Source: Botryllus schlosseri (taxonomy: Eukaryota). Taken from it: a DNA stretch of 64,000 bases. Shown here piece by piece: positions 1 through 64,000 of the stretch. The position numbers and the translations under genes were made by a program. A model generated the notes under the pieces. It had not been told where the DNA came from, did not search any database, and saw only the letters and a list, made by a program, of their open reading frames with translations. Location of the stretch: the NCBI GenBank assembly GCA_051294905.1, contig CM119376.1:17360001-17424000 (forward strand). Direction: 5' to 3'. Position 1 is the first letter of the stretch; every line of letters begins with the position of its first letter.

Positions 1-3000
1 GAATCATTGCGGGCCACTGTGGATTTCATTTCCACTGTCAATTCACCAGATGCATCTAACAGTTCTGAGGAAGACAAACGAGACCTGACCGGTAATCATG
101 GAAATCCATGTAACACGAGAGAGACTGATGGATCTTCGTCTGATAATAGCTCTTCCAGAAGGACTTCTTTCGACAGTGAACTCAAAATTGTTTGCAGACG
201 GATTAGATCGTGTTGCAATGATAAAGGGCTGAAATGAAGAAAAATCTCTACGAAACAGGGCAACATTTTCAAGCATTAGGAGAGCTGTATGTTACCATGG
301 CAATGAACGAAGTCTGCTCGACGACGGATCAAAAACTGCATTTTATCCGGGCAGCTGTGCTTTTCAATGCGGCGATCGTTAGATTTGGAATTGCAGATAG
401 TTCCTGCGACCAAGTTACGGCTACTGAAAAGCTGCAGTGCTTATTCAAGCAAATTTACGGGATAATCGGGTCGAGTGAAACCGATCAGACACTAATAGAG
501 TTTTGCCAGGAACTGAAGCACGAACTGGGAAACATCAGAAGACACGAAAGAGAAATTCTGAACCGCGTTAAGAGACTACGATGTTCAGGGGCTTCGAAAT
601 TGGACTCTAATGGCAAAGGACAAGTTACCTTCATTAGAGAGCTGACCGAAGAAAATTCGACAAATTATCGACGTATCATGGTGAAAGTTTTGGGGAAATG
701 CATAGACGTTATGGGAGACCCCCCATGTGACTTCGAAATTGTTGGTCTCGGTTCGTTAGCGAGGGGGGAAGTGACCATGTCTTCAGATTTTGAACATGCA
801 ATAATTTTAGATGACAAGGTTTTGATCGCCAAGGAGATTCGAGAATATTTCAGATGGCTCACAGTTCTTTCTTGTATCATCGTAATCGGATTAAGAGAGA
901 CAATCGTTACCAGTGTTGATATCAAGTATCTGTGCGATCCCGACGCTCTAGACAAAAGTGAATGCTGGTTCAAGGATGAGTATACGCCTTGCGGATTATC
1001 GTTGGATGGTATCATGTCACACGCCTGCAAGTGCCCTATCGGGAAGGTGAGATTAACCAAAAATAGGAAGCACAAGGTTGAACTCATACAGACCGCACGC
1101 GATATGGCGACATACATGACAATTAGCGAACAGCTGAAAATGGATATGTACTGGATGACATCCTCGGCACCACTTGTTTCGTATATGGCAATATGACTGT
1201 CTATGATGCGTTTCGTGCACAATGTCACAAAATCAACCTATCACAGACTGGTGCAGTTCTTTATAAGCAGCAACGTGACTTGCTTCGACACGTTATTCTC
1301 TTGGAAAGTAGTGAAGGCAATATTCATGTGAAAAAGGCGATATATCGACCCATATCAGTTCTCTTACACATAATTGCGAATATCTTCAAGTCGTACTTCA
1401 GCAGCAGCTTTTCCATCCTTGATGATCTGTTGCACAAAGGCGTTATTGACATCGAAACATACGCTGAATTGTCACGCGCGGTCGGCGTAGCTTTGGAGAT
1501 TCGCATGCGTTGCTCTCAGACGAGGCATTGTCGAAAGAATGTCATCAAATGCAAAGATCTGAAAGACTTGATCGGAGCTAAACACGCTGCATATCTCCAA
1601 GAAGCCCCCCGTTTGCTCATTAGTACAGTTAACGATCTGTTGCACAGAAAGTTCATATTGGAAGAAAAGCGTGATGCATTACACTTCACATACCGAACCT
1701 GTGATATTTGGTATAAAGTGAATTATGCGTGTGAGATCGCATTGCGTATAAACGACGAGAGTCTCATTTTCGACGTACTGGTAAAGATAACCGAACTTCT
1801 AGAACAATACCGGACAAACAAAATAGACTCAACTACAGCTTATCGATGTTTAACAATGCAAATCAGTGCGTTGTTTATCTGCTTGTCAAATTGGCTTTTG
1901 AGCACCGTCAATTCCCCGTGTGTCCTTGATTCCATGTCCGTAGGCGTCATGAGAGACCCAGTAGACTGGTGCTGCAATGTGCTATCTAAGTTCGAACCTT
2001 GCATTTCAATTTTACTGTGCAGAGTAGGTAGCCTGTATTCGCATCAACGATATGACGAAGCAAACAAATATCTTGACGAATGCATAGCGATGAGTTTGAC
2101 GAAGCAAAAAGTTCCCGATTCAGATCTGGATTCTATAGCAGAATGGGAAGTCGCAGTGAAGATGAAGAGCTTATCATCGCGCGAAGCGCAGAAATACTTC
2201 AGTGCAGCATTTTCTAAATCGCGCAATTCAACAAAGTTCGTGCAGGCAATGCATCATATCGGCAAGTTAGAGGCGGAAATGTTATGTGAAAGAAATAAAT
2301 CTGAAGATATTCCTTCTTTAATGCGAACGATCATGAACAAGATTCAACTAAATAGTGGCATTTTCCAACCTAGCCAAGTCCGAAAACTATTGAGCCATAT
2401 AGCTCGTATTATGCTTTCAATTCAAGGTGGCACCAGCGTTGCAAACGCTAAGCAGCAGCCAATTATCAGTCGAGATACAAAAAAACCGACAACTCCGAGT
2501 AAAATACATGTAAAGATTACTGGACGCCAAAGTCACACCGCAGAACACTACAAATATTCCTTCGGAATTCAACGGAATATCGGCAAACATTCCAACTTTA
2601 CCTTCACAAAATCACGATACGCGGGGCCATTGATTGTGCAAGAAGTCATTGTGAATTATTATCATGCGTGGCAAATATTCTCTGCGGAAAGTTACGACGA
2701 CATGGTGATGCTTATTGAATATAGCATGAATGAATTACTTACTTGTCCAAAATTGCGCCCACTGGAATGCACGCGATCCATGATAAAACACACCAAATGC
2801 ATAGCCTTGTTGGCTTTGTGTGAAAATATCAGAGCTTCTGATCACTGCTTATTTGAAAAACTGTGCGACTCCGCACCTATTGAAATCAAGAAGACGGTAT
2901 TATTCCAGTCATTCATTTATCCTTGTTTGAAACAACTTTCATCGCGATTGTTGATCAAACGAACGATGGTTACGAAACAAAATGAAGTGTGTAAAGGAAT

Positions 3001-3538
3001 ATTCTGCAATTCAAGCTTTCTCGTGGGGAATTAATTCAGAGCTGCTGTGTTGGATTTCGTCAATTTCAGATTCAACGAAAGCATCAAACTCGTATGGAGA
3101 ATACTTCATCGTGGTGACTGTACCGGTAGAAACTTACAGACGAAGTTTTTTCTCATGTGCCTACTCGCGATCATGATCGAAAGAAAACGGGAATGTCCCC
3201 TTCCACATTTACGAAAATGCAGGGAATTCGCCGCCAAACACGCCTATTTGTGGGACACGCAAGGAAATATCGATAAGGCCAAACTTTTCAGGGAGAATCA
3301 GATTGTGTCGAGATTCTACTACCGACAAAATAGTGCGCTCGCTGCGGTGTATAATCTGGCCGTGGATGCTTCCTTTTTCGATTGGAGAGGTTCTGCGGCA
3401 CTTAGTTGGAAACTTCTACATACTGGGAAAGTGAGAAATGCATTGCTGGACCACTGCTCGCTCTTATTACTTCACGTGGCGGAGGTAGCGTACGGCGAAG
3501 CTATCAAATATCAGTTAATGCTTAATGCATCAACATAA
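1..3538 (+). pseudogene. Disrupted, divergent paralogue (copy A) of the DUF294-like nucleotidyltransferase gene; 5' end runs off the window
   Basis: ORFs 7-237, 234-1196, 1193-3034 and 3047-3538 align collinearly with the 1215-aa ORF at 13351. One base is missing in each of two A-runs (232-234 and 1137-1140), and an in-frame TAA at 3032-3034 sits where copy B has TCA. The motif GLGSLARGEVTMSSDFEHAIILDD is intact. Confidence 0.85.
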
Positions 3539-5520
3539 CATGGATGCATAAAACACAAAAAGGTCTGTTGCTCAGTATATTGTCCTCGTTTCAATATACA
3601 TGGCATAATCAGTGAATATCGTATATCGCGCAAGAACTTCAAATGATTTCGATCACAACACCACGTAATACAAAGGAATTGTTGCAATAGAATATGACAG
3701 TGGCTCTCAAACCAGCGCCTTGGTGTTGCCAGTTGTTTCATTTTCCATCGTTCTCCTGTCTTTCCTATTGGAAATGCAAACGCATCAGATCAAGCTAATG
3801 CAGTGGTTCTTGACTGGTGTTCCCGGGAACGCCAAGGGTTTCCCGAGCCAGTGTTAAGGGTGCCTTGCGGGAAGTCAAGACTCACACTCAACGCATCGGA
3901 GAGAGAACACACTAATTTGCAATAATAAATAGATATAAATACTCTGTTGATGCATTTTGTGCACCTTAGTGCGGTAGCTGTTTGTTTTTATGAAATGAAA
4001 TTTGGGGCTACCGCGGGCTTTCAGATTAGCGTAAGTTCTCCCCGGGCTAAGAACCACCGCCCTAATAAGCTAATAAGAGTACGAAGTTGACGTGGCGACT
4101 TCATCTTTTGCCAGATTTACATCAGCTTGGCGGTGTTATAGCATTACATAAATGCATATCGTTTTTATTTGACTTTATGCAGCACCGAAAGAAACGGTAT
4201 TCAATGCCAGAGTGATATACTTGACTTTTTATAGTAGTTGAATCGAATATGTGGCGTGTAGCACTGAACAATGAACAGACATTGTCGCGAAACCGCGAAT
4301 TCATTTTTATAAAAGTACGCTTGGACATTGTACAGTGTTACCACTGAAATGCACGTTACAATGACGTGAAAAATTGAATATATATAATTGAAATATCGGA
4401 AATATGGATTCGATAGTTGTGAAGCTGCAGATTATATGATCATAAGCTGAAAAATATGTGGTACTAGATTCATCTTAATAGATCGTACCATCGATATGAT
4501 CCGAAAGCTGTATGCCAATTGCCGATTATTAGGCTGGCTTATAATCCATGATGGTGTTCATGAAATTTTACGGTGGTGAGTCTGATGAGACGGGGTAAAA
4601 TCGCCTTACCCAGATAAACGTGCTATGGCTGAGAGTCGATTAAAGTCTCGCGCCTATGACCGTGGACAAGCCGACTACGCCTACTAGATTGGAATACTAT
4701 TCCTCATTTCGACAATATCGAGAAAAGAGGCGTTTCGGAGTCGGACAAAGCACCTTGTGCTACCGTGCCCATTTCCCACTACCACCCGACGTACTATGAA
4801 CACAATGCGCTGCACGAAAACACCTGGCAACAGCGACAAGGGGGCGCGGGAGAAGAAAAGGTTAAGAACCTCTGTTGTATAGGCCTAATATGTTGAATAG
4901 TTATATAATCCTACCTTTTCTCATTTGATCCTGACATGATTTACGATGACGAAAGTGCTGCGCAATACCTTTGCTTGCTATAATATATCCTATACTTGAT
5001 ACTAAAGCAAACTTAATCTGGCTTTATGACAGAAGTCACAGAACCTCACTCGGACCAAAATCAAACACCGACCATGTAGACGGAGAAGGCATTTTACCAT
5101 TCTATATAACTTTCGTAGTTTTGTGGATTGCTTACCGTGATGACAATGTCATATAGCAATGTGACGTAATTTCATTTCCGAGGATTGCCTTAAACTAGTT
5201 TCCTACGTCGTTGCCCAACAATAAAAATCGTCGAGGGGATTTTGAAAATCGGGTAACCACAACTGATTTCTCGCTTGAGTTATTACTGATTTGGTTGTGT
5301 TTCGAATGTCATGGTCGCTTGCAACCCCAGACATAATCTGGCCTATTACCTGATCTTTTAGGAAAGCACATATCGAATTCGAGCTTTTGTTTCACACTAT
5401 ACCGCCACGGCGCCACTCGTCTATTGTACTCAGCTGTGCGTTTCCTACCCAATCTGGGCACGATGGGCGATGACGCCGCAATATCTGTACCATGGTTAAG
5501 TGGAACTTGGCCAGTACAAT

Positions 5521-6142
5521 TACGCAATCAAACGTCCGGTCATACAGTAATCGGCTACAGCGTATCGCCCTCCATTTTTATACAGTTCTACCTACACTAG
5601 GGGTATTCAAAAATGACCTCTTTCTCAAATCATACTGGCCAATTGATAAAATTGTTAGTTTACCTAATTTAAGCCTACACACCAAATTTGGTTCAATTCC
5701 AATTTACGGTGACTGATTCTTTAATTATTTATTATAGTTGTGCTCACCGTAAATACTATTTTATTCAAATCAAAATTTTTCGACGACAATAACTCCGCTT
5801 CCACTGGTTGGAATTGAACCAAATTTGGTGAACATCGTTCCTGTAGACAACGTAACACATTTATGGGGTGAACAGAAATCTTCCATTTTTTTATTATTTA
5901 TTTTTATACAACAAATCGAAACTTTCTTCTCCTGTAGCAATCCGGCTACTGGCTGGAGTCGAACCAAATTTGGTGTGCAGGCTTAAATTAGGGAACCTAA
6001 CAATTTTATCAAGTAGCTGGTATGATTTGAGAAAAAAGTCATTTTTGATTACCCCCAGTGTAGGTAGGACTTTATAAAAATGGAGGGCGATACGCTGAGA
6101 CGCTGTAGCCGATTACTGTATGACCGGGTGTTTGATTGCGTA
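5521..6142. repeat. ~620-bp imperfect palindrome (foldback) inside a dispersed repeat
   Basis: Left arm TACGCAATCAAACGTCCGGTCATACAGTAATCGGCTACAGCG... is mirrored by ...CGCTGTAGCCGATTACTGTATGACCGGGTGTTTGATTGCGTA; the inverted similarity extends >150 bp inward. Confidence 0.8.
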
Positions 6143-6853
6143 CACTCATAGAGCGGCTAGAAAGAGGAAGTTCTTGAGTGGCGTTTCTCCTACTATTGAT
6201 CCGTGTCACTTCTGCTTTTTGCTGCTTGACTGCCTGCGTGTTGCGTGACTGTTCTGTGTTACAATCGTTCGAGACAGCTTACAGTTATGGCAAATTGACA
6301 GGTGATGTACCGGTAATATGTATCGCGGAACCGCTTCAAGACATTCGTTTGTGGCTTATATGTATATATTTTTTGTGACCGGGAAATACGGTATTCAGTT
6401 ATTTAGAAACTATTTGATTGAGCAGGGATAAGAAGGAAACACAGCTTGTCACTGTTTCCGATTTTCTGGAGAATGAGAAGCATTCAGTATTACAACGTGT
6501 CTCGAGACATATCAAATACAAACTCTTTATTCGACTCAACATTGGCGTAATTATCGTGCCTGGAAGAGTAGTGAAGTGTCAGCAAAATGTTGTTACGCTT
6601 AGTTAGAAAAGTTTAGCGGTGACAGGCAGAATATCGCAGTAGTCGATTGCGATTACATGCAAAAGTAAAATCGGATATAAATATATAATATATTCTTCGT
6701 TAGTCACGGTGCAATGACCACCAACATAGCTAATAGGCTACTTGTAATGATCAGTGCAATTTACAAATCCGACTGTTCTATGTTCACATATGTTTAATAC
6801 GTCTTAGTGTAACGTTGAGTCATAGTCTTATTAGAAATAATCAATTAGATATA

Positions 6854-8036
6854 CAGAGGTGATCAAAGTAGTCAAGAATGCTACTCAAGTAGAAGTAGAA
6901 GTAACAAAGAAAAAATCTACTCAAGTACGAGTAGAAGTAGCCATTTTAAAAGCAGCCTAAAACTACTTGAAGTGGAAGTAGAATTGACTGACTTTAAATC
7001 TACTCAAGTAAGTAAGTAGTTGTGAAAACTATCGAAATTCGTACGCATAAACTGCCAAAAGCTGCAAATTGAGCTATGCAAAAGGTGCAGAGCTCGATTC
7101 ATATTGATGCATCCCAGAAGGTATAAATTGTCGACAGCATAAGCATTCGTCCGCATCATGGGATGAAAATGATAGCGTTGATATAGGGATGCCATACTAA
7201 TCCTCTGTTTACTCGAACGCCCCGATTGAGAAAATATCATGATATTGCGTCCTCCTCCATATTATAAGGACCGTAGTTTGGTCGAAGTGCAATATGGATA
7301 AGTTGTGTCGGATGCGGTGTTAACACTTTGCGCGATTAGTAAACGTTAATAAAAAATATGGCTGATCGTAAAGATGCCATATAGTGTGACTTTCTTTTCG
7401 GATATTAGAGGCATTGCTACACTTTCTTTTATACTTCAACATGTATGGTCTCCAGATAAAGGAACTAAAACTAATTAGAACTCAAAGTCTGATACTGAGA
7501 ATTGAAAGAGAAATATAAATACTACTTCGAAAAAGCCGAAAATATATTTCATGACTTTTGTATATATTACGATATGACAGGTAAATGCTAGATTGCGAAA
7601 CGGTAGTTGCAAACGCTATGATGGACCATATACTAACTGCAATAACATATGTTATATGGGCGACAATGCGGTGTGAACGGAACCACGCAAACCGCTCCCT
7701 AAATGATATTCACCGATACGTTCCAAGAAATCATATTAGTCTCTGTGCGCGAAGTGCGACAAAAATTCTGAGCTTTACTCAACTTTTATGAAAATTAAAT
7801 GTATAATGCTACGTGAAAACATCCTCGAAATTCCTCTTTCTGATTGCTGGATTACACTACTTCTACTTGATAAACTGAAAATAGCAAAACGTAAGTAATA
7901 AGTAGATCACAAAATATTACGAAGTATAAGTAGAAATAGCGGGAAATTAGATCTACTTGAGTAAGTACCAAAGTAGCGGAAAACTACTCGAGAGTATTTC
8001 AAAAAAGTAGAAGTACTTCGTTACTGATCACCTCTG
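6854..8036. mobile_element. Non-autonomous DNA transposon with CAGAGGTGATCA terminal inverted repeats (TIRs) and AGTAGA-rich subterminal repeats
   Basis: CAGAGGTGATCA...TGATCACCTCTG ends; related copies at 22186-25001 (inverted) and ~63158-63415. No clean TSD. Confidence 0.7.
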
Positions 8037-8618
8037 GATATGCACAATAATAATTATAATCGAATTCATATACGGTCACTTTGATTTTTCTGGAATGAAA
8101 TCGATTGCGGTTAAAAGTATTTGAGAAGATTGTAATGGTAATCCATTTTAGAACCATTTTAGAGTCGATTTTTCCATCAAAAGAATTCAAAAATCAAATA
8201 TTTAAAAAAAGTTAGTGGTATTCTGCGTTTTAACCTTATATGGCACGCGGGTCTCTGAAACACGCTATGATAGTGGTTATCAAACTTTTCTAGACACGCC
8301 CCCCCCCCTTTGCCCCTTATCGTGATATCACAAAATATTAAAGAGAGAAATCAGAATGCTGGCAATCCCAACGGATAGTTTGATGGCATTGAAGGTTATG
8401 GCTATTGATGAGAGAATTCTCAAATATGAAATTCTGACAATAGACAAGAGTAAACACCATGAACCCGATTTCAAAAGATTCCATGCCAAATTAGCACACC
8501 AAAATTTGCCTGTGCCAAACTGATCTCGGTACTATTAACTTGTGATCAAGCCAAAATAGTGGCTCTCAACACTTTCGAGTTATCGGCCTCTGTTCCGGTC
8601 AATATAACGAGGTGGTAG

Positions 8619-8790
8619 GCAGTGTTTGGATGACTCGAGTCATGACTTGACTCGAGTCAAGACTCTTGTAACATTTTTCACATGACTTGACTTGACTCGA
8701 GTCACTTGATTGGTCTCGACTTTTCAGAAATGTGGATTGACTTGTGACTCAGAGCAAAATTTGCAAGTCAATCTCAAGTCAACAAGTAAT
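8619..8790. mobile_element. Fragment of the GACTCGAGTC-repeat hAT family
   Basis: Clustered GACTCGAGTC/GACTTGACTC motifs, as in the ends of the elements at 52878 and 55834. Confidence 0.6.
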
Positions 8791-10008
8791 GATATCGAAA
8801 AAAATCGCCGTATCTTAAACATGTTCGGGTTGTTCTCAAAAGGCTGGTGTGACTTGCGAGTGCGAGGGCGACCAATCTTCATTCATTCATTCGATGATTG
8901 TGCGTTTTACTGCACTGCCATTGTTTTATCACAAATAAATTGACCACAAACGAAGTGATCGGAGCTTATAGCTTACGTTGACGTTGACTAGTATAGCATC
9001 GCCGTAACATCACTTCCTCAGGCCTCTACCCAAAACGTTGGCCTTGGGCCCCCACAGGGTGATAAGCCAAACTTCGGTCAATAATATCGGGAATTGCATA
9101 TATATATTGCTATAAATTTTTTCATCCCCTCTTTTCCCGCGTAATCAGATTTACCGGTATAGAGCTGACTGAGGAGTTGTCTTGGAAAATGTGGGGCCCG
9201 TAAATAATAATTAAACATATTCGGGAGGTTCCGTTGGTATAATGACATCGTTATATATGTTATTTCGTGACCTCCTATCTGCTATGCCAAAAGATATTGA
9301 AATCACCCAAACGTACAAAACTAAAAGACGCATACGATTTCAAATTGGTATTTTTTCACCGGAAAAATCTTTTCCTCTGCGGAATTGCATTTGTCTTCTG
9401 GGGTTCAGATTGCCAGGACAGGAACATTCTGCGCCAGCCATTTAGGCACCTATGGACATTTAAGCATAGGCTATATTAGTAGTGTATACATCGAAGTTCT
9501 CGGTAAAAATATGGACAGTCCTCTTCGGCCAAGATTTTCTCGCTGGCGATCGTTCTGGCACACTTCTCGGAGTCGCCCATATAACACGACCTAAAACTTC
9601 ATATGTCTTGGTGCGACGTAGCGATGTATAATGTCCGCCGACGAAATTCCCATTTCTATAAATCATAAGTATTTTTGCTTAGGGAACATTAAATCGGGGT
9701 TTGGGGCGCGGCAGCAGTTACGGTTCTGACTAGTAGTAAAGTAATCTACTTGCAAAGAGTCTATCTCTGTAGTTACCACACGCATTATGGTAGAAATAAT
9801 TAAAATCTGTTGTAGTAAAACGAAAGATACTTTCCTACGTTCTTGGATAGATAGTGTATGTCCAATTGTCCATACTAAGTAGCTTGCCAAGAATGGAGGG
9901 AGAACATTCAACAGCAGCAGTTGTCGGCTTGCAACACTGAAGTTGTGCGTACACTGCTGGTGAGTGGTGACACACAGTGTTGTTTCATTCAGACAATGTT
10001 GTCTACAC

Positions 10009-11192
10009 CAGTGCTCTTCAACCGGGGTTGTCGTACACCCTAGGGTGTACCAGAATTTGCAAAGGGTGTACCACTCGGATGGGGTGTACAGGGGTGTACC
10101 AGATCCGAATTACAATGAGCCGATGGCTAGCCATCACAAAGGCAGGTTTATGGGTCAGTACCGGTTGTGATGTCATAAGTAAATATTTCTCCTATTCATT
10201 TAGCCGTCGGAAATAGATCAATGTTTCCGTTTGGTGTTGGAAAGTATGCTGTGAACAAACATGTGCTCAGCTAGTCATTTGTCTTTTAGTGATTATTGAG
10301 GAAACCGCCGCGATAGCTCAGACTTCTTGGATCGGTACTTCCTACCCGACGTTCATAAATACCGCAATGCACATAAATGAAGTGACGTAGCCAGCCAGGG
10401 TCGAAACAGCTTCGATGTTGAAATCGAAACCCTTTTGTTTTAAAATGCCAATTTTATGTCCAATATTTCGCCATATATTTGCAATTTAGTATTTTGTTAT
10501 TAGTGATTCAAATTAGCGACAATAGACTGTGTATAGCGGCATACGATCTTAGGTTACTGACATCTCTTTCAGCCCATGTGCTACTATCGACTGTGTGTGG
10601 TGTGGGGCAGGCCTGTTACGCAGTAGGCTGGTGCGCCTGCTATCATCGCTGATCTGAATTACCGCTTCTGTAGCAGTAGCTTTACATACTCTCTCCCCAG
10701 TACTGTTACATTTAGGTTGATTATCGTTCGTAATGTCATGCTGTTTTTGGGCTGACACGAAATAAATTCCAATTTGCGTGGCGGGTGGCCTAACTGGCTG
10801 CGAATAGACAAATATTATTTTATTCAAATCCAAATTTTTTACGGCAATAATTCCGCTTCTACTGGTTGGAATTGGACCAAATTTGAAAAACATCGTTTTT
10901 ACAGACAACCTAATACTTTCATGGGGTGAACAGAAAAATTTCAAATTTTTCGTTATTTATTTTTTACATAATAAATAGAAAATTTCTTCTCCCGTAGCAA
11001 TGCGGCTACTAGTTGAAATTGAACTAAATTTAGTGTGTTGGCTTAAGCTAGGTAACCTAACAGTTTTATCAAGCAACCAGTACGATTTGAGAAAAAAAAG
11101 TCATTTTTGAAGACCCCTAATGAACAGGGGTGTACGAGTTTTGAGCAAACGTTAAACGGGTGTACCACGTCGAAAAAGGTTGAAGAGCACTG
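10009..11192. mobile_element. Non-autonomous hAT element
   Basis: TIR CAGTGCTCTTCAACC...GGTTGAAGAGCACTG; perfect 8-bp TSD GTCTACAC (10001-10008, 11193-11200); GGTGTAC subterminal repeats. Confidence 0.9.
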
Positions 11193-12699
11193 GTCTACAC
11201 TACATCACAATTTTTGATGATCCGTGACGTTCCAAAAGGGATCCGCGAAGACAAAGCTTGGGAACATCTGCTCTAAATTTTTAACGTGAATGGTAGCCTG
11301 ATTTGCTATTTTCCAAGTGCGGGTAGATCATAACGTCGTAAATTTCTACCCGATTACAAGTAAAAGTAGTGATTTCCGAGTCACGTCAAAACTAAAGGGC
11401 AAAAGTACAAACGTACAAATGCAGGTCTGAGTAGAAATAAAGAAACAAGCTAAGGAAGTATTCTCAAAAAGTAGATGTGATCGAAGGCTGTATGCTGTTT
11501 ACCGCTACTTATCATTTGCACTGGATGTCCGTTTAATGAGAAAGCTTTTATCGCATAAACATGCGAAAAGCGAACAATTTTTATAATTAATGATGGTCTC
11601 GGTCAATATGATCGGGAATTGCATATATATTGCTATCAATTTTTATTCTCTCTCTGCTCACGTAATCAGATTTACCGGTAGAGCTGAGTGAGGTGTCTAG
11701 GAAACTGTAGGGCATGTAAACAATAATTAAACATATTCCGCCTGGGCGGACCCGTTGTTATGACTTTCGTTACATGTTATTTCGTGACCTCCTGTCTGCT
11801 ATATCAAAAAATATGGAATCGCCCAAATGTATATACTAAAGGAAACTATAAGACGCACACGATTTCAAATTGGTATTTCTTCATTGGCATTTTTCCCTGC
11901 GGGATGGCATTTGTCCTGTGAGGCTCAGATTGCCAAGAACATTCGGCACCAGTCATTTGGGCGCCTATGTACAATTAAACCTATATGTATTTTGTCTATA
12001 TAACGAAGTTCTCGGTCAGCGTAAGGGTAGTCCTTTTCGACCAAGGTGTTCTCGCTGCCGATCGTTCTTGCACACTTCTTGGAGTTGCATGTTACATGGC
12101 CTGAAACTTTTTATGTCTTGGTGAGTCGCGGAGCGGTTATGGCCAACGCCGATATGCCCGTTACTATAAATCTTGCGTATTTTTTCTAGGGGGAAGAGTA
12201 CCCAATAGATATTAGGCAACTTGAAATCGCGCATAGCACGAAAAAAATTTTGAAACCGTTGCATAAATTTTCGAAAAATACTCTGTAATTTATGTTAATT
12301 CACGAAATAATTTTAGGCCCCTTCGAGATCGCCCCCGCTCAATTGGGGGTTTGGGTACGGCAGTTACGGTCCTGTTAACTTAGCACGACTGCGTAAATAA
12401 ATACTCGCTTCTGTCTGACATGCAGCTGCAGAAATCATATGAAGGATTTCGTTTTAATATAGTAGCCTACTTCAAATTTCACACAGTATGATGCCATCTT
12501 CTAGAATAGCACGATTTGGGCAGTTTATACCTAGCATATACTAGCAATTCATGTGGTGGCACTGGTAATTAGCCAAGTGCGTTTCTCCCATCCGATGCTT
12601 GAGCAGAGCACTCATGAATTGAATATGCTTGTTTAACGTTTGATTACGGCTCATCCGTCGTATGCCGCGCCAATGAATACAAAACATTTTGTGGGAAAA

Positions 12700-13212
12700 T
12701 TGGTTTTAAACAAATGCCCTTTTGAGAAAAAAAAATTGTTTTTTTTCTTTCAAACGTTGTCTAATTATGCCATAATTGTGTAAGTACGTCCGAAAACCCA
12801 TGTAGTATGAGCCTACGGACGATTTACACCAAGAATAGTCGACGTATACGATGTGGGGTGGCTGGAACCCTCGAAATCGTCGTCGGCTCAACAGATTTTG
12901 AATGTAGGTATAGGTCATTGGTGCGGAATGGGTGTTCTGATGATGATGACCGCCAACCGTAAAAATGCTGCATAATGATGTAGTTCTGGTTAAAGATATT
13001 TTTGGTCTCTTTATGACAGTGGTCGGAAGCCCTTTTCGTCGAAGGAGCCATATTTACCCTATATTTTCAATTGTCGATGTCAATCCACTTTGACGTCACA
13101 ATTAAATATTCGTGACATCATGGCGAAAAAGAATTGAAAAACATGTTTTAGACAAGGGTCTTGTTTTAAAGACGTTTTTTTTAAATCGATTTTTGTTTTA
13201 AATGCAACCCTA
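12700..13212. mobile_element. Partial copy of the TAGGGTTGCA-TIR MITE family, just upstream of NTase copy B
   Basis: Ends in AATGCAACCCTA; interior matches 21110-21549, ~19276-19630 and ~37058-37570. Confidence 0.7.
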
Positions 13213-13350
13213 ATTCAACTGCTGAAGCTTGTCATTTTCGCAACGCACAGACCCTCATAAGACTACAAGCACCAAAGGAATTGACATTTCTAAGAGTGAT
13301 CTTGTTTTCAGAATAATACATATTTCTATCAGAAGCCCTGACAATTTACC

Positions 13351-16300
13351 ATGTCGTTCTTCCAAAGAATAAAAGAGAGATATGAGGATATTCGCAGATG
13401 CGATAAACTTTTCGATGATTTAATGGAACACCGTGCTTTACTGATTCGTGGTAAAGACATCGAATCGATAATGAAGTCTATGAATATCTCAGAGGAGTAC
13501 ATCTCCGCTGTGAAATCGTCCGAAGCATTTCAAAGATATATGGATGAGAGGCCAATCCTGAACTCAAGCGATCAACAGAACACTCAATTTTTGTCCGATA
13601 GTTGTTTAGTTGACAGAACGTGTCTCGACGATAAGTTAAAGAATATTTGTGAACAGATTCGATATCATTGTGACAATTATGGAAGAGAAATAAAGAAAAA
13701 CCTGTACGAAACGGGGAGACAATTTCAGAGATTGGGGCAGTTGCACATCACCATGGCAACGACCGAAGTACGCTCGGCCATGAATCAAAAATTGGATTTC
13801 ATCAGGGCGGCAGTGCTTTTGAATGCAGCGATTGTTAGGTTTGAGATCGTTGGCAAATGTTACGATAAAATGAAAGCAACAGAAAACTTCCACGATTTAC
13901 TTAAAAAGATTTATGAGCTGATAAAATTCAAAGGTGACGACTGTAACATGATTCAATTCTGCCACGAAATGAAGCAGGAGATTCTAAAGTTAAGAGCTTC
14001 GGAACAGGCGAGTTTGGGTCGTGTGAAGAAATTGCGATGTGCAAACGATCAAGATTTTGAATCAACGGGAAAATCTGAATGCTCCGAGATTAAGAAAATA
14101 ACCGAAAATAATTCGAAAAATTATCGACGCATCATGGTAAAAATTTTAGAAAGATGCCGGGAAATTATGGGGAAGCCCCCCTGTGAATTCGCCATTGCTG
14201 GTCTCGGTTCATTAGCTAGAGATGAAGTAACGCTGTCGTCAGATTTCGAACATGTAATTATTTTGGATGACAAGGTGGTCGTTGCGGAGGATATCCGAGA
14301 GTACTTCAGATGGTTCTCCATTCTCTCATGCCTTGTTGTCATCGGATTAGGAGAAACAATCGTTCCTAATGTTGATATCAGATATCTTTGTGATCATTAC
14401 TCCTCGTACGAAAGTGAGAAATGGTTTAGAGACGAGTACACTCCATGCGGATTATCATTTGATGGAATGATGCCGCACGCATGCAAAACTCCTATAGGAA
14501 GACAGAGACCAACCAAAAATAAAAATAATGCTGTTGAACTCATCCAGACCGCATCTAACATGGCGAAATACATGACATCAAGCGAACAATTGAAAAATGG
14601 ATACATGCTGCACGACGTCCTTGGTACCACCTGCTACGTTTATGGTAATGAAGATGTCTATGATTGTTTTCTTGCACAATGCCAAAATAACAAACAAACC
14701 ATGCACGGAGACATTCTACGCGAGCAGCAATATGACCTGCTTAGATTTGGTAAAAGTGCGGAATTTCATAGAAGTTATTATATTGATGTCAAAAAGAAGT
14801 ACTATCGACCAATAACTGTCCTTCTACACGTTCTTGCAAATCACTTCCATTTAACCCAACAGAACAGCTTTAGTATTCTCGATGACTTGAAGCGTCAAAA
14901 TGTTATTGACGCAAGCATATATGATGAATTATCGCATGCAGTGGCAATAGCTTTGGATATTCGCATGCGTTTCTATCAGACTAGAAACGGACAACGGAAT
15001 AACATCGAACTCAAGGATCTGAGCAGAATAATGGGAACGAAACGTATGGTACATCTTGAGATCGCCACCTATTTTCTTGAAATTGGAGTCAAAGATCTAA
15101 TGTACAGGTCGCACGTATCGAGAGAAGATTGTATGAATTTGCGTTTCCCCAGAAGAGATTCTGACATTCGATACGACGAGCGTTGTATTTACGAGAAGTC
15201 ATATCGCGAAGACCACGGATCTTTGATTTTTGATATCCTTGGAGAAATAAAGAATCTTTTACATCAATACGAGACTAAGAAAATACTCCCGGCGACGGCT
15301 TGCCAATTCATAACCGTACAAATCGTGGTGCTACATGACTGCTCAATAGCACTGGATAGAGGCGCCAACCCGTTTCCGAATTTACGTGATTTCACCCCAA
15401 ATTTAGAGCCTATTGTGAACGACCTCTTTGAATGGTCATATGAGATACTTTGCAAGTTCGAAGCAGGCATCCAATATTTCATTAGTAAGATAGATATCCT
15501 ATATAGACACGGGCAATACCACGCGGCAAACAAATATCTTAACCAATGTGTGCTGGAGCTGTGTTGTGATAAACAGAAATGTTCAGATCATTATTTAGAT
15601 TTAGTAGCAGGATGGGAATTTGAATTAAAGTTGGTGATCCTTTCACCGAGGGAAGCAGTAGAGTATTTTGCAGCAGCTGCATCTGAACGACGCAACCTAA
15701 CTGATTTCACACAAACATTGTATCTCATTGGTATGATAAAGGCTAAAATATTATGCGGGCCGAAGATATACGACCCGATATGTCAAGTTTCAACTTTGAA
15801 AGGTATTGGACGGCAAGTCAATTCACTCACACATCGTCTTAATCCACTCCAATATTGGAAGATATTGTCGACTATCTGCATTATTTTGATTGATAGCAAT
15901 CGAGGTTTCGATTCTTTGGAATTCTTCCGATCGATCGTCAATATGGCGGACAAACGGCGGGCAAACGATAGTAAACCTTTGAATGATTTTGGGAAGAGTA
16001 TCAACTCGTCAGCACATTATAAATATGACTATGGCATAATTCGGAATACCGGAAGACATGCCAATTTCACTTTCGCAAAATACGAGTACACAAGGCCTCT
16101 GGTTATGAAGGAAGTGGAGGTCAAATATCATCACGCGTTGCAGATATTCTCGTCGGCATCGTACAGCGATATGCTGATGCTGATTGAATATATCATGGAT
16201 ACAGATCTCGGTTACAAGGAAGTGCCAAGCGAATACGTGGACATGACGGTTAAAACTACCGAGGGTATTGCGGTTATGACAATGTGCGAAAATATCAGAG

Positions 16301-16998
16301 TTAGTGACTACAGTGTTTTAATAAAACTGTTCAACTCCACCTCAGCTGGTACGATGAAGAGTATTCTACTCCAGCCATTCATTTACGCTTGTCTCAAGGA
16401 TTTCTTCGCAAGTTCGTTAATAAATCGAACACTGATTATAAAGCAAAAAGCCATATGCGAAAGTATTTTTCTCTGTTCAAGTTTTGCCGTTAATGATTCA
16501 TTTAAAGCTGCTGTATCAGATTACACAAATTTTGAATTTCGCGAAAGTGCCAAAAAGGTTTGGAAGATGCTTCAACGTGTCAATTGCGCTTGTAGTGAGA
16601 CGAAGACAAAGTTTTTTCTCATGTGCGTGCTAACCATCATGATTGAAAGAAAACGAAAGCGGCCCTTTCCTCATTTGCGAAAGTGTAGGGAATTATCTCT
16701 CGTACAGGCTTCTCTGTGGCATCTGTCAACTCATAAAGCCCCGGGTAATCATTACAAGATGTTGCCAGGGGTGTCACGACTCTACGAACAGGGAAATGAT
16801 TTTCTCGTGGCAGTATACAATCTTGCAGTGGACGCATCCGTTTTTGAGTTTAGAAGCTGCTGTGTATTGAGTTGGCAGCTGATCCATACACGAAAATTAC
16901 GGCATCGATTGCTACGGCGTTGCATGCTGTTGTTATTATATACAGTGGAGGTAGCGTACGGCGAAGCCCGCGAATATAGTTACGTACATAGATCATAA
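13351..16998 (+). CDS. Intact intronless 1215-aa protein (copy B): helical N-terminus, DUF294/GlnD-like nucleotidyltransferase, DUF294_C-like helical domain, long helical C-terminus
   Basis: Uninterrupted ATG-to-TAA ORF. Motif IAGLGSLARDEVTLSSDFEHVIILDD (14200-14270) fits the Pol-beta hG[GS]x9-13Dh[DE]h signature. DVKKKYYRPITVLLHVLA...LDDL...I...ELSHAVAIALDIRMRFY (14785-14976) resembles DUF294_C. Two paralogues are in the window. Confidence 0.9.
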   Translation: MSFFQRIKERYEDIRRCDKLFDDLMEHRALLIRGKDIESIMKSMNISEEYISAVKSSEAFQRYMDERPILNSSDQQNTQFLSDSCLVDRTCLDDKLKNICEQIRYHCDNYGREIKKNLYETGRQFQRLGQLHITMATTEVRSAMNQKLDFIRAAVLLNAAIVRFEIVGKCYDKMKATENFHDLLKKIYELIKFKGDDCNMIQFCHEMKQEILKLRASEQASLGRVKKLRCANDQDFESTGKSECSEIKKITENNSKNYRRIMVKILERCREIMGKPPCEFAIAGLGSLARDEVTLSSDFEHVIILDDKVVVAEDIREYFRWFSILSCLVVIGLGETIVPNVDIRYLCDHYSSYESEKWFRDEYTPCGLSFDGMMPHACKTPIGRQRPTKNKNNAVELIQTASNMAKYMTSSEQLKNGYMLHDVLGTTCYVYGNEDVYDCFLAQCQNNKQTMHGDILREQQYDLLRFGKSAEFHRSYYIDVKKKYYRPITVLLHVLANHFHLTQQNSFSILDDLKRQNVIDASIYDELSHAVAIALDIRMRFYQTRNGQRNNIELKDLSRIMGTKRMVHLEIATYFLEIGVKDLMYRSHVSREDCMNLRFPRRDSDIRYDERCIYEKSYREDHGSLIFDILGEIKNLLHQYETKKILPATACQFITVQIVVLHDCSIALDRGANPFPNLRDFTPNLEPIVNDLFEWSYEILCKFEAGIQYFISKIDILYRHGQYHAANKYLNQCVLELCCDKQKCSDHYLDLVAGWEFELKLVILSPREAVEYFAAAASERRNLTDFTQTLYLIGMIKAKILCGPKIYDPICQVSTLKGIGRQVNSLTHRLNPLQYWKILSTICIILIDSNRGFDSLEFFRSIVNMADKRRANDSKPLNDFGKSINSSAHYKYDYGIIRNTGRHANFTFAKYEYTRPLVMKEVEVKYHHALQIFSSASYSDMLMLIEYIMDTDLGYKEVPSEYVDMTVKTTEGIAVMTMCENIRVSDYSVLIKLFNSTSAGTMKSILLQPFIYACLKDFFASSLINRTLIIKQKAICESIFLCSSFAVNDSFKAAVSDYTNFEFRESAKKVWKMLQRVNCACSETKTKFFLMCVLTIMIERKRKRPFPHLRKCRELSLVQASLWHLSTHKAPGNHYKMLPGVSRLYEQGNDFLVAVYNLAVDASVFEFRSCCVLSWQLIHTRKLRHRLLRRCMLLLLYTVEVAYGEAREYSYVHRS

Positions 16999-18231
16999 GG
17001 TTTCAGAAAAGCATATAAATCACATTAAAAATACTAGAAATGGATAATGCTGATATTATGAATATCCATTTGTAAGTTTGGACAATCGTGTTTGTAATCT
17101 TCCAGGCTCCGAGCGGCAACTAAATGAATTATCTGGGATCTGGTAATGCTACCCCAGCCACTCGCCACAGATCTCGTGGCAAGGGGTTTGAGAGACGATT
17201 TCGCGAGGCCATAATATGCGTGCGCAATTTAGAAGTTCAATTCTTAGTTTAATAAGCACTTTAGTGGATTTGATCTGCGCATTTGATTTGCCTACATTCC
17301 CATAGATTTTCCGATTTTGTTTTCCGTCATTTGGTCACGATGGCTAACATTTTATAGCTTTGTTAGCGTTGGCGTGAGAGTTAAGAAACCTGAATCCTAA
17401 ATGCCGCGAAGACGAACTGACTATGAGCATTGAGCAACTGAAGCAATTTTTTGGTACATGGCTGGTTTCCACTCTATTTTGTATGTGTATGAATATGTTT
17501 TACACAATTCTAAGACACCGTATATTGCTATTTTCTTGTTCTTTTTGTCCTCAATCCGTAGACATTTCAGTTCACCACAACACAAGGGACTGTATTTTTT
17601 TTAATTGCTGCTGAGCTATCGGAGATGGGCGGATTGAATATTATTTCACATCTATCCCAGACATCAGCTTTCAATCCAAGTTTAAATTTTGATCCCAAGT
17701 TGATTTGGTATTACGTATTATCATGTTCGAATACAAGTGAACATCGCACAAAAATTCAATATTTTTCGAAACTACGTGTAGAAAAAGGCTGCCAAAATTC
17801 ATAGACCGAAAATTTGCCGAAATCTATAAATCGATCCTCAAAGACGAAGAAATGCGATTTCTCATGCCGAACATATAGCATTCAGTCAGTCATCTTTCTT
17901 CGCGACTTGTTTTTATCCACGATACGATAGAAATCTATTTAATCTCATTGTTACGATTTGTTTTTGTGGAGCTGTTGCTAAAATAGCTCGTCCCCGTGGA
18001 TTTATCAAATGTTGCCTTTGGTGTTACTTTTTAATTTTATAGTGGATGCTGCATAGACGAAGTTGTATATACATACATACACACATGTAGGCCCTACATA
18101 TATACAAGGCGTTCTGCATTCTCACGACTGATGCGTTTGTTCTTTCATTTATACTTCCACGGTCTCTACTGGCCCAAATTCGCTTGCATTCACTTTCTTT
18201 GTGGTGAATAGTGTGTTATTACTTGATTACC

Positions 18232-18234
18232 TGT

Positions 18235-18268
<34 letters not shown>

Positions 18269-18533
18269 GTTTGTAGTACTCGTGGTGTTTGTCGACAACT
18301 ATGGTCATTTACACCAGGCCAATTTTTATCATGTTTATCTCGTAGCTGCCGACTTGCAGCACTGCCCACTTCTGGGCTTTTATAAGGCACCGCTTACACG
18401 GATGAGATTGCGAGGAGGAGTCTACATAAACCTCCAACACTTGGATGGGAATTCTGGAGTCGACCTCGGTCGGACTCGAACTCGCAATCCCTTGGTGTTG
18501 CGGCTGTGGATTATACCACTATGCTATCTCGCC
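18232..18533 (-). mobile_element. Near full-length tRNA-derived SINE with an (AAC)n tail
   Basis: Minus strand: A box TAGCATAGTGG (18526-18516), B box GAGTTCGAGTCC (18483-18472), body, then an (AAC)n tail at 18273-18232. Related body fragments at ~28950-29080 and ~9030-9080. Confidence 0.8.
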
Positions 18534-20894
18534 ACGACCTTGATTAGCTGTCTCTCTATATATTGTGTCGCTCCAAATTTGTTGTTTCTCGGTAGCTTAG
18601 TTGCTGGCATAGCTGTATTGCGTATATTGCTCGTTTTCAGTTAATGAAAGCATTGGTTAGTCAGTGTAATAAAGGTCATCACAATGACATGCTTGCATTT
18701 AATTTCTTTAATCTTTTTTTAAATATAGAGTACTTTTTTGTATAAATTTGCAAGTTGAATCTTGTTTACCATTAATAACAGTGTAACTACATGTTGTACC
18801 TTGTAACCATGCGATGTTACCAATGCACTACATCAGTGTTTCCTAAACCTTTTTCACATAACGCCCTCTTTGACCAGTAATCCAGCAACAAAAATTTGTT
18901 TTGTTTATTATACTCTCACAACGACCTTGTCGCTCATGGCACTTTTAGCTTAATATAATTCATAGGCAACACACTACACGTTATTTCAAAGTCCGAACTC
19001 TGTAGAAATCTCAGGACAGACACAATCAAGGAATGAAATCGTACATTCCATTTTCATTTTAAATGTCACTGTACTTCACTGCCGTGAATTAAGTTCCTAA
19101 TAATTCATCATATACTCGTCGTACAGGTGTTTATACACATGTGTACCATAAGTCACGCTGGCTGAGAATTCTGTTCGTTATGGTAGAAGTAGATATGTTA
19201 GAAAACTCTATATTGCATGCCAATGAACATCTATGGATAGCGATGATTACGATTTCAGATTGAATACACCTTGTACAACAGCGAACGACGTATATAGGGT
19301 TGCAATTAAAACAAAAATCAATTCAAAACAAACATGTTTAAAACAAGGCCCTAGTTTAAAACATGTTTTTTATTGTTTTTATGATTTTTTAAAAGCCATG
19401 ACGTCACGAATAGTCAATTGTGACATTGACATTGACAATTGAAAATATAGGGTAAATATAGCTCCTTTTACGAAATATCTACGCACTATTGCTGTTGAAC
19501 CGACTATTTTGAGGGTTCCAACCATCCCATATCGACATACGTCGGCTATATCTGGTGGGAATTGTCCGTAGGCTCACACAACATGTTTTTTGGAAAGCAT
19601 TTACACATTTATGGCATAATTTTACAACTTAAAAAAAATTTCACCTACAATTGTCACAGTATTATTTCTACGTTGTCGCGGAGTCATGAAGAGGCATATT
19701 CCAATGATATAAGTATCGGAGCCTATGAAGAGGTCTATACGAGTCTACAACGTGCATTCCATGACGATCATCTTCAATCTGTTTGCCATGGTCGTATATG
19801 ACATCTGCTAGAATGATAGGATTTTGTTTTCAATTTTTAATACCATGTCTTTCATCCCAGCTGGAAGTCAGTACGAGTACTCCCTGTAAGTGACATTCAT
19901 ATATCTGTAATTTCTCAAATAAAATCATGTAAATGTGTTCTTATTGCTAGCTCCCAATATATGTTATCCAAACATCAGGCGTCAGGCTGTGACCTGTGAC
20001 TTAAAGCAGAAAGAGCATGACTTCCAACTATCCAGGTCTCATTTGAAGCTCAAATCGAGAGTCCAATAGAATAGGTTTATAATCACTGCAATGATGTCTC
20101 ATCGATAATTGGGTGGTCGAAACCGCCGATTTCAAGAACGATTTGGAGTAGGCCTACTTAGCAATCCGTCTAAGAAGCTTTTCAGAATGTTCTAGAACAG
20201 GGGTTTAAACCTGTGGTCCACAGGAGCATTTTGAGGTGGGCCACGGAGCTATTTGGAAAATTGTGGATGTATGGTGAGTGGTGAGTTTATTTATAATCGT
20301 TATATTTACGACATTTTTTTTATGTAAAAAACTTAATTTTGACCAAATTTTGACCTAACGTATTAGGTGGTTTCCCACATAATGTTAGAATTGTACTACT
20401 TTTATTCCTTTCTGGTTCGAACTGCCTGTCCGTACAAATACGAAGTAGTTCGGCCTGAAAAAACTTTTTTGACTCCAAAACTGACAAATTGTTTCATGAA
20501 AAAACTTGATTTTAACGAAATTTGACCCTATGAAGAATTCCAGTAGTTACATCACGAATTATGGTAGAAATAATTAAAATCTGTTGTAGTGCAACGAGAG
20601 ATACTTTCCTACATTCTCGGGTAGAAAGTGTCGGTCCTTACTAAGTAGCTTGCCAAGAATGGAGAAACATTAGCAGTTGTTGGCTGACAACATCGAAGTT
20701 GTGCGTGCGTATATACTGCTGATGACACAGCGCTTTTCTTCATTCTGACAATGGTGTCAACACAACAATATACTTTACGAGCTCAGTGGGTTACCATTTG
20801 GTTTCCCTGAAGCTCGCGCAGTTTCGAGCACACAAAAAGCTCTAGTATCAACGCATATGTGAAGTACCAGAAATGCTTTTTCATTTCATTAATT

Positions 20895-22155
20895 TTATTC
20901 ATTGTGGCGCATCTCATTCCCAATTGCAATCAGCCCCATTTCTGACACCCTGGAACAGTCAATGTCAAGTACCGGATATTCGAACACTGGGCTGTTGAGG
21001 AATGCAATTGATGTCTCTATGGATGAGATTTTGGGAATGGCGACTATGTAATCAGTAAAAATTTTGAATCTCGGATGAGAGACGTCGGTATGCCCTGCAT
21101 AACTGGGATTAGGGTTGCATTTAAAACAAACGGTGTTTCAAAACACTTTGTTTAAAACATGTGTTTTAAAAAAAGGCCTTTTCAGAAAAAATAAAATTGT
21201 TTTTCTTTTAAGCTGTAAAATTATGCCATAATTGTGTCAATACTTTACAAAAAACATTCTTTTGAGCCTGGACAATTACCATCCGATGTAGCCGACATAT
21301 ATCGATAGGGGATGGTTGGAACCCTCATAATAGTCAGTTCAACAGCAATAGTACATATATTTCGTCAAAGGAGCTATTTTTACCCTATGTTTTCAATTGT
21401 CAATATCAATCCACTATGACGTCACAATTGAATATTCGTGACGTCAAGGCTAAAAAAAACATAAGAAACAATAAAAAACATGTTTTAAATTAGGGCATCG
21501 TTTTAAACATGTTTGTTTCAAATTCATTTTCGTCTTGAATGCAACCCTAACTGGGATAGGGCACAGCAATTCTTCAACATATCAGGAATTATGCTCGCTG
21601 CCAGTCCCAGACCTGTCTAGTCAACGTCTACTTTGAACTGCGTACTTACAGGCTACATACGATGTATAAGCGACATTTCAGTTACTTCACATAAGTGTTG
21701 ATGCTATGCTTTATATGCCCGAAAACCTTGCAAGCCTCAAGAAAACCAAATGGTAACTCACCAAGTTTATAAAGAACACTAGTCATCTGGGTGTCTTTCA
21801 ATATCACCTCAAACCCCTGGTCAAAGTATAATTGAAAACATCGGCGTTCTACTAGGACGCATGAAGACAATTAAATGGTTGTCACTGAATATGGAGAATG
21901 ACGTGAAGAGAAGACGATAACTTTTGATTGGAGGAAAAATTGTGATGATTGTAATGAACCAAAGGCGAGATTCCTCAAGCATCCTATCGTTTCATGAACC
22001 GAGTTCACTACATATAATGAAGCATAATCTAATTCCACTGAAAATATAATTTTTTTCCATAAGTCACAATTCACTTGCCAGAGGATGAAAGGAGTGCTGA
22101 AAAGCGAATAATATGATATCATGATATTACAATGCATTGTGAAGAGTACAGTCAC
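20895..22155 (-). pseudogene. Degenerate coding-like segment, possibly a STAND-NTPase/NLR-like remnant, interrupted by a MITE
   Basis: ORFs 21871-22155 and 21682-21870 are one frame broken by a single stop (~158 codons). Motifs VIVFSSRH and KLGELPFGF resemble NB-ARC sensor/GxP regions. A downstream piece, VLDIDCSRVSEMGLIAIGNEMRHN, is LRR-like. Judged by eye only. Confidence 0.3.
21110..21549. mobile_element. Complete hAT-type MITE
   Basis: TIR TAGGGTTGCA...TGCAACCCTA; perfect TSD ACTGGGAT (21102-21109, 21550-21557). Confidence 0.9.
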
Positions 22156-22423
22156 AAATTTCGTCTGGATTTCGTGAAATCTACACAGAGGTGGTCAGTA
22201 ACGAAGTACTTCTACTTTTTCGAAGTACTCAAGTAGTTTTCCTCTACTTCTGGTACTTACTCAAGTAGATCTTTTTTTCGCTACTTTTACTTCTACTTCA
22301 TAATATTTTGTGAATTACTTACTTACTTTTCGCTATTTTCAGTTTGTCAAGTAGAAGTAGTTTAATCTCCCAATAACAAAAATAGCCTAAGGCATTTCGG
22401 GGCTGTTTTCACGTAGTACCAAC

Positions 22424-23986
22424 CAGAGTTGGATCAATTACAATTACAATTACTTCCTTGCATGTTTCAATTACATTACAATTACAATTACTCAATGCTA
22501 AAAATATCAAATTACAATTACAATTACAATTACTGTTAAACATGTAATAATTACAATTATAATGACAATTACAATTACTTTTAAACAGGTAATTGCTTCA
22601 GTAAAGAGGTGTTATTTGACAACCGTAGCGACGTAATTAGCGACAATATCAAGCCATTCATGTTTCATTCCTGATATGTAGAATACCCTTTAATTAAAAA
22701 AAACTCGAACGTATTCGAACTATTCCTAATCATGAGTACTGAAAACAACAAGCACAGAAAAATGTATCAAGCGGCTGTTAAGAAACAAAGGTTTGAGCGA
22801 CTAACAGCGGATAGGCTACATGACAGTCAATGAAATGTAATCAAACGATTATGCTACTCAGAGCTGAGTCAGGATAATGAAATATAATTGGTAAGGCGTC
22901 ATCAAGGATGATACCGATAAGGTGTGTAAAATTAAAATAAATGCAAAAGGAAAGAACCTCCTGATAACTAAGAATTACAATATTTTGGTTCGCATTTACA
23001 TTTTCACTTGCTCGGAAACTGTTCGATTGCATTTGATTAACATTAGGGTGCGAAAAGTGTCTGGCCCCAGTAAATTTGGCCAAGATTGAAGGTAAGATTG
23101 GGATAACATCTCAACAAACGCGTGATCAAGTTTGATGAAGCCTTGGTTGGAAACTTGATTTTTTTTGCTATTGTTGCAACAAGCCTCGTTACTGGTCAGA
23201 GTTTATTTGCTCTTTATCTATTTTCGAAATATTAAGATTTAATTTAGCCCACTGGTTCTCCAAATTTTTTAGACACGCCCCTGTTTATGACAGTGAATAT
23301 TTTGTGCCCCCCTTATCGTCATAGCACACAATGAAACCAGAAAGTTAGCAATCCTTACATATAGTTTGATGGTATGGAAGGTTATGACTGTTGACGAGAG
23401 AATTCTCCAATACGAAATTCAGACTATACACCGAGCAATAACCATAAAACAGAGGTGAATCGGGCCAAGCGCGGAAAAGATTTCAGTTCACTGGAGCGTC
23501 GCGCCCCGTTCAGATGCTTTCACGCCGACCAAGGGGGCACGCCCCCAGTTTGAGAACCACTGGTTTAGCCTATATTGTAATTCACAAAGTTTTCTGTTGC
23601 TAGTGAAGTATGGGAAACAGTTTAGCGTGACTGAATTATCTAGTTATAGTACAGCACGCATAGAACACCGATGTAAATAGGCTAATTATTACATGTGGTG
23701 ACTGTTAACTAAGTCCTTAAGGCCCCTCGTCGTCATCCTGGTTCGTTCCGGATTTTCACTGGAGCGACGAATACATGATTGATTAAATGATTACTTTATG
23801 TTGTGATTGTCAGGTTTCGATGAAAATGTAATTGAGATTGTAATTGAGCAAAATTTTGATCAAATTACAATTACAATTACAATTACACAAAATAGAAATG
23901 CTCTAATTACAATTACAATTACAATTACATTAAAAATGTAATTATTACATTCAGCTCAATTACAAATTACAATTGATCCAACTCTG
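22424..23986. mobile_element. hAT-type element with (ATTACA)n subterminal repeats, nested in 22186-25001
   Basis: TIR CAGAGTTGGATCAATT...AATTGATCCAACTCTG; perfect TSD GTACCAAC (22416-22423, 23987-23994). Confidence 0.9.
23250..23562. mobile_element. hAT MITE nested within 22424-23986
   Basis: Ends CACTGGTTCTC...GAGAACCACTG; TSD ATTTAGCC/GTTTAGCC (7 of 8 match). Confidence 0.8.
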
Positions 23987-25856
23987 GTACCAACATCCAA
24001 TTTTCATAAAAGTCATGTAATACCCAGAATTTTCGTTGCGATTCGCGCACAGTAGATATGGAGTCACAAATATGTTTTAACGAAAGTATCGCTGAAAATA
24101 ATTTAGATACCGGGTTGCGTGGCTCCGTTCACACCGCATTGTCGCCCATAACGTTTTAAACTACCGTTTCGCAATCTAGCAATTACCTATTATACCTAGC
24201 AGCTCATGGCGTGACCTAATCTGGAAAAGTGGTCTTTGACTTTTTCAACGTTAGACCTGTTTTAGCAGACCACCGTGGAAACTTTCTGGACAAAAGACGT
24301 GAAATACATTTTCCGCTTTTTAGAAGTAGTATTGGTATTTTTCTTTCAATTACGAGCATTATACGTTGAATTCTACTTATATTTCATTTTTTTGTCTGGA
24401 GAACATACATCTTGAAGTATAAAAGCAAGCGTAGTAATGCCTTATATTTCCGAAATTAAGGCTAAACACTATATGGCATTTATACGATCTGCAAAATTTT
24501 TAATTATCGTATACTAATCGCGCAAAGTGTTAAAGCCGTATCCGACAAAACTTCTCCGTATTACTCTTCGACTGAACTAGGGGCCTTATAATATGGGATA
24601 AGACGCATTGCCATGATATCCTCTAAAACTGGATGTTCGAGTAAACAAAGGATTAGTATCGTATTTCCATATCAATACTATCATTTACATCCCATGATGT
24701 GGACGACTGCTGATTCTGTCAAAAAATGACACCTCCTGGGATGCATCAATATGAATCAACCTCTCTACACCTCCCGCATCGCTCCTTGCAGCTTTTGACA
24801 GTCCATGCGAACGAATTACGATCGTTTTCAAAATTACTTACTTGAGTAGATTTAAAGTCAGTCAATTCTACTTCTACTTCAATTAGTTTTAGGTTGCTTA
24901 TGAAATAAGTACTTCTACTCGTACTTGAGTAGAATTTGTCTTCGCTACTTCTACTTCTACTTCTACTTGACTAGCTTTCTTGACTACTTTGACCACTTCT
25001 GTTAACTACATTGGTCCGACAAACAATATAGATATTGACTATCACTTGAGAAGTATATTTACCCATATTTTACCTGCTTGTCAGTTCATTTCCTTTTCGT
25101 GGTAGTTAATTTCAGTGTGCAAAGTATTCTATTTGAATATCATCTCACCATCCTTTTAATGTGGCTATTTCAATGAAGTGGACTAATTTCAAGCTAATCC
25201 GTGTCATATCGTTTTCTTTGGTAACCGGCGATGTTTTTATCCAAACTCCACCATAGGCGCTTGTCAAGATAGAGACGAGTGGAAAAGATATCCCTGCCTC
25301 TTCAGGCATATCTAGAACACGATTGTTGGTCGTGCCGTAGTCGCGAAATTTGCCATCGTAAATACTATTATTTAAAAAATGACCAAAATTTAAATTTGAC
25401 AGAATCCGGCATCTACTGCTGGTTAGAATTGAGTCAAATTTGGTGTGCATCGTTTTTTGGCAACCTGGCGATGTAATCACATAGCAAGCTTGATTTGGAA
25501 AAAAAGTTTTTTTGGTCATCTATTCTTTTGAACAGGTTGACTGGTTTCCCAACGTATCACATATTGGTAGTTACGAAAACGAATTAACTATATATGGCGT
25601 TATTTGATTTTCAGGTGAAGTGACATAAAGCATACGAAGTTGTGCACTAGAAACGTCAGGTATTTAACGGTAACACTGTACGGTGTACAATGTACAAATG
25701 TACATTTAAAAAATGAATTCTTGGTTCCACGATAGTGTACGTCTCTTTGTGTAAGTCAGGGATAGATAGAGTTCTATATATCCCTGGTGTAAGTCTCTTT
25801 GCCAAATTGCTAATAGCCTACGTGGAAATTAACAACGGAAAATATAAATATTAGGG

Positions 25857-26662
25857 AAGTGGTTCCCAACCTTTTTGTCTTCTAGACCGTCACGGACCCC
25901 GCGTACTCCCTCAAGTTTTCCTTCAAAATTAGCTCAATTTTCGTGCAACAGTCATCTGTCTTGTGCAAATATTTATTGTCGGCTAGTGATAAACAGCCAC
26001 AAAAATGTCTTTTCTTGAAAATAACAGCACACTACCTGTAGAAATTGGGTAGGCTTTTATCATTTCTCGAGCGAATTTTGCAGCTGTATTCATTGTCTTG
26101 AAAATACGCGTCTTTGATTTAAATATGAACGAGTGCCGAAACTCCATTTCCACAAAGATAGGTGGTGGCGAATGTAATATTAACGCGTAACGCTTCCGAC
26201 AACAGCTTTTGGTGTGCGTTTTTAATCAACAAATCACGTCCAGTCATTTCTATCCCTAGCATCTCACCTTGAAGTTATTTAGTGGTTATATCACAGGAGA
26301 AAATGGATTTGGTGGCAAGTTTTCAATTCCTTCATTGGGACAGATAAGGAATAAAATTCAGGAATTTATATTTCAGACGACTGTTTATTAATTTGCTGAG
26401 ATCGATAACTCTCTCTCTCGATAACTCATCGGCAGGCTATTGGCAATTTGACAATTAAAATGAGTTTGCACAGTCGGATATTTCATCTCAGACGACCATT
26501 TTAATGATATGAGTCCTAAAGTTTTAGCAATTATGAAATGAAACTGTCTGATGCTTTTCCTAATTAAGAAAAATACAAATTAGGTTATCAATAATATTAC
26601 AAAATTAGAGGCTCCGCGGACCTCCTGAAAATGCTTCGCGGACCCCCGGTTGAGAACCACAG
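25857..26662. mobile_element. CAGTGGTTCTCAA-type MITE downstream of the UBL exon
   Basis: Ends AAGTGGTTCCCAACC...GGTTGAGAACCACAG; interior collinear with 27466-28534. Confidence 0.75.
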
Positions 26663-26988
26663 GTTTTGGGCATTAAGCTACCTACACACAATAACATTTG
26701 GTCTATTGTAACGAAATAGCCTACTCCAAATCCCAAATGCCAAAAATGATATCAAGCATCGGTATAACACACAATATAATAATATTAACTCCAAAGTGGT
26801 CAATTAATGCAACTTCGTTTACTTATGACAGACTTACAAATTAAGCCCAAGTTCGGTCATGCATCAGTATTGACTAAACGCTCATTGGCGACTACATTAC
26901 AGGGGAAATAGTTAATATAATCCAAAACGCAGAGTTTCTCCCTCTCTTAGCAGAATCGACTGTATCCATCCATCCATACAACTATAAT

Positions 26989-27305
26989 TTAGCATCTGTT
27001 TTTAACGTCTCGTACGTCCGTTGGCGTGTCTATTGTAGCGAGACTATCAGCACATAACTCCTCGCCATCGACAATATTCTCATCGCGTAAAGTTTTCTTC
27101 TCGTCGAGAATCCTGTCTCGCCCACCATTCACACGTAGTTGTACATCCACACCTGTCTTTTCCTTGATTGTATTGACAACGGCCTTTACAGTAGAACAGT
27201 CGGGAAGTGTAAGGCGAATGGTTTCACGAACCGATTTCACCCGGACTGTCAATGAGATCTTGCTTTCTCCGCTGCGTGACGCTTGCGGTACCTCCGTATG
27301 CCCAT
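26989..27305 (-). CDS. Terminal exon encoding a ubiquitin-like domain without a C-terminal di-Gly
   Basis: ISLTVRVKSVRETIRLTLPDCSTVKAVVNTIKEKTGVDVQLRVNGGRDRILDEKKTLRDENIVDGEEL follows the ubiquitin pattern (T-V-x-x-V helix start, L-D-x-x-K-T-L-x-D-x-N-I). Phase-1 acceptor TTTTTCAG|AT at 27307-27306; TAA at 26991-26989. Confidence 0.8.
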
Positions 27306-30300
27306 CTGAAAAATAGTAGCAAAATTGTTTCATCTTCAATCACAAACGTTGCACATCTCAACATTCGGCCCAACCCATATCTGTCTCCATATAACATCGC
27401 TAAACACCAGCTAAGATCTACATCAATGACATCATCACTCTTACAATTGTTGAGAGGGTCTACGGCAGTGGTTCTCAACCTTTTTGTCTTCGCGAAACCC
27501 GTCCGGACCGTAACGGACCCCCGCGGACTCCCACAAAGTTTTAGTTCAGATTTAACTCAATTATCGGGCAATCGTCATCTGTCTTATGCAAATGATAACT
27601 GTAGGCTTAGTGATAAGCAGCAAAAAAATGACTTTTGTTGAAAATATATAATCATACTATTCATGTAGAAATTGGGTTGACTTCTATTATTTCAAAGCGA
27701 ATTCTGCAACTGCATTTCTTCAAATACGCGGTCTGTCTTGAAAATCCGCGCCTTCGATTTGATAAAAACCCATTTCCACAAATATAGTGGAGGCGAATGT
27801 ACTAATAACGCGAAACGCTTCCGACGACACATTTGGGTATGATCGCAACAAATATGGCACCAAAATTGACAAACAAACCTTTTTTTATTGAACATCATCA
27901 CCATTGGTTTATTAGCAATTTTTATCAGTTCAATACACCACAAAAATACGATACAATGAAAAGACAGGAAGATGGCGAAGCGACTTGGAGTAGTCTATGG
28001 AATCAGACACCCACCTTGGCCTAGGCGATGTAAAGAGGAGGCATGCTCACTGAATAAAAATATAGAAGATAATATAGAAAAAAGAAAGCGACATAGGGCG
28101 GCATGTCATGGAACATATAACGACAAGCCTAGTCATTTCTATCTAGCAGCTTAACTTGAAGTTATAATGGAATAATGGTTATGTATAGGTCTATATCACA
28201 GGAGAAAATAGATTTTTGTAAACAATTAGAAGTCACCGTGATTGGCCTTACTCATCCAACTTTTTCCCACGATCGCCAACAAAACATCTCTAAAGAGCAA
28301 AATGTTTGTATCAATAGGCTATTGGCAATTTAGCAATTAAAATGAATCTGCACAGTAGGATATTTCATCTCAGGCGGTCATTCTGTTGATGCGAGCTCTT
28401 AAGTTTTGCTAGTAATGAAGCGAAACTGTGCCTCGTTATTTTCCGAATTAAAAAAAAATACAAATTAGGTTATCAACTATTTTGAGGCTTCGCGGACCCC
28501 CAGGGGTCCACGGTATCCCGGTTGAGAACCACTGTTTTAGGCCATGTAACATGCGACTCCGAGCAGTGTGGCAGAACGATCGGCAGCGAGAAAACCTTGG
28601 CCGAAAAGGACTGCCCGTATGTTGACCGAAATCGTACAATACATATCTGTTTAATTGCCCATAGGCGCCTAAATAGCTGGGGCCGAATGTTCATGTCCTG
28701 GCGATCTGAACTCGCAGTAAATCTGATTGCGTGAGCAGAGAGAGGATATAAAAATTGGTAGCAATATATATGCAATTCCTTATTATATTGAGAGATTCAA
28801 ACATGAATGGTAGAGAATTTTCGCGCTTCGCACCAACATAGGCGACATCAGCTATCTGACTAAACAGTACAATAAATCTCTCTGACAATCAGCGGTGTAT
28901 AGTATACAGTCGGATAAGGCCCCCAGAAGTTCGGTTTATCACCCTATGGGGTGGGATCCCAAGACAAACGTGTTGCGGGGGGCTGACGAAGTGCTGTTCC
29001 TGCCCTGTGTAGCACGACCCACTTCTAGGCTTCTTATAAACCACGGTAACGCGGATGAGATGATCTTGTAGCTTCTTCTTGTAGTTCGACATTGCCCTTT
29101 TACTGATTCCCTAAAACTAGTTCGAGGACCCCGAGGGGTCCGTGGACCTCAGTTTAAGACCTTCCACTTTAAATAATCGTTAATATAATTTATTAAAATT
29201 AATTCATGAGGAATATAACAGACTTAGGTAGCTTTTTAACCTTTGTAAGTGGGCCTTTGCTGAATATAGTTGAGTATTCCTGCTATTTTGCAACTAACCT
29301 GTAACTTTTTTGAATTTATCGGCTATTTTTTCCAAATCTTTGCCTGCAATAAGCAATGGAAAATAACATGAATTGATGATTTCCAGGAATACACACACAC
29401 GCGCGTCGTATATAATCGGACACCAACCAACCTTCATAGCCAGCAGTCATCATGCTTACGCAACCTTTGGATTTAACTTTAGCATCAGCATTTTCTCCGT
29501 AGAAATTCATTGCCGTGACTCCATCGCCAGCACTTTCCTTGACCGCCACTAAATAACAAATAAATGAATTATCTCTATATAAACGAACTGTATATGGTTA
29601 GAGTAGTGTGGATCGTTATTGATTGTCAGGAAAGTAAGTTCCCTCGTGTATCAGATATTTTGATCAGCTCAAAACACCACAATATTGCGATACGCTGAAG
29701 AGATGACTGAAGGAATCAAAATGACTTAAGATGTTTTCAAACTACCAGCTTCGGCCGATCTGAAAGTGCACTGACACATTCAAGTGTCAAGGTTGTAGAA
29801 CAAGGGTTCTTAAAGTATGGGTCGCGAGGGGTATAAATTTGTATCGCGACCGCACCAGAGATATTTTTGAATATGTGTGTAATATTTGCTGAATTCCTTA
29901 CAAAGAAAAATTGCAGTCCAGAGTATCTGTGTTGGGTCATATTGCCAATAAGCGAGACATGCAGAAAAGTGGTAACGGCAATATGGCTTGATCATTAAAG
30001 TGTGCTGACCTTGGTATTACACAAATTGGTTTGATGCCATGATAAGATTTGTCTGACATTGATTTCCCTGGACAGTTGTAACTTGTGTTATAACTCGGGC
30101 GGGGTAGACTGTAGAGGGAGGAAAAAAATCAGGGCCGTAATTTCCACACCCATATTTTTTGTGAATACGCAAAATTTACAAAAATTAATCTAACTATATT
30201 CGCAATTGTGGGAGAACACTATATTCCTACTTTCAGCTAACGCCACCGGAGTATATGTTTTGCTCTAGGGGTGTACAACGTGCGGGTGCGGTAATATTTG

Positions 30301-31306
30301 ACATTGGTATTTCGGGACCAACCAATTCCGCGACAGGACACATGGAACATGACGTTTTGGCCAACATGCGACTGGGCAAAGTACGGTGCCAAAATGATCG
30401 GCGGCGATAAAGCCTTGACCAAAAAAGGCTTTCGCTGATCGGCCAAAACCTTCGATATTGGTATTTCTAAGCGTCGAAATGGCCGGCCCAGAATAGCCCC
30501 GTCCAATAAACGTCAGATTTGGGTCGCAATCTTAAATGTTCAAGAACCACTGCTGTAGATTATGCGACTAACTAATCAAGTAATATCCAGTTGTTATCAG
30601 TTCTATTCCAAGCAATTCGCATGGACCAGGCGGCTGTCACTATCACATGTACTGAAAACAAGCACCATGCAAATTGGATACTTACTAAATTTTTTATCAT
30701 TTTGACTGTCAATGTCCACCTTGCCATTAAAATAGTTCATTGCCGCTCCTGTTGTTGGCTTGTTCCTAAGTACAGATTTACACCACTAATCATGTAAGGA
30801 GAGAGCATCAGATCGAGTATGAGGGTGATGGGGGAGAGTAAGATATAACCGATTCCCACTTTATTTCATTTATAATCCAAGTGCATGATATGAGGAATAA
30901 CTCAACTTTTGGTGAGATGAATTTGACCCACAAACGGAAATTTTGAAGCTCGTGACTTCAACCCACATTCCCGCTGCATTGCCTACATCGGCTCGTGGCT
31001 CATGTTACAAAACCCATGCCATCATGAGTATTAACAGGCAGATACATGGCGTAGGCCTAACCATCACACAAATCACAAATGCAGCTCCACCAATGACAAA
31101 CTTAGAAGGCACAGCTGTATGAAGTTGGTGACATTAATGACAAGGGGAGATAAAAGTTCCTTTTTCGTGCGTTTCCTATTATAATTCAGGACCAGCACTC
31201 CTGTCACACGTATTCACATTTTGCTATCTGCAATGGAACCAGCCTTAAATTTCTTGGGATGTGACGATTCAAGGATGGCCCCGATACCAGCATTATTCAT
31301 TGTCAT
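26989..31306 (-). CDS. Six-exon gene: unknown ~127-aa core (tentatively profilin-like) spliced to a UBL domain, ~232 aa
   Basis: Exons 31306-31240, 31114-31062, 30785-30686, 29548-29432, 29343-29299 and 27305-26989. All introns are GT-AG, with junction phases 1,0,1,1,1 that join into one stop-free frame. The 29548-29432 and 29343-29299 exons have a paralogue at 43439-43686 with the same boundaries. The first exon (donor GTTCCA) is the least certain. Confidence 0.65.
27466..28534. mobile_element. CAGTGGTTCTCAA-type MITE in the intron before the UBL exon
   Basis: TIR CAGTGGTTCTCAACC...GGTTGAGAACCACTG; same family and orientation as 25857-26662. Confidence 0.85.
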
Positions 31307-32959
31307 ATATAATCTACAATGGATTCAACAGATTCTTTTGCAATTTCTGGTCTACATAATAAAAAAAACAAAATAAATGAAGTGAATATAAATTGGCGAT
31401 GTTAGTAATGTCAGCATACATACGATGTCATCCGTGTATTTTGGCGATGACAAAACATACTTCGGCGATGTAATGTAATGATATACTATTGTTGTGGGTA
31501 GGAATATCCGATTGGGGTTAAGTAAGGGGGCGAGTTTGGTAAGAATATGACCTATGCTATGCGTATGATATCGCTCTCTAACTTAACTAATCCAACCCAA
31601 CCCAACCCAACTTCACTCAACCTTCGAGTCCGACAGCAGTATCTCGTGACATCGCCATGATACATTATATATGATTTATCAATAACATCACCAATTTATA
31701 TCCATCCGAATAAATGTACTAGATTATAAAGGGTTAGAACTGATGACGAAAAATAAGGAACGATCTTTAGTCGGAAACCTCACACGTAAATGGTCCATTT
31801 TTCAATTTAAGAACGATGCATACTGCTTACCCCGAGCCCAAAGATAGTTTGAGATTGAAACGTGAATTTGAATAGCGGAAATACAAATAGACATGAAATA
31901 AACAAACAACGTGGGTGAAACATTAAAGTATCTTTTGGTATTACAAGTGGGTAATTTGACCAATCATGTATGTAGCCGATATCAATGTAGGCCTACAGTG
32001 TAAAATAGCCATATCATCTTACCTTTTCTCATTTGATCCCGACATGATTCACGATGACGAAAGTGTTGCGCAATACCTCTGATTGATTTATCCCAAACTT
32101 GATACTTTGAAAGCAAACTTAATCTGGTTTATAACTAGGGCGATTTTTTTGACTTGTCAAAAAATTCATAATATTGTCAAAAAAATATTAAAACCGTCCA
32201 CAAAGTCATAAACAAATTTTTCAACCTGCATTTCGTTTGTATCGTAGATGTTTGCACAGGCGGTGAACTTATCATTTGTCATTTGACATCTTGTAGCCTA
32301 CTTAATAGGCCTACCGTTGTCGACGGACCATTGTCTGCTCAACGGTCAAATGAAACAAATATGTTGACATGGTGTTATGCTCAACGTACCACAATATCCC
32401 GACTGAATCAAGACTGCGCGTGCATTGGTTCTTATATCAAGAAGTGCATGATGAATAATTGTGACGTAGGTAGACAGCATTGTCAGAATGAAGCAACACG
32501 GTGTGTCACCAGCATTGTACCCACAAAGTGTTGCCAACAACTGCTGGTGTTGAACGTTATTTCTTCATTCTTAGCAAACTACTTAGTAAGGACAGAACTT
32601 TCTACCCGAGAATGTAGAAAAGTATCCTTCGTTGTACTACAACAAACTTTAATTATTTTACCATAATGCGTGATGTAACTACTGAAATTCTTCATAGGTC
32701 CAGATTTCGTTAGAATAAAGTTTTTTAAAATATACAGTTGTCAGTTTTCAAGTCCAAAAAAGTTTTTTTTTCCGTTCAAACTACTTCGTAAGGACAGACA
32801 TTTCCAAGCAGAAATGATGATAAATTGTACAATTCTAAGATTATGCGGGAAACCACCAAATTTACATGATACGCGAGGTCAAAATCTTGTCAAAATCAAG
32901 TTTTTTGAGGTGAAAAATGTCACTGTTATTTTAGCTCAAAATTTTTCGTTTTTAAGGCA

Positions 32960-34790
32960 AAAAGATCGCCCTCTTATGACAGAACCAAACACCAAACACC
33001 TAAGCGCGGAAGGCGCTTTAATCTTTTGTGGATTGCTTACAGTGTGATGACAACTGTCATATGGAAATGTCACGTAACTTCATTTCAGAGAATTGTCTTA
33101 TAGTAGTTTTATACGAAGTTGCACAACAATGAAAATCGTCGAGGGGATTTCGAAAATTGGGAACCCAAACTCATTTATCGTGTGAGCTGTTGCTGATTTT
33201 GTTGTGTTGCAGATATCATGGCCCGGTCACTCGAAACCACTAACACAATCTGACCTCTTACCTTATCTACCAGGATTGCCGATCGGCACTCGGATTTTGT
33301 ATGGCACGATACCGCCACTCGCCTGCGCTAGTGCTATCCAACCTGGTGGGCAACCTGGGCGCGATAACGCCGCGATATCGAAACTTGGCCAATACAATTT
33401 CGAAATCAAACGTCTTGTGATGCAGCAATCGGCTACACCATATCTCCCTACGTTTTTATTCAGTCTGATGCTGGTCAATTCCGATACTGGTCTATCTAAC
33501 TACCTACATTTATAGAGCGACTAAAAGGAGGAAGTTATTTAGTGGCGTTTCCCCTACTATTCTTCTGTGTCACTTCCGCTTTTTGTTGCATGACTGCGTG
33601 CGTGTTGTGTATATTTACTCTTTTGAGTTACAGTCGTCCAGGACAGCTTTGACAGATTGACAGGTGAAGTGATGTACCGGTAATGTGTATTGCGGAACCG
33701 CGTCAAGTCCAAAAATGTTTTCAGGCCAAAATACTTCGTAATGACAGACAGTTCCAAACAGAAATTAAGATATGTAGTAGTAGGGCAATATCTGCCGTTT
33801 TTTGGTAAAAAAAATCGCCATGCTTATGACAGAACCAGTATCAGTATCAAACACCGAACACGTATACGGGGAGATCGTTTTACCCTTTTGTGGATTGCTT
33901 ACAGTGTTACGACAACTGTCATATAGAAATTTCACGTAACTGTATTTCAGAGAATTGTCTTATAGTAGTTTTCGCAACCCAACAATGATAATAATCGTCC
34001 AGGTGATTTCGAAAATTTGGGAACTCAAACTCGTTTCTTGTTTGAGTTGTTGCTGATTTAGTTGTGTTGCAGATATCATGGTCTGGTCACTTGAAACCAC
34101 TGACATAATCTGGCCTCTTACCTTACCTTCTAGGATTGCCACATCGGCCCTGGGCTTTTGTATGACACTATGCCGCCACTCGCCTATTGCATTTGCCTGC
34201 GGGTGTGCTACCCAACGCAGGGATATCTAGATATCCCTGTACCCAACCTGGGCGCGATAACGCCGCGATAACGCCGCGATATCGAAACTTGACCAATACA
34301 ATTTCGAAAGCAAACGTCTGGTCAGGTCATGAATCAATCGGCTACATCGTATCTCCCTACATTTTTTTCACGCTGATTCTGGTCTATCCCGATTCTGGTA
34401 TTTCTAACTACCTACACTTATAGAGAAACTAAAAAGAGGAAGTTCTTGAGTGTCGTTTCTCCTACTATTCCACTGTGTCACTTCTGCTTTTTGTTGCTTG
34501 ATTGCGTGAGTGTTGAGTATACGTATACGCGTACATGTTTACTGTTTTGAGCTATACAGTCGTTCAAGTCAGTTATGACAGATTGACAGGTGATGCACCG
34601 GTAATGTGTATCGCGGAGCCGCTTCAACACGTTCGTTTGTGACTTATATGCATTGCATTGTGTATCCCTATTGTGGCCTCTAATACGATATTCAGTTATT
34701 TAGAAACTATTCGATCGACTAGGAATATACGGGAAAAGCTTGTCAATGTTTGCGGTCGTCTGTAAGGAGAATGAGAAGCATCAGTATCAT
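32960..34790. repeat. ~860-bp direct tandem duplication of a dispersed repeat
   Basis: GACAACTGTCATAT.GAAAT.TCACGTAAC recurs at ~33048 and ~33908. The same family occurs at ~4905-6850, ~32010-32130 and ~35790-36200. Confidence 0.75.
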
Positions 34791-34794
34791 AACG

Positions 34795-35778
34795 CAGGGC
34801 TCTTCAACCTTTTTTTGTCGTGGTACACCCTTTTCACGTTTACTCAAAACTCGTACACGCTTGACCGCATAATACACCGATTCCGTAGTGACAGTTAGCT
34901 TCATTACGATAACATATATAGCATACGGCCGCATTCCAGTGGAGTGGAGAGTCGTCATGGACCATCTGGATGACAAATACTCATGTGCAATTGGCTACTG
35001 GGAATTTCGCATCGCGGAGAACACTAGTGGTGTTCTGTGCAATCACTGATTTCTTGAGATATACTTGCGTATAAAAGTTTCGAATTGTAGAAGCACAATA
35101 TCCCCACAGGCGTACCATACACGCACCAAATTCGCGAGTATAAATGTCAGGAAAAGCTGTTGGGATTCGGTTTCTAGTCGCGCGGGGTGCGAAGATTTTT
35201 TCAGTCCCTTGAGTGAATTTCGTCGATAATGTTGGTAGCTTATCATACTACTCTCTATTATTATTCTCAGACCACGTGATAAAATTTACCAGTAGATCTG
35301 ATGGAGGGGGTGACTTCGAAAAATTTGGGGACAAAATTAATGATGATTCATCTTTCGGTTTTTATTAATCCCTTTGTTGTGTGATGTTATTCACTCTCTG
35401 CGACAGCAAACTTCAATGTTCCAGGCAGAGTTGAACACCATGTTTTCTTCGTTTAATTCCTCTTACCTTGTCGCGATCTGTATTTGACAGTCGTGGTGAG
35501 TGTAACACTATATGAAAGTGTATACACAGCCAAGCGGGATTCTCTTAAACTAGAGTCCAAACGAAGACTGATTATCAAAGCAATAAAAATTTCAGTAGTA
35601 TCAGTAGGTCTAGTATTTGCTTTCACGCGGCCGCGTGTTGAGAACTCCTGCGATAGATAGTAATCGGTCCATTGTAATGTGGATCTGGTACACCCCAGTA
35701 CACCTCTTCTGAGTGGTACACCCTCTAAAAATTATGGTACACCCTGGGGTGTACGATACACCTGGTTGAAGAGCCCTG
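34795..35778. mobile_element. hAT element of the 10009 family, inverted, with a different interior
   Basis: TIR CAGGGCTCTTCAACC...GGTTGAAGAGCCCTG; GGTGTAC subterminal repeats; degenerate TSD. Confidence 0.75.
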
Positions 35779-38314
35779 TTAACGTGTCTTGTGACATATC
35801 CAATCCAGTAACAAACTCGTTATTTGACTTGCGCAACGTTGGCGTAATCATCGTACCTGAAGAGTATTGAAGTGTAAGTAAAATCTTGTCACGCTTGGTT
35901 AGAAAAGTTCAGCGATCAAATTACCGAATAAAACAATAGAGCACGGTGGCAGGCAGAATCTCGCGGTAGTTGATTACGATTACATATAAAAGTTAAATCG
36001 CGTAGTGATCGTTGCGACGCGATGACCAACATAGCTAATTCTTGTAATAACCATGATCAGTGGAATTTACAAATCTGACGTTTCTACTATCAAATACGCT
36101 GTTCTACTGTCAATAACACTGTTCAAAACTGTATAATTCGTCTTAGTAAAACGTTGAGTCGTAGTCCCTTTAGATAGGAATCAATTAGATATGTTAAATA
36201 ATTGACTACACAATACACATACGATTACTTTGATTTTCTCGAATGAAATCGATTACGATTACGATTATTTGAAAAGGCTGTAATCTTATTAATCGATTAC
36301 GATTACAAAATAGAATTAACGAATGTCTGGTGGTGGACGGATTAAGGCAACGGTATACAAGTAGATACATGCGCCAACAATAATTCAACTTGGAACCGCG
36401 GTTATATGACAGTTCAACTCGGTAAATGCGACACAATTTCTGCGTCTCGATACAAAAGTAGGCGTAATGCGTTTTTCGTGATTGTACATGGTACATATGC
36501 ATTCAAGATGTCCAGAGTTTCTTGAAGTGGATTTTTATTTCCATTAAAAGAGTTCAAAAAATCTACATTTTAAGAACGTCCAGTGGTACTTTGCGTTTTA
36601 AACTTATGTCGCACGCGAGTCTCTGAAACGCGTTATGACAGTGACTATATAGACAACTGTATTGCAATCACAGATTAGTATATAAATATAAACCGCGCCG
36701 TTGAGATTGAGTTTAAAGTAAAAACAAAAACATTCATGCGGAACCTCAATTTTCAACAAGCAAAATATAAAATTTATGGTTAAATTTTATCCACCGCACA
36801 GAGATTTTAAATTTTGGTGACTGAAATCATGGATAGTTACGTTACGCATATATGATTAAGCAGCTGTGAGAAGTGGGCATGAGCATTGAGCACAGATGTA
36901 CCGTATGGCTCAACTATATTGCATGCGATATCGTAAATGGACCAATGATTCCCAAACTTTGGTACGCGCACCTCCGGTGGTACGCGAGACCCTCTCACGT
37001 GGTTCGTGAGTACGTCAGTGCACAGATGAATTTGCGAACTTTGTATGGGGATGGCTAGGGTTGCGTTTACAACAAATAGTTGAATAAAACATGTTTTAAA
37101 GTTGTATAATTATGCCATAATTGTATAAATACTTTCCAAAAAACGTGTTGTATGATTCTACGGACGATTAGCACCCGATATAGCAGACGTATACGATATA
37201 TGGCAAGGTTGGAACCCTCTGAATAGTCGGTTCAACAGCTATAGTACATAGATATAGAAAATTGGTGTGAATAAATGTTTTGATGATGATGACACCCGAC
37301 CGCAAAAATGCTGCATGACGATGTAGTCTTGGTTAAAGATATTTTTGATCCGTATATGACAGTGGTTGAAAGCCTATTTTGTCAAAAAAGCTATATTTAC
37401 CCTATATTTTCAATTGCCAATGTCAATCCACTATGATGTCACAATTGAATATTCGTGACTCGTGGCGTAAAAAAATAAAAAACAAAAACAATAAAAATAC
37501 ATGTTTGAAACTATAGGGCCTTGTTTAAAACATTTTTGTTTTAAATGGAATTTTGTTTTAAATGCAACACTATATGGCAGGATTTGTATTTGCTGTTCAA
37601 GTACAGATCATATTCAGCTATCCATATACCCATTGTAGACTAGCTTGAAAAAGTCAGGTATGGGCCAACGTCATCTCCGCAGTCGATGCAACCCTTCCTC
37701 CTGCAGCCCTTCGTTGGTGGCTTGGCAGACGTAACTGCTGGACTCCACAATACCTGCTGGAGTTCCCATCCAGTCTAGGTTGAAACCAATGAAAAAATGC
37801 AGTGCGAACTCAGTGAACATGTGATGTCTGATTTTAATCGCGATTGAAAGTTTAATATGTAAAGGACGGTTATTCACATTTAACAGATGCTGATATTTGG
37901 CATTAGTTTTCACATTACTGCATCGATTTGCGGTCTTGAAATGCACTGCACGCATACGTATTATTCCTTAATTTACTACGTGATCTCGGGATTTGCAGTG
38001 TCTCAGAACAACCACGTTAGCTGTTGCTATGCTGTAGTAATTTGTAAACAATTTGGATGTAGTGGGCCTAATTCCCGATCGAATTTTGAATGGAAAAGAA
38101 AAACGTTTAACCTCTTCGATATCTACTTTTTAGCAAATTTTACACCCTTCTTTACAAACTACGCCATATTCGGTGAACGAGTGCTGTTAGTAATGTTAAT
38201 GCCGAAAATAATATATTTGTAATTGGTGTATCATGTGGATTTCAACATGGCTGTCTTATTTCGCAATGATCAGATTATTTCACCTAACGTTCGGTTTTTA
38301 CCTCGGACGCAGCA

Positions 38315-38518
38315 ATGGTCGACGAACCTGCACCATCGGGTGGTGGATTGCATGGCAGTTTCGGTCCAGTAAAATTTGACGTAAGCGACGAAACTTCTCG
38401 CAATCTACTGAAGTCGATATTCAAGCGAGAAAATCTAGGTACGATACTAAAATATGGTGCTGGAATTGCAATTGCCTATTTAGTTGGCAAAGCTGCGAAA
38501 GATTACTGGAACAGGTAG
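38315..38518 (+). CDS. Candidate 67-aa small protein with a C-terminal hydrophobic/amphipathic helix (or first coding exon of a longer gene)
   Basis: True ATG start 2 nt after a branch-point/polypyrimidine/CAG acceptor (CTAAC...TTTTTACCTC...GCAG). Protein-like sequence ending LKYGAGIAIAYLVGKAAKDYWNR. A possible donor AG|GTAGGG overlaps the stop. Confidence 0.55.
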   Translation: MVDEPAPSGGGLHGSFGPVKFDVSDETSRNLLKSIFKRENLGTILKYGAGIAIAYLVGKAAKDYWNR

Positions 38519-39278
38519 GGAACGATATATGTTTCAGTGTAGTCTCGCAACTGTAGTATATATATTCACAGCTTCATCTGAAATCAGTTCCTGGGCATCA
38601 TAGTTACAGTTTTACAAAATACGATCAGACTCTACGTCAGTGGTTCCCAAGCATTTTCAGCTTGTGGCACCCGAAAAAATCACGAAATTGTCGAAGTACT
38701 TACAAACGAAGAAAATCGTTTAAAAATGTTGTGGTGGATAATGGATATGCTTGTTTATATTCAAGTGGAACGAGATTGCATTGATGATATTAAGACCCGC
38801 ATTGGTTGCATAGGTTTGCATCAAGCTTCTTATTGAACTTTCTATGGTAAACCGGGTGATGGTGATGCTGCAGCCTCATATTCGCCTCCGAACAGATTAG
38901 AATTTCGAAAATCACGCGTATTTTGACCCAATGGGTCAATTTGACATCCCGCTTTAGTCGAAAATATACATATGATTTCAAAGGCTGCTGGCGGCAATCA
39001 GTCGCCTCTCTTATCTTTCGTATCCTCTTACCCTCTTATTCATATTCACAAAATAACGCATACCTTGGGTGCAGTAGTTGTAGTTATATTTTCGATTTCC
39101 ATTTAATTATATCGCCTATTAAGTTAAGCCATGTATTTATAATTGCATACCTCTACCAAGGAAAACATCAACACCGGTAATAGCAATGGAAAATGTGCAG
39201 GGGAAATTGGATGCTGAATACAGAAATGAGAAAAAGTTCAGTAAGTATCGGACTGGCATTGTATGTGTTCCTATAGAC

Positions 39279-40533
39279 CAGTGTCTCCCAAACTTTTTTT
39301 AGCTACCACCCCCCTGGACAACGAATAAAGTGCCAGCGCTCCCCGGCACCCCCCTCACACCACGCCTAAATGATAAAACGAAAGTTGTTCTGCATTTATT
39401 AAAACTTATAAGGAGACGGATGAAGCTCTAGTATTATTATCATCATCCTCGACATATTGGGTTTGAGTCGTGATAAGAACAATCTTATTCTAAAATATCC
39501 AGGGTTCACGTCCCGTACTGTGAAGTCGATTTCTGCTGTGAGCCTTATCACCTTATCACGGCACTTAAAACACGTTCTATCAAATATGAGCGGGGAAGGG
39601 CAATGACGAAAAACTCTAACCGACTCCAGTGAGAGTATTGCTATTTGATTCAATTGTGTATCCAGAACGATTGATTGGAGATACTGTACTTTGGGTTGAA
39701 CTCAAACTTGTTTTACACTGCAATGTAATCAGCTCCCCAATTATTTCATGCTCGTAAACTTCTAGGAATGGATTGAATATCCGGAGAGGAATTTCTTATT
39801 GGAATATATCCTGTAATCAAATCACCATCTCCTCGTGCAATTTTCTGAGTTGATTGCCTTATGTTTCTCCATCAAATTACGGTGAAATATCACGGGCTTA
39901 TCATTGAATCCGGACAGTGGTATTTTAACCTTTATCAGGTTCATCTTTACTAAGAACGGATATATTCTACTCATAAATTTTGGAAAATATGCCCGTCAAG
40001 TGGAAGCGATATCGTCTCTCGCAACCAGAAACGCTGTGTCGAAGGCCACGGTCGCGGTACTGTGGTAAAGCCACGATCGTTTGAGACAAAGTAAAATCAC
40101 GCAAGGCAGTTTCTGTAATGCCATCACACCTTGCAGTGAGCAATACCTGCTCAAATTCTCACAACACACAGTGAACCACGCTTTTCAGGGATACTGCCGT
40201 CCGCTAACTTAGTCCATTGATGGGCAGGTTCAGCATTGTGAAGTAACAATGAACTTTTCCGGCACAACTGAATAGATAGACGGACGACCCTAAATTGCCA
40301 TGGCTGAATGGATTCCGCATTTTTACTACAAATTTAGCTGTTTTATTTATCAATAGTTTCAACACTATACGCAGCAGTTGCCTTCTAAACCTACACCGCC
40401 CCATTTTCTCTCAGCGCCCCCTACCGCCCACTTTTAGAGCCAGCGTCCCCCAATCTCCCATTTCGAGGCCAGCGCCCCCTTCACGCTCGTGAACGCCCCC
40501 AGGGGGTGCTGGCGCTCACTTTGGGAACCACTG
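39279..40533. mobile_element. Non-autonomous hAT element with non-repetitive interior
   Basis: Ends CAGTGTCTCCCAAA...TTTGGGAACCACTG; perfect TSD CTATAGAC (39271-39278, 40534-40541). Confidence 0.85.
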
Positions 40534-40760
40534 CTATAGACAAACTATCTCTTACAACCGGCCCCTAGGACGTTGATTTTTGTCTTTGGTATAGCTATTA
40601 CATATGGGGGTTTCATTGATGAACTTCATCATATTATTTTAACTCCTTTCAGTCATTTCATTACATAGTGATGATTCGCACAGACAGAAATATCATAGAT
40701 TAATTTTAAGAAAAGATTTAAATTTTCAATACACGTATTGTCGATTAAAATTATTATATA

Positions 40761-40791
40761 AATGAATGAATGAATGAATGAATGAATGAAT
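40761..40791. repeat. (AATG)n microsatellite
   Basis: About seven tandem AATG units. Confidence 0.9.
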
Positions 40792-41538
40792 AGAGGAGGA
40801 TTCAGTGATTGTGTTCAATTCGGTGTTTGGGACGTAATGGTGACAAGTAAACAGTGATTCGACAAGGGTGCACAACAGATGACCCGCAACGGTATAACAC
40901 CAGCCTGCTAGCCGTGGAAAACGGTCAAAGACGAAGATCATAGATACTACAATAAAATTATATTTGCCATTGATCTAGATACGAGAAAAACCTCTATACT
41001 GGCATGATGCATATATTCATGTTTCCTATACTGGTATATACATAGTGTACCGAAAACGCAGATAAATCCGAATTTATCTGAGCTTAGCTCCACGATGTGG
41101 TTTAACATCGCATATCCTTGCGTTTTTTGGTAAAAGCTATATTAGCTAATCAATTTACCGGGGACAAAATCCGTTATTGTTAATACACGTTACTTGATCA
41201 GTACAAACTGGCTAAAATTTGTTTTTACTGGCGTAGCAAAATTGTAAAAAGCGTATTTCGTCCCTCTCTCAACTTCCGGCCCAGACATTGTGACGTCATA
41301 TGTGTTAATCTCGTCGCAGTGAATCCGGCACGCCAAGTCATTACTAGAATGTTTGCCTCCAGTGTCTGCGAGTCCCGATGCGCAAATACTTCATTTATAG
41401 ATATCGGTCCTGGTTATTACGTATGACCACGTGATGATTTCATTAGCGTCGTGTGGGTTTCCGGTAATTATTTGAATGGGATTTGCGGTCATAGCCTTCA
41501 ACATTGATTACTAATATGCCTATCATGAGGTGCTAAAG

Positions 41539-41831
41539 CAAGGGTCGGCAACCTTTTTCTCTCTGCGGATCGGTTTCCAAATGGAATATTTTGCAGACCG
41601 GTGTTCAGTGAATACCAATGTTCAACGTTGAAAATTGATTACACCTCATACAGTATAGCGCCAATAAAGGGTGCACTGCATAGTAAGGCTGTAACACATA
41701 TGTTTCAGTTAAAGAGATTAACTCTATTCTCTTTCAATTTTTATCAGTGATCTTGCCCACTATGCTACAGTGTACTAACATTTCGCGGACGAGTAACGAA
41801 CTCCTGGCGGACCACTGGTTGCCGATCACGG
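41539..41831. mobile_element. hAT MITE
   Basis: Ends CAAGGGTCGGCAAC...GTTGCCGATCACGG; TSD TGCTAAAG (41531-41538, 41832-41839). Confidence 0.8.
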
Positions 41832-42569
41832 TGCTAAAGGGGCACTTACGCCATAAATATGATGTGGTCTCAAATTAAAGATCAAATTAGTAAAGAAAAT
41901 TCAGCAGCAACCATTTTCTTCAGAACGCCACCGTATTTGAACTGCAGCTAAAAAAACTTTGTATACTGCCCCATGGCACACTATACCTGTAGATTTAAAT
42001 CTATGTGATATCGCGGTCACGCGTCATCGCTTTTTAACAGTTAGCGAAATTTATGTTTCTGGATCATTCAAAGCAATCTAAAGAGTGGAAAGTTGGAGGT
42101 GAATTCTTTACTTTCATTACAAAATCGAATAAAAAGTATTCTTCCGTGTCGACGTCGGTAGTAACACAATATGTATGGCTTGTCATATAATCAATCCGTT
42201 TCTGCAATTTGAAATACCACTTTAAACCGAGCATCATCATTATAGGCACACTAAATTATGAGCTGCTAAATAAAACAAACGAATTAATAAAATGTTTGAG
42301 ACAACAGTAAATTGTTTTGATTACGTCTTCACAAATGACGTGAAGAACGCAAGTTTTACACAGTAACACAGTAGGCTACGCCATTTGCTGAAGCGTCAGC
42401 GGGTATGATGCTGTCAGAATTTTCTGTCCTGGAGTTGTGCGAAAATGAATCAGCAAAACTGCGAAGAGATCGATGCTCACAGATTCCAATTTCCACCTTT
42501 TTCGAAGACTCCTCGCAACCGACTTTCATCATCCCTTATTCTAACAAAATTCCGGCTTCTTGATCGGTA

Positions 42570-42665
42570 GGTTGTGGGTTCGATCCCCGGCCGGGTCAGA
42601 CCAAAGACCTGATTAGTAACACTGGTATCCATGACTTCCCTGCTTGGCGCTCATGCATGACTGGG
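42570..42665 (+). mobile_element. 5'-truncated tRNA-derived SINE fragment
   Basis: B box GGTTCGATCCC (42577-42587) followed by GGCCGGGTCAGACCAAAGAC...TGGTATCCATGACTTCCCTGCTTGGCGCTCA; no A box. Confidence 0.65.
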
Positions 42666-43438
42666 ATAACATAGAGGGGTGGTGCAAGACTTAGAAAGCC
42701 GTACAAGGCTATATCTGCACCTTCCTTGTCCAGCGGCATATGCACATCATGCACTCATGGTATGCATATGCACAGATCGTGTGTATGTCTATCATGTGTC
42801 GGTGTATATGCCACAAAAATACCAAGGACAAAAATCAACTACGCGTCCTTTCCTTTCCTTAACAAATTTTATCGAGGTTGACCAGCATTTAAAATCTCGG
42901 TAACGTTTCTGACGCGTGTCATCGCGCATCATCAAATCAATATTTGATATATTTTAAATATATACGATGCATATATTATATCCATTTTCGCGCCGGGTGC
43001 AGAAGTAGACGCACATCGATCTTCCATACGATAATGTATGTGGGTGAAAGATCACCCTAAAAGTGGTGTTAATCACCCATTATGGGCCCAAGACCATAGA
43101 TTTTTATTATACTTTTTCATATCTTCAAAAGGGGGCGTCATCTACTTCATCACATTTTTGCCCCCCTCATTTTTCTGGCTACGCTCTTGCTAACTGCTCG
43201 ACTCAAATCATTAGAAATATTACTCGATTGACATTCGAGTGCTCGAATCATTGTGCCCAGCCCTGATCCTAATTTTACTCAACAGTTCATAGTTCGCCAC
43301 GCAAATGGACTCTGATGTTGAATACGGCCCTCGAGCTAACAAGTCGGGCCTATGCTGCCCTGCCCCTGCCCGCCCCTGGCGTAAATCGAAAACTGTTCCA
43401 ACGGATTGATTTAATTTCGTTTATTCATTACCTATTAG

Positions 43439-43686
43439 TGGCGGTGAAAGGTGGCGGAGAGGGAGTCACAGCGATGCGTCACTACGGTAAAGATGCGGAT
43501 GCTAAGATTCGAGCCGAAGGTGGCCACAGCATGATGGTTGTTGGCTATGAAGGTTCGCAATGTCGTGGCTATATGGCTATCATACAGGATGATGAATACT
43601 ACATATATTCATATTCATTCAATTGCTTTACAGGTGAAGATATGAAAACTGTAACTGATGCATACAAAGACAAGGCAGATGTGTAG
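43439..43686 (+). CDS. Last two core exons of the plus-strand paralogue of the 26989-31306 gene
   Basis: Exon 43439-43552 (AVKGGGEGVTAMRHYGKDADAKIRAEGGHSMMVVGYE) and exon 43634-43686 (GEDMKTVTDAYKDKADV*), separated by an 81-nt GT-AG intron. Boundaries and phases match the minus-strand gene. Tentative upstream exons 42734-42759 and 43293-43380 are phase-compatible. Confidence 0.7.
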
Positions 43687-45886
43687 CGCGGTAAACGGTA
43701 TTACGATCTGAGATGGAACCTTTGTAGCATTTTATGCTACTGTTTACATATATGACTCTTATTCGACCTGATTTTGCAATATAAACATACGATACGTTAT
43801 AGTAAAAGTACACAGAACAGCCATGAAGCCGAGACGAGATATAATAGGTCTATAGCGCACGCAGTCATTTACCCACGTCGATCGAAATCGACATGGCATA
43901 GTGGAGTGCAGCACGATATCAAACCAGGATAGAGGTCAACTCAACGTAAAGTAGACGTAAAAATCTTTATTTCAGTCAATTCGCCAGCAATCAGAGTTCG
44001 GTGAATAAATTTCGCCATGTGTATGTTCTCTGTTAGGATCCGTAAATATGGGGAAAAGGTTGGGAACCATTGTGGTCTAAGCAAATACAGATCAGTTAAG
44101 AGCTAACGCTAACCATGACCTTTATGAAGGCTGTATCTCAGATCAGCTGTAGCCTACTATATTAGGATTCTTCGACAGCGTAATTCAAGAACAGATTTTT
44201 CGTATTCTCTGACGAAATTCTTCTGACTCGGACGGCTTGTTCTTCAGTTACTCTACCCGTCGGGCGGATTTGGATTCTCAAAACCCAATATCTGCTCATC
44301 ATCACTGATTGATAAGCTAACATTTCGGAGACCACTGACCTAACTTACAGAGTTTTGTCGATAATGAAGGTAACTGAACAGCTGATTTATCGAATATTCA
44401 CTCGATATTGAGAAGATGTGAAAATCTTACAAGTTTATTAGAAGCTCAACGTGACGTCGTTATTATTTTCTAATGATCGTTTTTCACGTTGTTATCGCCA
44501 GACTGTTCCTTTCCCAAATTTGTTTGCATCCCTTCATTCCCTCATTCCCTCTTCCACATGTTGATATGACGACTAAGTTATAATGCTATCCAATGAATTT
44601 CGCGTGATGCGCGGTAAGCCAATATGGAGTCAAATATAACACTGGAACTATGGGGCGCATGAATTGCTTGTACACGCATAGACGCCACTGCGCCACCCCA
44701 TGACATAATTATGGGGTGGCGGCCACCCCATACACAATGCTTAACCCTCGCTACGCGGTTGGCTCATGCATGAGCCCGGATTGTATTTTCACGAACACGC
44801 TTCACTTAATCCCGAATATCTTGCGTTATACTGGTCGCAGAAAGTTACATCTATTTCAGATGGATAGCTAGTATCAATACGCATACGTCGAGCCATAAAT
44901 AACCTATTAGACTATGAAATAACCTCATCAAAATACCGATTGAATACACAAAAACGTTTTGCGCAAAATACAACTTGCGGCGGCGCTCGAGTGCATGTGC
45001 GCGCGCGAGATAAACCAGCGCCCGTGACCAGCGCATCTCCGTTACAGACGTCATATTCATATGCAGCTCTTTACTCCAAACAGCTGTTGACTATGTCATC
45101 GCCCATCTATTGTAATGCTTATATCTAACATTGGTCGCAGGACAGATTATTCGAATTGGAAGTAAACATATTTTACGAAATAACATGCGTGGGTTTTAGC
45201 AATATATTCCATGTTGTGATTAGCGCGGACTTGCTGTTGCAGATTACGCATATGGATTATTCGTACTTTTCATACCAATACATCAACACTACCATCTTCA
45301 GTGAGTTACATGATCTCCGCTCTTGATATGACAGCAAATTTACGACATTTCTGGTGAAAATGTTGCGCATCTTTCCCGTGGTAGCGCACGAAACGCACCG
45401 CTCGATAATATGTGATAAACTGATTTGAAACGCCCATAAAATATCAGTGAAGCACTGTATTCACATTGCAGGTATGACTCTGTCAATTCAACCAATTCAG
45501 TCCTAGTTGTTTTACAACGGCAAAGTTCGTTTCAACACATAACACTATCTCGTACAAAGAATGGACAAAAGCGAGTGCATATACCGACATTGTGAAATGA
45601 ATCATTTCAACGTCAGGGATCCTATGTTATTACCAAAACAATAACACGCCGCAATTTATTTGCTGTTGTGCTTGGCGCAGATTTCATGTTGCAGATTACG
45701 CATAACAAGGTATATCTTTATAAAAAGTTGAGTCGCCAATGCTATATAGGCCACTACGTCATCTACATTGTTTCATACGAAGCCATCATTGTACCCATGA
45801 CATGGTTTTCCATTTGTTGGTGCTACATTTGGTTTGTTACCATTTCAATTTGCGGTTGTATTCCACGCGTGATGCATTATTTCATA

Positions 45887-46554
45887 TGTTGTATCATGCA
45901 ATATACTATATTCTTTTACCAAAATATGGCGGCACTTCGAAGCAAACTGATTGCTGCAATGCGCGTGTGGTACAGAAACCACTATTCTTCTGCGATAGCT
46001 GAGGTGGTTGTGGATGCCTATTATCTGTTCAATAGATAGGCCTTGTCTCAAAGCGTTTGTCTACACCACCACCGTCGATGGCTTGCATAATATTTGATAA
46101 ACTGATTTGAAATGCCAACTAAAATATCAGTAAGAATGTGTATTCAACTATTCATATTGCAGGTATGGCTACCTGTCAATTCAACCAATTCAGTTATAGT
46201 TGTTTTACAACGGCAAATTGTTGTTGTATCATGCAATATACTATATTCTTTTACCAAAATATGGCGGCACTTCGAAGCAAACTGATTGCTGCGATGCGCG
46301 TGTGGTACAGAAACCACTATTCTTCTGCGATAGCTGAGGTGGTTGTGGATGCCTATTATCTGTTCAATAGATAGGCCTTGTCTCAAAGCGTTTGTCTACA
46401 CCACCACCGTCGATGGCTTGCATAATATTTGATAAACTGATTTGAAATGCCAACTAAAATATCAGTAAGAATGTGTATTCAACTATTCATATTGCAGGTA
46501 TGACTACCTGTCTATTCAACCAATTCAGTTATAGTTGTTTTACAACGGCAAATT
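45887..46554. repeat. Recent 335-bp tandem duplication within a degenerate array (~45190-46640)
   Basis: 45887-46219 and 46222-46554 are nearly identical; an older divergent partial copy lies at ~45405-45620. Confidence 0.9.
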
Positions 46555-46960
46555 CGTTTCAACACATAACACTATCTCGTACAAAGAATTGATAAGCGAT
46601 TACCATATAACGGCGTTGTGAAATGAATAATTTCAACGTCCGCCATACTACGTCATTTTCGAACAATAACACGCGCCGCGTGTATGTGCGCTGAATGCGA
46701 GACGCCTGGCGTCGAACACACAGTAGCCAGCTGTAGCCATCGGTACATCAGCACTCGTTACAATCGACTGTATTATCGTAAGAACCTCACTCAGGTCGTT
46801 TTGGAATCCTGATATTGCTGTGAAATCAGTCAGGCGATGACTCTATCCCGAGCAGCTCCGTGTATGACGTAGCAGCAAATTCAAAAGTCGAATTCTCTTT
46901 TATTTTCAAAAAGTTGAGAACACTTCCCGGTACAGGGGCATCACCTGTTACTCTCTCGCT

Positions 46961-47040
46961 TTCAGAGTAGCTCAGTTGGTTAGGCGCCTGTTTCCTGATT
47001 ACAGCGATATATTAGGCGTCGGTTCAAGTCCCGTGGTTCA
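46961..47040 (+). other. tRNA-like pseudogene or SINE head
   Basis: A box TAGCTCAGTTGG (46968-46979) and B box GGTTCAAGTCC (47021-47031) are present, but the acceptor and T stems do not pair. Confidence 0.6.
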
Positions 47041-47226
47041 GATTTTATGAATCTTTTTCTAAATGCATTAAAATTCGGTCCTGAGGCCGACCGCGGGAGG
47101 AGGGTTAAACGCCCGCCGTCTGTGCTGTCAATTAGCGAGTCTGTGATTATCGCGTAAATGCCAACTATTTACTATTAACCGATACACGCGCGACTAATTG
47201 TATACGCAGCTTAAACTAGTGATTAA

Positions 47227-47697
47227 AGGGGCACTGCGCTCTAAAAATGATGTGGTCTCAAATTGAAGGTATAAACGAACAAAAATTTTTGGCCGCGGCC
47301 ATTTCCTTCAGAACGCCACCGCAATGGAGCCGCAATTTATTGAAATTTCTACAAGACCAGCTGCCGCGGCTGCTTAACCCGTTACGTCGCACTTGCTCGA
47401 CGCGATTAGGCAGTCACGCAGAGAACGAATTTTAGATAGTTGTCAGCCGATGTTATGAAGGAAATGTGTCTAAGTTTCGTTCTCTGCGTGACTGCCTTAT
47501 CGCGTCGAGCAAGTGCGACGATGAAGACATCGTGCCATGTAACGGGTTAAGCAGCCGCGGCAGCTGGTCTTGTAGAAATTTCAATAAATTGCAGCTCCAT
47601 TACGGTGGCGTACTGAAGGAAATGGCTGCGGCCAAAAATTTTTGTTCGTTTTTACCTTCAATTTGAGACCACATCATTTTTAGAGCGCAGTGCCCCT
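47227..47697. mobile_element. Foldback MITE with TTAA TSD (Kolobok-like)
   Basis: TTAA|AGGGGCACTGCGCTCTAAAAATGATG...CATCATTTTTAGAGCGCAGTGCCCCT|TTAA; ~210-bp arms around a short spacer. A partial relative lies at ~41836-42040. Confidence 0.85.
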
Positions 47698-49579
47698 TTA
47701 ACGGCCAAATAAATTGTAATCCGTGATTAGTAATCAAATCATACAATCGACGCGACCTCGTTTACGACGTCGATTTCGACACGCGTGCTCTGAGAAACAC
47801 CAGCTCTCTCTACCGGACGAGCGAATTCACGTTATACTTCTCTCAATTAAATTGTATTTGCACGCATGTTCGTTTACAAAATAATTCTTGAGTTAGTTTC
47901 GTGATAGCCTTTTCAATTGGACCGCGAAATAGTACAGTGTGTTTGTGTATGCCTGCGAATTAAAAGTCATTCCTGCGCTAAGTGCGCATATTCAATTGCA
48001 AATAATTGTCGCGATGTCAATCTCGGAACTCCATTGTGCCATACGCAAGTTGAGGAATTACTGATTAGATGCGCGCTTTCTCGTTTGCTATCATTTCTAG
48101 GCTACTAATTCTTGTCTGCTTTACACACTCGTATTCACTCGAAGACACTTATCACTTATCAGTGTTTGATCTGTTATTAACACTGTGCATTGTGCAGTGC
48201 ACGGCGTTGAATTATGTTGTCAAATATTGATGCAACAAGAGATTCTCGGTGGCGGAAATTATGAATTTATTCGATTATTTTGAGCGATAACCTTTTAAGT
48301 TCCAATAAACTTCATTGCTGGACGGACTCTATCGGGCACAACTATGTCGCGGATCGAATTTCAAACCATCGGGATTTGTATTTCTATGGAGAAGGTTGCG
48401 GCATGTGCAGCCAAAATGCTCTTGCAGCAATAACACCTGGATAATTAAAATCGCACCATTTCACGATCAAATTCGACTGGCTGATCGGGACTTGCGTCTG
48501 CCGTAGGTCCCGGGCTGAATAACCAGCGCGTTGCCGGTATTAAAACCCTAGGTGCGTTGCCAGTGAGTTTCTCATTTAAAACTAGAAATCCAGTCCTTTT
48601 GAAATGCCAATTCACTAATTCGTATTATCGATGCTGTGTACTGAAAATTAGCGAGAATCATTTGTATGGGAAATGGGTCATCGATATCTCATTGGTACTA
48701 TCGGCGGTGGTATGATTTAGCGCCCCGCATGTAGGCCTACTACCGTCTGCAGAATCACTTTCGCCAAACAGTAACAATCTCTGAGTGTAATATTGTTAGT
48801 GTTTGTTTATGTATCTTTTTGATTAAAACTTATGCCCGCGTCTGAACAAATTGTGCTCGTTGTCATTGCCGAATCTGGGTATTTAGGTATGACTAGCGCA
48901 CCCTGTAATTGTAATTATTGAAGGTTTGCGGCATGTCTGCAATTTCGTTATCAGCGCAACCTTGCCGGTCGATTGTACAGTCCGATAAAATTGATCACTA
49001 CTGGGCAATTCCCTGCACAGACAACCGATGTTTCCACCACTACCTCTTCAAATCTCTTGAAATTTGGTACACGCTCAGATGAGCTAATTCCAAACAAGAT
49101 GAACTTTATTTTATGAAAATTGGACTTGTTGGTCAAAAGTTACGTCACTTTGAAAATTGACAATTTTCTGCTCATTTCCGGTCTGCACTTTCAGGTTTTA
49201 TCAATGCAATATTCAAGCAGGTGTAGCTAGATGTTAGACGACAGTTGAGATACGGCACTTGGATTTATCTGAAGCTTGTCTGATCGTCTATGTTTCCAAG
49301 TAAAATTTAATGCCCTGTAGGTTAGGGTCAAAGGTTAAATTGAGGGGGAATTTGGTCAATGGTCTAAAATCAGTCAGGCGTTACACGATTTAGACTGCGG
49401 ATTGCTCAAAAACATATTAAAATATTTTGGAAAATAGGATCTTAAATGAAAGTTTGCTTCAAGGAGACTTCGCTCATAGCTGTTTGATTTTGGTTTTTAG
49501 ACTGTAAAGTGATGAAATTGCAGTTTCAAGAGCACACTTCATTTGCACATGGAAATGCAGTAGTAGTAGGGTGCGTTCT

Positions 49580-49940
49580 GACATCGAGTCTGGGGTGTGT
49601 GTGGACATCATGTCTGGGATGTGCTCCGACATCATGTCTTGGGTGTGTTCGGACTGTGTTGCCATTGGAAATTCGTGTCTGGGGTGAGTTCGACCTGTTC
49701 TGCCCCTCGGACATCGTGTCTGGGGTGGGTTCGGACAGTTTTGCAACTAGGACATCGGGCCAAGGGTGTGTTCGGAATGTGTTCCCATTCGGACATCGTG
49801 TCTAGGGCGTGTTCGGACATCATGCCAGGGGTGTGTTAGGACTGTGTTGCCACTCGGGCATCGTGTCTGGGGGGGGGTCGGACATCATGCCTGGAGTGTG
49901 TTAGGTTTGTGTTGTCAATCGGACATCGTGTCTGGAATAT
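49580..49940. repeat. GC-rich two-monomer minisatellite
   Basis: 24-bp unit GACATCGTGTCTGGGGTGTGTTCG irregularly interleaved with a ~17-bp unit GACTGTGTTGCCACTCG. Confidence 0.85.
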
Positions 49941-51269
49941 GTTTGTGCTGCGCCAGACATGCCTCATACCTGATATCTGCGCACTATTTTCATCCAGACA
50001 TGCTCCGGAGCTGATGCCTGCGCACTAAATACCTTCAGGCATTGTCCGAAACGGATATCTGCGAACTTAGTGGACACAGACATACGTCAGACGTGATACC
50101 TGCGTGATACCCTACTATGTATTTCGCACAGCGTACTGATGCTGATTTCAGCAAACTGACGATCCTATTAGATGTACAAATTCGACCCCCTGGCTACGCA
50201 CTTGCCGCCACCCCATGCAAAAATAAAAGTCGGCGCCTATGTGTACACGTACTGTACAATGACGCCAACTCACGAGCTTCATGCGTGCTAACTGTTACTA
50301 CCGAACGCTGATGCTCACATCAATCAATAATCGTCAGATTTATCTTAAATTCGGAACAAGACACACACAATGTACAATGCGATAAGACACAATGCGATGT
50401 AATGAACAAATAGGAGCCAGGAGGATGCCGGGCAGTTGCGGTCTCTCAAACTGACATCTAACACGACCTAGTGGCCGATGTCACAGTTCCTTTTGTCGAT
50501 GTTAGTCTCTATTCCACTACCCTTTCTTGCTCTTTCCTTTCTTTCTGGGTGCGCTCTTTCATCGGGTCTTTTTCTGGGCTTTTTTGTCGCCGTAAGAACA
50601 GCGACGCTAGCACGTAACAGATTAAATTTAAGGGTAGTGGCTATCACTGGCTAACTGGCTATTCGCCCGGTTCCATACGAGAAGCTCTCTTGTACAGCTG
50701 GACGTAATTTTATTTTTGGTATTTCACGACAGCGCTTTCTAATTGTTCGTCGTCTTACTCCAGTCGAACTTACTCTCGGAATCCATTCACACATGTTCCG
50801 GACGAATAGTTACTGCCATCCTGAGAACGAATTCGTCCGGTTCTAACGTGCGAAATAGCATAGCCTACACTCCATGATATGATCGATTTTCTGCCAAACC
50901 ATTTCGCGAGGAAGCTAAGTAAGGCATTATGCACAATTGCACACTGTGGTAATAAATTGAAAATACCTATCGAATCAGTCTTGATGGTAATCTATGGGTA
51001 TTGCGAGCGATCATATGACTGCACGATTCGCGCTAAAACATATGTTGATTGACATTGACCTGTATGTAGGATGTAGGTATACAGACGCTATTGCTCTTAT
51101 GGAAATAGGGTCATCACTGTCTCTTGATTCGTGTACAGACCTTTTAGAATGCTGCATAACTTTCGTTAATAATTTATTAACTTTCGTTAATAATTGGTGC
51201 CTGATTTTTTTGCACTATTGACGCTATTAATAAGTATTTTAACGTTCTGTTCCTGTGACCAAATTACAG

Positions 51270-51487
51270 GCCACGGTGTGCTCATCGGGATCAGCGTGGA
51301 AATAGATGGACAGGAAAAGGAGACAATCAAAATGAGGGGATCACTAACGAACACTACCGGAGACCTTCTCCAGCTTCTAAAGCGTAAATATAAGAGGGAT
51401 TTCAAAATCACTCGTGGCGGAACGGAATTGGAAGGCAACCTAATATTAGCGCAAGCAGCTCATACCGGAAGCAATATGTATATCTGA
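51270..51487 (+). CDS. Second, divergent UBL-like terminal exon
   Basis: GHGVLIGISVEIDGQEKETIKMRGSLTNTTGDLLQLLKRKYKRDFKITRGGTELEGNLILAQAAHTGSNMYI* aligns with the 27-kb UBL exon (ETI[RK], K.K...D, GG...L). Phase-1 acceptor AAATTACAG|GC. Confidence 0.55.
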
Positions 51488-52877
51488 TCGCTAAAGAAGG
51501 ATAATAAGAATAGAATTTTTTTAAATATGACAGCATCGAAGTTGGATCATATGATTATTTTAATACGAGTAGTGCCTCAAACTTGTTTACAAAAGGGGCA
51601 TACACATAAAGATTATATGATCCTGGCAAACTTGTCTGATTTATCTACTAAAACATTTTGAGCTTAGTTGCCACACATTGCGCGTCTTATTTTCATGCAA
51701 GGTTTTCGCTGACTCGCGTCAGAATAGCAATGATAGTGACGTGGCTAAATAATGGAAATTAGCCCTTATCAAATTTCAATGGCAGGCGCTGTCTCAGCTG
51801 ACGAATATTGAAGCCTTCTAGTTAAATCATTAACTCAATAACACATGTCGTTGTTGGTAATTTAATAGAGAATAGTTGGTGTTAGTATTTCATTCGTCAT
51901 AACTGATTAAGGATGCATTTAGATCACTGTTGAAATTCAACACTAAACAAGGAAAATCCGTAAAGAGGTTATGGGCCATGTGGTGTGTGCTTATATTCAA
52001 CCTTATATTTCCTGTTTCTTTCATGACTCATATATATTAAATTGAATTCTTTTGTTTGGAGCACATATGCGTGTTGAAGTTAAGAACGGAGTTGGTCTGG
52101 TTCATCACTGGTAGCAATTTTACAATCTGTGGTGATGTTAACTCAATGGTTCTGATTTTTATCAATATTTCTGATTTTTATCTAAATATCAACAGTGGCT
52201 AGGTAGCAATAATCTGTTTGAGATATACGATGTTGCAGACCATGCTGAAAGCCTCGACGCAAGTGAGCCTACCTTCATGATGTTGTCCTTACAGCACTTC
52301 AATATCCGCCGTGATGAATGATAGTTCCGAATAAAGTTGAGATTTTGTTAGTAACTAAGGCTGAGTAGAAATTACAATGGTATTTCAGGATCGATTCCAA
52401 AAGTCTCAATGAAAGAGCTCCATCACCCTTTCTCTTCCAACCGTCCGTACTTCATATACACTATATGTATACCTTATACATCTATTGTGTGATAGTGTAT
52501 ACTCTGCAGTCTGTACACGTTACGTGTAAACTGTATGTAGGGATATAAGTCAGTATCTTTGAGTATAGTTGAGAGAAAATGAAGGTCTGAGTAGGAAGGA
52601 AGGGAGTAAGGTTGGAGTTAAGGAAGTAGTCTCAAAAAGTAGATCTGATCAAGTGGTCGAATGATTTTATTAGTTAAGTGGTCGAATGATTTTAGTAGTT
52701 AAGAAGGTGGCTACTTTCGAACTAGCAAGATGCACCTTTCCGACTAAAGTAAAATGGCTAATGACAATACAAATAACTGCAATTTTCGAAAATATTCTTA
52801 GGCACCGTAATGCAGGGCTAGTTTGCCCAGTTGATATTACCAGACTATGCTAAAGTGTTGCGTGGTCTGAATGTCCG

Positions 52878-53465
52878 CAGGGTTGTAATGACTCGAGTCC
52901 GACTCGAGTCACGATTTTCTGATGACTCGACTTGACTCGAGTCATTTTCTCAAAATACGGAAATGACTCGACTCGACTCAAGTCAATTTGTACATTGACT
53001 CGACTTGGACTCGAGTCATTGCGCATGACTCGAACCAAGTCATATGACTCGAGACTCAGACGGCCAAGACCGACATTTCATTGTAATATTACAGAATAGT
53101 AACGCAACCACCCGATTGGTATTTCGTCTATTGGTACTAGTACTAGAAAGCGCGACCAGAAACTGTTGAAAGTGAGGAAAAGTGAAAAAAATTAGTATCT
53201 TATAATGCGATCCATTTGATATCACCAAACACAGTTATAAAAGTGGGTTTAACAAGTCTTTAACTGGAAACTGAGCAATCAAAACAATGACTTGGACTCG
53301 GACTCGAGTCATAATACCATGACTCGGACTCGAACCTCTGATCGATGACTTGGACTCGAACTTGACTCGGTGGTGAATCGAAAATGACTCGACTTGACTC
53401 GAGTCAAAACTATAAATCTGATTTTGACTTGTGACTCGGAGCCTTGTGACTTGGTTACAACCCTG
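52878..53465. mobile_element. hAT MITE, GACTCGAGTC family
   Basis: TIR CAGGGTTGTAA...TTACAACCCTG; near-TSD GAATGTC(C)G/GAATGTCG. Confidence 0.85.
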
Positions 53466-53866
53466 GAATGTCGTTTTCTATTGTGTGGTATGCTCAATTC
53501 TCGTGTAATAAATATCAAATAATTTTCGACGCACAAAACAGAGGTGGGCCTTGCTATATAAGTGGTTTGACATGGATTCAATAAAAGTCCTTTTCAGCTG
53601 AGTTTATTATTAAACTTTAGTCCAATAAATATACCAGAAGATTGCGATACTATGAAAAAGATTGGAATGTGGCGAAACGAATTGGAGTAGTCCTTAAATC
53701 AGACAGTACATACACCAACCTTGGCCTATAGGCGAAGTGGAGAGGAGGCATGCACACGAAATGAAAAGTAAATTGAAGTAAAACAACAAATTAGATGACA
53801 TGTCAACGAAGGCGTGGTCAATAGATCTGATCGTGGTCCATTATTCTGAAGCTCTGACTATAGTAG

Positions 53867-54160
53867 TTATTCAATAGAGCCTGCTTGTATTTCGATTTGA
53901 ATGTTGACAGGGCGATCATCTTTTAGGTCGGCCATATGATCGTTGGACGACGAGAAAGCGCGTGTGCTATAGGCTACGCGCTTTTGATTCCGAGGAACTA
54001 AGTCTTTGAAATACTCGGGGCAACGAACGCAGAGGAACTGTATACATAAACTTGGCAATTTCCGCATATCTTTCATGTTTAAAACACCGAATCTTTTGAG
54101 CAGCGACTTGTTGAACGGACATTCAGGCCCACTTTTTCAGGAGCTCGATATAAATTTCAA
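53867..54160 (-). mobile_element. 3' ORF2 remnant of a LINE (CR1/L2-like)
   Basis: Frameshifted translation LKRFGVLNMKDMRKL / EIAKFMY / CPEYFKDL...RVAYSTR resembles the post-RT C-terminal region of CR1/L2-group ORF2. Confidence 0.5.
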
Positions 54161-55833
54161 AAATGGCTAACTGACAATAACTTGCTTGGGATATAGCAGA
54201 GCTGTGCAAACTGCGGCTTGCGAGTCGCATGTGGCTCTCTCAGCCTTTGATTGCACAATGCACAACGCACATGCGATTTTACTATGGAGGTTAAACCTGA
54301 TTATAAAATGATGCATTGTACACGTATTAACAATATGCGTATTGTTTTTGTGTTGTTTCTTTCCTTATGGGTTACGCAAGACTTGTAAAATTTAGGGGAA
54401 GGTGGCACTACAGGGTTAAAATTTGCATTTGAACTCGCGAATCGAGTTCACATAAACGTTTCACCCGCAACAATGGATGCCCGTTCAGTGTTCATCAATT
54501 ATTGATAAATCATTGTGTTCAACAATAAACTTGATAATTAATTACGCCAGCGCAGGTCACAATCATTTCCGGGCTAGCATTGTGAATACGGCTCTTCCAT
54601 GTGTATTGTTAAGGCCAGCATTAACTGCAGAGTTTGGTCAAGAAAATGTCGTCGAGATTACTGAGATGAAATCTTCCTTCAATTCTCATCAGCACTTGAA
54701 GGAATTGCCCGCACTGCTTAGACGTCATATCAGCCTGATTTCAAACACCTTGCAGCCCAGGTGGGGACGCACCGTATCACCACACAATAATAAACTTCAT
54801 TCGATAGCCTACATTTTATTGTGACGTCACAAACTCGTATTTTTAAAATTTTGTGTTGTGACTCTTTTAAAGCTTGGATAGGATGTTGCAAACTGTGATA
54901 AAAGCCTCTGCGAAAGTGAAATGGCATACTGTATTTCCACCAATATCCGCCGTGATTATTGATATTGGTGAGGTTACAATGGTAACTATGGTTGAATTAA
55001 AACTACAATGGTATGTATTTCAGGATCATTAAGATCCCCAAAAGTCTCAAACCAAGTGCTCTACATTACCCTTTCTCTCCCAAGCGTCCCTACTCCGTGT
55101 ATAGTGTATGCTATGGTGTACTATATAGTGCACAATATACTCTATACACAGCTATTGTGTGATGGTATTAGGTGTACACGTTACCAATAAACTGTAGTCC
55201 CGTATTGTTGAGAATAGATGAGCGAGTAGACCACTATACGGGGACGGTTTGGGTTTTATCACCGTCATCCCGGCGCTATGAGACCATTAGAAATTTTTCG
55301 AGTTGGTGTTATTTGCTGACGCATTGGCGAACTCTAATTTGCCAATCAACATATTTTCACATTGTCACGACATGGGCGGTGGTCACGGCTGAGAAAGATA
55401 GGAATATGATAGTTTACAGACGTATAGCAATTCCGTGCCGAGTTGCACTATATACGTAATAATCGTACTGCCGCAGAAAGCTGATTGATTTGTTGATCAG
55501 TGTCTCGTGGCGATTAACTATTGCCGCATGCAGTCAAGGCGGACTGGCCAGTTTTAAGAAGGCACATTATTTTGTTCCTATTTAAACTAGGTGGCTCGGA
55601 GTCGCGGGCCTAATTGATGTACGTATTTATAGTTAGTTTGTGAGGTGATTGTTGCTAGTTTGTGAGGTGTTTGTTAAGTAGCATGATACAATGGATGTCG
55701 TTGATTGAAGAAGCTTTCAAGTTCCTTAATACTATGCTGTACAGACGAAGCATTTTGCGAGCAAATGGTGTATCGTGCCAAAGCTTCATCGTGTTCAAAC
55801 GAAGCCATGCGCAGGTGTCAACTTTATGTAAAC

Positions 55834-57453
55834 CAGGGTTGTAATGACTCGAGTCACGATTTTTTTGTGACTCGACTTGACTCGAGTCATTTTCTTGAAA
55901 TGGGAAAATGACTCGACTCGACTCGAGTCAATATTTGGATTGACTCGACTTGTACTCGAGTCATTACGCATGACTCGACCCAAGTCATTGACTCGGCTTA
56001 TTTTATATGACTTGAAGATGAATAAATTTGCGAATCGTAATGGCTAGATCAACGCATCTGACGTATTCTGCCGACATCGCCACTGCTTTTGTTGCACTCG
56101 TCTGATATCAGATATGCCGCCGTAAAAACAGCAGACAATGGTACATATAGTAGCAATGCATTGTACAAAATCATCCTGTGATGAAGAGGTAATAGATCCA
56201 CCGCAATCAAAGTACTCAATACTTTTCAATCATACAAACAATCGAAGTTCAATTAGGACCAATGAAATGACTCAAATGGTCAAGTAGACTGACTGATAAG
56301 ACTGATAAGACTGATAAGCTCACGTGCAGCTTTGAAGGCGATGATTCTTTGCATTATTGGGCGACCAGAAATAATGAGTACCCAATGCTCTTCAATGTGG
56401 TTCGAAAAGGCTTGTTAATTCCTGTATCTAGTGCACCAGTGGCACGTGTTTCAGTAGATGTGGATTTATTCTAAGGCCATACCGCTATAACATATACGAT
56501 GATCTCCTTTCCACTTTAGTATTTTTGAATTGTGACTCATCATTGATTTGATCTGCTGTCAGTGAAAACACACAATACACTCCATCCATTTGAGGTTTTG
56601 TTAGGTATATGTGCATTGTGCACGTTGTGTGATGTTTGTACAATAGGGTTGTTCAAAAATAACTTATTTCTTTTACTGGGTGGCTACTTGGTAAAATTGT
56701 TATGTTGCAGAAAAAGAACACTGAATCTGGCTTAATTTTAAAAAGTAGAATCAATGATATGAGAGGAGAAAATTTTACATTTGAAAATAAAGGGAGTGTT
56801 TTTGGTGAGAAATTATTTCATATAATATAATTAGATGCTAGTAGTAAGCCGATTATTTTTTTTATATCCAAAATATATCACTCTAATAAATTCGCTTTTT
56901 CTATAGTTGGAATTGAGCCAAATTTGCTATGAATCATATTTTGACACAATATAACAATATCATGAGGTGGCCGGTAAAATTCGAAAATCTCTATTTGTAG
57001 TTAATCCAAAATTTCCTCTCATATTAATAACGCTCCGGCGGCTATTTCGGGAGCTGAGCAGGAAATCTGACCTTTTTTTCGTCAATCACCTGATAATGTG
57101 AAAGAAAAACCGTACGTCTACATAAACATGCATCTGTTGATTCTCTATCAGCTGGTATCTAGATGTGAATTCGTTGGTTCTATATCAGATAGCATGTAGA
57201 ATGAATTCCTTGATTCTCTATAAGCTATAAGCTAATTCAGGATTGAAAACATGAGTTGAACATGACTTCAATACTGTGACTTGGACTCGACTCGAGTCAT
57301 AACACTATGACTCGGACTTGAGCCTTTAAACGGTGACTTGGACTCGGACTCGACTCGGTGATGAATTCAAAATGACTCGACTTGACTCGAGTCAAAACCA
57401 CAAAAGTAAGATTGACTCGTGACTCGGAACAATGTGACTTGGTTACAACCCTG
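55834..57453 (+). mobile_element. Internally deleted hAT transposon, GACTCGAGTC family
   Basis: TIR CAGGGTTGTAA...TTACAACCCTG; perfect TSD ATGTAAAC (55826-55833, 57454-57461); transposase remnant inside. Confidence 0.92.
56337..56546 (+). pseudogene. hAT transposase C-terminal dimerisation-domain remnant
   Basis: GDDSLHYWATRNNEYPMLFNVVRKGLLIPVSSAPVARV, one frameshift, then SRCGFILRPYRYNIYDDLLSTLVFLNCDS. This matches the hATC pattern (YW...YP.L...P.SSA..ER.FS..G.I....R..L). Confidence 0.85.
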
Positions 57454-57865
57454 ATGTAAACATGCCAAGTATGACCGGACCATGCTAAAGTGTCGCTTGG
57501 TTTAAATGCCGTTTGCTATTGTGACGTGTGCTCAACTCTCAGACAATCTATATATCAGACTATCTGCGAAACCCAAAACAAAACTGGGCCTTGCGCTTGC
57601 CATAAGTCAGTAATGTTGGATTCAGTAGAAAACGTATGTCCTATGTTCCATAACTATGACTCTCAAACTCCGCAAACCTAAACATAATAATTCAGTGATG
57701 GATATCCAAGAGGGAAATCAACAAAAGTTATATGCGATTTCCCCATCACGAATCAGCAAAAGCAAATATAACAAATATTACATAAAATTCTGAAATTTAT
57801 ATAAGTGTAATTATTTTCAGAAAATAATTCTTATAATTTTTCATCGGTAACTCCAAAAACTAACC

Positions 57866-60800
57866 ATGTCTCTGATACGAAGAATAAGGGACATCTATGA
57901 GGATATTCGCAGATGCGATAAACTTTTCGACAATTTAATGGAACACCGTGCTTTACTGATTCGTGGTAAAGACATCGAGTCGATAATGAAGTCTATGAAT
58001 ATCTCAGATGAGTACATCTCCGCCGTGAAATCGTCTGAATCATTTAAAAAATATATGGATGAGAAGTCAACCCTGAACTCAAGCGATCAACACAACAGTC
58101 CATTTCTTTCCGATAATTATTTGTCCGATAGAACGTTTTGCGATGGCGTGTTAAAGAGTATTTGTGAACAGATTAGATCTCACTGTGACAAATATGGAAG
58201 AGAAATAAATACAAACCTGTACGAAACAGGGAGACAATTTCAGAGATTGGGGCAGTTGCACATCGCCATGGCAACGACCGAAGGACGCTTTGCCATGAAT
58301 CAAAAATTGCATTTCATCAGGGCGGCTGTGCTTTTGAATGCAGCGATTGTTAGGTTTGAAATCGTTGGCAAATATTACGATAAAAGGAAAGCAACAAAAA
58401 ACTTTAACGACTTGTTTTAAAAAATATATGAGCTGGACGAATTCAAAGGTGACGACTGTAACATGGTTCGATTCTGCCAAGAAATAAAGCAGGAGATCCT
58501 AAAGCTAAGAGATTCGGAAAAGGTGAGCTTAGGTCGGCTGAAGAGATTGCGATGTGCTAAGGATCGAGACTATGAATTAACGGGAAAATCCGAATGTGAT
58601 GAGACTAGGAAAATAACCGAGTATAATTCGGAAAGTTATAAACGCATCATGGTCAAAATTTTAAAAAGGTGCGTGGAAATTATGGGGGAGCCGCCTTGCG
58701 ACTTCGCTATTGCTGGTCTCGGTTCAATTGCCAGGGATGAAGTGACGCTGTCCTCAGATTTCGAGCACCTAATCATTCTGGATGACAGAGCAAACGTTGT
58801 GGAGAGTATGCGAGAGTACTTTAGATGGATCTCCGTTCTCTCCTGCCTCGTTGTCATCGGCTTAGGAGAAACAATCGTTCCTAATGTTGATATCAAATAT
58901 CTATGTGACCATTACTCATCCGACGAAAATGAAAAATGGTTCAGAGACGAGTACACTCCATGCGGATTATCATTTGATGGGATGATGCCACACGCGTGCA
59001 AAACTCCTATTGGCAGACAGAAACCTACCAAAAATAAAAATAATGCGGTTGAACTCATCCAGACCGCATCTGATATGGCGAAATACATGACATCAAGCGA
59101 ACAATTAAAAAATGGATACATGCTGCACGACGTCCTTGGTACCACCTGCTACGTTTATGGTAATGTAGATGTATATCATTGTTTTCTTGCGCAATGCCAA
59201 AATAACAAACAAACCCTGCACGGAGACATCCTACGCGATCAGCAATATGACCTGCTTAGAAATGGTAAAAGTGCGGTATTTTTTGGAAATTATTATGTTG
59301 ATGTCAAAAAGAAGCTCTATCGCCCAATAACTGTTCTTTTACGCGTTCTTGCAAATCACTTCAATTTACCCCACCAGAGCAGCTTTAGTATTCTCGATGA
59401 CTTGAAGCGTGAACGTATTGTTGAAGCGATGATCTATGATGAATTGTCGCATGCAGTAGCAATGGCTTTGGAGATTCGCATGCGTTTTTATCAGACTAGA
59501 AACGGGCAAAGGAATCTCATCGAACTCAAGGACCTGAACAGCGTGATGGGCACGAAACGCATGGTACATCTTGAGGTCGCCACCCATTTTCTCAGAATTG
59601 CAGTTAGAGATCTAATATATAGGACGCACGTATCGAAGGAAGATTGTAAGAAATTGCGCTTTCCTACAAGAAATTCTGACATCCGATACGGTGTGCGTTG
59701 TACATACGAGAAGTCATATCGCGAGGACCACGAAACTTTGCTCTTTGATAGTCTTGGAGAAATAAAGAATATTTTACAACAATACGAGACCATGAAAATA
59801 CTCCCAGCCACCGCATACCAATTCATTACCGCGCAAATCATGGCGCTGCATGACTGCTCATGCTCAATAGTATTGCAGATATGCGGTAACCCGTTTCCGA
59901 ACTTTCGTGAATTCACCCCAAATTTACCTGCTATTGTGAACGATCTCTGCGAATGGTCATGTGAAATACTTTGCAAATTCGAACCCGGCCCGCGATATTT
60001 CAATAATATGATAGGTATCCTGTTTAGGCGCGAGCAATACAACAAGGCAAACATGTATCTTATTCTTGACCATTGTGTGTTGGAACTGATTTTGAATAAA
60101 CAAAAATGTCCAGATCCTTATTTAGATGCAGTAGCAGGATGTGAATTTGAATTGAAATTGGCGATTCTTTCACCGAAGGAAGCGGTGGAATATTTCGAAG
60201 CAGCTGCATCCGGGCGACCCAACCTAACTTGTTACACAAAAACATTGTATGTCCTTGGTATGGTAAAGGCTCAAATATTATGTGGACCGAAGGAACACGA
60301 CCCGATATGTCAACTGTTATTTTTGAAAGTGATTGGGTGGCATGTCAATTCAAACACTCACCGTCTTAAGCCACTCCAATACCGGAAGATAGTGTCATGT
60401 ATCTGCAAAATTTTGATTGATAACTATGGAGGTGACCATGCTTTGGAATTCTACCGATCGATCATCAATATGGCGGACAAACGGACGGCAAACGATAGTA
60501 AACCGATGAATGATGTTGGGACGAGTGTCAATTCATCAGCACATTATAAATACGACTATGGCATGATTCGGAATACCGGAAAACATGCAGATTTCACTTT
60601 CGTAAAATCCGATTACACAAGGCCTCTGGTTATGAAGGAAGTAGAGGTGAAATTCCATCACGCGTTGCAGATACTCTCGTCAGTATCGTACGGTGATATG
60701 TTGATGTTGATTGAATATAGCATGAAGAAAACTCTTCGTTACAAAGCAGTGCCAGGCAAATACGTGGGTATGATGGTAAAATTTACTGAGGGTATAGTGC

Positions 60801-61516
60801 TTATGGCATTGTGCGAAAATATCAGAGCGAGTGATCACAGTTTATTTATAAAACTGCTCGACTCCACATCAGATGATACAAAGAAGGCTATTTTACTCCA
60901 GCCATTCATTTTCGCTTGTCTCAAGGAATTCTCTGCGCGGTCGTTGATAAATCGACCGATTATAGCGGAGCAGAAAGATACGTGCAGACGCATTTTTCTA
61001 TGTACTTCTTTCGTTGACGATTCATTCAAAGCTTCTGTATCAGATTACACAAATTTTAAATTTCGTGAAAGTGCCAAAAATGCTTGGAAGATGCTTCAGT
61101 ATGTCAATTGCGCTTACAATGAGGTAAAGACAAAGTTCTTTCTCGTGTGCGTACTAACCATCATGGTCGAAAGAAAACGGGAGCAGCCACTCCATCATTT
61201 GCGGAAATGCAAGGAATTATCTCGCGTACACGGCTCTCTGTGGGAGAAGTCGACCCAAAAAGCCCCTCTTTTCGAGACGTTGCTAGGGTCGTCAAGATTT
61301 TACGTTCTGGGAAATAGTACTTACGAGGCGGTGTACAATCTGGCTGTAGATGTATCTGTTTTCGATTTTAGAAAATGTTGTGCATTGGTTTGGAAGCTGA
61401 TCCATACCCGAAAATTGAGACATAATTTGCTGCAGCGTTGTGTGCTGTTGTTAATAGATACAGCCGACACCGCCTACGGTGACTCTCGCAATCACGGTTT
61501 CGAATATAGACTGTAA
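57866..61516 (+). pseudogene. Copy C of the DUF294-like nucleotidyltransferase gene; one in-frame TAA (pseudogene, polymorphic allele or base error)
   Basis: ORFs 57866-58420 and 58463-61516 are in the same frame. TAA at 58418-58420 replaces AAA (Lys) of copy B at a T4/A6 junction. Otherwise collinear with B, with the motif GLGSIARDEVTLSSDFE intact. Confidence 0.85.
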
Positions 61517-62275
61517 CGTTCCAATTGAACAGAAAATGAATTACCTTTTATTGAAAGACATCCTTGATACCTGTAAACATATATTGTCCTTCCTCAGTCT
61601 CTTCGTCATTGCAGGAAAAAATCTATGAGAATAAGTGCCACATAGCTCATTAAATGGATGATACTTTTGTGCATATATATGAATGATACTTATCTATATA
61701 TTGAAGTATGACAATCGTGTTAAAATACGAACGATTCTAATCTCCCAGTCCCCGACCTGCAACTCTATGCATCTCAAGGGGCGTCAGATGGTGCTCCCGA
61801 CCACGGATATCTCGTGCCAATGTCCTTGTGAGATGAATTGGAAGAACAAATATATGTGGACGCAATTTAGCAGAACAATTCCTAATTTGATAAGTACTTT
61901 AGTGTATTTGATTTACGCATTTCATTTTCCTGCGTTATCAGATTTTTCAATCTTGTTTCCGTCGTAAATGCACATAGATCTCGATGGCTAATTTCCATCT
62001 GTCTATGGGCGAGCAATTGGCATAATTGCTTGTTACATGGTGGTCGCCGGTACCAGGTTTTGTCGACAGATTTTTTATACAAATTTAGTGATATATTGTT
62101 CCTTTCTTTAGCGTCAATTGTGTTTTGAATATCTTAGACGTTACTTCACCAAAACACAACCGCCATTTTTTTTTACTCAAGTAACAAGCGTTATTTCATG
62201 CACAATTGAGCATTGTAGGCTATATTATAGCAGAACTGAACTGTGGACGCGTCGATCATGACGGTTCGCATACAC

Positions 62276-62627
62276 CAGTGGTTCCCAACATGGGCGATAT
62301 CGCCCCCCAGGGGGCGATTTGGCGATCTAGGGGGCGAAAATGACGAAGGGGGCGATAGGGGGGCGAAAATGGACAAAGGGGGCGACGGGGGGCGAAAATA
62401 GCGAAGGGGGCGATAGGGGGGCGATGACGGAGTCATCCACCTAGCAATTCGGAGAGAAAAAACGTTATTTTCAGCTCTGAGCGGACAAAGATGACCTTTT
62501 TTTTTTAATCAACCCGCCGGTGATTACAGTCTGTATGCCCAATTATCGGTGCACAAAATTTGGGGGGCGATGATCGGTGTTGACCTTGAAAAGGGGGCGA
62601 TGGATCGAAAAAGGTTGGGAACCACTG
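62276..62627. mobile_element. hAT MITE with internal GGGGGCGA repeats
   Basis: TIR CAGTGGTTCCCAAC...GTTGGGAACCACTG; perfect TSD GCATACAC (62268-62275, 62628-62635). Confidence 0.92.
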
Positions 62628-64000
62628 GCATACACTGTCAATTCATTTCGTGACCATCTCCGTTCCCAACAATTTCTCGTATTTTCTCAGTTACCAAATT
62701 GTCTTAGTTGCTGGCGATTACCTCTGACGAGTGTCAGCCGAAAATATGCGGGTTCATTTCAATATTACTATACTGTTCAGGTACGAAATTGCAAACGAAG
62801 CCAATAAGACTACGAATCCCGGCCGGACAACACAATGACATTCTTTTGAGCATTTTGATCACCAACCGAAATTGCACTGAAACATTAAAGATGGGCGGAT
62901 TGGATATTAACACATTTATACATGATATCAACGTTCAATCCCAGTTACAATTTTAATGCTAAATTGATCTGGCATTATCATGTTCAATTACAAATCAATA
63001 TCCGATATTGATACTGCCCGATGTAGGCCTATAGTCCAAAGTCGCATAAAAATAGCAATAATATTAGAAACTATACGCATCAAAAAGGTTCCCAACATTC
63101 ATAAACCGACATGTAGCTAAAATCTGTAAATCTATTCTGGAACATGAAGAAATGGACAGATGTGGTCAAAGTAGTCATCATTGCTACTCAAGTACAGGTT
63201 GAAGAAGCGACGTAAATTTCTGCGGAAGTAAAAGTAGATTTACCGATTTCCAAGTAAGTAAAAAGCAAGCACTGTAGGCCTAGTTTGCATGAAAAAACTG
63301 AAAACGATAAAATAGAAGTAGCAGTATTCTAAAACGATAACCATTTGAGGAAGTTGTGCAAAAACCTACTTGGAGTACTTCAAAAAGTAGAAGTAGTTGA
63401 TTACTGACAACCTCCGAAAATGGAATCTAATTATGTCGAACGTAAAACACAGTCAGCCGGTCAGTAATGCAGTAAAGGCCTATTAATTTCGACTTCTTGA
63501 CGATGTGCAGTTTAGATATAGTGTTTCCCTATATTGGAACTACTGCTAACGGGACTTTGTTGTAAGACTATATACCCCCAGTTATGCTTCAACGGTGAAA
63601 CTTGCTTGAGCTTTAATCTTTAAATATTTTCAATTTAAAGTGGCAATTTTTACTATTTTCATTTGTGATATCAATGTAATTGTTTGGCCGTGGGTAAATG
63701 CCCCTTCACCGCTCATTATGGCTTGATTGCTTCTGTCCACGGTAGAATGTAAATTTATTGTGTCTTATAATCACAATTTGTCGTTGTGATGCATTTACTT
63801 AATCAGTTACACCCCGTTTTAACAAATGTCGAATATGTTACTTTTGTATATATATATAGATTTTTTTTTGTCGTGTATACTGCATATTATAATTTGTATG
63901 CACAAATACAGTCGAGTCCGTTTAATTCGGTCAGGATAACGCGGAAAACCACTTTATTCGGAAAATGAAAGAAAGTAAAAATTGCTCGTGACAAAACACG

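What the first reader, a model, noticed from the sequence alone, without database searches (positions are those of the whole stretch)
1..61516. Locally expanded family of giant intronless, bacterial-type (DUF294/GlnD-like) nucleotidyltransferases in an animal genome
Seen: three co-oriented ~3.6-kb paralogues with no coding introns, although neighbouring genes are spliced. B and C are close; A is divergent. The NTase core is the most conserved part, while linkers and the C-terminal half vary. Known: DUF294/GlnD/GlnE-type NTases are mainly bacterial protein-modifying enzymes, and other Pol-beta NTases (cGAS/CD-NTase, OAS) make immune second messengers. Inference: a horizontally acquired or retroposed NTase family undergoing birth-and-death evolution, the pattern typical of immune, effector or allorecognition loci. 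This is the best candidate for a poorly described system in the window.
Basis: partly seen in the sequence, partly recalled or inferred. Interest (0 to 1): 0.82.

Follow-up and report, generated by a model that had tools for sequence, protein, structure and literature searches.

The report
Tandem GlnE-like nucleotidyltransferase genes in a tunicate
A sea-squirt chromosome carries one intact and two broken copies of a giant one-exon enzyme gene of the bacterial GlnE/DrrA type. The same uncharacterised family occurs in other sea squirts, is hugely expanded in amphioxus, and has its nearest non-animal relatives in intracellular bacteria.

Summary
Three co-oriented ~3.6-kb paralogues exist, but only copy B (13351-16998, 1215 aa) is intact. 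Copy C (57866-61516) has one in-frame TAA. Copy A (off the left edge to 3538) has at least 2 frameshifts and 2 stops.

All three carry DUF294, and B and C also DUF294_C, with an intact G-S-x10-D-x-E motif plus a third Asp. The N-half model matches GlnE adenylyltransferase domains and Legionella DrrA. The C-half is a degenerate TPR-like helical solenoid plus a helical end domain. Among 1.84 billion representatives, only one other protein shares that C-half.

The genome holds about 17 loci in small tandem clusters, nine of them intact single ORFs. This is neither a contaminant nor a recent transfer. Styela and Clavelina have relatives, and amphioxus has 877 hits at E<=1e-5.

The closest non-animal relatives are giant DUF294-TPR paralogues in a Holosporaceae endosymbiont. 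The published Neochlamydia NEX2 family has the same domain pair. The direction of transfer is unresolved (AU p = 0.19).

The core is under purifying selection (omega 0.16). No RNA read covered B in four bulk runs. The most likely function is a regulated protein AMP/UMP-transferase. An immune role is untested. Earlier notes on this window agree on the catalytic site.

The parts
1..3538 (+). Copy A, a pseudogene. It begins about 122 nt left of the window. It has frame changes near 231-273 and 1136-1139, a TAA at 3032-3034 and a further stop in the N-terminal part. The G-S-x10-D-x-E motif is retained.
13302..13311 (+). Pyrimidine-tract/AG acceptor-like site 39 nt upstream of the ATG of B, conserved in C. 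Inferred 3' splice or spliced-leader trans-splice acceptor. Homology between B and C starts about here.
   Evidence: inference, no reads support it
13351..16998 (+). Copy B, an intact single-ORF gene of 1215 aa: N-helical region + DUF294 NTase + DUF294_C + TPR-like solenoid + C-terminal helical domain.
13351..14070 (+). B residues 1-240, helical N-terminal region. Residues from about 75-90 onward are conserved in the whole family and align with bacterial DUF294 models.
14083..14610 (+). B residues 245-420, Pol-beta-type NTase core (Pfam DUF294 match at 245-322). Omega against C is 0.16.
14200..14250 (+). Catalytic motif G-L-G-S-x10-D-F-E (residues 284-300). G286, S287, D298 and E300 are invariant in 32 family members.
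14461..14463 (+). Asp371, the invariant third acidic residue, in the F-D-G motif.
14776..15027 (+). B residues 476-559, DUF294_C helical substrate-binding domain.
15148..15951 (+). B residues 600-867, TPR-like alpha-solenoid. This is the least conserved part, with the highest local omega (0.6-0.8 in two pairs).
16003..16074 (+). B residues 885-908, a Tyr-rich motif conserved in all long forms (N-x-S-x-H-Y-K-Y ... G-R-x-A-N-F-T-F). It lies in a loop modelled at low confidence.
16099..16995 (+). B residues 917-1215, helical C-terminal domain specific to the long forms.
57811..57820 (+). Acceptor-like site upstream of C, homologous to the one upstream of B.
57866..61516 (+). Copy C, full length and in the same frame throughout, with one premature TAA. 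The catalytic motif is intact at 58715-58765. Either a young pseudogene or a segregating null allele.
58418..58420 (+). TAA nonsense codon (codon 185) of copy C. B has Lys at this position.

Best explanation
The window holds a small tandem cluster of a chordate-invertebrate gene family. There is one intact gene (B) and two decayed paralogues (A, C).

The encoded protein has five parts: a helical N-region, a GlnE/DrrA-type Pol-beta nucleotidyltransferase domain (DUF294), its helical substrate-binding domain (DUF294_C), a degenerate TPR-like solenoid, and a lineage-restricted helical C-terminal domain.

The family has about 17 loci in this tunicate genome. It is shared with other ascidians and massively expanded in amphioxus. 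Its nearest non-animal relatives are expanded DUF294-TPR families of obligate intracellular bacteria. The tie to bacteria is therefore old, predating the split of stolidobranch from aplousobranch ascidians, and its direction is unknown. Since then the family has evolved by local duplication and pseudogenisation.

Inferred mechanism: the NTase transfers a nucleoside monophosphate (most likely AMP or UMP) from an NTP onto a protein hydroxyl group, as GlnE, GlnD and DrrA do. The C-terminal solenoid would select the target or sense a ligand that gates the enzyme.

Shown: domain identity, intact catalytic residues, purifying selection, family distribution and gene decay. Inferred: substrate, regulation and biological role.
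For: - Domains. Pfam DUF294 and DUF294_C score above their gathering cut-offs.
- Catalytic residues. G286, S287, D298, E300 and D371 are invariant across 32 family members. The motif is present in all nine intact long forms.
- Fold of the N-half. The model has pLDDT 83.7. Its only significant PDB matches are GlnE adenylyltransferase domains (3k7d, 1v4a) and DrrA (6yx5_B, TM 0.64 by target), at E 3e-7 to 3e-6. Weak SidM_N Pfam hits occur in C and in relatives.
- Fold of the C-half. The model is an all-alpha solenoid with weak TPR-type matches only: Foldseek E >= 3e-3 against PDB and 2.8e-4 at best against AFDB clusters; VIA-align Z up to 10. TPR Pfam hits occur in 3 of 11 paralogue C-halves.
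- Selection. Omega is 0.16 in the core and 0.26-0.37 overall in three recent pairs.
- Copy number. About 17 loci, nine of them intact ORFs of 1137-1300 aa.
- Other animals. Styela, Clavelina and Branchiostoma have homologues at E 1e-66 to 1e-114. Amphioxus gives 877 hits at E<=1e-5.
- Gene structure. The coding region is one exon in Styela. In amphioxus P0356, residues 86-897 (NTase plus TPR) lie in one exon.
- Bacteria. Holosporaceae 'Namur' has at least 10 giant paralogues. None of 300 other sampled alphaproteobacteria reaches E<=1e-8. Neochlamydia NEX2 combines F-box, DUF294 and TPR (PMC4209131).
Against: - No RNA-seq read covered the B ORF in about 5.9 Gb sampled from four bulk runs of the same species. 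Expression of B is therefore unproven.
- No biochemical datum exists for any DUF294 protein in the papers searched.
- A Pol-beta fold does not fix the acceptor. Small-molecule or nucleic-acid acceptors are possible.
- The acidic pair is D-x-E here, not D-x-D as in DrrA.
- The TPR assignment of the C-half rests on weak scores within the noise range for helical repeats. A profile comparison with a TPR-bearing relative found nothing.
Confidence: 0.6

Rival explanations
1. The proteins are nucleotide second-messenger synthases (like cGAS, CD-NTase or OAS). The solenoid senses a pathogen ligand and the NTase makes a diffusible signal.
For: - They share the Pol-beta NTase superfamily and a complete catalytic triad.
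- An effector domain fused to a repeat array, in lineage-specific expansions, is the usual layout of invertebrate immune sensors. Structural neighbours of the C-half include ART-TPR, CHAT-TPR and MalT-like TPR proteins.
Against: - No Mab21, OAS or SMODS match was found by Pfam or among the Foldseek matches listed.
- The significant fold matches are GlnE and DrrA, which modify proteins.
- DUF294_C belongs to the helical substrate-binding class found with GlnE, GlnD and kanamycin NTases (PMC3710099).
Confidence: 0.15
2. The family arose in eukaryotes, and the intracellular bacteria (Holosporaceae, possibly Neochlamydia) took it from a host. On this view the animal genes are not horizontally acquired from bacteria at all.
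For: - With canonical alphaproteobacterial DUF294 as outgroup, the Holosporaceae paralogues sit next to amphioxus inside the chordate assemblage (97/100).
- Only 1 of 301 sampled alphaproteobacteria has the family.
- Amoeba symbionts are known for eukaryote-like repeat and F-box proteins (PMC4209131).
Against: - The AU test does not reject animal monophyly (p = 0.19).
- The outgroup branch is very long, so long-branch attraction is a risk.
- The DUF294 plus DUF294_C module is overwhelmingly bacterial.
- The core lies in one exon in tunicates and in amphioxus, which fits a bacterial source.
Confidence: 0.3
3. The local copies, or the whole tunicate family, spread by retroposition of a processed mRNA, which would explain the lack of introns.
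For: - Single-ORF coding regions are found in every tunicate copy examined.
- Strong B/C homology covers little more than the ORF, from about 70 nt upstream to 30 nt downstream.
- Copies are dispersed over 7 contigs.
Against: - There is no poly(A) tract after B or C.
- A residual homologous patch lies about 250 nt downstream.
- Homology starts at a conserved acceptor-like site, which a processed copy would lack.
- A, B and C are co-oriented neighbours forming one clade, as expected from tandem DNA duplication.
- The amphioxus core is also a single exon, so intron-poverty predates the tunicate copies.
Confidence: 0.1
4. The locus is decaying. B is an unexpressed relic whose ORF has not yet been hit, so the window holds no working gene.
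For: - Two of the three local copies are broken.
- No reads fell on B in four RNA runs.
- Runs guessed to be RNA hold only 8-14% of B's words.
Against: - A 1215-codon open frame at dS 0.38 from C, with omega 0.16 in the catalytic core, is not neutral.
- All catalytic residues are kept.
- A paralogue on C9 is held at 30-38% of words by three runs guessed to be RNA.
- Expression may be conditional.
Confidence: 0.15
5. The contig is a contaminant or chimera, or the genes are a very recent bacterial insertion.
For: The domain family is mostly bacterial.
Against: - The window lies inside a 31.5-Mb contig with even GC of 0.35-0.43 and interspersed repeats shared across the window.
- Paralogues lie on 7 contigs.
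- DNA runs from 5 studies of the species hold the sequence.
- Orthologous clades exist in other ascidians.
Confidence: 0.02

Closest known systems
GlnE (glutamine synthetase adenylyltransferase) AT domains, PDB 3k7d and 1v4a
   Same: Best structural match of the N-half model (E 3e-7 to 3e-6). Same layout: helical lead-in, Pol-beta NTase core with a G-S...D-x-[DE] motif, and a helical substrate-binding domain.
   Different: GlnE has two tandem AT domains and acts on glutamine synthetase under PII control. Here there is one NTase, no GlnE-specific Pfam domain, and a 600-residue solenoid tail. Sequence identity is 12-14%.
Legionella DrrA/SidM AMPylation domain, PDB 6yx5
   Same: Fold match with TM 0.64 by target. 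Weak SidM_N Pfam hits in copy C and in relatives. The family's nearest non-animal relatives also come from intracellular bacteria.
   Different: DrrA is a secreted effector with GEF and P4M domains and a G-x11-D-x-D motif. The tunicate proteins have D-x-E, no GEF or P4M domain, and are host-encoded.
Neochlamydia NEX2 family (F-box, with or without OTU, + DUF294 + C-terminal TPRs; 50 members; PMC4209131), and the giant DUF294-TPR paralogues of Holosporaceae bacterium 'Namur'
   Same: Same pairing of DUF294 with a C-terminal repeat array, and the same mode of evolution (large within-genome expansions). The Holosporaceae protein is 39% identical to B over the core and shares family-specific motifs.
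   Different: No F-box or OTU domain in the tunicate proteins. Canonical TPR_12 repeats in the bacterial proteins and in most animal relatives are replaced in the long forms by a degenerate solenoid plus a new C-terminal domain. NEX2 sequences themselves were not compared here.
Amphioxus and ascidian NTase-TPR proteins, known only as automatic models ('Protein-PII uridylyltransferase N-terminal domain-containing protein', 'TTC28', 'uncharacterized protein LOC...')
   Same: True family members, with 30-38% identity over residues about 75-570 and E down to 1e-114. The core lies in one exon.
   Different: They carry canonical TPR arrays, and several amphioxus models have 2-3 NTase modules. The long-form C-half of this genome matches only one other protein (P0001) among 1.84 billion representatives.
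Canonical bacterial DUF294 proteins (cNMP-binding + CBS + DUF294 + DUF294_C) and GlnD
   Same: The same two Pfam domains. The language-model neighbours of the module are bacterial DUF294/DUF294_C clusters.
   Different: No cNMP-binding, CBS, HD or ACT domain. The canonical proteins are very distant: a long branch separates them, and none of 300 other alphaproteobacteria reaches E<=1e-8 with the family profile.
cGAS, OAS and CD-NTase immune nucleotidyltransferases
   Same: Pol-beta superfamily. An analogy in being fused or coupled to sensor modules.
   Different: No sequence or fold match beyond the superfamily core. Those enzymes make free nucleotide signals, which is not indicated here.

Membership tests
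Pfam DUF294 (PF03445), Pol-beta NTase clan | HMM score above the gathering cut-off (21 bits) | tested here: met
   B 36.9, C 36.5, A 32.6 bits
Pol-beta nucleotidyltransferase superfamily | h-G-[GS]-x9-13-D-h-[DE]-h motif plus a third acidic residue | tested here: met
   G-L-G-S-x10-D-F-E at residues 284-300 and D371 in B and C. These residues are invariant in 32 relatives. A keeps both motifs in altered form.
Pfam DUF294_C (PF10335), KNTase_C clan | HMM score above the gathering cut-off (22.5 bits) | tested here: met
   B 30.6 and C 26.7 bits. A scores 19.7 bits, below the cut-off.
Canonical bacterial DUF294 sensors | N-terminal cNMP-binding and CBS domains | tested here: not met
   No such Pfam hit at E<=1. 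The N-region is a helical bundle.
GlnD (PII uridylyltransferase) | GlnD_UR_UTase, HD and ACT domains | tested here: not met
   None found. The database name 'PII uridylyltransferase N-terminal domain' on amphioxus relatives reflects the NTase domain only.
GlnE (GS adenylyltransferase) | Two tandem AT domains with GlnE-specific regions. Fold of an AT domain. | tested here: inconclusive
   The fold of one AT domain is matched (3k7d, 1v4a). There is only one NTase per protein and no GlnE Pfam domain. It is fold-class-like, not an orthologue.
DrrA/SidM-type AMPylase | ATase fold with G-x11-D-x-D, and demonstrated AMP transfer to a protein Tyr | tested here: inconclusive
   The fold matches (6yx5_B). 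The motif is D-x-E, not D-x-D. Activity is not testable with these tools.
cGAS, OAS, CD-NTase | Mab21, OAS or SMODS domain | tested here: not met
   Absent from the Pfam hits and from the PDB and AFDB matches listed.
NEX2-like DUF294-TPR effectors (Neochlamydia) | N-terminal F-box (with or without OTU), central DUF294, C-terminal TPRs | tested here: not met
   DUF294 is present. No F-box or OTU. The C-half is only TPR-like. The architecture is similar, but membership is not shown.
Chordate NTase-repeat family (unnamed) | Strong similarity over the N-helical region, NTase and DUF294_C, plus placement inside the tunicate clade | tested here: met
   E 1e-83 (Styela) to 1e-114 (Branchiostoma). The rows labelled tunicate (named ascidians plus unnamed ENA contigs grouped with them) form a clade with 100/100 support.

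The most novel reading that the evidence does not exclude
Non-vertebrate chordates possess a class of host-encoded GlnE/DrrA-type protein AMPylases (or UMPylases) that has not been studied. The class would be exchanged in deep time with the effector arsenals of intracellular bacteria and expanded as repeat-guided sensors or effectors of innate immunity or self/non-self conflict.

In this tunicate's long forms, the TPR array was replaced by a new C-terminal module. Its conserved Tyr-rich loop (B residues 885-908) could act as a built-in pseudo-substrate or self-modification switch for the NTase.
Probability: 0.15. Interest if true: 0.8.

Novelty: new variant of a known kind. Interest (0 to 1): 0.55.

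Why it matters
- A 2025 review names only FICD and SelO as eukaryotic AMPylases, and treats the GlnE/DrrA-type adenylyltransferase fold only in bacterial enzymes and effectors (PMC12409994). A conserved, catalytically intact, multi-copy GlnE/DrrA-type family in tunicates and amphioxus would add a third enzyme class to animal nucleotidylylation.
- Its expansion pattern (hundreds of copies in amphioxus, tandem clusters with pseudogenes here) is the pattern seen in invertebrate immune repertoires.
- The family offers a concrete case for studying gene exchange between animals and intracellular bacteria.
- The full-text library searched holds no paper on the animal family.
- The window itself adds modestly: one intact gene, two dead ones, and no expression evidence.

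Tried and rejected
- Complex prediction (collected). The NTase half (residues 90-600) was folded with the C-terminal part (residues 854-1215), ATP and Mg, to ask whether the Tyr-rich loop docks on the active site. No verdict: score 0.00, partner pLDDT 28. This is evidence neither way.
- Profile comparison of the C-half with the TPR-bearing relative P0015. No meaningful alignment (probability 2.5%).
- Sliding-window dN/dS in three recent pairs. No window exceeded 1. The highest values, 0.6-0.8, fell in the solenoid.
- Sigma-70 promoter and terminator scan upstream of B. Counts were as in shuffled sequence, and the scan is irrelevant for a eukaryote.
- Literature. Nothing on animal DUF294. The DUF294 hits in the fitness-screen preprint were DUF2946.
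- Naming the unnamed ENA and JGI hits. No names exist. Their context is gene-sparse with transposase genes, so they are eukaryotic, not bacterial.
- DNA of the only other long form, P0001. Not retrievable.
- Pfam on ten other ORFs of the window. Only weak sub-threshold hits.
- Contamination or chimera, and recent HGT. Rejected on contig size, composition and paralogue distribution.
- Retroposition of the local copies. Rejected on flank anatomy.


Full report
**What is in the window**

The window is G000:C6:17360001-17424000 of a 495.5-Mb genome in 219 contigs. The contig is 31.5 Mb long. GC is even at 0.35-0.43.

Only four ORFs exceed 250 aa, all on the + strand, and they belong to three homologous units.

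- **Copy B** (13351-16998) is one uninterrupted ORF of 1215 codons.
- **Copy C** (57866-61516) is collinear and in one frame, but codon 185 is TAA (58418-58420) where B has Lys.
- **Copy A** begins about 122 nt before the window and ends at 3538.
  - It changes frame near 231-273 and again at about 1136-1139, where one A is missing from an A-run.
  - It has a TAA at 3032-3034 and a further stop in its N-terminal part.

So the cluster is one gene and two pseudogenes.

- B and C are 74% identical in protein and 82.7% in DNA.
- A is 43-60% identical to B, with dS above 1.3.
- On trees, A, (B, C) is a clade with 100/99 support, so the three arose by local duplication.

**Domain identity**

- Pfam places DUF294 (PF03445) above its cut-off in A, B and C, and DUF294_C (PF10335) above its cut-off in B and C. 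No cNMP-binding, CBS, HD, ACT, F-box or Mab21 domain is found.
- The Pol-beta signature G-L-G-S-x10-D-F-E (residues 284-300) and a third acid (D371 in an F-D-G motif) are present in B and C. They are invariant in an alignment of 32 relatives.
- An AlphaFold model of residues 1-620 has pLDDT 83.7 and pTM 0.80. It has only four significant PDB matches: both adenylyltransferase domains of E. coli GlnE (3k7d, 1v4a) and the AMPylation domain of Legionella DrrA (6yx5_B).
- The model of residues 600-1215 has pLDDT 69.8 and is entirely helical.
  - The first part resembles TPR arrays, but only at scores typical of helical repeats.
  - Three of eleven paralogue C-halves give weak TPR Pfam hits.
  - A low-confidence loop carries the best conserved motif of the C-half, a Tyr-rich stretch at B residues 885-908.
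  - It is followed by a helical domain of about 300 residues with several invariant positions.

**Family size and mode of evolution in this genome**

Searches with B and with a family profile find about 17 loci on 7 contigs.

| Class | Loci |
|---|---|
| Intact long forms, 1137-1300 aa | nine: C2 x2 in tandem, C9 x3 clustered plus one apart, C15 x2, and B |
| Mid forms, 820 and 940 aa | two |
| Short forms, 728-744 aa | three |
| Divergent locus | one |
| Broken | A, C and the C11 locus |

- Every intact long form is a single ORF and keeps the catalytic motif.
- Recent pairs have omega 0.26-0.37.
- In B against C the NTase core has omega 0.16, and the C-terminal half 0.37-0.48.
- No 80-codon window exceeds 1.
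- Tandem clusters, lineage-specific clades and pseudogenes fit birth-and-death evolution under purifying selection. Positive selection is not shown.

**Flanks of B and C**

- Strong B/C homology runs only from about 70 nt upstream of the ATG to about 30 nt past the stop.
- It starts at a conserved pyrimidine-tract/AG site (13302-13311 and 57811-57820). Several paralogues have similar sites 14-35 nt upstream of their ATG.
- This suggests a 5'-UTR intron or spliced-leader trans-splicing. It is inference; no reads support it.
- There is no poly(A) tract downstream, and a weak homologous patch remains about 250 nt downstream.
- This argues for DNA-level tandem duplication, not retroposition.

**Expression**

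- Four bulk RNA-seq runs of the same species, about 5.9 Gb sampled, gave no read on the B ORF.
- Only partial, repeat-like reads fell at 12700-13300.
- Index searches found no holder on record as RNA. Runs guessed to be RNA hold 8-14% of B's words, and 30-38% of the words of a C9 paralogue.
- B is therefore silent or conditional. This is the main weakness of any functional claim.

**Distribution**

- An exhaustive phmmer search of 1.84 billion representatives gave 1231 hits at E<=1e-3 and 360 at E<=1e-30.
- Only one hit, P0001 (an unnamed Logan contig), matches the long form end to end. All others match residues about 75-570 only.
- Named hits are Styela clava, Clavelina lepadiformis and Branchiostoma lanceolatum, B. 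belcheri and B. floridae hybrids.
- A search from an amphioxus member returned 877 proteins at E<=1e-5. The top 120 were all from Branchiostoma. Most carry long TPR arrays and bear automatic names such as 'Protein-PII uridylyltransferase N-terminal domain-containing protein' or 'TTC28'.
- Many unnamed ENA and JGI hits lie on gene-sparse contigs with transposase genes, so they are eukaryotic DNA. The two examined are again single ORFs.
- In Styela the coding region is one exon, and two copies sit in tandem.
- In amphioxus P0356, residues 86-897 (NTase plus TPR) are one exon, preceded by small 5' exons.

**Relation to bacteria**

- The NTase module resembles bacterial DUF294/DUF294_C clusters. 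After amphioxus, its structural neighbours are bacterial proteins, including a 1210-aa TPR protein.
- A pattern scan of one genome per bacterial and archaeal species found one locus, in Holosporaceae bacterium 'Namur'.
  - It is a 1295-aa DUF294 + TPR_12 protein, 39% identical to B over the core. It shares family-specific motifs.
  - That 1.9-Mb genome has at least 10 giant paralogues.
  - None of 300 other evenly sampled alphaproteobacteria reaches E<=1e-8 with the family profile.
- The literature describes a similar architecture in Neochlamydia. The NEX2 family has 50 members combining F-box (with or without OTU), DUF294 and TPRs (PMC4209131).
- In trees, tunicates, amphioxus and Holosporaceae are each monophyletic.
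- With canonical alphaproteobacterial DUF294 as a very distant outgroup, Holosporaceae groups with amphioxus (97/100). However, holding the animals together costs only 5.5 log-likelihood units (AU p = 0.19).
- An old link with intracellular bacteria is therefore well supported. Its direction and date are not.

**Mechanism**

- Shown: a complete Pol-beta active site, a GlnE/DrrA-class fold with its helical substrate-binding domain, and constraint on the core.
- Inferred from GlnE, GlnD and DrrA: transfer of AMP or UMP to a protein hydroxyl group, with the solenoid choosing a target or sensing a ligand.
- A nucleotide-signal synthase is the main functional rival. It finds no support in sequence or fold matches.
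- An attempt to see whether the Tyr-rich loop docks on the active site gave no verdict.

**Known or new**

- The full-text library holds 22 papers mentioning DUF294. None concerns animals.
- A 2025 review names only FICD and SelO as eukaryotic AMPylases, and discusses the GlnE/DrrA-type fold only for bacterial enzymes and effectors (PMC12409994).
- The family exists in databases as unnamed automatic models, so it is catalogued but not studied.
- Within it, the long form of this genome, with its lineage-restricted C-half, is a new variant.

**Verdict**

- It overstates recent horizontal acquisition and retroposition.
- The immune role is untested.

Noticed in passing
window 12680-13213; also 19292-19638, 21139-21550, 37094-37572: An interspersed repeat just upstream of B with several copies in the window (73-84% identity). 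All RNA-seq reads that touched the B region lay here. All were only partly aligned at 95-99% identity, so they come from other copies of a transcribed repeat.
   Followed up: partly
window 25145-25519 (-): A 124-aa ORF with a weak, sub-threshold match to the PKAT KLD domain (E 5.9e-4, 20.5 bits against a cut-off of 27.7).
   Followed up: no
window 26989-27339 (-): An exon-sized ORF with weak ubiquitin-like-fold hits (YukD, Get5_N, UN_NPL4).
   Followed up: partly
window 45887-46554: A 333-bp direct tandem duplication at 99% identity (45887-46219 against 46222-46554).
   Followed up: no
window 4880-12200 against 20300-36200: Many dispersed repeat pairs (64-87% identity) between the A-B spacer and the B-C spacer. 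The intergenic DNA is largely repeat-derived.
   Followed up: no
L017-L029 (Holosporaceae bacterium 'Namur', 1.9-Mb genome): At least 10 giant ORFs (about 1200-2170 aa) with the same G-L-G-S...S-D-x-E NTase motif as the animal family. They form three deep subclades: an expanded putative effector family in an endosymbiont.
   Followed up: partly
P0184, P0185, P0186, P0196 (Branchiostoma): Amphioxus gene models of 1560-3112 aa contain two or three NTase modules each. They may be true multi-module proteins or fused models of tandem genes.
   Followed up: no
window 16003-16074 (B residues 885-908) and the same place in all long forms: The best conserved motif of the C-terminal half is Tyr-rich and sits in a loop modelled at pLDDT below 50. 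It could be a pseudo-substrate or self-modification site. This is unexplained.
   Followed up: partly
P0162, P0174 (unnamed ENA proteins of 628-632 aa): Two relatives carry PF03710 as well as DUF294, according to precomputed Pfam hits.
   Followed up: no

Follow-up and report, generated by a model that had tools for sequence, protein, structure and literature searches.

The window, a 64-kb stretch of a Botryllus schlosseri chromosome, raises the question of what a nucleotidyltransferase of bacterial appearance is doing in an animal genome, and whether it is an active enzyme. The window is gene-sparse, with a GC content of approximately 40% and only three groups of long open reading frames (ORFs). 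An earlier note, made from the sequence by eye, had singled out segment 14200-14976, which corresponds to aa 284-542 of the gene termed copy B here. Copy B is an intron-less animal gene in which a bacterial AMPylase-like enzyme domain is joined to a helical-repeat tail. The features of copy B and of its two local paralogs, copies A and C, are listed in Table 1.

The copy B frame is far longer than expected at random: at 40% GC, with roughly 6% stops per random codon, we estimated the chance of 1215 open codons at roughly 1e-34. Copy C is 74% identical to copy B at the amino acid level and 83% at the nucleotide level. Their DNA similarity covers the ORF with about 70 nt upstream and about 30 nt downstream, plus one short colinear patch further downstream. 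Only one of the three copies is unbroken. In copy C a TAA at 58418-58420 occupies the position of Lys186 in copy B, and copy A changes frame near 231-273 and again near 1136-1139 (at least two frameshifts) and carries an in-frame TAA at 3032-3034. Window positions 12744-13212, 19295-19638, 21139-21550 and 37094-37575 carry copies, in both orientations, of a dispersed repeat some 200-480 nt long; the first of these lies directly upstream of copy B.

Table 1. Positions of the three gene copies in the window and of the parts and candidate catalytic residues of copy B (aa numbering of copy B; fractions give conservation among 72 family members)
Feature	Position	Strand	Remarks
Copy A, decayed paralog	1..3538	+	Begins ~122 nt upstream of position 1
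Copy B, intact single-exon ORF, 1215 aa	13351..16998	+	Uninterrupted 1215-codon frame
N-terminal extension, aa 1-89	13351..13617	+	Short conserved helical motif, then variable acidic linker; long subfamily only; no Pfam match
TPR-like helical hairpins opening the conserved module, aa ~90-200	13618..13950	+	Includes the LGQLH...AAVLLNAAIVR pair
Nucleotidyltransferase alpha/beta core, aa ~270-440	14158..14670	+	
G286-S287, hG[GS] motif	14206..14211	+	G 72/72, S 71/72; aligned with DrrA G98-S99
D298-F-E300, [DE]x[DE] metal-binding motif	14242..14250	+	72/72; aligned with DrrA D110/D112 and GlnE D701/D703
E335, loop after helix alpha-3 (G-E-T-I-h-P)	14353..14355	+	Invariant, 72/72; kept in distant bacterial homologs
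D361, inside family-specific insert (W-F-x-D-x-x-T-P-x-G)	14431..14433	+	72/72; absent in some Holosporaceae and distant bacterial members
D371, end of short strand (G-h-S-F-D)	14461..14463	+	72/72; candidate third carboxylate
Helical KNTase_C-type domain, aa ~441-600	14671..15150	+	Contains DUF294_C 14776-15027 (aa 476-559); K481 and R486 invariant
Degenerate TPR-like solenoid, aa ~620-880	15208..15990	+	
C-terminal conserved helical domain, aa ~889-1215	16015..16995	+	Motifs HYKY, LCEN, LQPF, RKR..P..HL.KCRE.S, YN.AV
Copy C, paralog colinear with copy B	57866..61516	+	One in-frame TAA

Copy B was matched by the Pfam families DUF294 (PF03445; aa 245-322, E 4.2e-9, 36.9 bits against a cut-off of 21) and DUF294_C (PF10335; E 3.5e-7, 30.6 bits against a cut-off of 22.5). 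Both domains lie above the Pfam gathering cut-offs in copy C as well; in copy A, DUF294 lies above its cut-off and DUF294_C below it (19.7 against 22.5). Pfam gave no match to CBS, cNMP or ACT in copy B, nor to cNMP or CBS at E<=0.1 in any copy, in agreement with the earlier note, which had described the domain pair as free of these usual regulatory domains. No F-box or OTU domain was found in copy B by Pfam, and a search of copy B against NCBIfam returned no match. The conserved module (aa ~90-600) is composed of TPR-like hairpins, a polymerase-beta-type alpha/beta core and a helical KNTase_C-type domain. The TPR-like helix pair that had been recognised by eye ahead of the catalytic site falls within these hairpins.

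An AlphaFold2 model of aa 90-600, computed on the family alignment, reached a pLDDT of 90.9 and a pTM of 0.91. In Foldseek searches of the PDB, the top matches of this model were DrrA (6yx5) and both halves of E. coli GlnE (3k7d, 1v4a), and the best 30 matches in a structural search of Swiss-Prot were all GlnE. The AlphaFold and Foldseek check that had been suggested for copy B thus gave a confident model, with DrrA and GlnE as its best structural partners. The model shows a nucleotidyltransferase alpha/beta core followed by a C-terminal helical domain of the KNTase_C clan, the two-domain fold of the GlnE/DrrA type. Cluster representatives in the AlphaFold DB with similar protein names matched the module at TM 0.72-0.84. 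Because DrrA and GlnE head the PDB matches and GlnE alone makes up the 30 best Swiss-Prot models, the module as a whole, beyond any single motif, is on its predicted structure of the GlnE/DrrA adenylyltransferase type.

Residue conservation was scored across 72 aligned family members. All the catalytic motifs are present in full, as the letters had suggested (Table 1), and E396 is likewise invariant (72/72). In a PDB profile search the GS...SDxE motif of copy B was aligned with G98...D110-x-D112 of DrrA, and the arrangement typical of GlnE and DrrA, in which hG[GS] is followed 9-13 residues on by [DE]x[DE], is present as G286-S287 and D298-x-E300. In both known enzymes Mg2+ is held by three acids, D110/D112/D150 in DrrA and D701/D703/D753 in GlnE (PMC7815794). 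In the E. coli K-12 glnE translation the Asp of Y-E-V-D-A-R-L-R-P is residue 752, against D753 in that paper; D701 and D703 agree in both numberings.

The third of these acids required more care in copy B, where a family-specific insert lies between helix alpha-3 and the strand that ends in D371 (S369-F370 are a strand in the AlphaFold2 model). When Holosporaceae paralogs and compact distant bacterial homologs were included, MAFFT in both modes placed D371 within 2 residues of the third Asp of GlnE, with the GlnE pattern G-h-h-h-x-h-D...R-P-x-G over G367-L-S-F-D371...T-P381-I-G383 of copy B. Furthermore, D371 is retained in every bacterial relative examined and D361 is not. On account of this alignment, the preceding strand and its retention, D371 is the best candidate for the third carboxylate, an assignment made by one alignment route, that with intermediates added. 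It is the same Asp codon at 14461 that the earlier note had proposed.

Two other pairings with the third Asp of GlnE were rejected. An hhalign comparison with E. coli GlnE (probability only 2%) pointed to D348, which is not invariant, and a first MAFFT run without intermediates pointed to aa 342, which is not conserved. Both pairings are regarded as artefacts of the insert, because the addition of intermediate bacterial sequences shifted the match to G367...D371. E335 was at first favoured by its spacing (+35 against +38) as the equivalent of DrrA D150 and was downgraded after the alignment with intermediates. It remains an alternative or additional candidate metal ligand, and the invariant D361 remains an alternative candidate for the third acid.

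The tail (aa 600-1215) was modelled as all-helical with a pLDDT of 68.5, based on a shallow alignment of 11 sequences; the roughly 650 residues behind the module had also been expected to be helical. Its first half resembles TPR repeats in degenerate form. Copy B itself has no TPR match in Pfam, weak TPR matches occur in 3 of the 11 paralogs, and most relatives carry canonical TPR_12/TPR_10 arrays at this position. The last ~330 aa contain many invariant polar residues and are common only to the long subfamily, described below, and one metagenome/SRA protein (P0001). A word-based search returned no homologs of aa 600-1215, an ESM Atlas feature search with aa 860-1215 gave nothing usable, and Pfam and PDB profile searches with the C-terminal alignment gave weak TPR matches only, with none to the last ~330 aa.

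Paralogs are 46-47% identical to copy B in the module and 26-31% in the tail. Between copies B and C, dN/dS is 0.13 for the nucleotidyltransferase core, 0.37 for the whole ORF (dS 0.38) and 0.37-0.50 for the tail. These values indicate constraint, the catalytic core being under strong purifying selection, and give no hint of positive selection overall; the greater divergence of the tail among paralogs is accompanied by dN/dS values that indicate constraint, not diversifying selection.

Copy B belongs to a large, uncharacterised family that occurs in marine invertebrate chordates and in a small number of intracellular bacteria. When aa 1-640 were used as the query, an exhaustive HMMER search yielded 1324 representative clusters at E<=1e-3, across which the conserved unit is aa ~90-560. 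Close relatives that carry a name come from Styela clava, Branchiostoma lanceolatum and B. belcheri and are uncharacterised. Public databases already list members of the family as uncharacterised entries, and the domain pair has been catalogued; our literature searches found no published description of the animal family, many of the text matches to 'DUF294' being to DUF2946 or otherwise unrelated.

The Botryllus schlosseri genome contains at least 16 DUF294 loci on 7 large contigs, and 14 loci were fetched in addition to the three local copies. Of these 14, eight long paralogs have intact single-exon frames of 1137-1300 aa, five are shorter (728-940 aa) and one is broken. The broken locus (L014, C11:8217000-8224000) belongs to the long subfamily and consists of two ORF pieces with an in-frame TGA. 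An N-terminal helical motif of ~55 aa (13351-13530; I-Y-x-x-I-R-x-x-D ... G-x-x-A-I-x-x-D-M-G-V-S-E) is common to the long-subfamily loci L001-L007 and L014; no Pfam family matched this motif, which could serve as an adaptor or a helix-turn-helix-like element.

The family peptide patterns were searched for in 185,579 species genomes of bacteria and archaea and matched one, that of the Holosporaceae bacterium 'Namur' (1.9 Mb). Its 18 matched stretches fall within roughly a dozen ORFs of 1200-2270 aa, and DUF294 is combined with TPR_12 in at least one of these ORFs. Sixty relatives of 'Namur' were sampled, of which 2 have similar expansions, 3 gave weak matches and 55 none. The three small genomes concerned ('Namur' and two relatives; 1.7-2.4 Mb) hold 13-28 stretches each, or roughly a dozen or more copies, and their nucleotidyltransferase copies lie inside ORFs of mostly 1000-3700 aa that are often clustered on one contig.

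A FastTree phylogeny rooted on distant bacterial homologs placed the animal sequences in one clade (support 88) above an unresolved basal grade of Holosporaceae lineages. Within the animal clade the Branchiostoma proteins have a basal position, and one of the shorter Botryllus paralogs (L012, C2:20805000-20812000) groups with Styela clava proteins (support 99). The tree, which has long branches and unlabelled sequences, and the intron-less genes would agree with an origin of the animal family in bacteria, and are suggestive only. The single-exon genes, the tandem and dispersed copies, the mixture of intact and broken ones and the parallel bacterial expansions also fit a transfer involving bacteria.

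What might the product of copy B do? All the characterised enzymes of this structural type act on proteins, and the proposal is made by analogy with them: glutamine synthetase is adenylylated on a Tyr by GlnE, GlnD places UMP on a Tyr of PII, and Tyr77 of Rab1 is AMPylated by DrrA. The reading that we favour, to which we give an even chance of being right, is that copy B is an active protein nucleotidyl (AMP or UMP) transferase of the GlnE/DrrA type whose helical-repeat parts aim or regulate it. [quoted passage not shown] For the C-terminal ~600 aa, composed of the TPR-like solenoid and the subfamily helical domain, we infer that they bind the target or an activating ligand; the earlier note had suggested that this large C-terminus may act as a sensor or substrate selector.

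It is unlikely, though it comes first among the other readings, that the target is not a protein. The product could then be a nucleotide or oligonucleotide signal, as with cGAS, OAS and the CD-NTases, or the enzyme could resemble ANT/KNTase and MNT and nucleotidylylate RNA ends or a small molecule, with the TPR-like tail as the sensor. The structural matches that led to the protein-modifying reading are DrrA and GlnE; no Mab21/OAS-type domain was detected by Pfam in copy B, and none appeared among the top PDB and Swiss-Prot structural matches.

That the local genes are decaying relics without present function, copy B being intact only through its youth, is quite unlikely. It would suit the broken copies A and C, the birth-and-death turnover of the family, in which L014 is broken too, and the lack of reads on the copy B ORF in 6-13% subsamples of three bulk RNA-seq runs from the same species. 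Run X13 is no test of copy B expression, because no X13 read fell anywhere on the stretch. A few partial reads fall on the dispersed repeat upstream of copy B; they align partly and run on into unlike sequence, and so probably come from other copies of the repeat. One small run of uncertain type gave contigs over 14796-15551 with about 1% differences. The absence of reads on the copy B ORF is no sign of silence. Against decay, the dN/dS values for the core and the whole ORF at the observed dS amount to long-term constraint after duplication, the catalytic residues are all kept, and at least 8 other long paralogs have intact frames. Neutral sequence would moreover not be expected to hold open a frame of 1215 codons.

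Even if copy B is an active enzyme, it might run the reaction the other way, either as a nucleotidyl-removing enzyme (a de-AMPylase) or as a bifunctional one. The N-terminal domain of GlnE has the same fold and removes AMP, so that transfer and removal are not told apart by fold. Nor does the sequence itself separate the two; no partner AMPylase or known AMPylated substrate is evident, and the best match, DrrA, is a transferase. We regard removal as improbable.

Finally, misassembly of bacterial symbiont DNA into the animal genome, brought to mind by the intron-less genes, the bacterial-type domain and the close Holosporaceae homologs, was rejected as barely conceivable: the window, of even GC content (0.35-0.43), lies within a 31-Mb contig of a 495-Mb eukaryotic genome, eukaryote-type dispersed repeats flank copy B, ORF density is very low, the family occupies loci on seven large contigs, and the animal copies form a clade with the Styela and Branchiostoma proteins, apart from the bacterial ones.

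With the protein-modifying transferase as the preferred reading, the genomic setting can be considered. Single-exon genes in tandem and dispersed, intact and broken copies, together with the expansions in intracellular bacteria, fit a role in conflict or innate immunity rather than in housekeeping. A review lists Fic and SelO as the sole metazoan AMPylases and treats the GlnE/DrrA type as bacterial. Tentatively, and as a doubtful extension of the reading above, the family may be a third class of metazoan AMPylases or UMPylases beside FicD and SelO, in at least Botryllus schlosseri, tunicates and amphioxus, descended from TPR-fused nucleotidyltransferases like those of intracellular bacteria and guided by its repeats in host-microbe conflict; the subfamily of copy B would have exchanged the TPR array for a new C-terminal domain. 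Copy B, which animal chromosomes encode, is one member of a family of more than 1300 sequence clusters, and the catalytic module of this family is a full structural match to DrrA and GlnE. Should the family prove active, invertebrate chordates would possess an entire branch of protein nucleotidylylation that has yet to be explored. The family also ties animal genes to effector-like expansions in endosymbionts of amoebae and protists (Neochlamydia NEX2, Holosporaceae), and offers a concrete case for gene flow between intracellular bacteria and eukaryotes.

Copy B was compared with several known systems. DrrA/SidM of Legionella pneumophila (AMPylation domain, PDB 6yx5, 3nku) is only 12% identical to the animal module, which is about 140 residues longer, including the N-terminal TPR-like part and an invariant insert at aa ~345-394. 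In DrrA, an effector secreted by bacteria, the domain is joined to a GEF and a PI4P-binding domain, and in copy B to TPR-like parts. In contrast to E. coli GlnE and GlnD, copy B is eukaryotic, belongs to a large family and lacks the partner domains related to PII or glutamine synthetase (HD, ACT); the hhalign probability to GlnE is the 2% given above, and in the copy B family the R-L-R-P loop of GlnE gives way to a longer insert. Bacterial cNMP-CBS-DUF294-DUF294_C proteins contain the same two Pfam domains in the same order, but copy B lacks cNMP and CBS and has TPR-like parts on both sides.

The NEX2 proteins of Neochlamydia form a 50-member family with an F-box, sometimes an OTU domain, DUF294 and C-terminal TPRs (Domman et al. 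2014, PMC4209131). As in the animal family, NEX2 and the Holosporaceae paralogs have a DUF294 nucleotidyltransferase followed by TPRs and have undergone large lineage-specific expansions, and one Holosporaceae protein (L016) shares 36% identity with the module query across aa 148-345. These proteins are bacterial and are presumed to be effectors in host cells. NEX2 contains an F-box, whereas copy B has neither an F-box nor canonical TPR_12 repeats, and the part that the two have in common is the DUF294-plus-repeat part alone.
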